Assembly (NCBI RefSeq): GCF_003918875.1 | Contig: NW_025767126.1 | Coordinates: forward strand, 186,001 to 250,000 | Source: Haliotis rubra | Lineage: Eukaryota | Length of the DNA: 64,000 bases | Direction: 5' to 3' | In this document: piece after piece, positions 1 through 64,000 of the stretch | Layout: every line of letters begins with the position of its first letter | Numbering within the stretch: position 1 is the stretch's first letter | The notes under the pieces: generated by a model | What the model saw: only the letters and a program-made list of their open reading frames with translations | Databases searched by the model: none | What the model was told of the DNA's origin: nothing | Translations under genes and position numbers: made by a program

Positions 1-48
1 ATCTTCGCTATGCCCCGCCCCCTTGGATACCCACGCTTTCTAACAAAA

Positions 49-3000
49 ATGGCCGCCGCCGAGCAAAGCAATTGTCTCGCATGCATTCCTGAAAACTTTT
101 CTGTGTCCTTTTTACCGATTGCTGATCAAATATCGACTAAGAGCATGCAAAAGGGACTTAATTATTACCAGCAAGGCTACATTCATGAGGTGACAAGTGT
201 TGGCCATCACTCAGAAAAAACAACTCGCCTCGTCGACTGTCACTTGACCTTGATGTGATCCGAATCAAAAATGCTTATTGCTCTTGTAAAGCTGGGTAAG
301 TTGCTATTTTCGGAGATGATTTTATACCTGTTACGAAAATGTGTGCGTACGATTCTAATTTATTGTGATGCATAGTGCAGCCAATCTTGAAAGGGTCTAG
401 AACGTAGAGGCCAAACTTGTCAATGTCAAAATACCGTTTGGTTTTAATTATTGTGAGAGGCCCTAAATCAAATGTTGTTTATGAAGTTTTTAGTCATTTC
501 TAATAATAAAATTGTCAAAGTGAATTAATGCACATATACCACAATTTTGGTCCTAAATTTTCCCAATAAATCCATGCTTGAAGAAAATCTTAAATATTAG
601 GTTAGAACATTTGTATGATCACGGCATTATCTATTTTTTAGAACCAGTCTACTGAGTATCAAGTAAACAAGGTAAACTATAAAATCTACTCATAATCTGC
701 TAAATAAATTAGTTCTTTGTGTTTTCATCTAGATTAGGGGAAGTCTATATCTGATCAAGACATTGCAGGGATTCAAGCTCCACAACTTCAAAGAAATTCC
801 ATCTGATTTGAGTTCCACATCCATGCCACAACAATGGAACAAGCCAAGGGGAGACAAAATCTTGCCAGTGCCTATCAGCCAGGTTGTGGTTGCTAGACCA
901 ACTGAGCAACGCAAGCGGAAGCCAATACAATGCCACACCGACATGAATTACAAGAATAGTTTTATTATTTCATCAGACATTTTGCTAAAATTGATAATTC
1001 AAGATATCCATGAAACATTTGTACATTTTTACTTGATTACAAGTTAAGAATGATAACTGCCCTTATGTAACAGAATGAAGGAATTCTCTATTCATGATAG
1101 AAAATCTGCATTTTTAATGTTAAGTGCAATTCATATTACAAACACAACTGTAAGATGATTTTTTTGTATATGATCTGTATGTATGTCTGTGTATTTCAGG
1201 CTACCAAGGGTTGATATGGCAAGTCTTCAAACTCTACAGGGCACACCACTCCTGCATAGAACAGCACAACATGATTTGCCTTCGGTGCAAACTCCTATGG
1301 GAGATGTGCCAATTGGTTCTGCACTATCTTATCAGGTATATATCTAGATATCTATGTCAAAGAGGTGCAACTAACTTAAAAACATTTCAGAAGAGTTTGA
1401 AATTTAGTTTTATTACGAGTTGCTGTATACAGTAGTAGCTTGACCTCATTGAACAACTTAGATATGCACCATTACTTAACAAAAACATCCTGAAATAATG
1501 TCAGGTGGCAACAAACAGACCAAATCTTGTTTATCCTTGAGAATAGAGATGTTGGAATACAATTTGACAATAATTTATATTGTTTCACCTTGTTAATAAG
1601 TCTCTCAATGTGAACTCTGTGCTTTGCCACTATTTCTGTACATGAATTTTCTCCCATGTTGAATTGTTTTCCTGTCTTTCCTTTTGGAGGTATATTCAGC
1701 TTCAAACCTACTTTTTCAACTTCATTCTTGATAGAAAAACCTTTGTCAACCATGATGCCATCACCTTCATTAATGTGTCCAATTTCTTTCATTGACTTAA
1801 TGACATCATAAAACCCAGACTGTTCAGTGATTGCTTTATCAGATATTGAACCAGTAAATAGTTCTGAAACAAACATTAAGCTTCCATTTGGATCACATCC
1901 AATCAAACCCTTAAGAGTAGAAGAGGACTTGTAATCACTGTAGACTTGACTTTGCAAACTTACAGCACATGGGGTCTGTGTTTTGACTTCTGTCCCATCA
2001 ATGATAATTAATGTTGTTGGATAGTCTCTACGATATGTTTCAGGCATATGTTGTATTATATCATCCCTGTGTGGCCATATTTGAATCTGCCCTAGCTTGA
2101 AATATAACAGATCAAGCCATGTGTTTAAAATGATACCTGCTGACTGAGGACTTAGTCCAAAGCGAACTGCAATGTCTTTAAGTCCAAACCCATGCCTTAA
2201 TCGACAGAGAGTAAGCAATAATGCATCCTGAGGTTTAAGTCTCTTGATGTCTTTTCTCCCTGATGAATAATCAATGTCCTCTCCTTGGGGTAGCAGAAAT
2301 GTTAGTAGTGTGAGAAATCTCACATATGTAACACCTGTATAGTGTTTGAATAAGTTTTTGACTTTTTTACCCCTGGTGATCACAACATTTATGGAAAATA
2401 ATGATGATTGTTGAAGCTCTCTCTGTAATTCCTGAATTGTCTTCTCATATGATGCCACTCTGATGTTCAACTCTCTTATTTCTCTTGACTTGTCTTGTAA
2501 TTGTTGCTTCAAATCATGTTTTTCTGCTGCCAGAGCTAGTATGTCCATTGCTGATATCCCTGAAACGACAAAATATTTGAAATGATTTATTTATAATTTC
2601 AGATCAAACATATCAAGAATGCAACACCAACTACACACATATGTGGGAACACCAGTGTTATCTTGCCACCACCAGTGAAGCTTCCCCAGGAATTTGCTCA
2701 TCTAAATGATGAAGATACAATCTGTAAGGATCCCAAATCTCTTGAAATGAAAACACAGAGTCAGTCAAATGAACTCTGGTTTGATGAACGCGGGAAACGT
2801 CTAACTGCATCAAGTTTTGGAAAGGTTTTGTCCAGAAAAAAAGACCAAATCATGGCTTCTTGAACTCTATTTTCACTAGAAGAAATATACAAGCACAATC
2901 ACTAGAATAATGGGAAGAAACATGAAAAAGATGCTAAGGCAAGGTACCATCAGAAATATCCAGACAGACATTTTCATGAATGCGGGTTTGTTGTAAACAA

Positions 3001-3288
3001 TGAGTTTTCATTTTTGGGAGCAACACCTGATGGCAAGGTTTGTGACAATGGTGAAAGTGGGATTGTTGAGATCAAATGTCCCTACTCAGCACGCAACATG
3101 ACCATTGACAATGCTTGTGAAGCTTTAGACGTTTTCCTTAAAAAGGAAAATGGTGTAATTTCTTTGAAAAGATCTCACCATCACTACGCACAAGTACAAG
3201 GTCAGTTGATGGTTACTGGGTGCAGTTTTTGTGAATTTATTGTGTTCACTCAACTGGACATGCATGTGGAGAGAATAACTCCAGATAT
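49..3288 (+). pseudogene. SWIM zinc finger + YqaJ-like (lambda exonuclease-family) nuclease gene of the element, frameshifted and truncated
   Basis: Exons ~49-295 (..NAYCSCKAG|gtaag), ~733-955 (SSTSMPQQWNKPRG), ~1200-1335 (PIGSALSYQ|gt), 2603-3288 (WFDERGKRLTASSFG, GATPDG, VEIKCPY, YAQVQGQL..CEFIV); frameshifts near 200-260 and 2840-2910. Confidence 0.75.
1472..2548 (-). CDS. Harbinger/ISL2EU DDE transposase, intact 358-aa exon
   Basis: HTH region (LLLTLCRLRHG..DIAVRFGLS), catalytic motifs IIIDGTE, YSDYKSSSTLKGLIG, GSISD, MVDKGF, RVHIERL; splice acceptor tttgtcgtttcag at ~2561 implies a lost upstream exon. Confidence 0.85.
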   Translation of the reverse strand: MDILALAAEKHDLKQQLQDKSREIRELNIRVASYEKTIQELQRELQQSSLFSINVVITRGKKVKNLFKHYTGVTYVRFLTLLTFLLPQGEDIDYSSGRKDIKRLKPQDALLLTLCRLRHGFGLKDIAVRFGLSPQSAGIILNTWLDLLYFKLGQIQIWPHRDDIIQHMPETYRRDYPTTLIIIDGTEVKTQTPCAVSLQSQVYSDYKSSSTLKGLIGCDPNGSLMFVSELFTGSISDKAITEQSGFYDVIKSMKEIGHINEGDGIMVDKGFSIKNEVEKVGLKLNIPPKGKTGKQFNMGENSCTEIVAKHRVHIERLINKVKQYKLLSNCIPTSLFSRINKIWSVCCHLTLFQDVFVK

Positions 3289-3601
3289 TGGTGAACCAAC
3301 TGCAAACCTTATGCACATAAATTGCACGAGGATCATGCATCGAATTGCCGAAAAGCATGTGCAAATATCGTGCATATGAACAGCTGCGTTTTGGTGTAAA
3401 GTTTTGTTAAAAGTTCGCCAATTTTCACTGATTTTTTATCATTTATTGAACTCATGACAATAATCTTTTCAACGTTACGTCAGTTCATGTGTAAACAGTA
3501 ACTTTAAACAGTAGGGAATATTTTGCAAAATTTAGTTTAGAACAGGTGCCTGAAGTAAGTGGCTATATTTACATTAGTGAGTCTAAACTTTTGATGGGTA
3601 G
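3289..3601. mobile_element. Truncated Tc1/mariner-type MITE (same family as 6347-6732, opposite orientation)
   Basis: Ends GAGTCTAAACTTTTGATGGGTAG followed by TA; 3289-3479 is the reverse complement of ~6449-6637. Confidence 0.75.
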
Positions 3602-4149
3602 TATATATAAGATAGACCACATTTATCAAGTATGCCTTTTATATATCTGGTCCAGATATCATATTCGTTTTCTCTAGTGCCTTGGATAAGTGCATAATTA
3701 TAAATCAATTTTGACAGTTTTGGAGTAGTAAGAAGTAAGTGGCTATATTTACACTAGAGAGTCTTTTGAAAGGAAGTATATAGTCCTCAGTTTAGAACAT
3801 TCTTCGATCAGTTGGCCCATGGGAAGGCTCCCAATTTGTTTGAGCGTAGGTTCGGTAGGCCCGAGTCTAGATGAAAGGTTCCCACAGTAACATTTTGTAA
3901 ACATTTGGGCTGCAACTAACTTAAAAAACTCGCATTTGGTTCCATATGCGAACTATGTTATCTGTTACATGGAAGTACAGATAAAGTATTGTTCGACGTG
4001 GAGCAAGAGGCATTTAGTCTGATCATCCCTAAAGATGGAAAAAGCGTTAAAGTCTGGTAATATGTGTTATCGTCGCCGCACACGACTGCAAATTCTAATC
4101 TCTTATCGGTAGTAACTATCGAGGTCAGCTGTTACATATTCTGCCATCG

Positions 4150-7100
4150 GCAAATTGATTGTACTTTTGTCATATTTCAAACACAGAGCCACTATGCAAA
4201 GCTGATTCAAGCTGACTGGGAATATGGCAAAAACCTGTTAACGGCGGTGTGCCTGTTTCAACCTCCGAATTCTTTATCAATGCATACTTAGGACGTTCAG
4301 CATTTTCAGTTAACACATGGTTTTCCAAAATGTACTTAACGACTATACTACGCATTGCTGGGTAAGGATAAGTTATGAACTTAAGAAATTTCAAATTTGA
4401 CGTATATAAGAGTGGACTGGAGTAATTATCAACATTGTACGTCAGTGGTTTATCGAAGTTCATCAACCTTCCTCTGGGTTTCGAGCTCACTTACAATTTG
4501 TTGGCAAAGGACTTTTACCACGTTTAGAAGGGCCAGTAAATGGCTCAGAGTTATGGTGATTGGTGATAGTTGACCTAGTGCCACAGAAGCGGATCCGGTG
4601 GTGGGGTGGGGTGGGGATGCCCCAGACATGCTCGATGGGCGAAAGCTGAGTAAGGCTGACCATTGAATACTCTTAATTACAAAACAAGTCTTCATAAAGC
4701 TGAGTACCGCCGATGTTCTAAAGCAGCATAAAAGCATATCAAGCAATAAAAATGAATTTTGTAAATTGATTAGAGAAAAACAAAAGCATAAGCCTAAAGA
4801 GTTTTGGAATATGCTTACAAAGAGTAAAAGAAATATATCTTGTGATGCACCTGATATTCATAATTTTTTTAACATTTTAAAGATATAAATGGGAAACAGA
4901 TTTCAGATTACCCCGAATAGACCGCCGAATCATCGAGAAAGGCTACGATGACTACATGCTTAATAAAGATATATCATTTGAAGAAAAAGCTTTTGCAATT
5001 AAAAATCTTAAACACAATAAAGCCTTTGGAACCGATCAAATTGAAAATGACTATCTTATAGATTCATTTGATCTACTTGGTGCTACATATGTTGAATACT
5101 TTAATTTGATTTTATCATCGGGAATATTACCGGAAGTATGGTTGACGGGCTTTTTCAGACCCATCTAGAAAGGAAACCGACCAATTACGATACTCAGATG
5201 TTTCGGTAAACTGTTCACACGTATACTGAATAACAGACTTTACACTTTTCTTGAAATAAATAATATATGAACCCCTGCCTTAACATCTTTGTATATGTTT
5301 AAACCAATTATTAAAAACTAGTAAAAGAAAACTGTTCTGTGCTTTTATTGACTTTTCGAAAGCGTTTGATAATGTATGGAGAGTTGGGCTCTTGCACAAG
5401 CTACTCAACAGTGGAATTAATGGCAGATTAATATCAATCTTGTGTACTATGAAACAATAATATGTCGGATTACTTACCATGCTACGCTGGCGTACACCAA
5501 GGTGAAAACCTGTCCCCTCTTTTGTTCTGTTTATTCATAAATGAACTGGACGATTTCCTTATTAATGATGGATGTACATCTGTGAGTCTTCGTAACTTCC
5601 CAGATATTGATATGAACCTATGTATTTCATTTACGATACTACCTTATGCAGATGACACAGTCCATTTTGCCGCAACAGCTCCTGAACTTCAACGTACTCT
5701 TAACTCATTCCATACATATTGTAACATGTGGCATCTGGAAGTAAACCTAGATAAAACAAAGGTATTTATATTTGGGAGCTGTCCAGCAAAATACTCTAAG
5801 CTAAATTTCCATTATGGAAATACTTTGATTGACATTGTAGATGATTACATTTATCTTGAAGTGAGTTTCAGCAGAAACAGAAAATTCAATAAAGCAATAA
5901 AACAACTTTCAGAAAGCGCCTCTAAAGCTACGTTTTGCCTTTTGAAAATAATCAAGAAACTTTAATACACCTATAGATTGTTTACTGAAAGCATTTGATG
6001 TAATGATTTCACCGATCTTGCTTTATGGTTGCGAAACATGGGCATATGAAAATTTACAAGTTATTGAGAAGACTCATTTGAAACTTCCTAAATTAGCCAT
6101 TGGTTTACACAACTCTACCCTAAATTAAATGGAATATGGAGAGCTAGGGAGGGTTCCCCTTTATATATTAGCCGCTAAAAGGGTAATCTGTTACTGGTAT
6201 AAGCTACATTCTATTGGAACTACTCCAAAACTGTCAAAATTGATTTATAATTATACACTTATCCAAGGCACTAGAGAAAACGAATATGACATTTGGACCA
6301 GATATATAAAAGGCATACTTGATAAATGTGGTCTATCTTATATATACTACCCATCAAAAGTTTAGACTCTCTAGTGTAAATGTAGCCGCTTACTTCAGTC
6401 TACTTTCAGTAAAGGTACTCTTTACATTGATGTATTGTAAAACAAATTCGTAACGTTGAAAAGATTATTGTCATGAGTTCAATAAATGATGAAACTCAGT
6501 GAAAATTGGTGAATTCTTAACAACACTTTACACCTAAACGCAGCTGTTCACATGGACGATATTTGCACGTGCTTTTCAGCAATTTGATGCATGATCCTCA
6601 TGCAATTCATGTGCATACGGTTTGCAGTTGGTTCCCCCAAGTTTTGGGGAGAAATTCATCTTCGATGTAACCACATATATATACATAACATATAGTGAGT
6701 GCTTTAAGTGAGTCTAAACTTTTGATGGGTAGTATATTTCATAACCCCGTAAATGTTTCATGACAGTGGTTACCTTCTCAGGTAGAAACAATCCTGAAAG
6801 ATCAATTTTACCAAAGTTGGAAAGTTGAGATAGGAAATAGCCCTAAAGGTTTCTGTTACAAATACAGTAAAAATCTCCCGATTTTAGAAAATTATCTCCT
6901 CCTGTCGGCTTATGTACATTTACCAATTTTAAAATACAGAACCATTTAACCATAACCTACCTGTTGAAGTTGGCCGTTGGCATGGCATTGATCGTGAAAA
7001 TAGAACCTGCAATCTCTGTAAATCACCTGCTGTAGCAGATGAATTTCATTATTTATTTAAATGCCAAGCTTTTATTGAACAAAGAAAGAAACACATTCCC

Positions 7101-7260
7101 ATGTAATACTTACCTTTCCCTAATCTAATGACCTATAAAAACCTATTTCTGAAGCCAAACCTTGCACAATCACAAATTTAGCAAAATGCCTAAACGTAGT
7201 TGATAAAAGTGTGAAAAAGACTAAATGATTATATTATAAACTGTAACTATGTTGCATGTA
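4150..7260 (+). mobile_element. Decayed non-LTR retrotransposon ORF2 (RTE-X/CR1-group-like)
   Basis: Endonuclease remnant (YGKNLL..CFNLRIL), PKEFWN, CAFIDFSKAFD, GVHQGENLSPLLF, YADD, YGELGRVPL, C-terminal LPVEVGRW..RENRTCNLC..DEFHYLFKC; many stops and frameshifts. Clade assignment uncertain. Confidence 0.8.
6347..6732. mobile_element. Tc1/mariner-type MITE inserted in the LINE
   Basis: TIRs CTACCCATCAAAAGTTTAGACTC / GAGTCTAAACTTTTGATGGGTAG with TA TSD; removing it restores the LINE frame GLSYIFHNP. Confidence 0.85.
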
Positions 7261-7364
7261 TATTGTAAAATTATAATTGTACTTTCTGCCATCTTGCCTT
7301 TATGTAGATATATTGAAAATGTTTAATCGTGTACCACCAAGAGTGGGTTTTTTTAGAATAAAAG

Positions 7365-8538
7365 AGTCTGAGTTTGGTGATATTCTGCTGTTGGAGGTAT
7401 TCAGTGACAATCCTAGCCCTGTGACATCTGGCGTTGTCATCTTGGAAGATGAAACGGCGGCCATGGCGTGGAGCAAATGTCACAACGTGGGCTGCCAGGA
7501 TGTTGTCCTGGTAGTACTTGACCTGTGACACGTCCAGTAACAACATGTAAGTCCGTTCTTCCAGACGCAGTGATGCCACCTCACACCATTACAGACCCAC
7601 CTCCAAAATGATCATGCCTTATGACGTTGACATCGTGGAAACGTTCGTTACGTCTACGCCAAACCCTGTTACCTCTATCACTGACTGACTGACTGAGTAT
7701 AGTTTTACGCCGCTTTTAGCAATATTCCAGCAATATCACGTCGGGGGACACCAGAAATGGACTTCACACATTGTGCCTATGTGGGGACTCGAACCCAGGT
7801 CTTCGGCGTGACGAGCCAACGCTTTAACCACTAGGCTACCCCACCGCCCCGTTACGTCTATCAACGAGTCTAACACGAATCTGGACTCATCAGAGAACAT
7901 TACATTGTTCCAACGTCGATAAACACCAAAGACGTCTTAGCCCAATGTGGCCATCTCTCAAGCAGGGGATGACACGAGGACGCCGTGCGTGTAACTGACC
8001 ACTGTGCAGTCGATTTCTGATGGTCTGGTCACCCACTCTAACACCAGCACCTGTTTGCAGTCGATCTCTAATCTGATTGGCTGTTATGACACGATTTCTT
8101 AAGGCTGCAGTACGGATAAATCTATCCTGAGCCCTAGTTGTCGCCCTTGGTGTACCTGAGCGTTGTCTGTCGTTGTCGTTCAAACTGCGTACCACAAGGG
8201 TCTGTGTTGTGCCAACCTGTAGCATGCCAAGGGCACGTAATCTTTCATCTCGAGAAAGTCTGCGCATATCTTAAAGTTGTTAACAGAGTTCTAAAACAAC
8301 CAAATTGATGTTTGCACATTCCAATTTCCTCTGTTAATGACGAGAAACGTCACATCCAACATCGTGCAAATGTCAGGTTCAACCCCCATGATCATCACAG
8401 TTATCACGTGCATATTGTGGGCATGCCAGTGCTGTGTTTGGGCGATATTTTTACATAAAATGATTACTCTCAAAGGATAAATAATACTTTCCTTGATAAT
8501 GCATGTGAAATGGAATATCCCCTACTTTTGGGATAGTA
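7365..8538 (-). mobile_element. Tc1-like transposon remnant, interrupted by a SINE
   Basis: MRRLSRDERLRALGMLQ..RSGTPRATTRAQDR..TIRNRL, FSDESRF, GGGSVMV, FIFQDDNARCHRA; terminus-like sequence with TA near 8520-8540; 3' part lost. Confidence 0.85.
7681..7850 (-). mobile_element. tRNA-derived SINE (family 1, ~170 bp)
   Basis: A/B boxes (tagtggttaaag..ggttcgagtcc), (CAGT)n tail; 13-bp TSD gttac(c/g)tctatca. Confidence 0.85.
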
Positions 8539-10096
8539 TATGTTCTGTTCTTTTGCCCATTCTAATATCGACATTCCTTAACTACTTCTTTTATGACATT
8601 AGAAATATTTGCCTCAAATATACCGAGGTTGTCAATGACTTCATTAATGGCATATCTGTTTACTGAAATTTATACTCTGCGTGTGTTCAGAATCGATATA
8701 ATTTCCTGTACTATATGAGCTAATCGGACCCGACTGTCTTCTAATTTCTTAATATTTTGTCTGCATCAGAAACTACGCCAAACAGGAAACTTGGTGACTA
8801 AAATGTGCAAAGTTTACATTGACCCAAAGCGTTGAATTTAATCCTATTGCTTCGTACTTTAGAAAACATGCTTATCTTTAACTTGTCGGGATGATAGCGT
8901 TCCAGTAATTCCTGAAGAGTCATTATGACTTGTTCTGTGTTATTTTGGCACCTGGTTAGAACCTGCGCGTAAGGTGCTAAATCTATGACGAACGTGACTC
9001 ACCATTTAGACCAGCTGGTTGTCGTTGCTTCATTGAGTTTTTAAAAACAATATTTTCGACATATTCTGTGTGAGTCAAGTAACACAGTTCATTAACGCGG
9101 ACCTTGCATGGCCAAGGGCGTGTGACTCAGCAACTCACAAAGCTTACTGACCACGGCCGTGTCCCTTTGCTTCACCTCTTTCAGCTTTGTCTGTCTGGCT
9201 TTGGTGGTCTCGGAGTCACCGTGACTAGTTTGTGGGGATAGTTTGTTGTTGTTTTTGTCAAGTTACAGAGAAGAGCAGTATAAGAATGAGCATGTAATAG
9301 AGCTGATTCATACAGGTGAACGTCATTTAACTGAAAGTGCACATACTGAACCTTTGGATAAACGATGACGTGAGTGTGCGGGTATGGAGGGTCCCCAACT
9401 TGTGTTTGTTTTAGTTGTTTTGTTTTTGTTGGGGAATTTTTGTTTGTTTTTGTTTGTTTGTTTGTTTGGGGTTCTTTTGTTTTGGTTGGGTTTTTTGCTT
9501 CTTTTTTCGCTTTTTAGACTACATAAAATATTGAGTTGAAATCTTTGCCAATCTTCTGTGGAAGAATAATAGTACTATTCGTGGCATGAGAGAATTTCGT
9601 TTAACACCGTTTTGAACAGTATACCAGTTAAATAGCCCGAAGTGGTGTAGGTGTGGTCCTAGAATCAGGGCGAACCGGGAATCGACCCCACAATCATACG
9701 CTTCTGTCACGATTAAGGGACGCTACTCTCCATGGCGCATCGCGTAGCCTCAGATGCCTAAGCCACCCATGCGACCCGTAATCTTGATACTAACAGACTC
9801 TCACTATCAATCACAGTTTTGCGTGATCAACTTCCCCTGCTGTTTTATGGCTTTAATATTGCAGACTAAGACGACAGAAGCCGTGCTTTCAATGGTGTAC
9901 AAACGCGGCTTAAACTGTTGTCGCATTAAATATATCAGATGTGACAGAATTTATAGGTCAACAAACTTACAAAACTCTCAATATTTATTTCAGTTGATCT
10001 CATTGAAATATGCATTGTCTACGCAAATATGCAAACGATTATTTTTGAACTGCCTATAACTGTTTACACATTAGGGCTGGACTAGGCACTGATTGA

Positions 10097-13000
10097 TCAC
10101 AACGTGAGTGGAATCTGGCCTCCCTCCGTCTGGTCGACCTTGCCCTTCAGTGACAGAAGTCCTCGCATCTGATTGGCTGTTGAGTCACTGTTGGCGCCAT
10201 CAGCCTTCGCGTGCCAGGTCCATCCTCCAGCGTAGCCACTGGTGTACAGGTGTTTGAACTGGTCAACGATGTCCATCCCTGCCCCGGACACCTGGTTAAA
10301 CTCGGCTACCACCAACGGCTTCTTAAGTCCGTAGTCGGCGAAGACGTGCTGAAATCGAGTACTTTATGATTTGACCTTCTGACGACCACATGTTCCTATC
10401 TCCGTACACCAATGCCGTAATTGCATGTATCAGTGTAATGACCCACAGGTGATCTTAACGCTACCTGCACTGTCGTAAGTCTTGGTTAAATTATATACGA
10501 CTGTAGGTCTTAAATAGGATTATCGTTGTGTTAATATTACTCTTTGGAACAGGCTAGTGTAGTAGTCAAGTAGTCACACTAGACGCTTCAGTTTAATGTG
10601 GAAGAATTCTAAAGTGCATATCGTAAAGGTTTAGGCCATTGGTGAAACCTACGACAGGCGCGTAGGATGCCTTCTTTCGTGTAAGCCCGGTAGTTTGCAA
10701 AGCTTTATATTTAGATAGTATTGAGAGCTTGTCCAACCTTTTTTGCAACAATCATGTGTAAGCCCGGGCCTTTTTATAATGGTAGATACGCCCCTGTACG
10801 AGAAAGGATCATTATCAGTGATTCGAACCCTCAATCATCGGATCCTGTAACGACCAAGTTCCACCATACCATCATACCCAAAAAGCATACTTCTCTTTGT
10901 GTGACTTTGGACTCGACTGCATTCACAGCATATGGTTTCCAAGAGGTTCTAGATGTAAATTCGAACACCGGTACAAATATCTTAGCAATATCCTGTAATT
11001 CCGAGGAAGAGTGAATGTATGTAACTAATGAAGAGTTTCCGGTCAACAGGACTCACCTTAAAGGGAGAGAACTCGCTGTATTTCCCTTGCCATGAGTAGG
11101 TATGGCTCGAGTAAAACGTCAGCGTGCCCTGAAACCATAACACTGATGTAAACATGTAACTAAGGAATGGATGTTTTACGTATTCTTCATTTAAGTTACC
11201 CCTAACAAATATTTTTTATCAGCCTTCTCGCACTGTTGAACCTGGGATTCCAGGACAAACGATGTTGCGTGTAACCCTGTGCGGCTCTTAAAACCAGAAT
11301 ATGGCGTCTGTGAGTTCAAGGTCGTTCCTCATGCTATCAACCAATGCCTTGAGTATATTTCTGTTTGTTTACATGCTGCCAGGATATAATAGCTATGGAA
11401 TCTCCAAGAAAGGACATCGTCACGTTGTCGCAATGTCGCCCTTTTATAGAATAAAAAATATTATGACAAGCGACAAATGAGAAAGATGTAGCATTATCGC
11501 GCTTTGGTTAATTGTCACACTTTTTGCTTGCTTTTGGTAAAGACGACAACTCGACAATGTCCCTCCTAGGCTTCCGTAGTGTAATACATAGGGGTTAAAC
11601 TGATGCGAGTGTTGATGCCCAAAATAATTTTCTTGACATTAACCTGACCGAAACTTGAGTCAAGTCATTTGTACTTAATGATAGCCTGCCCTTGCATACA
11701 CAACCCAAAGACACGCGTGGATCTTTATCTAACAGACACGTAACTTAAACGACACTGTCGTGTGAGACACTGTCTATAACACTCCCAAAACAGTGTTTGC
11801 CAGTGGATTCGTTGTTAGAGGTTATTTGTCACCAAGCCGAGCACATCTGCACAAACGGATATTGTCAGGTACAAAGCGTAATACCAGTGCAATATTTCTG
11901 AAATTACCATCTTTTTGCCGCCAGCCTTTACAAGGCACTCGTCTTTGTACAAATTGAAGCCTCCCCATTTGTCGACGTTGTCCCTGGCCTCCCACGACCC
12001 TGCGGTGACGAGCGCCTGGGGGTCAACCTGTCTGATAGCATCCACCTGCCAGTTTATGAATCTGAAGAACAAAACGTGAATTGTGATTTTTAAGAACTGA
12101 CTCATTTCTGACTTACATTTTATTGCACGTATGGAGTAATAAAAAGTCATAATACACTTTGCATACATCCGCTACTGACTGACTGAGTATAGTTTTACGC
12201 CGCTTTTAGCAATATTCCAGCAATATCACGGCGGGGAACACTGGAAATGGGCTTCACACATTGTACCCATGTGGGGAATCGAACCCGGGCCTTCGGCGTG
12301 ACGAGCCAACGCTTTAACCACTACGCTACCCCACCGCCCCCACACATCCTACTGACTGACGGAACTTGACTAGCTTGTATGCAGGCCCTGCGTATAGCTG
12401 AAATATTACTGAATGTGTTCAACATCAAGCAAAACAGAAGTGGAAGAGTGAGCACCCGGTCCGTTGTAAGTCAGTTAACCTTTTCGAACGAACTGAAAAT
12501 CCTCGGTTGTTACAGTGAGTGGAACAGTCTTCTGTTTTGACAACAAAAGCGACACAAATCATTCTATAATTATCCGAAACCTCCATTAAAGCAGGGTCCA
12601 TTAAATTCCGACTATATTAGAAACACGTGTCTATGTATCACTATCAGATAGTAATGAATCCAGTGTACGCGAAAAGGCGACACCCGTCACAAACACCTGC
12701 AAAGGCGAGTCAATTGTTCGAAACCAGAGACCCGTTTCACAAAGCGACGGTTGCCCTACCGAAATTACGCAGTTTTACTCACTTGCTTGATAACGGTGTT
12801 ACAACCTACACCGAAACCTCGCTCTCACAGCAATATAGAAGTTGTTCATCCATATATTGCTATCCTTCCTTACTGCCCCAACTTCTAAATGCCTCTCAAA
12901 GAAGTTACTGAGACTGCTTTGTGAAATTATATCCTGTCTCATCCTGCATATCGTTGCCCTACGACTTCTTCATTGTAGACTTAGCTCTACTCCTGTCACT

Positions 13001-16000
13001 TTGGGGCAAGCTTGTCCGGGTGTACGTACTTCAGAAACTCCTCGGCCGTGTACTTCTGGCCCGCCCAACCTGCCCCGGAATTCAGCAGGAACTTTGTATC
13101 AAAACAGGGTTCCGCGTTGGCCAGGTTTGGCTTGATTTCTCCCTCCATCTCGTTGATGATGTCCCAGCCTCCCATTGAGGGCTCGTCCTTCACCGCCTTC
13201 ACCCACGGGATCAGGGCATTGTCTATGTACGACTGCAGCTTAGCTTCGTCCTGGAAGTGTTAATTATGGGGTTTTGGTAATTATCACTGTCAAATTAATA
13301 ATTGGCAAGTGTGAGTGAGTTTAGTTTTACGCCGCTTTTTAGCAATATTCCAGCAATATCACGGCGGTGGACACCAGAAATGGGCTCCACACAATGTACC
13401 CACGTGGGGAATCGAGCCCGGGTCTTCAGTGTGACGACATGTGACGTAAAGCACAACTCAACCAACCTTCAGCGTGACGAGCGAACGCTTTAACCACTAG
13501 GGTACCCCACCGCCCAGTTGGCAAGATAATGTAGAATACATAATGCATCTTGTGGACCATAAAGCAAACGTTTGATGAAATAACACCTGAAAATAATGAA
13601 TGTTTAGCATTTTGCTATACACGAGATTATATTCTCTTTCCGTCAGTTTGTACCTTTGCTTAGTCAGCTGTTGCGACAAGCAGAAGAATTCTAAACCGGA
13701 TCGTCACGGTAAGATCTGATAACTGGACTGTGCATATCTGATAACTGGACTGTGCACGTGTTAACTGTTAACTGGGGTGCATGTGTTAACTGTTAACTGG
13801 CTCAAGATAAATGTGTTACTTTGATCAGCCCGTCCAGCTTGAAGTGGTCGTTCTGTGCGAGAGCCCCGTTCCACAGACAGAAGAAGATGAGGATGTTGTA
13901 CTCCAGGGCCTTCCGCAGGTACTTCTTGATGTCGCTGATGAAGGTGCCCTTCTGATCCAGGCTCACGACCATGCCAGATGCGTCAAAATGGGGAGTGACA
14001 GCTCCCTCGATGTGCACCCACACACCTGGTGGAACATACAGTGAACTACGGTAACTCTAAAGGCCTACTATGTTTAGTTGGTTTAACCATAGTTAATGAT
14101 AATAGATGCTGCAAGAGGGGGGGTCGACAAACATGCCTGCTAAATTGGTCAGTTTGTTATACTTATAGAACTCACCACACCGGTAGAACTATAATCATTT
14201 TATATCCTTTAACATCGGGCTTGCCTATTTATGAAAACATACATGTATGTCCACCATATTGCCGATTGCCGAGTATTGATATTGCCGATTGCCGAGTATT
14301 GATACGATACGTACTGTTCAAAATAACTCAGTCATGTCTACCCAATTTCCACAGACCCAAACAAAGAAAATATCCCAAAATGTTAAATATCCCTGTATTG
14401 TACGTTGTGTGATACATACGAATAGAATTGCCGCCATTGTCAGCTACCAACTTCAGGTACTTTTCAAACTCTAGGTGCCTGTATTCGTAGTTGTTGTCTC
14501 CGAAGTCATAGCCGTAGGCTATCCAGGCCTGGTTGACGCCGGACAGAAAAACCTTCTTGCCGTTTTGTTCAAAGTCAGTCCCCTTCACGGTCAACCGTGT
14601 TCCCTCTGGAAAACAACGTGAAGAATATGGGGTCACGGAAAACAACGTGAAGAGTTATCTAACCTTATGAGGTCACGGAAAACAAGGTGAAGAATTATTT
14701 AACAGTATGACGTCACGGAAAACAACGTAACGAGTTATTATCTAACAGTATGAAGTCACGGAAAACAACGTGACGAGTTATTATCTAACAGTATGAGGTC
14801 ACGGAAAACAACGTGAAGAATTATTTAACAGTATGGAGTCATGGAAAACAACGTGACGAGTTATTATATAACAGTATGAGGTCACGGAAAACAACGTGAA
14901 GAAATATCTAACAGTATGATGTCACGGAAAACAACGTGAAGAATTATTTAACAGTATAAGGTCACGGAAAACAACGTGACGAGTTATTATCTAACAGTAT
15001 GAGGTCACAGAAAACAACGTGAAGAGTTATCTAACCGTATGAGGTCACGGAAAACAACGGGAAGGGTTATCTAACAGTATGAGGTCACGGAAAACAACGT
15101 GAAGTGTTATCTAACAGTATGGGGTCATGGGAAACAACGGGAAGAGTTATCTACCAGTATGAGGTCATGGAAAACAACGTGAAGAGTTATCTAACAGTAT
15201 GAAGTCACGGAAAACAAGGTGAAGAGTTATCTAACCGTATGAGGTCATGGGAAACAACGTGAAGAGTTATCTAACAGTATGGGGTCACGGAAAACAACGG
15301 GAAGAGTTATCTACCAGTATGAGGTCACGGAAAACAACGTGACGAGTTATTATCTAACAGTATGGAGTCACGGAAAACAAGGTGAAGAGTTATCTAACCG
15401 TATGAGGTCATGGGAAACAACGTGAAGAGTTATCTAACAGTATGGGGTCACGGAAAACAACGGGAAGAGTTATCTACCAGTATAGGGTCATGGGAAACAA
15501 GGTGAAGAGTTATCTAACAGTATGAGGTCACGGAAAACAACGTGAAGAGTTATCTAACAGTATGAGGTCACGGAAAACAACGGGAAGAGTTATCTAACAG
15601 TATGGGGTCACGGAAAACAACGGGAAGGGTTATCTAACAGTATGGAGTCACGGAAAACAAGGTGAAGAGTTATCTAACAGTATGGGGTCATGGGAAACAA
15701 CGTGAAGAGTTATCTAACAGTATGGGGTCACAGAAAACAACGTGAAGAGTTATCTAACAGTATGGAGTCACGGAAAACAACGTGAAGAGTTATCTAACAG
15801 TATGGGGTCACGGAAAACAAGGTGAAGAGTTATCTAACAGTATGGGGTCACGGAAAACAACGTGAAGTTATTTAACAGTATGGGGTCATGGAAAACAACG
15901 TGAAGAGTTATCTAACAGTATGGGGTCATGGAAAACAACGTGAAGAGTTATCTAACAGTATGGGGTCACGGAAAACAAGGTGAAGAGTTATCTAACAGTA

Positions 16001-19000
16001 TGGGGTCACGGAAAACAACGTGAAGAGTTATGTAACAGCATGGGGTCATGGAAAACAACGTGAAGAGTTATCTAACAGTATAGGGTCATGGGAAACAACG
16101 TGAAGAGTTATCTAACAGTATGGGGTCATGGGAAACAACGTGAAGAGTTATCTAACAGTATAGGGTCATGGGAAACAAGGTGAAGAGTTATCTAACCGTA
16201 TGAGGTCATGGGAAACAACGTGAAGAGTTATCTAACAGTATGGGGTCATGGGAAACAACGTGAAGAGTTATCTAACAGTATAGGGTCATGGGAAACAAGG
16301 TGAAGAGTTATCTAACCGTATGAGGTCATGGGAAACAACGTGAAGAGTTATCTAACAGTATAGGGTCACGGAAAACAACGTGAAGAGTTATCTAACAGTA
16401 TGTGGTCACGGAAAACAACGTGAAGAGTTATCTACCAGTATGAGGTCACGGAAAACAACGTGACGAGTTATTATCTAACAGTATGGAGTCACGGAAAACA
16501 ACGTGAAGAGTTATCTAACAGTATGTGGTCACGGAAAACAACGTGAAGAGTTATCTACCAGTATGAGGTCACGGGAAACAACGTGACGAGTTATTATCTA
16601 ACAGTATGGAGTCACGGAAAACAAGGTGAAGAGTTATCTAACAGTATGGGGTCACGGAAAACAACGGGAAGAGTTATCTAACAGTATGGGGTCACGGAAA
16701 ACAACGTGACGAGTTATTATCTAACAGTATGGAGTCACGGAAAACAAGGTGAAGAGTTATCTAACAGTATGGGGTCACGGAAAACAACGGGAAGAGTTAT
16801 CTAACAGTATGGGGTCACGGAAAACAACGGGAAGAGTTATCTAACAGCATGGGGTCATGGAAAACAACGTGAAGAGTTATCTAACAGTATGGGGTCACGG
16901 AAAACAACGGGAAGAGTTATCTAACAGCATGGGGTCATGGAAAACAACGTGAAGAGTTATCTAACAGTATGGGGTCACGGAAAACAACGGGAAGAGTTAT
17001 CTAACAGTATGGGGTCACGGAAAACAACGGGAAGAGTTATCTAACAGTATGAGGTCATGGGAAACAACGTGAAGAGTTATCTAACAGTATGGGGTCATGG
17101 GAAACAACGTGAAGAGTTATCTAACAGTATAGGGTCATGGGAAACAAGGTGAAGAGTTATCTAACCGTATGAGGTCATGGGAAACAACGTGAAGAGTTAT
17201 CTAACAGTATGGGGTCACAGAAAACAACGTGAAGAATTATCTAACAGTATGGGGTCACGGAAAACAACGGGAAGAGTTATCTACCAGTATGAGGTCACGG
17301 AAAACAACGTGAAGAGTTATCTAACAGTATGTGGTCACGGAAAACAACGTGAAGAGTTATCTACCAGTATGAGGTCACAGAAAACAACGTGACGAGTTAT
17401 TATCTAACAGTATGGAGTCACGGAAAACAAGGTGAAGAGTTATCTAACAGTATGTGGTCACGGAAAACAACGTGAAGAGTTATCTAACAGTATGTGGTCA
17501 CGGAAAACAACGTGAAGAGTTATCTACCAGTATGAGGTCACGGAAAACAACGTGACGAGTTATTATCTAACAGTATGGAGTCACGGAAAACAAGGTGAAG
17601 AGTTATCTAACAGTATGTGGTCACGGAAAACAACGTGAAGAGTTATCTAACAGTATGAGGTCACGGGAAACAACGTGACGAGTTATTATCTAACAGTATG
17701 GAGTCACGGAAAACAAGGTGAAGAGTTATCTACCAGTATGAGGTCATGGAAAACAACGTGACGACCTATTATCTACCAGTATGAGGTCACGGAAAACAAC
17801 GTGACGAGTTATTATCTAACAGTATGGAGTCACGGAAAACAAGGTGAAGAGTTATCTAACAGTATGTGGTCACGGAAAACAACGTGAAGAGTTATCTACC
17901 AGTATGAGGTCATGGAAAACAAGGTGACGACTTATTATCTACCAGTATGAGGTCACGGAAAACAACGTGGCGAGTTATCTAACAGTATGGGGTCACAGAA
18001 AACAACGGGAAGAGTTATCATACACAGATAATGGGGAATGTGTGGGATAACGCATAATAAATGTGACAAAGCCACCTCGATATTATAAGCCAAATCCATT
18101 TTTATCCAAGTTTCACTGTATTATCATAACATGCAGTTGACTTGCTGGCATCTGTTCACACATCATTCCTGTTTCCGTTTCCTGGGCTCATCACATGTTT
18201 TGATGTCACGTGACTCTAACTTCATGAAACAAGAGGTGTCTGAAATGTTGACTGATCTTTTGAGTATTTCCTCTTTGAAATCAACAACTGAATGTGAGAA
18301 CACATAAGAAAAACACTCTTTACCTGAAATATAGGGGTGGGGACACGTTTGTCAAAGTCGCCAGTCTTAATGTGTACAATGTGTGAAGCCCATTTCTGGT
18401 GTCCCCAAAGCCGTGATATTGCTGGAATATAGCTATAAGCGGCGTAAAACTAAACTCACACTGGCATGGGCTGCAAAGGTTGGCGGCTGGAACCTGTATC
18501 TGAGGTGACTGGCTTTAAATGCATGACGTGGGGTCATTTCTAGTGGGCGGCCATCACGGGGACAGTATATGACTTGACTGTTATGCTCAAAACGTGACCA
18601 TAAGTGCCAAATGGTGTCCTATGGAGTTGAATGGACGAGACGCAGTGTTTTATGAGTGAGTATGGTTTTACGCTGCTTTTAGCAATATTTCAGCAATATC
18701 ACGGCGTGGGACATCAGAAATGGACTTCACACATTGTACCCATGTGGGGAGTCGAACACAGGTCTTCAGCGTGACGAGCGGACGCTTTAACCAATAGACT
18801 ACCCCACTACCCCACGTGAATGATGAACCTTCATCGCTTTCGGCTTTCCTCCCTCATCAAGCCGGCGTTTCCTGACCGAAATTTGTTCAAGGCAGCATTA
18901 AACCAAACCCACTCCTTGGAAGATAAATACCATTTACATGTACTATATATTGGGTAATAACTATTGGTTACGTGTATATTAATATAATAATTAAATGACA

Positions 19001-22000
19001 TATGACGTCCTCACGTACTTCGAGCTGGAGCTTTCCCTAAATCAGGTACTGCCATGGTAACGGGTTTTGACGTCACTGGTTGTGCTGTGACTGGTTGGTT
19101 GGTGTGTCCTGTGTTCGGGTTTGGTGTGTTCTGATTTCCTGTGTTGGGGTTCTGGCTTCCACCAATGGAACACAGTGCCACCGCTTTTGTGTCGGGGGCG
19201 TCACAACTTTCTGATATCCACTCGCCAACGTCGGAGTATTGACGGACAATGGCTGCACATAACGACCCGGTCACAGTCGTGGGATTTCCTGAAATCGAGA
19301 GAAAAAATAATCAGAGGATGTTTTTGCCTCTAACACCGAAACCCCGATGATTCTTCCAGGGGAAACGGATGGCGCGGCCGTGTGTACAGACATGCGCCTC
19401 TCATTGTACCAGAAGCTCATGATCGTGGTTCGAATCCCATATATGTTCTGAAAAGAATTCTTGGTTCCTTGTGTCTGTTGACATGCCGTGCTCTGAAGCT
19501 GTTAAATATCTAAGATCTACATTACTTAAGGCCATCCTTCCATATTTATATAAATGCAATATTGTCTAGAACTGCGAGATTCGGAAATTAGCTAAAACGT
19601 TCAATGAGTACATATCATTTAGGAACACCAGAACGAAGACAATTTGATTTCAGCATTTCGAAACCTTTATCCATGCAATAAATATTTAAACTTTAGGTGT
19701 GGTTGTCGGTACATGTACGTGCTTTGAAAACATTAAAGAATTTAAAATCCATCCATTTCATTAATACTGCAGCTTTTAAAACGTCAATCAAAAATATCTA
19801 TACGAAGAATTTACGAAGGGTAAATTGGTTACCGGCATGCCACATTGTGTAGTCCAGAGAGGTGCCATCGGTCCACTTCCAGTCTTGTCCATCATTCTTC
19901 AGACCAATCCAACAGTTGTGCGGGGAACCTGGGATATTATATTAGCAAAGTATGGATTTGTTTGTAGGTATAATTTAAACATTCAGCAATATTATAACTG
20001 TAGAATTTTATCCAATCCAGTGTTGCCATCAAGAGGATCAGTCTACCCAAATGGGATACTATGATATTCATCATGAGTGAGCCTGACTAAATGATTCCGA
20101 TTGGCGCCTCTTCTGACGTCCCTAGTCTGGGCTGTTAAAGTATGTGGGCGGTAGGGTATCCCTAGTGGTTAAAGCGTTGCCTCGTCACGCCGAAGACCCG
20201 GGTTCGAATCCCCACATGGGTACAATGTGTGAAGCCCATTTCTGGTTACCCCCGCCGTGATGTTGCTGGAATATTGCTAACAGCGGCGTAAAACCAAACT
20301 CAGTCAGTTTTAAAGTATGTGCTAGCCAAAGTCTTCGCGGGGTGAGCAAAGTAATGGTGCGAGGTACCACTTATGTTTGTGACGTGGCCTGAGTGTGGGG
20401 AGATACTCTAGTATTCCAGGACATACAAGGTTCAAGTGGCCCCTGGTAGTCGTCTGAGCACAGGCAGTTTCAATGTGTGACATGGTTGATTGTGTGTCGT
20501 TGTCACCCAAGCGTTAGTCTGGAAGATGCTTGTGAATCTACCTTGACTTCATAACTGAGACGCCATTGCAAGCATCCCCGTGTAATACAGCGAGAATATT
20601 GTTGACATAATTTTTGCACAAATGAATGCCAAACAAATGTTTCATATTGCTGGTTGGTGATATCAGCCTTTGGTGATGTCCTAGTACACCACAACATTTT
20701 CGCGAAAATGTATTGATATCCTTGATTTTCACTGATCCAATGAAATAATATTCCTTGTATTTGAGTGTTTAAGATCTTCATTCATATTTACCAGGTTCAA
20801 TTACTCATGGAAAGGTAGGGCCATAGCTGGAATAGAACAAAACTCACTCACTCACTCAAATATCTACAACCATGCAACAAGATCTTGAACTTACCAGAAC
20901 CTCTGCATATGTCCTTCAACCTGTCGTTATGGTTTCGGTCATGAATGGAAGCAAGATGGCCACCTTTCGCAACACATGCCTTCTCGGCTTCTGGGAAGCT
21001 CACCGGCTTATCGATAATTTCAAGCTGCTCTGAAATATAGTGATTATAGTATGGGATTGTGGTGGAGAGTGATAAACAAACATTAAAATCAGCGAGGCTA
21101 ACCGCTACTCTTAATGATGGGAACAACCATATTGATTCAAAACTAGTTAAGTAGTATCCTAACAGGATCTGTCTAAGCCAAGGGTCAAACTGAGACGTAA
21201 GTGCTTTTCAATACTAATTCTCTGAACTGGGTCTAAGTCAATACTCTATGGAGCTGGGTCTAAGTATACTGTATGGAACTGGGTCTAAGTCAATACTCTA
21301 TGGAATTGGGTCTAAGTATGTCTAAGTAACTGTATGGAACTGGGTCTAAGTCAATACTCTATAGAACTGGGTCTAAGTCAATACTCTATGGAGCTGGGTC
21401 TAAGTAGTCTATGGAACTGGGTCTAAGTACTCTATGGAACTGGGTCTAAGTATGGGTCTACTCTCAACTGGGTCTAAGTCAATCTATGGAACTGGGTCTA
21501 AGTCAATACTCTATGGAACTGGGTCTAAGTCAATACTCTATGGAACTGGGTCTAAGTCAATACTCTATGGAACTGGGTCTAAGTCAATACTCTATGGAAC
21601 TGGGTCTAAGTCAATATTCTATGGAACTGGGTCTAAGTCAATACTCTATGGAACTGGGTCTAAGTCAATACTCTATGGAACTGGGTCTAAGTCAATACTC
21701 TATGGAACTGGGTCTAAGTCAATACTCTATACTGAACTGGGTCTAAGTCAATACTCTATTGAACTGGGTCTAAGTCAATACTTTTTGGAACTGGGTCTAA
21801 GTCAGTACTCTATGGAACTGGGTCTAAGTCAATACTAAATGGAGCCTCTTGTCACACATTGACCTTTACCAGTTCGTTTAGTGTTGATGCAGGTCATTTT
21901 GATTTTGAATGTTTTCCTAAACTTATGAATATCCAGTGTGATGAAAAGGGTCACTTATCGCCCGTTGAACTTTACTTGAACATCTTCATTAAACTATTGA

Positions 22001-22423
22001 AACAACTTACCTGCTGCCACAAAATAGAGCAGCGCAGCGCACAGTGTGATGACGGACCACATCTGTAACAAAACAATTAGGAATTTAATGATACGCAGAT
22101 CATTGTTTCCGGCTGCTATCTAACATAAAGCAGAATAAGAATACTTTGTGCTCTCCTCGTACCCAAGAAAGCTAAGCAGGTCATGCTCACCCGCTTCGTG
22201 AGCACTCTGTTTCATCACAATTCATATTAACTTCACCGCCATTTTGCCTTTTGCGCCCAAAGCAATCAGCAGGTAATCGAGGCTGATTGAAGCTGGCTAG
22301 TCTCAGAGGTTGAAATCTGATATATTACCATCTGCCAGTTTGGACTGTTCGCCAGTATAATGTCAGAAGAAATGCATAAAAGTTGCAAAGCGTTTAAGAA
22401 GCAGTTTAAAGTATCCTCACCAT
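10097..22423 (-). CDS. Secreted C-type lectin domain + linker + GH5_10 endo-beta-1,4-mannanase fusion protein, paralog A (~548 aa)
   Basis: Exons (minus): ATG mini-exon ending 22421 (putative), 22062-22011 (MWSVITLCAALLYFVAA, signal peptide), 21029-20895 (FPEAEKACVAKGGHLASIH), 19928-19833 (CWIGLKNDGQDWKWTDGT), 19288-19019 (CAAIV..GEWISESCD..ALC + NPNTG/QPVT linker), 14605-14420 (FLSGVNQAW..DFG..GGNSIR), 14025-13820 (VWVHIEG..LWNGA), 13250-13030 (GWDIINEMEG..GAGWAG), 12061-11908 (FINWQ..VTAGSW), 11128-11057 (HTY), 10348-10097 (KPLVVAEF..GGWTW..TGA). All introns GT-AG with compatible phases and no internal stops. The catalytic part closely resembles Mytilus Man5A as recalled. Confidence 0.88.
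12174..12340 (-). mobile_element. tRNA-derived SINE family 1
   Basis: Same consensus as 7681-7850. Further copies at about 13308-13513(-), 18330-18460, 18653-18814(-), 20146-20307, 22951-23096, 30404-30562, 40473-40590, 45052-45200(-), 45697-45866, 46409-46571(-), 49467-49991, 54774-54938, 58492-58657(-), 60303-60450, 61192-61358, 62436-62850, 63643-63910. Confidence 0.85.
14608..18020. repeat. 40-bp (some 43-bp) minisatellite array abutting the acceptor of the first GH5 exon, paralog A
   Basis: Unit GGAAAACAACGTGAAGAGTTATCTAACAGTATGGGGTCAC, roughly 85 copies. Confidence 0.97.
21222..21838. repeat. 27-bp minisatellite in an intron of paralog A
   Basis: Unit TATGGAACTGGGTCTAAGTCAATACTC. Confidence 0.95.
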
Positions 22424-22500
22424 TGGTTCCACCTGGAATGTCTGTGGTGGTTGTGCCTAATCTATATACGTAGGTATGACCTCAATCTGTTATCTTTCAC
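22421..22500 (-). promoter_or_regulatory. Putative core promoter and first mini-exon of paralog A
   Basis: Minus strand reads AGATAAcagatTGAGGTCA..cgTATATAg..cagacattccaggtgg-aaccaATG|gtgagg; conserved with 26285-26375 of paralog B. Confidence 0.55.
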
Positions 22501-22699
22501 ACTTTAATCTGCCCATACGGCGTGGACATAGCAGAACTAGACTGTCCTGAAGTTTAACCAGGTTCTTAAAAAATAAGTCAGATTGTACTTTAATTATAGT
22601 CAATAGTGCATTGTGGGATGTTTCCCATGTTCAAAACCGATCCACGGTTATAAATAACATTAATGATCCCTTTCCAGTTCACATGGTTTGGTGTAACGT

Positions 22700-23290
22700 T
22701 CACTTATGCACCTGTAGACACGTGCCCTGCAGTCGCGTCAGTGAAGAAGGAAACGTGGTTTATAGGTGAACTCGTCTCCATTCAGGTGCTCTCCATTGCA
22801 GGTTTAATCTACTCCACCTGTCCACTACTTTGATGACCTCGACGTTGATGTCGGTGTTGTCGCGTCGTCTTGCACGGGTGCCGTAGAGGCGTAGACATCA
22901 TCAACTGTTGTCGCAGATACAACCCTGTTGCCAAGTGTGGTATGGGCTGAGGGGCGGTTGGGTAGCATAGTGGTTAAAGCGTTTGCTCGTCACGCCGAAG
23001 ACCCGGGTTCGATTCCCCACATGGGTACAATGTGTGAAGCCCATTTCTGGTGCCCCCGCAGTGTTATTGCTGGAATAAAACTTAACTCACTCACACTGGT
23101 ATGGACTGTAAAGGTTGGCGTCTGGAACCTGCGTCGGAGGCGAGTGGCTCGAATCTATCGGTCTTGACATGGGGTCTTTACTGGTAAGCTGCCACTGCGA
23201 GGGCGGTCTATGACTTGACTGTTATGCTGAAAACGTCATCATAAGTGCCAAATGGCGTTCTATGGAGTTGAATCGACGAGAACGTCACGC
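22700..23290 (-). mobile_element. Degenerate Tc1 transposase remnant with SINE insertion
   Basis: Minus strand DRPRSG..TPCQDR*IRATRLRRRFQT; homologous block at 18460-18645. Confidence 0.55.
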
Positions 23291-25761
23291 AGCGAGGTAC
23301 CAGACAGAAGCATACCAATAGCTCTCCATCTGTCTTATTTTCCCAAGGCGTAGCATATCGAACTTGTTCCAGAACGAATAATAATTCTCTGATGGCCAAT
23401 AGTCCCATTCATCAGGTATTCAAATATGGCTCAATATATCGAAGACAGCACATACGAATTCGGTTAAAACAAATAAGATTGGGTATAGTGTCTTTCAGAC
23501 TGGATCCAGTCCGCGTTGTCATTAGTTGAATAAACTGAAAGAATTGAAACCATTCTGTCATCCAAAGTACCAAAGTCACATGTTTAGTGCAGCGGTTCAA
23601 CCTTTTCTTTGTGGACAACTGCAGAACCGTGCACCTCGCTAATCTCGTAGAGATCCTCTTACGGTTTGTCGTCTGCAAGCCAAACCTGAAAGCTGCGTTC
23701 TTGTGCTTCTTACTTCATCCTTTGTTGTTTTGTCCACTGCATAGCTCACAGCCCTAAGATAGCACTGTTCAGAGACGTAAAATAAGCCCCATGCGTAAAG
23801 AATAGCAGGCGGATTATGGTGGGGAAATTCCTTACTTACCTGTTGGGCAGCTCAGTCTGAGGTGGGCAGCAGCTGTCCAGTGAGATACGACGATCCTTCT
23901 TATCGTTAGAAGCAACCTCGTTAGAATCACCATGATCTACGTGAGTCAAGCTGGTGTTATCACCATTAGACTACTGCTTACATAAAAGCCGTCGGTGCAA
24001 GGTGAGGTTGATGCTGGAGTGTCCTCTTCATATGGAGTGTTCAGCTTGATGTGGCAGACTAGCTGCGAAAGCCAGTACAGCTTGGTTTCAGTAGTGGTGC
24101 AAGAGGTGCCAGAAAGGTGTTGAAGACAACACCAGATTGCTCAAGGAAACGTATTTTTTGTGAAGTTGTTCCCTTAGCCTTTCCCATGAATTTTCCTTCA
24201 TCTCAAAGAGCAGCCCTCAAAGAGCAGTGGATGAGCTTATGAGAACCTTGTTTCAAGGCGCCAAATGGGTGCTTATAGCTCCCCCTTCCAGGTGAGAAAT
24301 GAAGGCGAGGGGCTGGATCTGACTGCCTGGAGCTGTTCATGGTTGGGGGATATTATAGTTATGACTTCAACCTTCCCGATGAGTCTAGCAATTCCAGCCT
24401 TCAGTTTCGCCACTTTTGTTTATTGTTTAACTCCGCACTACGCTATATGACAGCGATCTGTATGTAATCGAGTCCTGACAAGACAATCCAATGGTCAACA
24501 TCATGAGCATGGATCTATGGGGTCATGACTTTGTAAATTTTTTCAAAAGATTTTATGATGGGCTTGTGGATGATATTTTCGAATCTGTCACAACAATGAT
24601 GTCCGAAGCAATTTCCTATTCAAGTATCATATGCCCAATTAACAAACAATTGACAAGCCTTTACATATGTTTACTGATACGGGAATACATGCTAATTATG
24701 AAGTCAAAACTGTACAGTCGAGTCTCCTTTCAGCGGAAATCTTTTATGGAAAGTGGCTAAAGTATTGCCTGGAAATATTGATGAATAGCTGGCCCATGCG
24801 CCTCTTTTAAATAGATAACAAACCAACATTGAACTGGTGTGAGTCTGGAATATTTAAGAAAGGGCCTGAGATTCGTTTCATATAAGAAGTGACTTAAGTC
24901 ACCTTCAAAACTAGAGTTGTCGCTCCCATACAATTTGGTAATTTTGATTTTCCTTCTCCGAAACCACAGAGCCAGTTCATGATTCTTTGTTCATCTACAT
25001 TATACATTTCAAATGTGGACATATAATTTCAATGTTTAATAAAGCTGAGTTTCCATGACAACCACTTCCCCTTTGGAAGGGAGGTATGTGCCGGGTACTG
25101 AACACACATAAGCCTTTCCAGAGAATGATGTTATCAAATTAATATAGATACAAATTAGAAGGAGGAGGACAGACATATGGGACAGACCTCTGTTCTAGCG
25201 TTTATCGTCGTTTTCAAAGACCTGGTGATTACAGATCCACTGCCATTTGAAACACGAGTTTGCACACACCAGTTGAAGTACTATCTGCATTTGTGATCAA
25301 CAATTCAGTCTAGAAACTTTACGTGTGTGTAAAATATTTGTTTCGTACAATGTTGCCGTGTTAAGAAACATTATTGCGAAATTACCAAACTTCTTTGTTG
25401 GGAGTCCTTTGGACTACAAGCCTTGACAACCTTAAACTAACCATGAGCCGTCTTCACACTTATCGTAATGCCAAGGCCAAACCCTGCTATTTTAGATCCT
25501 TATCTATAAAAACGTCCACGGCATTTGATATAGCCAACCGATGTTGGTTTTCCCAGATATCTCGTTGATAATGACACTTTTAACAAATATGAAAGTCAAG
25601 GGCGGTTTGCGATCGTAAGAATTACGGGAATGGAATCTGGGTTCAGCATAACAGAGTTCGCACCTGGTTGACAAAACCTGAAATTTAAAATGTTACCTTA
25701 AAAAGGCCCTAAATTAATTTAAGGCCCCAATTATCAATTATTTGCCATGAAAAGGGTTTTA

Positions 25762-26200
25762 AAGCTGCTTTTACATGCACATATTTACTTACAGGAGTAT
25801 ATTTGCTTATGTAAGTAAATTTACTTATAGTAAGTAAATTGACCATGTAAGCGTCACAAAACGAATTTACTCAAGTAGGTATTTGTATTCCTGAAGTAAA
25901 TTTACACCTGCTCCAGAGTAAAAGTATATTTACTCCTGGAGTATTTTAATCCAGGAGCAAATTGTTCTTGTAAATGACACTTTGATTTGCTCCTGTAAAT
26001 ATACTTTTTGCATCATATCTTCAAAGGGACTATTATTTCATCATTATTGTGTTTCATGCTCTTCAAAACAAATAAGATTAACTCCTATTGGTTAAATATC
26101 CAAGTGAACAGAAAGTAAATATACTTTTACTCCTGTGAGTTAATTTACTCCACAAGTAAATATACTTACAGGAGTAAATGTATGCATGTAAAAGAGCCTA
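25762..26200. mobile_element. Foldback MITE just upstream of the paralog B promoter
   Basis: Inverted ends CTTTTACATGCA.ATATTTACT / AGTAAATGTATGCATGTAAAAG; internal TTTACTCC/GGAGTAAA repeats. Confidence 0.65.
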
Positions 26201-26284
26201 TGGGTAATTATCAGCTGCCTGAAGAAGCTATGTAACCTGACAACATATCTCTGCATACCAGTACCGAATGGACAGTACAAATAT

Positions 26285-26375
26285 GTGGAAGATAACAGAT
26301 TGAGGTCACTCCCACCTATATCTGTAGCTTGGGCACCAACATCGCAGACATTCCAGGTGAAAACAATGGTGAGGA
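26285..26375 (+). promoter_or_regulatory. Putative core promoter and first mini-exon of paralog B
   Basis: gAAGATAAcagatTGAGGTCA..ccTATATc..cagacattccaggtgaaaacaATG|gtgagg: GATA-like site, nuclear-receptor-like half-site and TATA-like box, conserved between paralogs. Confidence 0.55.
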
Positions 26376-29300
26376 TTGTGTTAGACCGTTTCAAACCGTT
26401 GTACTTGAGATATGTTTCTTCTTATACAATACTGGCAAACTGTCCACATATAGAGATCGGTAAATATAACCTTTGAAAATACTCAGGCTGGATAATCTGC
26501 CGGAACTGATTTTGTCAGTAGAGAAAGACAATATAGAGGTGAAAATTATCTGAATGTTTCACTGAACATCAATGATGACATGTCAAGTGTAAACATGTCC
26601 TGTATGCCTTGTAAACAAAGCCTGCCTTATACGGATGATAATAGTGTTTTATAATAGGATGTTATACATTTGACTGCATCGAAAATAATGTTGTGCGTAT
26701 TGTTCAATAGTTCGGATGGGTTGTTTTCAGATGTGGTCAATCATCACGCTGTGTGCTGCTTTGTTGTGTTATGTGGCAACAGGTAGGACATTGATTTGTT
26801 GTGTTATGTGGCAACAGGTAGGACAGTATTTTGTTGTGTTATGTGGCAAGAGGTAGGACAATGATTTGTGGTGTTATGTGACAACAGGTAGGACAATGAT
26901 TTGTTGTGTTATGTGGCAACAGGTACGACAGTTGATTTGTGGTGTTATGTGACAACACGTAGGACAGTATTTTGTTGTGTTATGTGGCAACACTTGTGAC
27001 AATGCCGTGTTGTGTTATGTGGCAACATGTAGAGCAATGTTTTGTAGTACTATGTGGCAACAGGTAGGACGATGCATTTTTGTGTTATTTGATAATAAGT
27101 AGAACAATGCTTTTCTGTGTTATGTGGCAACACTTATGACAAGGCTTTGTTGTGCTATGCGGCTATAAGTAAAGAAATGCTTGGTCATGTGGCAACAGTT
27201 ATGTCAATGTTTTGTTGTGTTATTTGGTAACAGGTAGGACAATGCATTGTTGTACTATGTGGCAACAGCTAGGACAATGTTTTGTTGTGTTATGTGGCAA
27301 CAGGTAGGACAATTCTTTGTTGTGTTATGTGGCAACAATTCGATCAATGCATTGTTGTGTTATTTGGTAACAGGTAGGACAATGCTTTATTGTGTTATGT
27401 GGCAACAGGTAGGACAATGTTTTGTTGTGTTATGTGGCAATATTTCGATCAATGCATTGTTGTGTTATTTGGTAACAGGTAGGACAATGCTTTGTTGTGT
27501 TATGTGGCAATAATTCGATCAATGCATTGTTGTGTTATTTGGTAACAGGTAGGACAATGCTTTGTTGTGTTATGTATACTGTGTTATGTTATGTAAGACA
27601 ACCATGAGTTAGGGGGAGAGAAGATGCGTACGTAAAATGAAATGAGAGAAGAATGACATTAGTCCGGCGACATCAAGCCGAGTAAATATCTGTTTGTGAT
27701 CGTAACACAATAAGATGTAGATAAGATCCTTTCAGTCGTAAAGATATTTCGTGAAACAGATATTACTTATAGAGATCGAGATAGTATTGAAGAAAGTGTC
27801 TGCAACTTGACATTTGGCTGACTCATGTCCAACTTAAACAGTGCCTCACTGTTGTGATATCAATATGGTTGTCCTCATCACCACATAGACTGTGGGAAGG
27901 GTAGCCATGAGCCTCGTTCTGGCACTGCGTGCATTTCATTGTTAGTCTATCATTCAATCAAATAGTTATTGCATGTAAGGCCTCCGGTCCATATACAAAA
28001 GAATTACATATAAGTAGGTTTTACATGTTCGGATATACACTGATCTTTAACAGCTTGTTTCTTAGAGAAATTGCATTTTTAACATACATGTATAGAGCTA
28101 GTTTTAATATAACACCTTCGTCCTTTGAAGAGAGAAGAGAAATAAAAGCAGATACAGGATAATTTGACGGATATCCTTCAGATGTATACTTGTTTCTTAG
28201 ATCACAGTAAAATGGACATACAAAAGTAAAATGAATTTCATTTACAATAGCAAAATGACATAATGGGCACAACCTCTTCGATCTTTCAATGGACATTTTT
28301 CTTCCTTCATTTATCATGAGATCTAAGAATCCAAGTCTAAATTGAATAAATAGACGTCCAAGTTATTTTGATGTTATCACAGACAAGTATTTTTCTGGTT
28401 GAAGAAGACTCTTAAAGGTTCTCCACTATAAAACCCAATATCTGATGCGGCGTCAAGCAATACTCGCTCACTCCACCCCAATCCCATATCACTGTATTTC
28501 AGAGCAGCTTGAAATGGTTGATAAGCCGGTGAGCTTCTCAGAAGCCGAGAAGGAATGTGTTGCAAAAGGTGGCCATCTTGCGTCCATTCATGACCGAAAC
28601 CATAACGACAGGTTGAAGGACATATGCAGAGGTTCTGGTAAGTTCAAGATCTTGTTGCATGGTTGTAGATATAGTAGACAGCAGGGGCGGATGCAGGATT
28701 TTTGAGAAGTGGGGGGGTGCACATATATCATGAAGTCCAAAGGTAAGGGGAAAATGATCCTCAGGGACATCTTCTTTTCCCTCCCCCACCACTTTCCGGA
28801 TCCGCCTTTGGTCAGTGAGTTCTGTTCTGTTCTAGTTGGTTGTGACCGCCTCCGTGGTGTAGTGGTTAGAGCGTCCGCCGGGAGAGCGGAAGGTCGCGGT
28901 TTCGATCCCCGACCGCGTCATACCAAAAGACGTTAAAATATGGTACTTGTTGGTCCCTGCCTGGCGCTCGGGATTAATGGGTACAACAAGGACTGGTCGG
29001 CTCGGAGTCAGTATAATGTGTCTGAGTGGGGTATTCATGCTTCGATGCGGCATGGTAACTCAGTGGGCTAGCATTATAAAACCAGCTTAAGTCTGGGCTA
29101 GTACAAGCAGCTGCACACACATACACACGCATGCACGTCGTCATATGAGCGAAATATTCTCAAGCACAACGTTAAACCAAATTTCACCTCACCTCACATC
29201 TAGTTGGTTGTATCACGCCGACTTTACTCTGTGGTGTAATGGAGGCTGGAAAGTATTAACATTAAATAAGATCAATCAGTCTCTATTATCCGGGAAATCA

Positions 29301-32300
29301 AATTCCAGTAGGCATACAATAACGGTGAATATTGTCTCAATGGGTCACTGAGAATCAACGCTGACAAGTGTCTGCAAAAGCGTCAGCCCTGCCCTACCTG
29401 ACATCACGAACCGAAAATGTGAAACAATTTGTATAAAAGCAATGTCAGCAGTATCCTCGCTATATTACTCGGGTTTGAGTATAATCGAACCTTGGTCATG
29501 AAGTCAAAGGTTGATACATGAGCACCTTTACAGACCCTCGGGTTACGAGGACACACAATCAACCAGGTCACACATTGTAACTGTCTGGTTCTCAGGTAAT
29601 AGACTTCTTCTGGCCTGGAATACTGGCGGGCTCATAAGTATTGGTGGAGAAATATAAGAACACATTGTTATCAATGTACATCAGCCCTGTTTACTACCCC
29701 ACGTAATGGGTACTTTACCTCCGTACTTCACTACCCCCTTGAAAACCTGGGCTAGAATTCTTCTTCAGCAGCCCAATCTTGTGGTCAATGGTGACAAACG
29801 GGATTAGGTGGTCAGACTCACTAACGTGGTTCAAGTACGTTATTGCAGCCAAGTTGCCTATATTGACGCTCACGATGTCAATCATCGGATTGTCTGTTCC
29901 AGACTCGATTATTTGCAAACCGGCGTCAAATGGTAAGAATATTGCAACGTCAAAAAACAAACAAACAAATCCATGATCTGCTATTATAATATGCCAGGTT
30001 CCCCACACAACTGCTGGATTGGTCTGAAGCATGATGGACAAGGCTGGAAGTGGACCGATGGCACCACAGTGGACTACACAATGTGGCATGGCGGTAACAA
30101 ATTCACCCTTCATACATTCTTTTGCTTACATCATACCTTTGTCTCCACGATATATGTTTGACTGACGTCACAAGCTGCAGTGTTCATTAATACAGAGTTC
30201 ACTAATCGATTTTAACTTCCGTTGTCTCCAAATGCGACCTTTCAAAGTTTTACTGCCATCTACACCGAAATGTTAGGGTCGTATTGAAAGAATATAAAAT
30301 TAAAATTTGAAGTCAACTGTCTTCATTTTGTACGTATTCCTTAAACGTCCATGCATACTCCTTGGCATACTTGACACTTTTCAGCTATCGTTCTCTGGTA
30401 AGTCGGGGCGTTGGGGTAGCCTAGTGGTTAAAGCGTTCGCTCGTCACGTTGAAGAGCCGGGTTCGATTCCCTACATGGGTACAATGTGTGAAGCCCATTT
30501 CTGGTGTCTCCACCATTACTGGAATATTGCTAAAGCGGCGTAAAACTAAACTCACTCACTCTCCGTCATATGTCAAGGATCACTGTAGGACGTTGGTCTT
30601 TGTGGGCTTTTTTTATTCCTGTGTATCTGTGTATCGTTTTGTGTGAGTAGTATTGCAAAAAACGCAAAAACTATCACGTGCACTTTCGGCGTATGTTCTG
30701 CCTTTTGGAAAAAAAGAAACGTTCGTTGAACGACGTCCCCCTCTGCAATGGAATCGTATCCTTGTGACTGGTTGAACGTCATTGTTAATTACTGTCAGTT
30801 AAAGTCGCCTTGGCGATTAACTACCATAGTCCGTGGAATCTAGCACAGGGGTGTAACGAGTTTTTTAACATTGATTTTTCATGTAAACTTAGTAAAAACC
30901 GAGGTGTTGGTGTTAACATTTATTCGTAAAGTACCTATAATATGGCGTGTCATCTAAATAGGAAAGGAAAATCTAAGTGATGACGATCATAGGTATCCAA
31001 TTTGGAGAAAATGTCGATCACGGAATGGTAAGAAACCTAAACAGCAAAGAATCATATCGGAATAATGATTATCGGATCCACGCAGATGTCTATACACGAA
31101 CGGGGTATCTAAGTCCCCTGGACAAATCATTAGACCCTTATTTAGAAAGAAAAACACCTGTAACTCATTTCTCCATTTTTCATCAATTTCAGGAAGCCCC
31201 TCCACTGAGGCCGGGGCTGTGTGTGCCGCCATCGTCAGTCAGTACTCCAACGTTGGCGAGTGGATGGCGGAGAAATGTGATGCCCCCGAGACGAAAGCAG
31301 TGGCGCTGTGTTCCATCGGTGGAAGCCAGAACCCCAACACAGGAAATCAGAACACACCAAACCCGAACACAGGACACACCAACCAACCAGTGACGTCACA
31401 ACCCGTTCTTATGGCAGTACCTAATTTAGGGAAGGCTCCAGCTCGAAGTACGTGAAGACGTCATGTGAATGGAATCTCTTTAATTATTATATTAATATAC
31501 ACGTAACCAATAGTTCTTATCTAATATTTATTAGTAAGAATCAAATGTCTTTCACAATGAAAAGAGATGTTATTACATGTATACCCAAGCCAGATAAAAA
31601 CAGAACCCTTTTAAAAAACTGGAGACCAATAACTTTATTGAATTCACTGTATAAAATAGTAAGTACTTGTATTTCTAATCGTTTTAAAACAGCCCTGTAC
31701 TCTCTTATACATGAAAATCAGACTGGTTTTATACCTGGTAGAAATATAAGCGAAAACACAAGATTACTCTATGACATTATGTTTGAGACAAAAAGAAGAG
31801 ACATCCCAGGTTTATTAATTTTATTTAAAATGAAAATATCAAAGGTATAGTAATTGATGATACAGAGTATAAATTAGGACAATATGCAGATGATACTGAG
31901 TTGATTTTAGATGGTACAGAAAAATGTCTATATTCTGCTGTTGATGCAATTAATACTTTCTATATGATGTCAGGACTAAAAATAAATATTGATAAGACTA
32001 AAGCTATCTGGATTGGATCTAAAGCAGGTTGTAGTGATAAACTATGTCAGGATTTGAATATTGAATGGCGAAAAAATGAATTTGTTGTTCTGGGAATTAT
32101 ACTTAATGCTGAACTGAAGGATCTATGGATCATCAATACAAAGAAAAAACTAGAGGAAATTAACAGATTATTGGCAGTGTGGAGAAAAAGACATTTAACA
32201 TTAATCGGCAAAATCACTGTTATCAAGACACTAGCTATGTCAAAATTAGTTCATATTTTCAATACTTTACCAAACCCACCCCAAGATTTTGTTACCTCCC

Positions 32301-35300
32301 TTGATAAAATATTTTTCAAATTCATCTGGACTGACAAAACTGACAAAATTAAGAGAAGTACCTTGAAAAAGATTATATACATGGGGGTTTAAGAATTATC
32401 GACATAAAACCTTTTATCAATGCCTTGAAACTATCCACTTTGAGACTTTATTTAAGAAAATCATCAATATGTAATCCATGCAATTTTCCGTTACATGATA
32501 TCATGAAATTTGGTGCTAATTTCTATAATATTGCTGATATTAATAATCCATATTGGAAAGATGTTTTAAGAGCATGGAACATGTATTGTACTAACATTAC
32601 CATAGAGGAAAACAACATTGATGAAATTTTAGCACAGCCATTGTGGTTTAATCATAATTTTAAATACCAAAATCATTATATCAGTCATTGGGCAAATAAA
32701 GGACTATTAACCATCAAAGACATGTGTGATGAAGAGGTTTGATGTCTTTTTGAATCTTTAAAAAGTAAATATGCAATAAAAGGGACAGAATTAGATCATA
32801 GATATGTTCTAAATAATATACCTGAATCATGGAAGAATACAATAACAAATCACAGGTGTATAAATAACTATGACATGAATCTTAACTCCTATCAAAAGAA
32901 TTTTATGAAATCATTACAAGGATCAAGATTATTTTATGATATATTGTTATTTAACAATAATAACCGTCATATGAGTCATAAATGGGAGAATGTGTTTGAA
33001 GATACTGACTTTGATTGGCCAATGATTTTTAAGTCTTACAGACAAGACATTAATGATGTAAAACTCTTAGAGTTCCAATATAAATTTTTACACGGTATTA
33101 TCTATACCAAAAAGGAACTTTTAAAAATGAACCTTATCCAGAGCGCCTCATGCAGCTTTTGTTAAGATGAAGGTGAAAACTTGTGCCATGTTTACTGGGA
33201 ATGTAGTGAAACTAAGAAGTTTTGGAAGGATCTTCAAATTTGGATTAACACTTATTTGATACAAAAAGTCAATTTGACAAAATATGTGGTGTATTTTGGC
33301 TCCTTAAGTAAAAACCCATTACTTAATCATATAATCATTTCAGCAAAAAGACAGATCTATGTCTCTTCTTTGAAAAACAACATTCAAAAATGCGATAACT
33401 TTATAAAGACTTTAAAAGATATTTTTTTCTGTTGAAAGCTTCATTGCCAAAAGGAAGAATAAAATGAAGAAATTTGCTAATAAATGGCATCCATTATTCC
33501 CAGTATTCAAACCTGACCTGTGTATGAAGCAACCGCTTCTTTTGTAAAATCTTGATCTGTTTCCCCTTTTGAAAAATTATCTTTGTTTTAGTTATATATT
33601 GACTAGTTAGTTAATGGCACTGGTGTAACTTTGGGGAACACATATTATAGGTTGGATATAAGACACAATATACAACACAATAAGCCGGATGTTGCGCAAT
33701 ATATAACACAACACATTGGATGTGACACAAGACACAGCATGACATGTCAGAATAATTGTGGCACTATATACAACATATGTTAGATAAGACATATTTACAA
33801 TGTATATCAGATAATACACTATGTACAACACGATAGATTGGCCGTGACGCTATATACAATATGCTATGTCGGGTGTTGCACTATATACAGTATGATATGT
33901 CAGATGTGGCGCTATATACAACATGGTATGTCAGATGTGGCGCCGTATACAACAAAATATGTTGAATGTGTATGCAATATACAACATGATATGTTGGATG
34001 TGACACAATATACAGCTTGATATATCAGATGTGGTGCTATAAACAATATGATATGTTCATATATGATGCTATTTACAACATGACATATGGGATGTAATAC
34101 TATATACTTATGATATATCAGATATGACATTACATCCAACTTATGATGGAAGACTTTACTTTTTCATGAAAATAAAAAAAAATTGATTGAAAAAAATAAA
34201 TAGATAAATAGTTCTTATCTAATATTTAGTACATGTAAATGGAATTTGTGTTCAAGGAGTGAGTTTGGTTAAACGCTGCCTCGAACAAAATTCGGTCACG
34301 AAGCGTTGGCTTGATGTGAATGGAAAGCACGAAAAGTGATAAAGGTTCAGCACTCACGCGAGTATCTGGTACATGTGTATGATAGTTGTTTTCAAAGGAG
34401 TGAGTTTGTTTTTCACGAACCTACACTATTAAATACTTCTTCCCGTTGTTTTCCATGACTCCATACTCTTAGATAACTCTTCACGTTATTTTCCGTGACC
34501 CCATACTATTAAATACCTCTTCACGTTGTGTCCCGTGACCACATACTGTTAGATAACACTTCACGTTGTTTTCCGTGACCCCATACTGTTAGATAACTCT
34601 TCACGTTGTGTCCCGTGACCACATACTGTTAGATAACACTTCACGTTGTTTTCCGTGACCCCATACTGTTAGATAACTTTTCACGTTGTTTTCCGTGATC
34701 CCATACTGGTAGAAAACTCTTCACGTTGTTTTCTGTGACCCTACACTATTAAATACTTCTTCCCGTTGTTTTCCGTGACCTCATACTGTTAGATAACTCT
34801 TCACGTTGTTTTCCGTGACCCCATACTATTAGATAACTCTTCAAGTTGTTTTCCATGAACCGATACTGTTAGATAACTCTTCACGTTGTTTTCCGTGACC
34901 TCATACTGTTAGATAACTCTTCACGTTGTTTTCCATGACCCCATACTGTTAGATAACTCTTCACGTTGTTTTCCGTGACCCCATACTGTTAGATAATTCT
35001 TCACGTTGTTTTCCGTGACCCCATACTGTTAGATAACTCTTCACGTTGTTTTCCGTGACCCCATACTGTTAGATAACTCTTCACGTTGTTTTCCGTGACC
35101 CCATACTGTTACATAACTCTTCCCGTTGTTTTCCGTGACCCCATACTGTTAGATAACTCTTCATGTTGTTTTCCATGACCCCATACTGTTAGATAACTCT
35201 TCACGTTGTTTTCCGTGACCCCATACTGTTAGATAACTCTTCACGTTGTTTTCCGTGACCCCATACTGTTAGATAACTCTTCACGTTGTTTTCCGTGACC

Positions 35301-38300
35301 CCATACTGTTAGATAATTCTTCACGTTGTTTTCCGTGACCCCATACTGTAAGATAACTCTTCACGTTGTTTTCCGTGACCCCATACTGTTAGATAACTCT
35401 TCACGTTGTTTTCCGTGACCCCATACTGTTAGATAACTCTTCCCGTTGTTTTCCGTGACCCCATACTGTTAGATAACTCTTCACGTTGTTTTCCATGACC
35501 CCATACTGTAAGATAACTCTTCACGTTGTTGTCCGTGACCCCATACTGTTAGATAACCTATCCCGTTGTTTTCCGTGACCACATACTGTTAGATAACCAC
35601 GTTGTTTTCCGTGACCCCATACTGTTAGATAACTCTTCACGTTGTTTTCCGTGACCCCATACTGTTAGATAACTCTTCACGTTGTTGTCCGTGACCCCAT
35701 ACTGTTAGATAACTCTTCACGTTGTTGTCCGTGACCCCATACTGTTAGATAACTCTTCACGTTGTTTTCCGTGACCCCATACTGTTAGATAACTCTTCAC
35801 GTTGTTTTCCGTGACCCCATACTGTTAGATAACTCTTCACGTTGTTGTCCGTGACCACATACTGTTAGATAACTCTTCACGTTGTTTTCCGTGACCCCAT
35901 ACTGTTAGATAACTCTTCACGTTGTTTTCCGTGACCCCATACTGTTAGATAACTCTTCACGTTGTTGTCCGTGACCCCATACTGTTAGATAACTCTTCAC
36001 GTTGTTTTCCGTGACCACATACTGTTAGATAACTCTTCACGTTGTTTTCCGTGACCCCATACTGTTAGATAACTCTTCACGTTGTTTTCCGTGACCCCAT
36101 ACTGTTAGATAACTCTTCACGTTGTTGTCCGTGACCCCATACTGTTAGATAACTCTTCACGTTGTTTTCCGTGACCCCATACTGTTAGATAACTCTACAA
36201 AGTTGTTTTCCGTGACTCCATACTGTTAGATAACTCTTCACGTTGTTTTCCGTGACCCCATACTGTTAGATAACTCTTCACGTTGTTTTCCGTGACCCCA
36301 TACTGGTAGATAACTCTTCACGTTGTTTTCCGTGACCCCATACTGTTAGATAACTCTTCACGTTGTTTTCCGTGACCCCATACTGTTAGATAACTCTTCA
36401 CGTTGTTTTCCGTGACCCCATACTGTTAGATAACTCTTCACGTTGTTTTCCGTGACCCCATACTGTTAGATAACTCTTCACGTTGTTGTCCGTGACCCCA
36501 TACTGTTAGATAACTCTTCACGTTGTTTTCCGTGACCCCATACTGTTAGATAACTCTTCACGTTGTTTTCCGTGACTCCATACTGTTAGATAACTCTTCA
36601 CGTTGTTTTCCGTGACCCCATACTGTTAGATAACTCTTCACGTTGTTTTCCGTGATCCCATACTGGTAGAAAACTCTTCACGTTGTTTTCCGTGATCCCA
36701 TACAGTTAGATAACTCTTCACGTTGTTTTCCGTGACCCCATACTGTTAGATAACTCTTCACGTTGTTTTCCGTGACCCCATACTGTTAGATAACTCTTCA
36801 CGTTGTTTTCCGTGACCCCATACTGTTAGATAACTCTTCACGTTGTTTTCCGTGATCCCATACTCTTCACGTTGTTTTCCGTGATCCCATACAGTTAGAT
36901 AACTCTTCACGTTGTTTTCCGTGACCCCATACAGTTGGATAACTCTTCACGTTAGTGACCCATACTGTTAGATATTTCTTCCGTTGTTTTCAGTGACCCC
37001 ATACTGTTAGATAACTCTTCACGTTGTTTTTCCGTGACCCGATACTGTTGGTGACTCTTCACGTTGTTTTTCCGTGACCCGATACTGTTAGATAACTCTT
37101 CACGTTGTTTTCCGTGACCTCATACTGTTAATAAATTCTTCCCGTTGTTTTCTCGTGATGATCCATACTGGTAGATAAACTCTTCCCGTTGTTTTCCGTG
37201 ACCCTGGGTACACTGTTAAATAACTCTTCGTTGTTTTCCGTGACCTATTACTGATAGATAACTCTTCACGTTGTTTTCCGTGACTTCATACTGTTAGATG
37301 ACTTCTTCACGTTGTTTTCCGTGACCTCATGCTGGTAGATAACTTATTGTTTTCCGTGACCCGATACTGTTAGATAACTTTTCGTGACCTCATACTGTTA
37401 GATAACTCTTCCGTTGTTTTCCGTGACTCCATACTGTTAGATAACTCTTCACGTTCTTTTAGCGTGACCCTATACTGTTAGATAACTCTTCACGTTGTTT
37501 CCATGACCCCATACTGTAGACCCCATACGTTGTTAGATAACTCTTCTTCCGTTGTTTTCCGTGACCCCATACTGTTAGATAACTCTTCACGTTGTTTTCC
37601 ATGACCCCATACTGTTAGATAACTCTTCACGTTGTTTTCCGTGACCCCATACTGTTAGATAACTCTTCACGTTGTTTTCCGTGACCCCATACTGTTAGAT
37701 AACTCTTCACGTTGTTTTCCGTGACCCCATACTGTTAGATAACTCTTCACGTTGTTTTCCGTGACCCCATACTGTTAGATAACTCTTCACGTTGTTTTCC
37801 GTGACCTCATACTGTTAGATAACTCTTCACGTTGTTTTCCGTGACCCCATACTGTTAGATAACTCTTCACGTTGTTTTCCGTGATCCCATACTGGTAGAA
37901 AACTCTTCACGTTGTTTTCCGTGATCCCATACAGTTAGATAACTCTTCACGTTGTTTTCCGTGACTCCATACAGTTAGATAACTCTTCACGTTGTTTTCC
38001 GTGACCCCATACTGTTAGATAATTCTTCACGTTGTTTTCCGTGACCCCATACTGTTAGATAACTCTTCACGTTGTTTTCCGTGACCCCATACTGTTAGAT
38101 AATTCTTCACGTTGTTTTCCGTGACCTCATACTGGTAGATAACTCTTCCCGTTGTTTTCCGTGATCCCATACTGGTAGAAAACTCTTCACGTTGTTTTCT
38201 GTGACCCTACACTATTAAATACTTCTTCCCGTTGTTTTCCGTGACCCCATACTGTTAGATAACTCTTCACGTTGTTTTCCGTGACTTCATACTGTTAGAT

Positions 38301-41300
38301 GACTCTTCACGTTGTTTTCCGTGACCCCATACTGTTAGATAATTCTTCACGTTGTTTTCTGTGACCCAATACTGTTAGATAACTCTTCACGTTGTTTTCT
38401 GTGACCCCATACTGTTAGATAACTCTTCACGTTGTTTTCCGTGACTCCATACTGTTAGATAACTCTTCACGTTCTTTTCCATGGCCCCATACTGTTAGAT
38501 AATTCTTCGCGTTGTTTTCCGTGACTCCATACTGTTAGATAACTCTTCACTTTGTTTTCCATGACCCCATACTGTTAGATAACTCTTCACTTTGTTTTCC
38601 GTGACCTCATACTGTTAGATAACTCTTCACGTTGTTTTCTGTGACCTCATACTGGTAGATAACTCTTTACCTTGTTTTCCAGAGGGGACACGGTTGATCG
38701 TGAAGGGCACTCACTTTGAACAAAACGGCAAGAAGGTTTTTCTATCCGGCGTCAACCAGGCTTGGGTATCCAACGGGCACGACTTCGGAGACAACAACTA
38801 CGAATACAGACACCTAGATTTTGAAAAGTACCTGAAGATGGTTGCCGACAATGGCGGCAATTCTATTCGTATGTATCACACAATCTACACATAAGGAATT
38901 TGTAACATTATTTTTTTGGTCTTGAACAACAAGAATTGGGTAGATATGACTGCGTTCAGGTTTTCTGGTGTCAGGACTTACCGTTACTGCAGCAATATCG
39001 AAGCTGGACACATTGCACCCATCTGAGACTCGAAACCAGTGGATAGTTTTTTCTTGTTCTTCGGCATTGTTGATACCTGTTTGTATAATTCGAGATGATT
39101 TATTACGTGGTCTTCAGGTCTTTACAGTTTGAATTGTATCATTTCTTCTTCTTCATTTCACTTGCACAAGGTGAAATGTGAAGCAGCCAGGTGAGTGAGT
39201 GAGTGAGTTTATTTGGACCAAAATATCCAGTGATCAACAACATGAGCTTCGATCTACGCAATTGGGATACGACGACATATGTCAACCAAGTCAGCAAGCC
39301 TGACCACCCGATCCTGTTAGTCGTCTCTTACGACCAGCATGGGTTACTGAAGATCAATTCTATCCCGGATCTTCACGGGTATGCAGTCAGTAGAAGGTGC
39401 ATGGTCAGTAGCACAGTGGACATCATACCGTGGTGTATCTGTTGATGACAACATATAGTTATCAGCCATTATTCTACATTGACGAGATAGGACGATTTCA
39501 ATTTAAATAGATCAGAGTTGTTCGCAAGGAGTGCTTTCTGAGTTGATGGTAAAAAATGATTTATCACACAAGTTCCCAATCCCGGCTTTGAAATCTCCGC
39601 AGACATCTAGTCTACTTTTAGGTCCATATAGGACCAATTTCTGTTCTTAGGATGTAAAAGGGTCATTTTATTTTTCTTTCATTACAACTGTGAAGATCCG
39701 GTTAGGACTGGTCTTCAGCAACCCATGCTTGTCGTAAGAGGCGACCGGGTGGCCGACTTGGTTTATGCATGTCATCGTATCTCAGCTGCGTAGATAGATG
39801 CTCGTGGTGTCAATTACTGGATTGTCTGGTCAAGACTCGATTATTTTCAGACCGCCACCATATAGCTGGAATATTGCTGAGTGTGGCGTTAAACAACAAA
39901 CAAGCAAATATGTCCACATGCTGGCGTTTCCAGAAGGGATTAAAAAAACTTCATATCAGGATGTTCTTTACTAATCATAGTTTCGCGCATTTGCTCCCAC
40001 AGTCGTTTCAGAGAATATTAACAGTTGAAGAAAGAAAGGAATGAAGGCTTCCTTTAATATCACATGTTCATACATACATGTTCATCTAGGTGTGTGGGTG
40101 CACGATGAGGGAGCAGTCTCTCCCCATTTCGACTCATCTGGCATGGTCGTGAGCCTGGATCAGAAGGGCACCTTCATCAGCGACATCAAGAAGTACCTGC
40201 GGAAGGCCCTGGAGTACAACATCCTTGTCTTCTTCTGTCTGTGGAACGGGGCCCAGGCGCAGAATGACCACATCCACATTGACGGGTTAATCAAAGTAAT
40301 TTGGACCTATATACGTCATTATTTTGTCTTTCACTCCATTTATCATCTCTTTTGATGAACAAACAGATAATGTACTTGACAAAAAAAAGGATTTGTGATA
40401 CAATGAATACAATCACCCGTAAAGAAAACCACAGGAAGACACCTAATATTGGCAATAGTTTTGACTTGCTCCGCTCGTCACGCCGAAGACCCGGGTTCGA
40501 TTCCCCACATGAGTACGATGTGTGAAGCCCATTTCTGGTGTCCCCAGCCGTGATATTGCTGGGATATTGCTAAAGGATAAAACTCTCATTCAGTTATTCC
40601 GAGAGGCAGGAATGGTAGGAAAGGGGTTCAACAAGAGATATACTGTATACAATGGTTTACCTGGATCCTGGGTGTAAGGGCTTCCGTGGATCCCTCCCCA
40701 CCCCACCACCCCACCCTCCTTTTATGAAAATTCCGTCAAGGGTATAGGTTCAAAATATCCATGTTTAGCCCGTGAGTAATCATTGGTCTGTCAGCCTCAC
40801 TGTCGTCTTTGTAGGAGCCTCCAAAGTTGATGATGGAATAGTTATTTGATATTGTCCCTATTCTACTGCAACAGAGTCACACATGCCTAGGGCTGTTTTT
40901 TTAAAAACACATCATGTGCCCTTTTCTTTCAGACACGTGTCCAAAGCATACACTTCGAATGGCTGCTGCCTAGTCCAGATAAATGCGTCACTTCTCCCAC
41001 AATACTTTGCCAAGTTCATAGAACTGTGATACTGCACAAATAGTTAGACCCTATCATTCACGTTTTCAGGACGAAGCTAAGCTGCAGTCGTACATAGACA
41101 ATGCCCTGATCCCGTGGGTGAAGGCGGTGAAGGACGAGCCCTCAATGGGAGGCTGGGACATCATCAACGAGTTTGAGGGAGAAGTCAAACCAAACCTGGC
41201 CAACGCGGAACCCTGTTTTGATACAAACTTCCTGCTGAACTCCGGGGCAGGTTGGGCGGGCAAGCTGTACACGGCGCAGCAGTTTCTGAAGTACGTATAC

Positions 41301-44300
41301 TAAGTGAGTGAGTTAGTTTTACGCCGCACTCAGCAATATCCCAGCTATATAGCAGCGGTCTGTAAATAATCGAGTCTGCACCAGATATTCCAGTGGTCAG
41401 CAGTATGAACATCGATTTACGCAATTGGGATACGATGACATGTGGCAACCAAGTCAGCGAGCCTGACCACCCGATCCCGTTAGTCGGCTCTTACAAGCAT
41501 GGGCAACTGAAGATCAATTGTAACCCAGATCTTCACGGGTACGTGTTTGCTTTGTACACCCGCACCCAGGACTTGCACACAGTGACAGACATGAAGCTTC
41601 TAGTGTTAATGCAGCTTCCACGAAACAGACTTCCTTATCAGGCATATCAAATGATGAAAACTCTGGATGATAATGGTAAAAAAACATGGGCTTCTCATAC
41701 TAGGTTGATATTATTTCAATATGGATTTGGTTTCTTATTGATATCTCAAGACATAGGCTGTACATTAGACAAATGCTTAGTCTCTGAATATATATAAGTT
41801 TGATAGTAACAAACAAGCCCATTTAAATTGAAAAGGAGCCCCGGGTAGACCAGAGATTCAGAACCTGAGGAATCTAGACTTGCTTTATTTAGCGCTTTAG
41901 CACTGCAGAGAGGGCTTAGCAGTAGGGAAAAAAATGTGGTTCAGGGACTGTGAGACTGACTAGCTGTACATCCACATTCATGGAAATGTTTAAACAGAGA
42001 TTTTATGACTGCTTCACTCAATACCATATTTAACCAGTGAATTGCTACCAAATCAACGTAAAATCATTACTCAGTTTCGGTGCTGTAACTTCAGACTCGC
42101 AGTGGAATGTGGCCGTCATACAAACACCCCGTATAATGAACGTCTCTGTCTCTTGTCATGCTGCGGGCCTTGATTACATTGAAGATGAACTCCATATTTT
42201 ATTAATATGTCCAAAATATTGCAAACAAAGATCTGATTGTTTTTCAATACATCTGACTCAACCACCGGCAATTGAAACCTTCATCCGATTGATGTCATCG
42301 GACAATATACATATTTTAAAGTCATTGAGTAAATTTCTTTCACAAGTTCGCCGTAGAATGAACGAATAAATGTAAAATGTATCAATACTGCTCTACTCGG
42401 TATGTATTTACTTTTGCCAAATGTATGTATTATGGGCCGTGGGCCAACATTACCCAATAAACCTGTCTGTCTGTCTGTCTGTCTGTCTATTGTTAAATAC
42501 TGATAATGTTGTCGTGGTCGTCGGGGAGCATGAACTACTATTTTTAAATGCTGATAACGTTGTCGTGGTCGTCGTAGTGCAACAGTCACTGTATGAGATT
42601 GACATATGACCTCTGGCCCCAGGGTTATATTTCATTGGCGTACAACTTACACGAACTTACTTGGTCAAGAATTTATATTAATTTTTAATTTTTCTTTCCG
42701 TACAGGGGGCGGTGGGGTAGCCTAGTTGTTAAAGCGTTTGCTTGTCACGCCGAAGACCCGGGTTCCATTCCCCACATGGGTACAATGTGTGAAGCCCATT
42801 TCTGGTGTCCCCCGCAGTGATATTGCTGGAATATTGCTAAAAGCGGCGTAAAACCAAACTCAATCATTCACTTTCAGTGCAGAATTATAAACGTAAAACA
42901 GATGTACACAATGACTACACAAGTAATAGAATCTGTACTTTGCTAAGAAAGTGTAATCCCAAATATAACATATGTAAGATGTACACAATTTGTGTGAACC
43001 AGTATCGGTCTTTACGTTTATAGATCCATAAACGCAATTAAGACTGAAATCAGTTCCTAGTCAAATCTCAACTTACGTTTTTGTTCTTCAGATTCATAAA
43101 CTGGCAGGCGGACGCTATCAGACAGGTTGACCCCCAGGCGCTCGTCACGGCTGGGTCGTGGGAGGCGAGGTCCAACGTTGATAAATGGGGAGGCTTCAAT
43201 ATGTACAAAGACGAGTGCCTTGTAAAGGCTGGCGGCAAAAAGATGGTACTTTCAGAAATATTACGCTCATATCGCCCTCTGAAGTTGCAAAAATACTTTT
43301 TGATGGATGTGTTTTTATTGACTTACGGCCACGTAGTCTATAACAAAGAATCCTTGACAGATGTTTAGGGAGTGTTCTTGAATGCGTCTCAACACATGTA
43401 TAGTATATGCTTGTAATATTCACACAAAGAGATCTAGTGCGTAGATGCACACTTTAACGGGTTCAAAGCGACCACATTGCTCTAGTGTTCACATGTCATC
43501 ATTCGAGGTTTCCATAATGTTGGCTGGTAAAAGAAACAATGGTATATATTTTGTAACTTTGAAGAAAATGTAAAAATGTTTTTGGTTTTTATATTTTTGT
43601 GCATGTTTACAACTGTGTTATGGTTTCAGGGCACGCTGACGTTTTATTCGAGCCATACCTACGCCTGGCAGGGGAAATATAGTGTGTTTTCCCCCTTCAA
43701 GGTGAGTCCCCTTGACGTTGAAACTGACATTTCATCTTGTCTTATCCACAGACATTATGTACATGACTATACTGCTGGGCCCTGTTCCTCAAAGCGATCG
43801 TAGCGCTAAGATGATCGTAACTCCCATACTTTAACACAGACTTACGACAGTCGTAGCGCTACGATCGCTTTGAGGAACGGGGCCCTGGGCATCAATTAGA
43901 TAATCCTAAGTTGCTCGAACTTTCATTTCATGTGATGCCAAATTGACTGCTTTTAACACGCAAAGTTGGGTGTGAAGTCATTGAAAAACCCACTTGTGAC
44001 GCCATCGGTAAAAGTGGACTTGTTGTCGCAAGTCTGTGTTAAAGTATGGGAGTTGCGATCACCTTAGCGCTACGATTGCTTTGAGGAACGGGGCCCAGGG
44101 TCCACCTGCACAAGGCGATCTTATCGCTACTGCCATACTCTAACATGAACTTAAGATAGTTGTTGCGCTATGGTCGCTTTGTGCAGGTGGGCCCTGGATG
44201 TTGGACATATATTAAGACAAATCCTGAAATATATATTCGGCGGGCATATTGCATTATGGTATCATGACACACACGGGCCTTTTCCACAAAGATATCTTAA

Positions 44301-44684
44301 ATCTACGATTATCGTCAGTCGCCTAGTTTAACCAGGTGTCATCGATAAATGCAATTGGGTCGGCAGTTGTATACACAGATATGAACACCTTGTTGGCAGA
44401 AGGTCAAATTATAATAGCAACGTATCTTTCAGCACGTCTTCGCTGACTACGGACTTAAGAAGCCGTTGGTGGTCGCCGAGTTTAACCAGGTGTCCGGGGC
44501 AGGGATGGACATCGTTGACCAGTTCAAACACCTGTATACCACTGGCTACGCTGGAGGATGGACCTGGCATATACGTGCTGAAGGATCGAACTCAGACTCA
44601 CCAGCCACACAGATGCGAGGACTCCTGTCACTGAAGGGCAAGGACGACCAGACGAAGGGAGGCCAGATTCCACTCACGTTGTGA
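26366..44684 (+). CDS. Secreted C-type lectin domain + linker + GH5_10 endo-beta-1,4-mannanase fusion protein, paralog B (~543 aa)
   Basis: Exons: ATG 26366-26368 (putative), 26731-26782 (MWSIITLCAALLCYVAT), 28503-28637, 29998-30093, 31193-31447, 38683-38868, 40090-40295, 41070-41290 (WDIINEFEG), 43092-43245, 43630-43701, 44433-44684 (KPLVVAEF). Exon lengths equal those of paralog A except a linker exon 15 nt shorter; phases consistent. Confidence 0.88.
26759..27580. repeat. 35-bp minisatellite amplified from the signal-peptide exon end and donor of paralog B
   Basis: Unit TTGTTGTGTTATGTGGCAACAG|GTAGGACAATGNT, ~23 copies; the first copy is coding. Confidence 0.93.
27975..28420 (-). mobile_element. 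3' fragment of non-LTR retrotransposon
   Basis: INEGR..RLCPLC..VNEIHFTFVCPFY.DLR zinc-knuckle end. Confidence 0.65.
28844..29198 (+). mobile_element. Longer tRNA-derived SINE (MetaSINE-like)
   Basis: tRNA head plus gtcataccaaaagacgttaaaatatggtacttg..cctgcctggcgctc (Meta-domain-like, from recall), (CCTCA)n tail, TSD tctagttggttgt. Confidence 0.7.
31531..34206 (+). mobile_element. 5'-truncated L1/Tx1-like LINE in the linker-GH5 intron of paralog B
   Basis: KNWRPITLLNSLYKI, QTGFIPGRNISEN, QYADD, LTLIGKITVIKTL, CSFC..E..CHVYWEC; A-rich tail; 22-bp TSD aatagttcttatctaatattta (31509-31530, 34207-34228); degenerate ~35-bp tandem repeat at 33640-34140. Confidence 0.88.
34420..38680. repeat. 40-bp minisatellite array (inverted copy of 14608-18020), paralog B
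   Basis: Unit GTGACCCCATACTGTTAGATAACTCTTCACGTTGTTTTCC, roughly 105 copies, ending at the ttgttttccAG acceptor (38682). Confidence 0.97.
41304..41540 (-). mobile_element. SINE-like repeat with V-domain-like core (family 3)
   Basis: cccatgcttgtaagagccgactaacgggatcgggtggtcagg; shares its 3' tail with family 1. Other copies near 29740-29968, 39191-39379, 39690-39905, 44935-45040, 58670-58840, 62180-62295. Confidence 0.65.
41585..42440 (+). mobile_element. Decayed 3' LINE fragment
   Basis: RLPYQAYQMM..LD..GKKTWAS and IEDELHILLICPKY motifs. Confidence 0.6.
42705..42872 (+). mobile_element. tRNA-derived SINE family 1, near-consensus copy
   Basis: ggggcggtggggtagcctagt..cgccgaagacccgggtt..aatattgctaaaagcggcgtaaaac. 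Confidence 0.85.
43778..43884. mobile_element. Hairpin MITE (Harbinger-like, CTG TSD)
   Basis: TIRs GGCCCTGTTCCTCAAAGCGATCGTAGCGCTA / TAGCGCTACGATCGCTTTGAGGAACGGGGCC; related copies at about 44020-44096, 44098-44195 and 44275-44330. Confidence 0.8.
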
Positions 44685-45332
44685 TCAGCATCGAATCCAA
44701 CTTAATTTGCACGATTATATGCAATAGGTCACAGGCTTTTCAAAAATAGACTTTGGAATATTGTTATGGATAATGTCTTTCTCAATGAGAATTACTAAAT
44801 CATCATACAATATAGATAATGATGATTTGGGTGTTTTTAAAGTTTACTAATTCTGTTTGAACATTATAAATTCTGTCAAACATATTAATAAATATGAATT
44901 TACATCTGTGATTACATTTTTAATCGGTATTGATTGAGCGAGCGAGTTTAGTTTTACGTCGCACTCAGCAATATTCCAGCTATATGGCGGCGGTCTGTAA
45001 ATAATTGAGTCTGGACCAGACAATCCAGTGATCAACAGCCGATATTGATTGAGTGAGTGTGGATTTACACCGCTTTTAGCAACTTTCAAGCAATATCATG
45101 GTAGGGAACACCAGAAATGGGCTCAACACATTGTAGCCATGTGGGAAATCGAACCTGGGGCGACGAGCGAACGCTGTTACCACTACTGTAGGCTACCAAA
45201 CTTCCCCCAACTTTTTCTCTAGCAGGCTGTAAATGAAGGAAGTCGCTTCCACATGAAGAACGCATCATGGATGTGTTACTTTCTATATAAAGTTGACCTC
45301 TGTACGCTGTAATTACTGTTCACAACTTAAGT

Positions 45333-45678
45333 CGAACGCCCCCGTGGTGTAGCGGTTAGAACATCCACCCGGAGAGCGGAAGGTCACGGGTTCGATCCCC
45401 GCCCACGTCATACCAATAGACATTTAAATATGGTGCTTGTTGGTCCCTGCCTGGCGCTCGGCATAAATTGGTACAAGGACTGATCGGCTCGGAGTCAGTA
45501 TAATGTGTCTGAGTGGGGTTTCATGCTTAACTGCGGCATGGTATCTCAGTGAGCTAGCACTATAAAATCAGATTAAGTCTGGGCTGGTACAACTGCCACA
45601 CATACACATGCATGCACGTCGTCATATGAGCGAAATATTCTTAAGTACGATGTTAAACCCCCATTTCACCTCACCTCA
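45333..45678 (+). mobile_element. Longer tRNA-derived SINE (MetaSINE-like), second copy
   Basis: Homologous to 28844-29198; TSD tcacaacttaagt. Confidence 0.7.
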
Positions 45679-46043
45679 CAACTTAAGTTCTTTCTAGGGG
45701 TGGTTTTTTTTTTTTTAGCCTAATGGTTAAAGCGTTGGCTCGTCACGCCGAAGACCCAGGTTCGAATCCCCACATGGGCACAATGTAAAGCCCATTTCTG
45801 GTGTCACCTCACCTCTGGAATATTGCTAAAAGCGGTGTAAAACCAAACTCAGTCAGTCAGTCAGTCTTTCTAAGGGGTTATACATAAGAAGCGATACCAC
45901 TAGTAGGCCCTATGACCTCAACAGCCAGTGTAAGCAGGTAATGTGAGAATACAACAATCCTTGGAAAAGTCATCAAGAAACAAACATTAAAATTGATTTA
46001 AACATGACATTTTATTCACTCAAAACATTTAACAAACATTCAC

Positions 46044-49000
46044 TCAAAATCCTTTCTCTAACAGAAACGCTGCTACTTCATCCTGAAGAAGCCCCTTCAC
46101 CGGATAAATCTCCCAACCTCATGCACCTGAACTGCAACTTTCTTTCCCGACACTTTTTCCAGATGCTGTCGAATGTCAGATTCAAAGGCCTGCAAAGAAA
46201 TACAGATAATGTTGAATGTGGCTCCAAACACAAAACACATAATAATTATATGACAGAAAAGCCCAAAGACCCTGGACAACATTTTCAACTTTGGTTAAGT
46301 TCATGAGCATAATTATGGCGTTGATAAAAGAACATTACTGTGAATAAGGGAGTTAAACTGACCACCGGATCCATGCACATGTAAGGGACACAACTCTGCA
46401 GATATTATGAGTGAGTGAGTTTAGTTTTAAGCCGCTTTTAGCAATATTCCAGCAATATCACGACAAGGGACACCAGAAATGGGTTTCACACATTGTACCC
46501 ATGTGGGGAATCAAACCCGGGTCTTTGGTGTGACGAGCGGACGCTTTAACCATTAGGCTACCCCACCGCCTCTCAATCTGAATAAACGTTCTGCATTGAA
46601 ATATACATATTTAACATGACATGGCAACTTTGCGTTACAGACAGTTATCGCCAATATTAGGTGTCTTTGTGTGGTTTTCCTGATTGAATTCATTGCATCA
46701 TAAATATTTGACACTTCTGTCAGTTACATCACCTGTTTGTATATCAAAAGTGATGATAACTGGAGTGAATCCATGTGGGGAATCTCAATCACCATGGAGT
46801 CCCGCATGTGTTGCTGGGGACCTGTTCTAACCACAATTACCATGGGGCCCCACACAGGTTGCTGGGGACCTATTCTAACCACAATTACCATGGGGCCCCA
46901 CACGGGTTGCCGGGGGTCTATTCTAACCACAATCACCATGGGGCCCGTCATGGGTTGCTGGAAACCTATTCTAACCACAATTACCATGGAGCCCCTCATG
47001 GGTTGCTGGAAACCTATTCTAACCACAATTACCATGGGGCCCCACACGGGTTGCTGGAAACCTATTCTAACCATAATCACAATGGGGACCCACACGGGTT
47101 GCTGTATAACTATTCCAACCACAATCACCATGGGGCCCGTCATGGGTTGCTGGGGGCATATTCTAACCAAAGAGGCCCTAGTGACGTACATACCCAGATA
47201 TCCCCCTCCACCTTCCTGATCATCACCATGTGCCTGTTGCCAGCATGAGTGGTCTGCATGTACAGTGGCAGCATGTGGTTCTTGGTCCGCTTCACAAAAT
47301 ACTTCATGGGTGATTGATTTTCTGGAAAATACAAAATCACCTGTACTTGCACTCAAACATGTTTTATTGGAAAAGATCTCACATGCTACTTGAGAAAGAG
47401 CTTAAGTTGCCAATATTTCAGTAAATTCTATACGGAGTGTTAACTTTATAAGGAAGGGAAGCTCTCAGGTATGCAAAGAAAAGTCATCGTCAAATTCACT
47501 GAAATAAAGAAGCAAGGAGTGAGTGAGTATTTTTATGCTCCTTCTAGCAATATTTCAGTAAAACACCAGAAATGACCTTCACACACTGTACCATAGTGGG
47601 GTCTTGTGTTGAGTGAAAACTTTAACCTTTTGTCTTCACCCCTTGAAGAAAGAAATCACGGTTCATTTTATACATAGAATCTTTTTTTTTCTGAAGATGG
47701 CTTTTGGCTCTGCACTGTAAACAGATGGGGTGAATCTCAGATTCTTGTTAAACCCAATAATAGCAGAGCTCAACAAGACAAAGGGAGGTAAGGCTAAGGG
47801 AGGCAACCCTGCGCAGTTTGTACTGTGAGTGGCACATATTATCACTGGGCTATCAGTGTCTGCAGCATGGACAGACAATGCTAAACTGATGGTATGCAAG
47901 TACCTACCAGCTGGGGGTACCCATCCTGATGGAGTCGGGTAGGATTCATGTACTGGTGGATCAGGGACTGTCTCTCTGGGCAACAGTGTCTCAACAAACT
48001 TGAACTCTTCTGTAGAAACCTCATAGGCTGGGTGGCTCTTTTCTTTCTGGGCCTGGTTATCCTGCAATAAACAAAAAATAGAATTTGTAATTTCAAGAAC
48101 ATCACTGACATAACCAGAAAGATCATGAACAAAGCCAAATACATCATAATCATACAGAGCTACAGATAACTTTTTGGGTCATTGAGTTATGTACTCGCTT
48201 CTGTTCAACTCAATTGGGTATCCTAATTTTTCACCATTTTGAGTAACCTTACTAATCACCAATGATACTTAAATATCAACCCTGCATGCTTCTCTGAAAT
48301 GCTTGTCTATTACTGTTTTTCATCAAGTGTCCTTATGCCATCCTATATCCTCTTAGTAGTTGATCCATATGTCATGATTGTTTTATTATTACACCAAATG
48401 ATACTCAAATACTACCATGTATGCTTCACTGAAAAGCGTGTCTTACTACTTCACCAAATGATACTTAAATATCACCCTGCATGCTTCATTGAGATGTTTG
48501 TCTACTACTGTATTTCGTCAAATGTCATTATACCATCCTGTATGCTCCACTGGAATGAATAAAAATTAAAAAAAAAAAAAAAAAAAAAAAACATAAAAAT
48601 TAAAAAACCAAATAAATTGTACTCACCTCACTCATGCTCGATTGGGTATTTTGCCATTTTCCACTAATTTAAAAAATATAATAAAGTTTAGATGTCAGTG
48701 TTTGTTATTTATATTTGATCTGTAATATGAGAAACTATAAGAAAGACTGCAAGTTGCCAAGTTCATGTCCTGAAATAGAATCTCTCAATATACCACAGTT
48801 ATTTTATTTATCCACCGGTACGCAAGCTAAGATTTGACATTTTTGTGTGTACACATGTTAGATCACGTTTAGTGAGTATTTCCAAAAATTCATGCATACT
48901 TGTACGCAACAGACTTAATAGGAATTGCGTTTTCACATAAATATTTGCGTAATTTACGCAGATACGCAGCTTATCTGTACCTCTGATCATAGCCAAACAT

Positions 49001-52000
49001 CATAAATATAGTGAGAGACATAATCAACAGAATGAACACTGACAAGTGACCAATGTAAGAGATCATCACGATGAGTTGTGGTGCTACATTCTTTCAGTGC
49101 TTGAATCTTTTCCCCTACATTTTGCTTTCCAAGGGATTCAGTTCTCAAAGGATTATCATGATTATAGAACCAGCTTATGAAGTAGTCTAATCGTATCATG
49201 AGATAACTTTTGAAGTGATGGATCAACAAGGCCATCTGTAACGATCTGGGCCAGAATTATCAAAATTGTGTAGATCACTGTCAATCACTGGATTGTCTGG
49301 TCCCAACCCAATCTACAGACTGACGTCATAGAGCTGGAATATTGCATCGTTAAGCAATAAAAGATTTCAAAAAATTAAAATTCAACAAGGCAGCAATACA
49401 TATATTAAACCAAGCATTATAAAACAATATTAGTTTCAAATTTTTTCCTGTTTTACATATTAGACAGGGGCGGTTGGGTAGCCTAGTGGTTAAAGCTTTT
49501 GGCCTAGGCCAGATTCTCCCCGGGGAAAGTTTAGACGTGGGGAAGAAATGGCCTGCTACACCCGGTGCCATTCCCCACATGGGTACAATGTAGTGTTGGG
49601 AATTGGTTTATTTCTCATAATTGATGATTGGTTCATAACAACCGATCAATTATCGAAAATAATTGGTTAGCGTTATTTATCATTTTCTGTTTATGATTGG
49701 ATAAATTCAATCATGACTTGGGAACGAGCTTGTAGTGCTTATGAAATATAACAGACAAAACCATCCTTGTGCAAAATATTGTTAATGCAAACAAGTGTTC
49801 CAAAATTGTTTGTGTTCGATTATGAGAAACCTGATCAATTGCTTGGTCGTTTAGTCATTGCGACGAATCTTCGATTATTTCAATTAATCGGACCACCACT
49901 AGTACAATGTGTGAGCGCATTTCTTGTGTCCCCGGCGTAATATTACTGGAATATTGCTACAAGTGGGCGTAAAACTAAACTCACTCACTCACATATTAAA
50001 CAGGACTCTGTTTTTTGACTACTATGTGATTACCTCCCTTACATACTGAATTTGACCCTTTTCAGGTCTAAATTTGACAAATGTAGTGTAAACCATGGTT
50101 CTAAAAACTATACTTTCTAATTCATCATGTTCATCGTTTTCAATTATCAAAGACTTTTCAGAAAAATATTTTAAATATAAAAAACATAAGTTATTCAGAA
50201 TATTACAAATGCCTAGACAGGTTTATAAGACCAATATAATGCTAAAAACCTGCATATATCATTCTCTTATATGCATTTACAACTGTTTTGCCTCAATCAT
50301 GGCTACCTCCTGTACTTTACCAAATTCATACAATATTTTGAAACCCCACAGAATAAACATGATAGGATATTCAGGTCAAGGGTCACCCTTTAATTAAAAA
50401 GACAAATTGTCTGTTATGGATTTAGGGACTTCATAATGAATACAACTGAAGAACCAACAACAAAAGGAGTAGAATGCATATACCCAAAATAACTTGCAAC
50501 AGACAACTGTGCACAAAATCAGACATGCATGAATTTCCTATATAATTATCCCATAAACACCCATGTCCCAACAGACTTGTTAAGGAACTACTACAAATAT
50601 GCATGGGCAGCACTGAATGATGTCACACTATTTCAGAGTGACATCAGGTAGACTATAACTGTCACAGTTCATCATGGTTCATACAGAAAGAGATTACTGA
50701 TAACTTTAGTAATTGGGCAGGGTGCAGGCTAAAAAGCGGAACCACAGCAAAAGCGGCACCTGGCGAAAACGGCACCATTTGGACATAACGGAACCTCGAC
50801 TTGGCGGCGGCTACAAATCTTATGGCAGCACGGCACAAACTAAAAATCTTATGGGGGAAAACTAGTTTGTTATAAGATAATCGGATTGCAGATAATAAAT
50901 ACATCTACTATTATGTCGAACTATCAAAATTTTAGAACAAGGATGTATTTTTATATTCAAGGATGCGATGTGAAAACTACTTTTATCACGATAGCGGTAG
51001 CATTGAATAACTCATTACAACAGTTCATTTCTAAAAGTAACCGCTTACAGTAATTATCAAATCAAGCGATATATTCAATGTAAGGCAAGTGATTGGAAGT
51101 GGACATCCCATAGCTGACAATCGGATTGCAGAATGTTTGATAGTAATTACATCTACTGTGCCGACAGTGATTGGAAAGGGCATCCCAATTTAGCGTGAAA
51201 ACATAGCAACCTTTGATGTTTTAATGTTTAACATCTGTGACATCAGCCACTGGAGTTGTGACACATGAACATTGAGTAAAATTGGGTGGTTTAAAGTTAA
51301 TATAAAAATATAGTTTCCCTACTTTGTTACTGTAAAGTGCAGAAAAATATTGTGATAAGTTAGTTACCATAATTTTTTTTGGTTTGATTTTGACTTAAGT
51401 TTGTCGGATACAAACATCTGACATAAATATGCACGGATTTTGAGAATGACTCATATGTTGATATAATCTTGCTGATGTTATAATGAAATGAAATCAAACA
51501 TGAGTCAACGTCATACTTTGTTTTATATATGGTGCCGTTTTAGCCCAGAAATCAGTAGCCGTTTTCGCCAATATGGTGCCGTTTTCGCCACAAATTTGGT
51601 GCCGTTCTGCTGTGGTGCCGTTTTAGCTATAACTCCAATTGGGCAGCATGGCCGCCATGGAATATTATCTTGTCACACTACTCCAGAGTGACATCACGTA
51701 GATCTCTTTAACAGTAACATGTATTAATGATAACTTTTGTAACTCAAGATGTTTATAAGCAGTGAATAAGCACGAATGTTTAGATGAGCTGTAAATGTCA
51801 TTACTGGTGTTACGGAGTGTTTAACTTTAACGCCCGTAAAATGAACGTTTGAACTCTTCGGGTAACGTTGATGGTTCCAAAAGCATTTTATTGGATGTAA
51901 TAATCTAACACCAGCAAATCTAAAACACAGATTGTTTAGCTACAACACGTACTACATGTTAGTATGCTACTGATTGAGGTGAAAAATGTCATCATCCCGC

Positions 52001-52196
52001 GTGCGTTTTGAACGAAAATAGGACAACATCACTTAATGACAGTAACAAGAAACTGCGGAGGCGTATTCAAAAGCCAAAATCATACCTGGATACCCGAAGC
52101 ACTGTAATATCGACTACTCGTATTCAATGCAATACTCTTCAATCTACCCATGAGTATTTGAAATCGGCACCAAGTGGGTACAGCAGCCATGGCCAT
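46044..52196 (-). CDS. MRPL49: Mitochondrial ribosomal protein L49 (mL49); apparent 1-nt frameshift in last exon
   Basis: Exons 52196-52086 (MAMAAVPTWCRF.., presequence-like), 48061-47908 (EEFKFVETLLP..YPTPSGWVPP), 47321-47194 (YFVKRTKNHMLPLY..IRKVEGDIW), 46189-46044 (AFESDIRQHL..QVHEV..; adding one G near 46100 gives RVKGLLQDEVAAFLLEKGF*). Motifs typical of mL49. Confidence 0.88.
46770..47170. repeat. 48-bp minisatellite in the last MRPL49 intron
   Basis: Unit like CCTATTCTAACCACAATTACCATGGGGCCCCACACGGGTTGCTGGAAA, ~8 copies; explains the overlapping spurious ORFs. Confidence 0.93.
49591..49901. mobile_element. hAT-type MITE nested in a SINE
   Basis: TAGTG..CACTA termini, 8-bp TSD gtacaatg. 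Confidence 0.75.
50721..51636. mobile_element. Non-autonomous DNA element (MULE-like) in MRPL49 intron 1
   Basis: Flanking direct repeat aattgggcag; subterminal AAAACGGCACC / GGTGCCGTTTT repeats. Confidence 0.65.
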
Positions 52197-54149
52197 TGTT
52201 GCCCCGGAAGTAATTCCGGCTGTCGACTCGCTATGTAAAAAGTATAACTTGGGTGCGGAAGAAGACATTTCAAGGGATCACATAAATACGCAAAAGGCAT
52301 GTCACATATATGAGGATTAGATTAGGCAAAATGATTGATAAATATTTTAATTTATCAGTTCTGATACCGAGCTTTTCTCATGTGGTAAAGTTATAAAATG
52401 TAAAAAGAAAATATATCATTCAGAATGATCAAGATGTCTATACCTTATTATTAGGGGTGGGTATTGCAGAGGGGTAATTTTCATATAGCGATATATTGCA
52501 ATGCGAAAGCATGTATTGCGATATGTATTACAATATATTGCATGAAGTATTTTTAAGCAAAAACTACTTATAATCGAGGTAATGCTTGATTTATAGAGCC
52601 AAATACACAGCAAAATCACTATGCTTGATTAAGCTTAAATAACAACTTTTATTCATGATTAAAAATAAAAATGTGAATAATATTTGGGCAACAAATGAAG
52701 ATGGAAATATCCGAAGATTCCCGAGTGTTACGAAGTTTTCCGAGTGCAAGTCAAAATACCGGTTTTCGATCAGCGTATCGCAATACGTATCGTTTTCATA
52801 TCTGAACCGGTAAATACCGGTAAACCGGTTATATTGCGCAGCCCTACGTATTATACTGAATTCGTCGGAGCTGATAGCAATAAATTGGGGTAATAATTTC
52901 CGATAAATGTTTATATTTTCATGACTGCTGTTATATTTCATACACATTTCATCTTGAATGTATTTCTTAAACAAACGTCACAACATAAAAAAATAAGTGG
53001 TAATGCATGTAGGACGCTTTATTCAAATGTCAGCCATTTTCGATTGTACATAGTATTAGATTTGATATGGAAACATGACAAACTGAATAAGCGCGCATAT
53101 TTTTAACTGGAAGTAAGCAGGCTTGCGTTCCCTTGTCAGATCAGGATCCGACAACTGTGTTCCAAACACCAAGGGTCTTGACAAACAGTTTACTCTGTGG
53201 AAGAGGGGTGCTGGCTTGGGACCAACTCCATATAGTCCATCTTCAATGACATTGGTATATCCTTTGAGTTCGACAAATGCAACATTCTCCTTTCATATTC
53301 TTTGGGAGTTGTTGATTGGACAAAACAAGAAATTCAGAGTACTGACACCCTTAGGCGAAGAATGGTTTCACCACCTTCGCCCTTCCCCAATCGTAAATTT
53401 ATAAGTTTCAACGAGAGGGCGTGGTTTGATTAACATTTAGGCTCTTCATGACAGAAATTCAACTGGGTAGAAAATATATCGTGGAACGTTTGATTATTTT
53501 GCTATGAATGTTGGACCTAATATGAAATACATCATCACAAAGCCCATCGAGTCGCTAGGCCTTCACATGACAATGTAAAAATCGTAGCATTTGAGAAGAA
53601 TGCGTCGGATCTTGTCGGAAATGTTCACCTATCACTCGAATAAATAAAGTCGATTAAATAAGGGTTCAAATTTACTCAATGTGGCAATAATCATGTTTCG
53701 TAATGATTACAGAGTCTAAAGGAAACCAAATGTGCATCATTGACATGTGTATAAATCATATTTCGTTCCTCATTTCGACACCTTTTTTGTATAAACCGTC
53801 ATAATTTACGCTAGGAAAAGCGTCTGCTAGGGTTAGCGCATCGTTTACCTTCCCAACATTTTATGGCCTTTGAATGCCCAGGTTCAGACAGGCAAAGATC
53901 ATCGTTGTCTTGTCACTTGTTCAGTATCTATCACATGGTACTTTGCAATATCCAGATGCCAATCAATCAAATTAATGAAATGAAATATTAAATATGTGAC
54001 AGATTTCAAGGTCAAGGCCACATTTCCCGGAAGTGCATGTGCTCCTACCAAAACAAGACCGCAACAGTTTGTCTACCATTTGTCACCGTCACGAGCTTCA
54101 GTGATGATCTAAGCGTTCAGTTTATAATGTTTTTGAAAGATTAGAAGCA
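52197..54149. promoter_or_regulatory. Divergent promoter region MRPL49/ZFYVE19
   Basis: ATGs point away from each other ~1.95 kb apart; ETS/GABP-like CCGGAAGT at ~52204 and ~54027. Confidence 0.5.
52452..52845. mobile_element. hAT-like MITE
   Basis: TAGGG..CCCTA termini with CGATAT/ATACCG subterminal motifs. Confidence 0.5.
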
Positions 54150-57100
54150 ATGGCGTCTGGACAATGCTATGGATGTGGCACAACCTTTGGAATTTTCCGA
54201 AAAGAGGTTTGTGTTAGAATCTGGCAGCTGTCTGGAATCTTCCATTCCATTGGCTATTTGGTGTGATTCTGTGATCAGTGTTTGGACGCAATGGGCTTTT
54301 CTGGAATGATTGTGTGAAGTCACTTCGGGGCGTGACCGTTTCAAAGTATTTTTACATTCACAATTTAAAGATAATAGGTTAATATTCACTTGTGACAACA
54401 CAAATATTTGTAGAATTACGCTGGATATAAGCGGACACGGAACATCATTTGGGCAAAAAATGGATCTTGTTACATATCGGTTGCATTCTGCGTAGAATGA
54501 AAACAACACATCATATCATCAAAACCTTTAATGCGAAACATTTTAATAAGAGTGCTGTGAAAGAAAATATAAGACATCTCGAGATGTTATCATTTTTTTA
54601 AAAATCCAGTTGGTCAATGTTCTTTTATCATATTTATCAGTTAGTGTTCCTCACTCTGATTATTTCTTTTGATGCATGAAAATTATGAAATATATTTAGG
54701 AAGCATTTTATAATACCAATGTGTTATAGGTTTTCAGAAGCTTATGAAACATCTGTAATTTTCTTGCCAATAAGGGGCTGTGGGGTAGTCTAGTGGTTAA
54801 AGCGCTGGCTCGCCACGCCGAAACCCGGTTCGAATCCCCACATTGGTACAATGAGTGAAGCCCATTTCTGGTGTCCCCGCCATGATATTGCTGGAATATT
54901 GCCAAAAGCGGCGTAAAACCAAACTCAGTCAGTCAGTCAATCTTGTCAATTACATGATCAAGCGTAAAATATCTCACTTAAAAAAGAACAGCATATCTTG
55001 ACATGACAAAAATATTGAAGAAAGACTTCTACATTTCTTGGGTAAACTGTTGGGAATCCCAATCATGATGAAACACAGACCAGTTGTTTATTATTATTCA
55101 GATTCTATATGCATGTACTCAGGGTGTTTCCAGGTGAGGCAGTAGACCAAGGTGCAGATATTCAAGTGCTGTGTATCTTGGCCATGCCAGAAACTTATCA
55201 TTGAGAGCTTGAATGCCTGTTCAACCAGTTACCTTCTTAGTTTTGTGCTCGTGGGTTTTATCAAAGATGTAAACGTGTGAACCCTGCATCATTTTCCTTT
55301 CGTCCATCATTAAGCTAACACACGGTGATATGACAGGAATACTGTTAAAGGCAGCATTAAACCCATCCTCAATAATCTCCAGGGTATACTTTCCGATAAA
55401 TCTCCACTATACCCTGGATGCATCTACGGCTCGAGCCGATTTTATTACCTCCCTTGGTTGGCTCTTTATCCAATCAGGTGTCACGCTGGGAAGTTGAGCG
55501 TACCAATCACAACTCACTTTCACTTTTAAATTATCTTACCGATTAAACTTGGCAACACAATAATATATTGTTGCAGAGGTACTCTGAAAGAGGTAGAAGG
55601 ACTTCTTGCATATATTTTTTAAGGTGTCAGACCTGTCAATTTGTATGTTTTTCCCCAAAATGCGACCGCTATCTTTGTTGACATTGGCAAGCTCGGTTGT
55701 AACGGGCGGCTTATCTGATTGGCTACTGTGAGAATGCAGTGCCAGGAAAAGGAGGTAATAAAATCATAGACTGGAACCGTAGATGCATCCAGGGAATAGT
55801 GAAGATTTATCGGAACGTATACCCTGGAGATTATCGAGGATGCATTAAACACAACTCACTCATACTCTCAGAGCATACTCGAAGCATACATACAAACAGA
55901 CAGTGTGTCTGACTGCATGACCATGACAGAATATGTATGCTTCAAAATGTTTCATTCTTGTGAAGAAAATGAAGAAATCCCAACTGAGACTATCTGTTCA
56001 ATGCTAACAGTAACAGTTAGTAACTTTCAATAGCAGCTTATTAGTCAGTGTGCTGGATTTCAGTGTGTTTCATCTTACTGTAGAGGAAAAGCCCGACGTG
56101 AAGTACGGTTCAGTGTTTAATACTTTGCTTTAGCTCATAAGCACAGTTTGGTGCTGACAAGCGTAGAAACTTAATCGTGGACAACTGTCATTCAGATCCA
56201 CAATCATAGATTTCAGGCATCCTAAGGGAAGCAACTCTGCACATAGAATTGTAACACCTCTGACGACTGTTGAAGAAGAGCCTATGAAGATGCTTCAGCA
56301 TCTGTCATGCCTATTTAACACATTTTTATGACTTTTATTATTATTCAACCTAAAGTTGAAGTATCCAACAGGGCTCCAGATAAGGGCCGTATCGGCGTTT
56401 GTACGGATATAAAATATGCAAAATACGGTAGGAAATAATTTAGAAAACAAAGCAGATACGCACCACAGCAATGGTGTACGGTCTTAGAATCATTTACAGA
56501 CATATTTATCTGAAAAAGTACTGTTTTATTGTTTACTGACCTGTTTACACAAGAGTAGCAATATTGTGGTGCATATATGAAACAAACACAAGATTACTGA
56601 TACACCATTAAATTCCATTCAGTACTCTAAATGTACTCTTAAGTTTTTCCAGAACTCCTATATTGAAAAAATAAGGAGTACTCCTGATGTTGAAAAATTA
56701 TCTGGAGCCCTGAGTCAGTAACTATATCATGTTACCATAGTTACAGTCTGATGTAATAGAATCATCTGCAATAGTTTTAGTTTTATTGATTGGACATAAG
56801 AAACATTTATGTTCATATTGTTGTCAACATCGTCTTCAATCATACGATGTTTTATTGCAGCATGGCTGTAAAAACTGTGGATTTGCCTTCTGTAGCAGAT
56901 GTTTACCGAAATCGATTGAGGTACCAAAGCTGAACAATGTCAAGCATCATGTGTGTAACAGGTGTCATGAGATTCTGACAGGGTAAGATAACAATTCTTT
57001 GGAAATGCTTGAATGCAGTTCTGCACAAAAAGAACTAACTAAATGTAGTCACAAGTCTAGGGGAGATAACTCTCATTTGTTTTAATGCTTTTCAAGTGTG

Positions 57101-60100
57101 CTGTTTTTGTAATCGTCCATTATCATGCACGACTGATTTGAAGCTGTATATATACCACTGATATGTTGTATTGCTGAGCTGAGGGCCTCTTTGACAAAAA
57201 GGGTTATTACGTTAATAAAGTTATCATATAGCGAAGTGCTGTATGTTTTATTAAATGGGGATATTTGATATGAAACTTTTGCAGTAGTTTAAACTAGTTA
57301 TTGCATCTTCAGGAATAGTTGAAAACATAATGCATAAAAAACAGTGATAAAAGTAAAAGAACCAGTTATCTTCCTATAAGTAGTATATATTTATACTGTG
57401 AGTAACCACCTATGCTTGGAAATATCAAAATCTTACAAAGTTTAGGACTCACACTCTACCGGGACCTACTGTCTATCAAGGAAATGGAAGTTGATGACGG
57501 TCAACTTCCGGTGGAGCATAGACAGGGCTTACACCCTGTGAAGTCCAGTGATTCATATTCAATCCAGGCAGGATAATCATGATAATAGTGAACTTTCTTT
57601 TTTATTGAATTTGACAGTAAAGTGGTGACAGGTTATTGTTGTGATACTGTCAGTGGTGTCAAAACAGGCCCAGAAATATACTGAATACAACAAATAATGC
57701 ATCAACTGCTTACTTGTTATCCAGGGTTCGTTTACCAAATATTTGTGATGTGTATCACATTTGCTGTATAGAAGTTTCGTTGAAGCTCTGATCTGCATGT
57801 GTATGTTATTTCAGTACTACCACCCCCCAGACAGGAGATCCCAGCAACAACAGGTCGATGAGCTGCTGAATGAGATCGCTGATGAGGTGACCATCGATGA
57901 TAAGTGCAACCCTGCCAAGGACGTGGAAGAGAGGCTGGTGAGGTTCAAGAATGATCCACCAAGGAAGGGAGGAGGTGAGAGTTTAGTGTCCCCCAGTGTT
58001 TCCCAATACTTTCATTTGCTAGTTGGACATCAGGGCCTACTGCTGCCTACAGGCTTTAAAATCGACAGGCCCTGAATGAAATCTGCAGGCCTATTTTGTT
58101 AAAGTCAAACCAATACACACAGTTTCACCCTGTTTCTATAAAATCAATTAGCGAAGCCAATGGCACAGTTTTTATTTGTTAAAGACTGGTATTGACATTC
58201 CTACGTGCAAAGACGTGAAATACCAGGAAGTGAAACTGCAAGTATTGTAACATGATGGATCATGGATTCCTGAACGCTGATAAAGAAAAAAACATGGGAA
58301 AGATTGCAGTTGAAGAAAAAGACAGATAATATACTGAAGGCCACAAGGGCCTGCTAATATTTGGAACTGCCGGCCCGATACAATAACAACCGGCGCTGGC
58401 CCTCTGGTCCGGCGATTATTTCAAACGCTGGTGTCCCCGTGTTGGTAGTTTAGAGAACCTGCAGAACCTGTACTTGTCATAAGAGCCAATAGTGAGTGAG
58501 TGAATTTAGTTTTACACCACTTTTAGCAATATTCCAGCGATATCACAGCAGGGGACACCAGAAATGGGTTTCACACATTGTACCCATGTGTGGAATCAAA
58601 CCCGGGTCTTCGGTGTGATGAGCGAATGCTTTAACCACTAGGCTACCCCACCGTCCCGTAAGAGCCAAGAAAGGGTATTGGATGGTAAGGCTGGCTGCTT
58701 TGGTTGATGTGCTTCATCATGTCCCGATTGTATTGACAGATGCTTGGTATGTCAATCATTGGATTCTCTGGTCCACACTGACTAAATACAGGCTGCCATT
58801 ATCTTGCAGGAATATTGCTGAATGCAGCATTAACAAATACAAAATGAACAAAAATTCATCTAATACGGTTTTAGGTTCAGTTGAAAGTCTGTGATACTGT
58901 AAACCGGAAATATTCTGCGCCTAGAAAATTTTGCGTCAGTGTACCCCCAGCCTGTTCTGCGATGTATTATTTTGGGGAGAGTAGTAGGCTTTTCAAAAAC
59001 AACATTGTTAACTAAAACTACATTGCTTCTTACATCAAAGGGATACAGGCTTCAGGGATACAGGGGCGATCCACAAAGCGTTTGTAACGTTACGACCTGT
59101 CGTAACTCTATAGTTTATCATAGGCTTACGAATGTCGTCAACGTTTTGTTGATCGGGACCCAGGATGACAGTTTTCTTATTACCCCTTTGATCTCAGCAG
59201 TATCAACTCAGTGTCAGTGGGCATGTAACTATAAACAGCAGAATGGTCAGTCTCTCACAAGAACAAAATGTGGAGGTTTGTAACTGTACAGAAGCGTGGG
59301 GACATAGGCCTACCAGATCCTTCGAAGGCCTCGACACCCGAGAAGGCTAAGAGGATGGCTGCTGTTAACCAGACCATTGAACAAACTTTAAATAGCGGTA
59401 GCCATGACACAACCATTACTAAACGTGGTGTCAAGCGAAAACGAGAAAATAACAATTTCTCTCCAGCCACAAGAGCCAAGATCGCCAAGTATGCGATTGA
59501 CAATGGCAATACCAGGGCCGCCAGGCACTTCAGTTCTGTTCTTAAAACAAACATTGGCGAAAGCTCCGTCAGATTCATGAAGAAGGCCTACCTTGCTAAG
59601 AGGAAAGAAGACAAGACTGCTGATATAGATGAACTAGTACCCAAACAATGCAGCCATACCCTCATGTTGGGAGAATTAGACAAAGTTGTGAAAGAACATG
59701 TGACTGCCATTCGTGACAATGGGGGGATTGTCAATTACAATATTGTTTTGGCTACTGCTAAGGGTATAGTTTCTTTTGAAAATAGGTCACGTCTTGCTGA
59801 AAATGCAGGGCCCATTTCTTTATCTAAAACATGGGCGGTAATTTGTAGTGATTTGTATGATTTACTGACACATGCATGTACAGAAGTAGATTAATGCTGT
59901 CATCCATTGTTGTTATTTAATACTTGATCAACTCAGCTTTGGTCATTGAACTCATAATTTCACTGAGAATTGGCTTGTTACAGCCATGAAGTTACAAATC
60001 AACTCCAGGGGTGGAAATAACCCATTGCCCGACGTACCAGTCCAGTGGGTCTTTCTGTCGGTAAATTTGTATATCACGCTGTGCCGATGTCCAGTTGACT

Positions 60101-61670
60101 TCCCAATCTTAATTATGTTCCTTTTGTTTAAAATCAACAAGAAAATCGTCTGGTATAGTGGAAAAATTACCAGGGCATGTGATTTTAGATGTGACACTGT
60201 ACCCGAGTACACTAGCAATTTTAAAGTTATTTCCACCCCTGAACTCTTTCACATGTTAGACACTTGAGTTTTTGTAAGGTAGCTATTCATAAGGCCTCAA
60301 TGCAGTGGGTAGCCTAGTGGTTAAAACATTTGTCACCCCAAAGACATTTATTCAATTCCCCACATGGGTAAAATGTGTGAAAACTATCTCTGGTGTCCCT
60401 TGCTGTGATATCGTTGGAATATTGCTGAAATTGTGTATAACCTTACTCTCTCATAAGGCTACTACCCCCATGCTGTTTTGAGTGGCTTCCCCTACACTGT
60501 AACAATACAGACTGTGTCTCAGGCTTCTCAGCAGCTCTGTATGTATTTGTATTTTCTGTTTGAAATATGTTTCTTTTCCTTTTGTATAATGCCTGTGTCA
60601 TCCAACAATATTCGTTCAACAGACAGGAAGTCGTCTGCCAGCAACAACCTGAACTCGGATACTTCTGGCCCCCACAAGCCGTACACAAAGAACATCCGAA
60701 CTGCCACTGGTGGACGATCAAGTCGGGAGCTCAATCTGGATGATGTCAACAATATGATCTCTGCCATGGCAAAGGAGATGGAGTTAGATGCTCAGAAAGC
60801 TGTGGACGATCTGCAGAAGGACAAGGAGATCATGGAGAGACTGAACGAACTGAAGAAAAAGAGAAATACGAAAGGTACGTTGTGGTTGGTTACTTTACTG
60901 GTTACTTTAGTGACATTTTTGTTATCCTTTTCATCAGTTTGTGAACAGATATACTATAATGACCTTGACATTGGTTTAACCCCTAAGGTATACTCAGGTT
61001 AGAATATGTCACCTGCACCTTATGCTTGTGGTAAGCAGTGACTAGATTTTATCAGGTAATAATAATTGGGTATGTTTTTTAGTGTAAAACAATTGTCAGA
61101 GAATAGGATAAATGAAATTTTCATCATAAAAACTGTAAAAATCTACAGTTTAGATTTAATGATTATGGGATAATGTCGTTAAAATTACACTGGAGTGGTG
61201 GGGTAGCATAGTGGTTAAGGCGTGGACTCGTCACACCGAAGACCTGGGTTCGATTCCCTACTTGGGTACAATGTTTGAAGCCCATTTCTGGTGTCCTCTG
61301 CTGTGATATTGCTGGAATATTGCTAATAGCAGCATAAAACTAAACTTACTCTCTCACACACGAAAATTATACTGACTACTGATGTGTGACAATTCCCCAT
61401 CAGGACCCTCAGTAAGGCTGTGCTGACTGTCAGACATTGGCTCCCAATGGCATGGATAGTTTCTAATGCTTTTAAAACATCAGTTTTCCTTGGCCAGACT
61501 AACTTGTTTACTCAGGAATACAGCATGATATTAAATATACAGTGTTAAATTATATACACTAATAACCCACTCACGACCTTCATTGTGCAGGTGAGAACTC
61601 GGAGGAGGACAACGAGCAGTATGATGACAGTGATGACGAAGAGTTTGTAGCCAAGAAGATCATCAAACAG
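54150..61670 (+). CDS. ZFYVE19: Abscission/NoCut checkpoint regulator (FYVE-type zinc finger protein 19), partial; continues beyond window
   Basis: Exons 54150-54206 (MASGQCYGCGTTFGIFRKE), 56861-56982 (HGCKNCGFAFCSRCL..VCNRCHEILTG), 57815-57974 (YHPPDRRSQQQQVDELLNEIADEVTID), 60623-60874, 61591-61670 (DDSDDEEFVAKKIIKQ). Matches the recalled ZFYVE19 N-terminus (CYGC..KE.GCKNCG.AFCS.CL) and the downstream PD.R..QQ..DLL...A.EV.ID segment. Confidence 0.82.
55364..55842. mobile_element. Long-TIR foldback MITE (MULE-like) inserted in a SINE tail
   Basis: ~100-bp TIRs (CATCCTC..CTCCAGGGTATAC..GGATGCATCTACGG); 9-bp TSD cattaaac(c/a). Confidence 0.8.
56369..56712. mobile_element. MITE (hAT-like)
   Basis: TIR CAGGGCTCCAGATAA / TTATCTGGAGCCCTG; no clear TSD. 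Confidence 0.7.
57994..58430. mobile_element. hAT-type MITE
   Basis: CAGTGTTT..AAACGCTG termini, perfect 8-bp TSD gtgtcccc. Confidence 0.75.
58896..59894 (+). mobile_element. Truncated pogo/Tigger-like transposon (N-terminal HTH ORF 59268-59894)
   Basis: TA-CTGTAAACCGGAAATATT terminus; FSPATRAKIAKYAIDNGNTRAARHF and CENP-B-type LD..V...V..IRDNGGIV..SKTWA; DDE domain absent. Confidence 0.7.
60006..60241. mobile_element. MITE (hAT-like TIR)
   Basis: Perfect TIR CAGGGGTGGAAATAAC / GTTATTTCCACCCCTG. Confidence 0.75.
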
Positions 61671-61966
61671 GTAGGCACTTATCTCCAGGTTCATCATCAA
61701 ACAGGTAGGCACTTATCTCCAGGTTCATCATCAAACAGATAGGCACTTATCTCCAGGTTCATCATCAAACAGGTAGGCACTTATCTCCAGGTTCATCATC
61801 AAACAGGTAGGCACTAATCTCCAGGTTCATCATCAAACAGGTAGGCACTTATCTCCAGGTTCATCATCAAACAGGTAGGCACTTATCCCCAGGTTCATCA
61901 TCAAACAGGTAGGCACTTATCTCCAGGTTCATCATCAAACAGGTAGGCTCTTATCTCCAGGTTCAT
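61658..61966. repeat. 34-bp minisatellite amplified from a ZFYVE19 exon end and donor
   Basis: Unit CATCAAACAG|GTAGGCACTTATCTCCAGGTTCAT, ~9 copies. Confidence 0.95.
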
Positions 61967-62331
61967 GTATACTCTTGTTAAGTTGACTCGGAGATATCTT
62001 TTTGAATATGATTTACTCCAAATCTAGAAAACTGGAACAAAAAGAGTTTTACCCATTCAATCTTAATGAAAAGTCAATGATGAGATCACCCCATCAAGCT
62101 CATGTCACTTTCTTCAGAGAACTAAATGTGCTATGTCTTATTTTTTGTCTTGCCACATACCAGTCATCCTTGAACCATGTGAGTGAGTGAGTTTAGTTTT
62201 ACGCCACACTCAGTAATATTCAAGCTATATGGCGGCCGTCTGTAAATAATCGAGTCTGGACCTGACAATCCAGTGATCAACAGCATGAGCATCGCCTTGA
62301 ACCAAAAACAGGGTCGGTGGAGTTGAAGTGG

Positions 62332-64000
62332 TTAAGGTGTTCACTGATCACACTGAGGATCCAGCTTCTATTCCCAGATGGGTTTGAAGCCTATTTCTGG
62401 TGTCTTGAGATAACTCATTTTTCTTTATAGGAATAGGCTGATTGGGGTAGCCTAGTGGTTAAAGTGTCCCCTCGTCACACCAAAGACCCGGGTTCGATTC
62501 CCCACATGGGTACAATGTATGAAGCCCATTTCTGGTGTCCCACACCTTGATATTGCTGGAATATTGCTAAAAGTGGCGTAAAACCAAACTCACTCACTCA
62601 CTCTTGATGGAATATTGCTAAAAGCGGCGTAAAACCAAACTCATCCACTCACTTTTGATAGAATATTGCTAAAAGCGGCGTAAAACCAAACTCATCCACT
62701 CATTTTTGATAGAATATTGCTAAAAGTGGCGTAAAACCAAACTCACTCACTCACTCTTGATGGAATATTGCTAAAAGCGTCGTAAAACCAAACTCATCCA
62801 CTCACTTTTGATAGAATATTACGAAAAGCGACATAAAACCATACTCACACACTGAACCAAGAATAAATTATCATTGGGACAAAAAAATAAGGGTACTTTA
62901 ACTGAGTTTGTGTTTTGGTTGTTTTTGTTTTGTTTTTAACGTGAGACAGTTCATATGGACATTTTAATCAGTATTTAGACTGGATACAACCGGCTTGCTA
63001 CATGTGAAGAACGAGAATGCCGCACATTCACCCATGGCAAGCAAGATCGTTTTAGGTTTCATGAAAAAAGATACTGTTGGAAAGGCGACCGATCGACTCA
63101 GGTTGAATATGTTATACAATTTGGTTACGCGTTGGTAACACCTTTAGTACAATGTATACGTGTTTTCAAACTGCAAATGCGTCATTACAGTGTAGAACTG
63201 ACCACATAGCCAGCTGACGGGCAAGCAACAGGTGGATTAAAACAGTAGCCTGCGCGATCGAGACACAAGAACCACACCTATACCTGCACCGTGAAATAGT
63301 CTAATAAGGTCTAACGACGCCATTCGTTTATCGCTTGGGCACCAATGACGTCATTTCTAAGGGACATAAGCCATGGTGTGTTTATTGTGGACATAAAACT
63401 CGGTAAATGTTGAAAATATGAATTGAAATAACATAAAATAATAAATTAGTTACTTCTGATATATGTGGACGGGTTTGGATATAAAACTACTTGATAAACA
63501 TTTTTCATGATGAAAAAGTGCAAGACAAAAGGTTTATTTTAGCGTGTACACTTGCCCTTTAAGGTGTTCACTGATCACACTGAAGATCCATCTTCTATTC
63601 CCAGATGGGTTTGAAGCCTATTTCTGGTGTCTTGATGGAATAGGGGCGGTGGGGTAGCCTAGTGGTTAAAGCGTCCCCTCGTCACACCAAAGACCCGGGT
63701 TCGATTCCCCACATGGGTACAATGTATGAAGCCCATTTCTGGTGTCCCCGCGCCTGGATATTGCTGGAATATTGCTAATAGCTATGTGGAAAAGACCAAA
63801 CTCACTCACTCACTCTTGATGGAATATTGCTAAAAGCGGCGTAAAACCAAACTCACTCACTCACTCACTCTTGATGGAATATTCTGGCGTAAAACCATAC
63901 TCACTCACTAAACCAAGAATAAATTAGCATTGGAACAAAAAAATAAGAGTACTTTAACTGAGTTTGTGTTTTGGTTGTTTTGTTTTGTTTTTATCGTGAA
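62332..64000. repeat. Local direct duplication (~1.2 kb offset) containing SINEs with tandemly repeated tails
   Basis: 62332-62945 is repeated from 63559 to the window end. Confidence 0.75.

Follow-up and report, generated by a model that had tools for sequence, protein, structure and literature searches.

In microbes, glycanases are as a rule modular and carry appended binding modules. Accounts of animal digestive glycanases usually present a bare catalytic domain. Mytilus edulis Man5A (structure 2C0H, 353 aa) and Aplysia kurodai AkMan (3VUP, 351 aa) share the catalytic domain of the genes reported here over its full length, including the NE and EFN motifs. A 375-aa single-domain gene of Haliotis rubra, presumably of the HdMan type, has the GH5 exon pattern 427/154/72 that also occurs in these genes. 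A first-pass annotation of the locus had described the characterised molluscan GH5_10 mannanases as single catalytic domains. This is correct for the two solved molluscan enzymes, but several snails carry an N-terminal CBM2. In the single-domain mannanases the signal peptide is joined straight to the GH5 domain, whereas the two genes described below interpose a C-type lectin-like domain (CTLD) and a linker, together about 165 aa.

The window, the whole stretch of 64,000 nucleotides of H. rubra DNA that was analysed, corresponds to contig QXJH01000441.1. Two head-to-head neighbours were found in it, gene A on the minus strand (22423-10097) and gene B on the plus strand (26366-44684). In both, a signal peptide is followed by a CTLD, an Asn/Thr/Pro-rich linker and a GH5_10 beta-mannanase. 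A and B are intact paralogs, and we consider it likely that each is transcribed as one unit, the product being a secreted protein of two modules from an old molluscan CTLD-GH5_10 family. In this protein a CTLD (about 120 aa, six conserved cysteines) would be followed by a disordered Asn/Thr/Pro-rich linker (about 45-50 aa) and the GH5_10 domain. The coding features are as follows, with a slash marking the splice site.

22421..22423, minus strand: gene A, RefSeq start codon closing the 5' exon (ATG/GTGAGG); TATA-like TATATA about 45 nt upstream
22011..22062, minus strand: gene A, signal-peptide exon, 52 nt, phase 1 at its end
20895..21029, minus strand: gene A, CTLD exon 1, 135 nt, both ends phase 1
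19833..19928, minus strand: gene A, CTLD exon 2, 96 nt, both ends phase 1, WIGL motif
19019..19288, minus strand: gene A, CTLD exon 3 and Asn/Thr/Pro-rich linker, 270 nt, donor CGA A/gtacgt
14605-14420, 14025-13820, 13250-13030, 12061-11908, 11128-11057 and 10348-10097 (with stop), minus strand: gene A, GH5_10 catalytic part, six exons
26366..26368, plus strand: gene B, RefSeq start codon closing the 5' exon (ATG/GTGAGG); TATA-like motif about 49 nt upstream
26731..26782, plus strand: gene B, signal-peptide exon, 52 nt, phase 1 at its end
28503..28637, plus strand: gene B, CTLD exon 1, 135 nt
29998..30093, plus strand: gene B, CTLD exon 2, 96 nt
31193..31447, plus strand: gene B, CTLD exon 3 and linker, 255 nt
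38683-38868, 40090-40295, 41070-41290, 43092-43245, 43630-43701 and 44433-44684 (with stop), plus strand: gene B, GH5_10 catalytic part, six exons

The ten coding exons of each gene were assembled in frame with GT-AG borders throughout, giving 1644 nt (547 aa) for gene A and 1629 nt (542 aa) for gene B. The claim that both paralogs are intact and splice in frame was thereby borne out, with the linker-exon donor CGA A/gtacgt, the acceptor ttccag/AG GGx of the first GH5 exon and the junction peptide ..APARKGTRL present in both genes, as first annotated. In gene A the donor falls at 19019 and the acceptor at 14605; the corresponding positions of gene B are 31447 and 38683. The GH5 exons were also said to have no signal peptide or start of their own, and indeed the first of them contains neither, its alignment with the mature 2C0H chain beginning at residue 3. 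The translations were identical to RefSeq XP_046582031.1 (gene A) and XP_046582030.1 (gene B), save for one extra N-terminal methionine in RefSeq that brings the proteins to 548 and 543 aa. In gene A, the RefSeq protein begins MMWSV, and the additional methionine comes from the short 5' exon. Since the models are identical to RefSeq, they are not new. A neighbouring gene C was considered as a further member inside the window and rejected, because it lies about 3 kb before the window start.

When the GH5 part was compared with solved structures, the four best matches were 2C0H (3.6e-123), 3VUP (9.7e-113), 5Y6T (3.6e-99) and 4OOU (8.2e-90), all of them beta-1,4-mannanases that we take to belong to GH5_10. 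The alignment spans residues 3-346 of the 353 in 2C0H. The acid/base motif WDIINE aligns with WDIMNE and the nucleophile motif VVAEFN with VIGEFN. N349, E350 and E481 were invariant across 30 family members. Judged by its sequence, the GH5 part of A and B is a GH5_10 endo-beta-1,4-mannanase that retains both catalytic glutamates, and it would cleave the beta-1,4-mannan of dietary algae. In a full-length AlphaFold2 model the GH5 part had a pLDDT above 90 with strands and helices alternating over residues 190-530; the linker reached 25-33 and the CTLD 35-70. A look-up in the ESM Atlas returned generic mannanase clusters only.

The architecture is real and old, since scallops share it, and it has already been annotated automatically. 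CTLD-GH5_10 proteins are predicted in H. rubra, H. asinina, H. rufescens and H. cracherodii and in Ylistrum, Mizuhopecten, Pecten and Argopecten. The first-pass annotation knew of no description of this architecture. We likewise found no paper describing or characterising it in the literature searched, but automatic predictions covering at least eight species of mollusc are public, such as XP_046582030.1, XP_046582031.1 and Mizuhopecten OWF36220.1 (UniProt A0A210PIB1). The family is common to abalones, scallops and at least one other mollusc, for which sequencing-run contigs are described below. In the GH5 tree, H. asinina and H. cracherodii contribute orthologues of both A and B. A single clean clade of CTLD-bearing enzymes was rejected, because the well-supported branches of this tree need at least four gains or losses. 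Single-domain genes nest among the CTLD forms, and the closest single-domain relative, from Lottia, is intronless.

The exon sizes were 55/135/99/186/204/427/154/72/237 in scallop, 52/135/96/255/186/206+221/154/72/252 in abalone gene B and 37/192/427/154/72/246 in the single-domain abalone gene. Phase 1 is found at the end of the signal-peptide exon, of the CTLD exons and of the first GH5 exon, and abalone and scallop agree in exon sizes and phases. The CTLD cassette of three exons, with phase-1 ends on either side, occupies the site of the phase-1 intron between signal peptide and GH5 in the single-domain abalone gene. Its position and phases fit one old exon-shuffling event, in which the cassette would have inserted into this intron, downstream of the signal-peptide exon and ahead of GH5. 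A duplication of the cassette would then have given the double-CTLD form, and some lineages would have lost the cassette later. Both paralogs are under purifying selection: between A and B, dN/dS was 0.26 for the CTLD, 0.31 for the linker and 0.27 for the GH5 part, with a dS of 0.25.

The CTLD was recognised with Pfam Lectin_C (PF00059) at 56.2 bits in gene A and 55.3 bits in gene B (cut-off 22.6). These searches required whole proteins; with single exons Lectin_C appeared below threshold only and GH5 not at all. When the CTLD was modelled alone, AlphaFold2 gave a pLDDT of 71.7 and a pTM of 0.72, and the model matched solved CTLDs at TM 0.73-0.79 with probability 1.00. Six cysteines, among them an unusual extra pair, and the WIGL motif are invariant across the CTLDs of the fusion family. 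The EPN/QPD-type motif, downstream Glu and WND of Ca2+-dependent sugar-binding C-type lectins were absent from A and B, and we therefore call these domains CTLDs and not demonstrated lectins. At the Ca2+-site-2 positions gene A has NPT...S...WIS and gene B SPS...A...WMA. None of the five canonical ligand positions keeps its residue in A, B or C, and their CTLDs are only 35-41% identical to the scallop-type CTLDs. The scallop proteins, the contigs of the other mollusc and the double-CTLD forms retain EPD...E...WSD. With the canonical site replaced in A and B and kept in these relatives, the first-pass idea that the CTLD might serve as a carbohydrate-binding module is plausible as a hypothesis. 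Any glycan binding by A and B would be Ca2+-independent and non-canonical.

There is an appreciable chance, though well short of even, that the fusion is real and the CTLD does not bind the substrate. It could instead bind the protein or mucus matrix of the gut or microbes, mediate oligomerisation or act as a removable pro-domain. The replaced ligand positions in A, B and C, kept by other members, point in this direction. So do the nearest solved CTLDs by sequence, which are type II antifreeze proteins and domains of the DEC-205, PLA2R and Endo180 type; many of these are not sugar binders. The would-be ligand-binding loop is moreover the least confident region of the CTLD-alone model. However, the CTLD is under purifying selection like that of the enzyme and has been tethered by the linker to a mannanase since before the gastropod/bivalve split. 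In other snails a true CBM2 sits in the same position, which argues that the slot holds a targeting module, and some CTLDs, such as that of Dectin-1, are known to bind glycans independently of Ca2+.

We propose tentatively, as a possibility and not as the expected outcome, that an animal lectin fold of the immune type was recruited before the gastropod/bivalve split as the targeting module of a digestive glycanase. It would have been kept for several hundred million years and remodelled in abalone A, B and C to a Ca2+-independent binder of beta-mannan or algal walls. If so, it would be an animal-invented CBM family new to CAZy. In A and B the animal's own lectin-type fold fills the slot held by CBM2 in some snails, and the exon anatomy indicates the route. 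Should the CTLD prove to bind mannan or algal walls, it would found an animal-derived family of binding modules, and the canonical EPD/WSD, lost-site, double-CTLD and cassette-loss forms would provide a natural series. Because abalone is a farmed herbivore, enzymes acting on insoluble algal mannan are of applied interest. The weight of the finding is tempered since the gene models are already public.

Reading through the linker donor leads to a stop 3 codons on (..APARST), which the first-pass annotation did not include. A lectin-only product is therefore formally possible. Skipping of the three CTLD exons would remain in frame because every boundary is in phase 1, and the result would be an enzyme with the signal peptide joined to GH5. 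That the locus mainly yields these two separate spliced products is in our estimate unlikely. The nesting of single-domain genes among the CTLD forms would suit it, and the intronless Lottia relative could derive from such a skipped mRNA, but RefSeq has no such isoform for A or B and the full fusion is carried by contigs of another mollusc. These were assembled from SRR31116221, SRR31116226 and SRR31116234, and each holds an uninterrupted 1611-nt open reading frame with both domains. The contigs are short and start within 8 nt of each other. The longest has no poly(A) tail; a genomic retrocopy is a less likely, though conceivable, source of the fused frame. Sequencing runs matched over 14300-19400 showed no splice joints, and the RNA-labelled ones no exon coverage; three of the matching runs were DNA-like and five held SINE copies only. 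A protein collection queried with residues 96-262 yielded no transcript-derived fragment across the junction.

Fused single transcription units remain the preferred reading of A and B. Intron 4 separates the linker from the GH5 exons. This intron is unusually long, with 4413 nt in gene A and 7235 nt in gene B, and consists mainly of satellite, SINE copies and one retroelement. The repeats in intron 4 and at the signal-peptide exon of gene B are as follows.

14626..18019, minus strand: 40-bp minisatellite, about 84 copies, gene A intron 4
34406..38681, plus strand: the same 40-bp minisatellite, about 107 copies, gene B intron 4, stopping 2 nt before the first GH5 exon
31452..33435, plus strand: decayed retroelement in gene B intron 4, broken open reading frames, one matching reverse transcriptase (RVT_1)
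26757..27575, plus strand: 35-bp tandem repeat, 23.5 copies, beginning within the gene B signal-peptide exon

The minisatellite unit in gene A is a copy of the pyrimidine tract ahead of the acceptor, and the AG occurs only in the last copy. The 35-bp unit of gene B contains the 3' end of the signal-peptide exon with its donor (GCAACAG/GTAGGA). A hidden leader in intron 4 was sought in two ways, as sequence resembling the leader that adjacent single-domain genes carry, and with a scan for an ATG, a hydrophobic stretch and a phase-1 donor. All similarity matches had E > 0.1, the scan gave one unconvincing candidate in gene A and none with a phase-1 donor in gene B, and no leader-like exon common to both genes was found. 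The corresponding junction is shared by the paralogues and the scallop genes, where the intron measures just about 310-600 nt (scallop, double-CTLD gene and gene C). In gene C, RefSeq isoform X2 joins the CTLD exons to foreign GH5 exons further downstream, which lie past a leader-like exon hinting at a separate gene there, so that chimeric models or read-through transcripts do occur in the cluster.

It is very improbable that the lectin and GH5 exons of A and B are separate genes, a small secreted lectin ending in ..APARST and a mannanase whose leader went unseen, so that the annotation pipeline and the first-pass annotation would both have built chimeras: the early stop, the long intron and the gene C isoform would favour this, but the first GH5 exon starts inside the mature enzyme with neither Met nor leader, the repeats account for most of the intron, the junction is conserved across short introns, the fused frame is uninterrupted in three runs, the linker is as constrained as both domains, and a search of 5.8 billion proteins turned up no small free-standing lectin (67-213 aa) closely related to this CTLD, a weak negative because the search depends on shared 5-residue words.

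Among known systems, the scallop CTLD-GH5_10 proteins (Mizuhopecten yessoensis OWF36220.1/A0A210PIB1 and XP_021340974.1, Ylistrum, Pecten and Argopecten; 519-522 aa), which are predicted only, resemble A and B in domain order, the six CTLD cysteines and the sizes and phases of their exons (135 and 96-99, then linker exon and GH5). They differ in the retained ligand motifs and in a junction intron of 580 nt without satellite, and identity is 46% overall and 35-40% in the CTLD. The double-CTLD GH5_10 of four Haliotis species (H. rubra XP_046551546.1, about 700 aa) shares family and cassette structure with A and B, but has two tandem three-exon cassettes with EPD/WSD in both. The predicted CBM2-GH5_10 proteins of Biomphalaria glabrata, Physella acuta and Batillaria attramentaria also combine an N-terminal module, a linker and an animal GH5_10, whereas their module is a cellulose-binding CBM2 and not an animal CTLD. 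In the GH5 tree, Biomphalaria and Physella fall in the other molluscan clade and Batillaria in the large clade of CTLD forms. Pfam found CBM_2 in these snail relatives and no CBM family in A or B.

For a GH5_8 mannanase of Saccharophagus degradans with three CBMs, binding was shown by experiment (PMC8121702). Such microbial modular mannanases resemble A and B in the catalytic domain joined by a flexible linker to appended modules, but belong to another GH5 subfamily and use bacterial CBM folds. A CBM-like role of the CTLD in A and B is plausible as an analogy, which is distinct from membership in a CAZy CBM family. Following the CBMs of the microbial enzymes, the tethered CTLD would hold the mannanase on its substrate or on a surface.

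The exons of genes A and B, the two paralogues combining a C-type lectin-like domain (CTLD) with a GH5 subfamily 10 beta-mannanase (GH5_10), were found by open reading frames, by similarity between A and B and by splice signals, and were then assembled. The genes form a divergent pair in the region. Each contains ten coding exons, one for the signal peptide, three for the CTLD (the third including the linker) and six for GH5. All introns are GT-AG, and exons 1-5 each end in phase 1. The following features were located (slash, splice site):

22423-10097, minus strand: gene A, exons of 52, 135, 96, 270, 186, 206, 221, 154, 72 and 252 nt, 547 aa
26366-44684, plus strand: gene B, exons as in gene A except that the fourth has 255 nt, 542 aa
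22423-22421, minus strand (A), and 26366-26368, plus strand (B): short 5' exon ending ATG/GTGAGG, conserved between A and B

The short 5' exon contributes one extra methionine, and a TATA-like motif is found 45-49 nt upstream. The linker donor CGA A/gtacgt is joined to the acceptor ttccag/AG GGx, giving ..APARKGTRL, and a stop follows three codons past the donor if it is read through. The fusion structure proposed for both genes by the first-pass annotation, with this exact junction, was confirmed. The translations of B and A correspond to XP_046582030.1 and XP_046582031.1, minus the extra first methionine; these gene models had therefore been public before. When one GH5 exon was used as the query of a whole-library HMMER search, a 543-aa protein encoded on QXJH01000441.1 of GCA_003918875.1 was matched at residues 312-384. 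Directly downstream of gene B, from 46097 onward on the minus strand (22732-24319 in our locus L001), lies an Img2-domain (PF05046) gene.

In whole proteins A and B the Pfam profile Lectin_C scored 55-56 bits (cut-off 22.6). An AlphaFold2 model of the CTLD only reached a pLDDT of 71.7 and a pTM of 0.72, with TM scores of 0.73-0.79 against solved CTLDs. In the full-length model the pLDDT was above 90 for GH5 and 25-33 for the linker, and the CTLD was poorly modelled. The GH5 part aligned end to end with the mannanases Mytilus Man5A (2C0H, 3.6e-123) and Aplysia AkMan (3VUP), and it retains both catalytic elements, the NE motif (acid/base) and the Glu that serves as nucleophile, which are invariant among 30 relatives. 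The first GH5 exon begins at the third residue of mature Man5A; the catalytic domain starts exactly with that exon and, as had been claimed, lacks a leader of its own. The linker, in which Thr and Pro are abundant and no N-X-S/T sequon was seen, may be O-glycosylated.

Indirect evidence that the fused genes are real is strong. In H. asinina, H. rufescens and H. cracherodii the orthologues of A and B are predicted to have the CTLD-GH5_10 architecture, as are gene C, a third H. rubra paralogue, and proteins of four scallops, and a double-CTLD form of 700 aa is predicted in four Haliotis species. From each of three runs of one series (SRR31116221, SRR31116226 and SRR31116234) one short contig of 1.7-3.2 kb was assembled. 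The contigs start at most 8 nt apart and show 24-32 nt of difference over the coding part; in each, a single unbroken 1611-nt reading frame covers CTLD, linker and GH5. Since their genomic relatives have 9-12 exons, the contigs resemble the mRNA of a fused gene from another mollusc, which adjoins a unionid mussel in the GH5 tree. For CTLD, linker and GH5 the dN/dS between A and B was 0.26, 0.31 and 0.27 respectively, at a dS of 0.25. In the tree, each of A and B groups with orthologues of its own from H. asinina and H. cracherodii, so both copies are old and have been maintained.

The lectin and GH5 exons of A and B could belong to separate genes, a rival that we keep because this gene cluster does contain chimeric models or read-through transcripts. 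Gene C (XP_046582032.1; within our locus L009, QXJH01000441.1 172731-186028) has the strand of gene A and is placed some 3 kb ahead of the window's start. Its RefSeq isoforms X1 and X2 differ at 21 positions scattered across the GH5 part, and the X2 model extends past gene C. A leader-like exon directly after the last exon of gene C (L009 ~13012-13067) resembles the leaders of 399-413-aa single-domain genes in other Haliotis species. X2 therefore links the CTLD exons of gene C to GH5 exons that are not its own and lie further downstream, where they may belong to a separate single-domain gene. For A and B we consider such a separation very improbable. The intron at the junction of linker and GH5 (intron 4 in A and B) measures only about 310-600 nt in gene C, the double-CTLD gene and scallop, too little to accommodate a second promoter. 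In intron 4 of A and B a shared signal-peptide-like exon was looked for and none was seen, nor was there a match to the leader of neighbouring single-domain genes. One fused gene each for A and B, as interpreted by the first-pass annotation, appears to be the right reading at the gene level. The length of intron 4 in A and B is due solely to a minisatellite and SINE copies, together with a decayed retroelement in B. These and other repeats of the window are:

14626-18019, gene A, intron 4: 40-bp minisatellite, ~84 copies, 3.4 kb
34406-38681, gene B, intron 4: 40-bp minisatellite, ~107 copies, 4.3 kb
31452-33435, sense strand, gene B, intron 4: decayed retroelement of non-LTR type with several broken reading frames and an RVT_1 match
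18233-18916, 12176-12343, 13311-13515, 20146-20306, 30402-30558, 40470-40575 and 42705-42870: SINE-like copies, ~160 bp
26757-27575, gene B: 35-bp tandem repeat, 23.5 copies, starting within the signal-peptide exon
21224-21843, gene A, intron 1: unrelated 27-bp array

The minisatellite copies in A and B are 88-90% alike, and the arrays account for the strong GC and AT skew at 14-18 kb and 34-38 kb. Their unit duplicates the pyrimidine tract directly upstream of the true acceptor; 52 units in A and 78 in B read TTTTCCGTG, and TTTTCCAG occurs in the final copy only. The 35-bp unit contains the 3' end of the signal-peptide exon and its donor (GCAACAG/GTAGGA), so that many donor look-alikes follow the true one in gene B; no such array is present at the equivalent place of gene A. 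The retroelement likewise has no counterpart in gene A. The SINE-like element, with the flanking consensus GGGTTCGATTCCCCAC from contigs, looks tRNA-derived and has an enormous copy number in sequencing runs, including RNA-labelled runs of other organisms. Run matches to the H. rubra locus are DNA, or SINE copies alone.

As further evidence for the fusion, the exon maps of the relatives were compared, and their layout is conserved.

Exon lengths (nt) of CTLD and single-domain GH5_10 genes
Scallop: 55/135/99/186/204/427/154/72/237
Abalone B: 52/135/96/255/186/206+221/154/72/252
Double-CTLD gene: two cassettes, each 135/90-102/195-291
Single-domain H. rubra gene: 37/192/427/154/72/246

In these maps phase 1 is found at the end of the signal-peptide exon, of the CTLD exons and of the first GH5 exon. 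The CTLD cassette thus sits in what is, in single-domain genes, the phase-1 intron between the signal-peptide exon and GH5, a pattern that would be expected of exon shuffling. In the GH5 tree every CTLD form falls into one large clade with gastropod and bivalve sequences together; among the CTLD forms stand single-domain forms and a single CBM2 form, and at least four changes of state are required by well-supported branches. Six cysteines, with an unusual additional pair directly before WIGL among them, are common to all fusion CTLDs, as is the exon structure. From these shared characters we read a single origin before the gastropod-bivalve split, which several losses would have followed. Among single-domain genes, the nearest to A and B is one of Lottia gigantea (KB202014.1), with 67% GH5 identity; it is intronless with the signal peptide directly on GH5 and may be a retrocopy. 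Among the CTLDs of scallop, the double-CTLD form and the SRR3111622x contigs identity is 47-55%, whereas the CTLDs of A, B and C are just 35-41% identical to this set. It follows that the A/B/C domain diverged fast or, less likely, was replaced.

That the architecture was undescribed holds for the literature searched, where full-text searches found no paper on a CTLD-GH5_10 enzyme, but not for the sequence databases with their predicted models. Binding modules of molluscan glycoside hydrolases are listed for GH2, GH9, GH13, GH16, GH18, GH20 and GH81, GH5 not being among them (PMC7560691). For a GH5_10 phylogeny, extra domains were stripped before alignment, and no comment on them was found there (PMC5576741).

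The proposal that the CTLD acts as a binding module stays plausible but is weakened for A and B. The Ca2+/sugar-site positions EPD...E...WSD are retained in the scallop, SRR3111622x-contig and double-CTLD domains, whereas A has NPT...S...WIS and B has SPS...A...WMA, with all ligand positions altered. The A/B domain is thus a CTLD by profile and fold but lacks what defines a Ca2+-dependent lectin. It remains constrained and tethered to the enzyme, and in some snail enzymes a true CBM2 occupies the slot held by the CTLD in A and B; a putative targeting role is therefore still our best guess. We rate the CTLD-GH5_10 enzymes as modular glycanases, a known kind.
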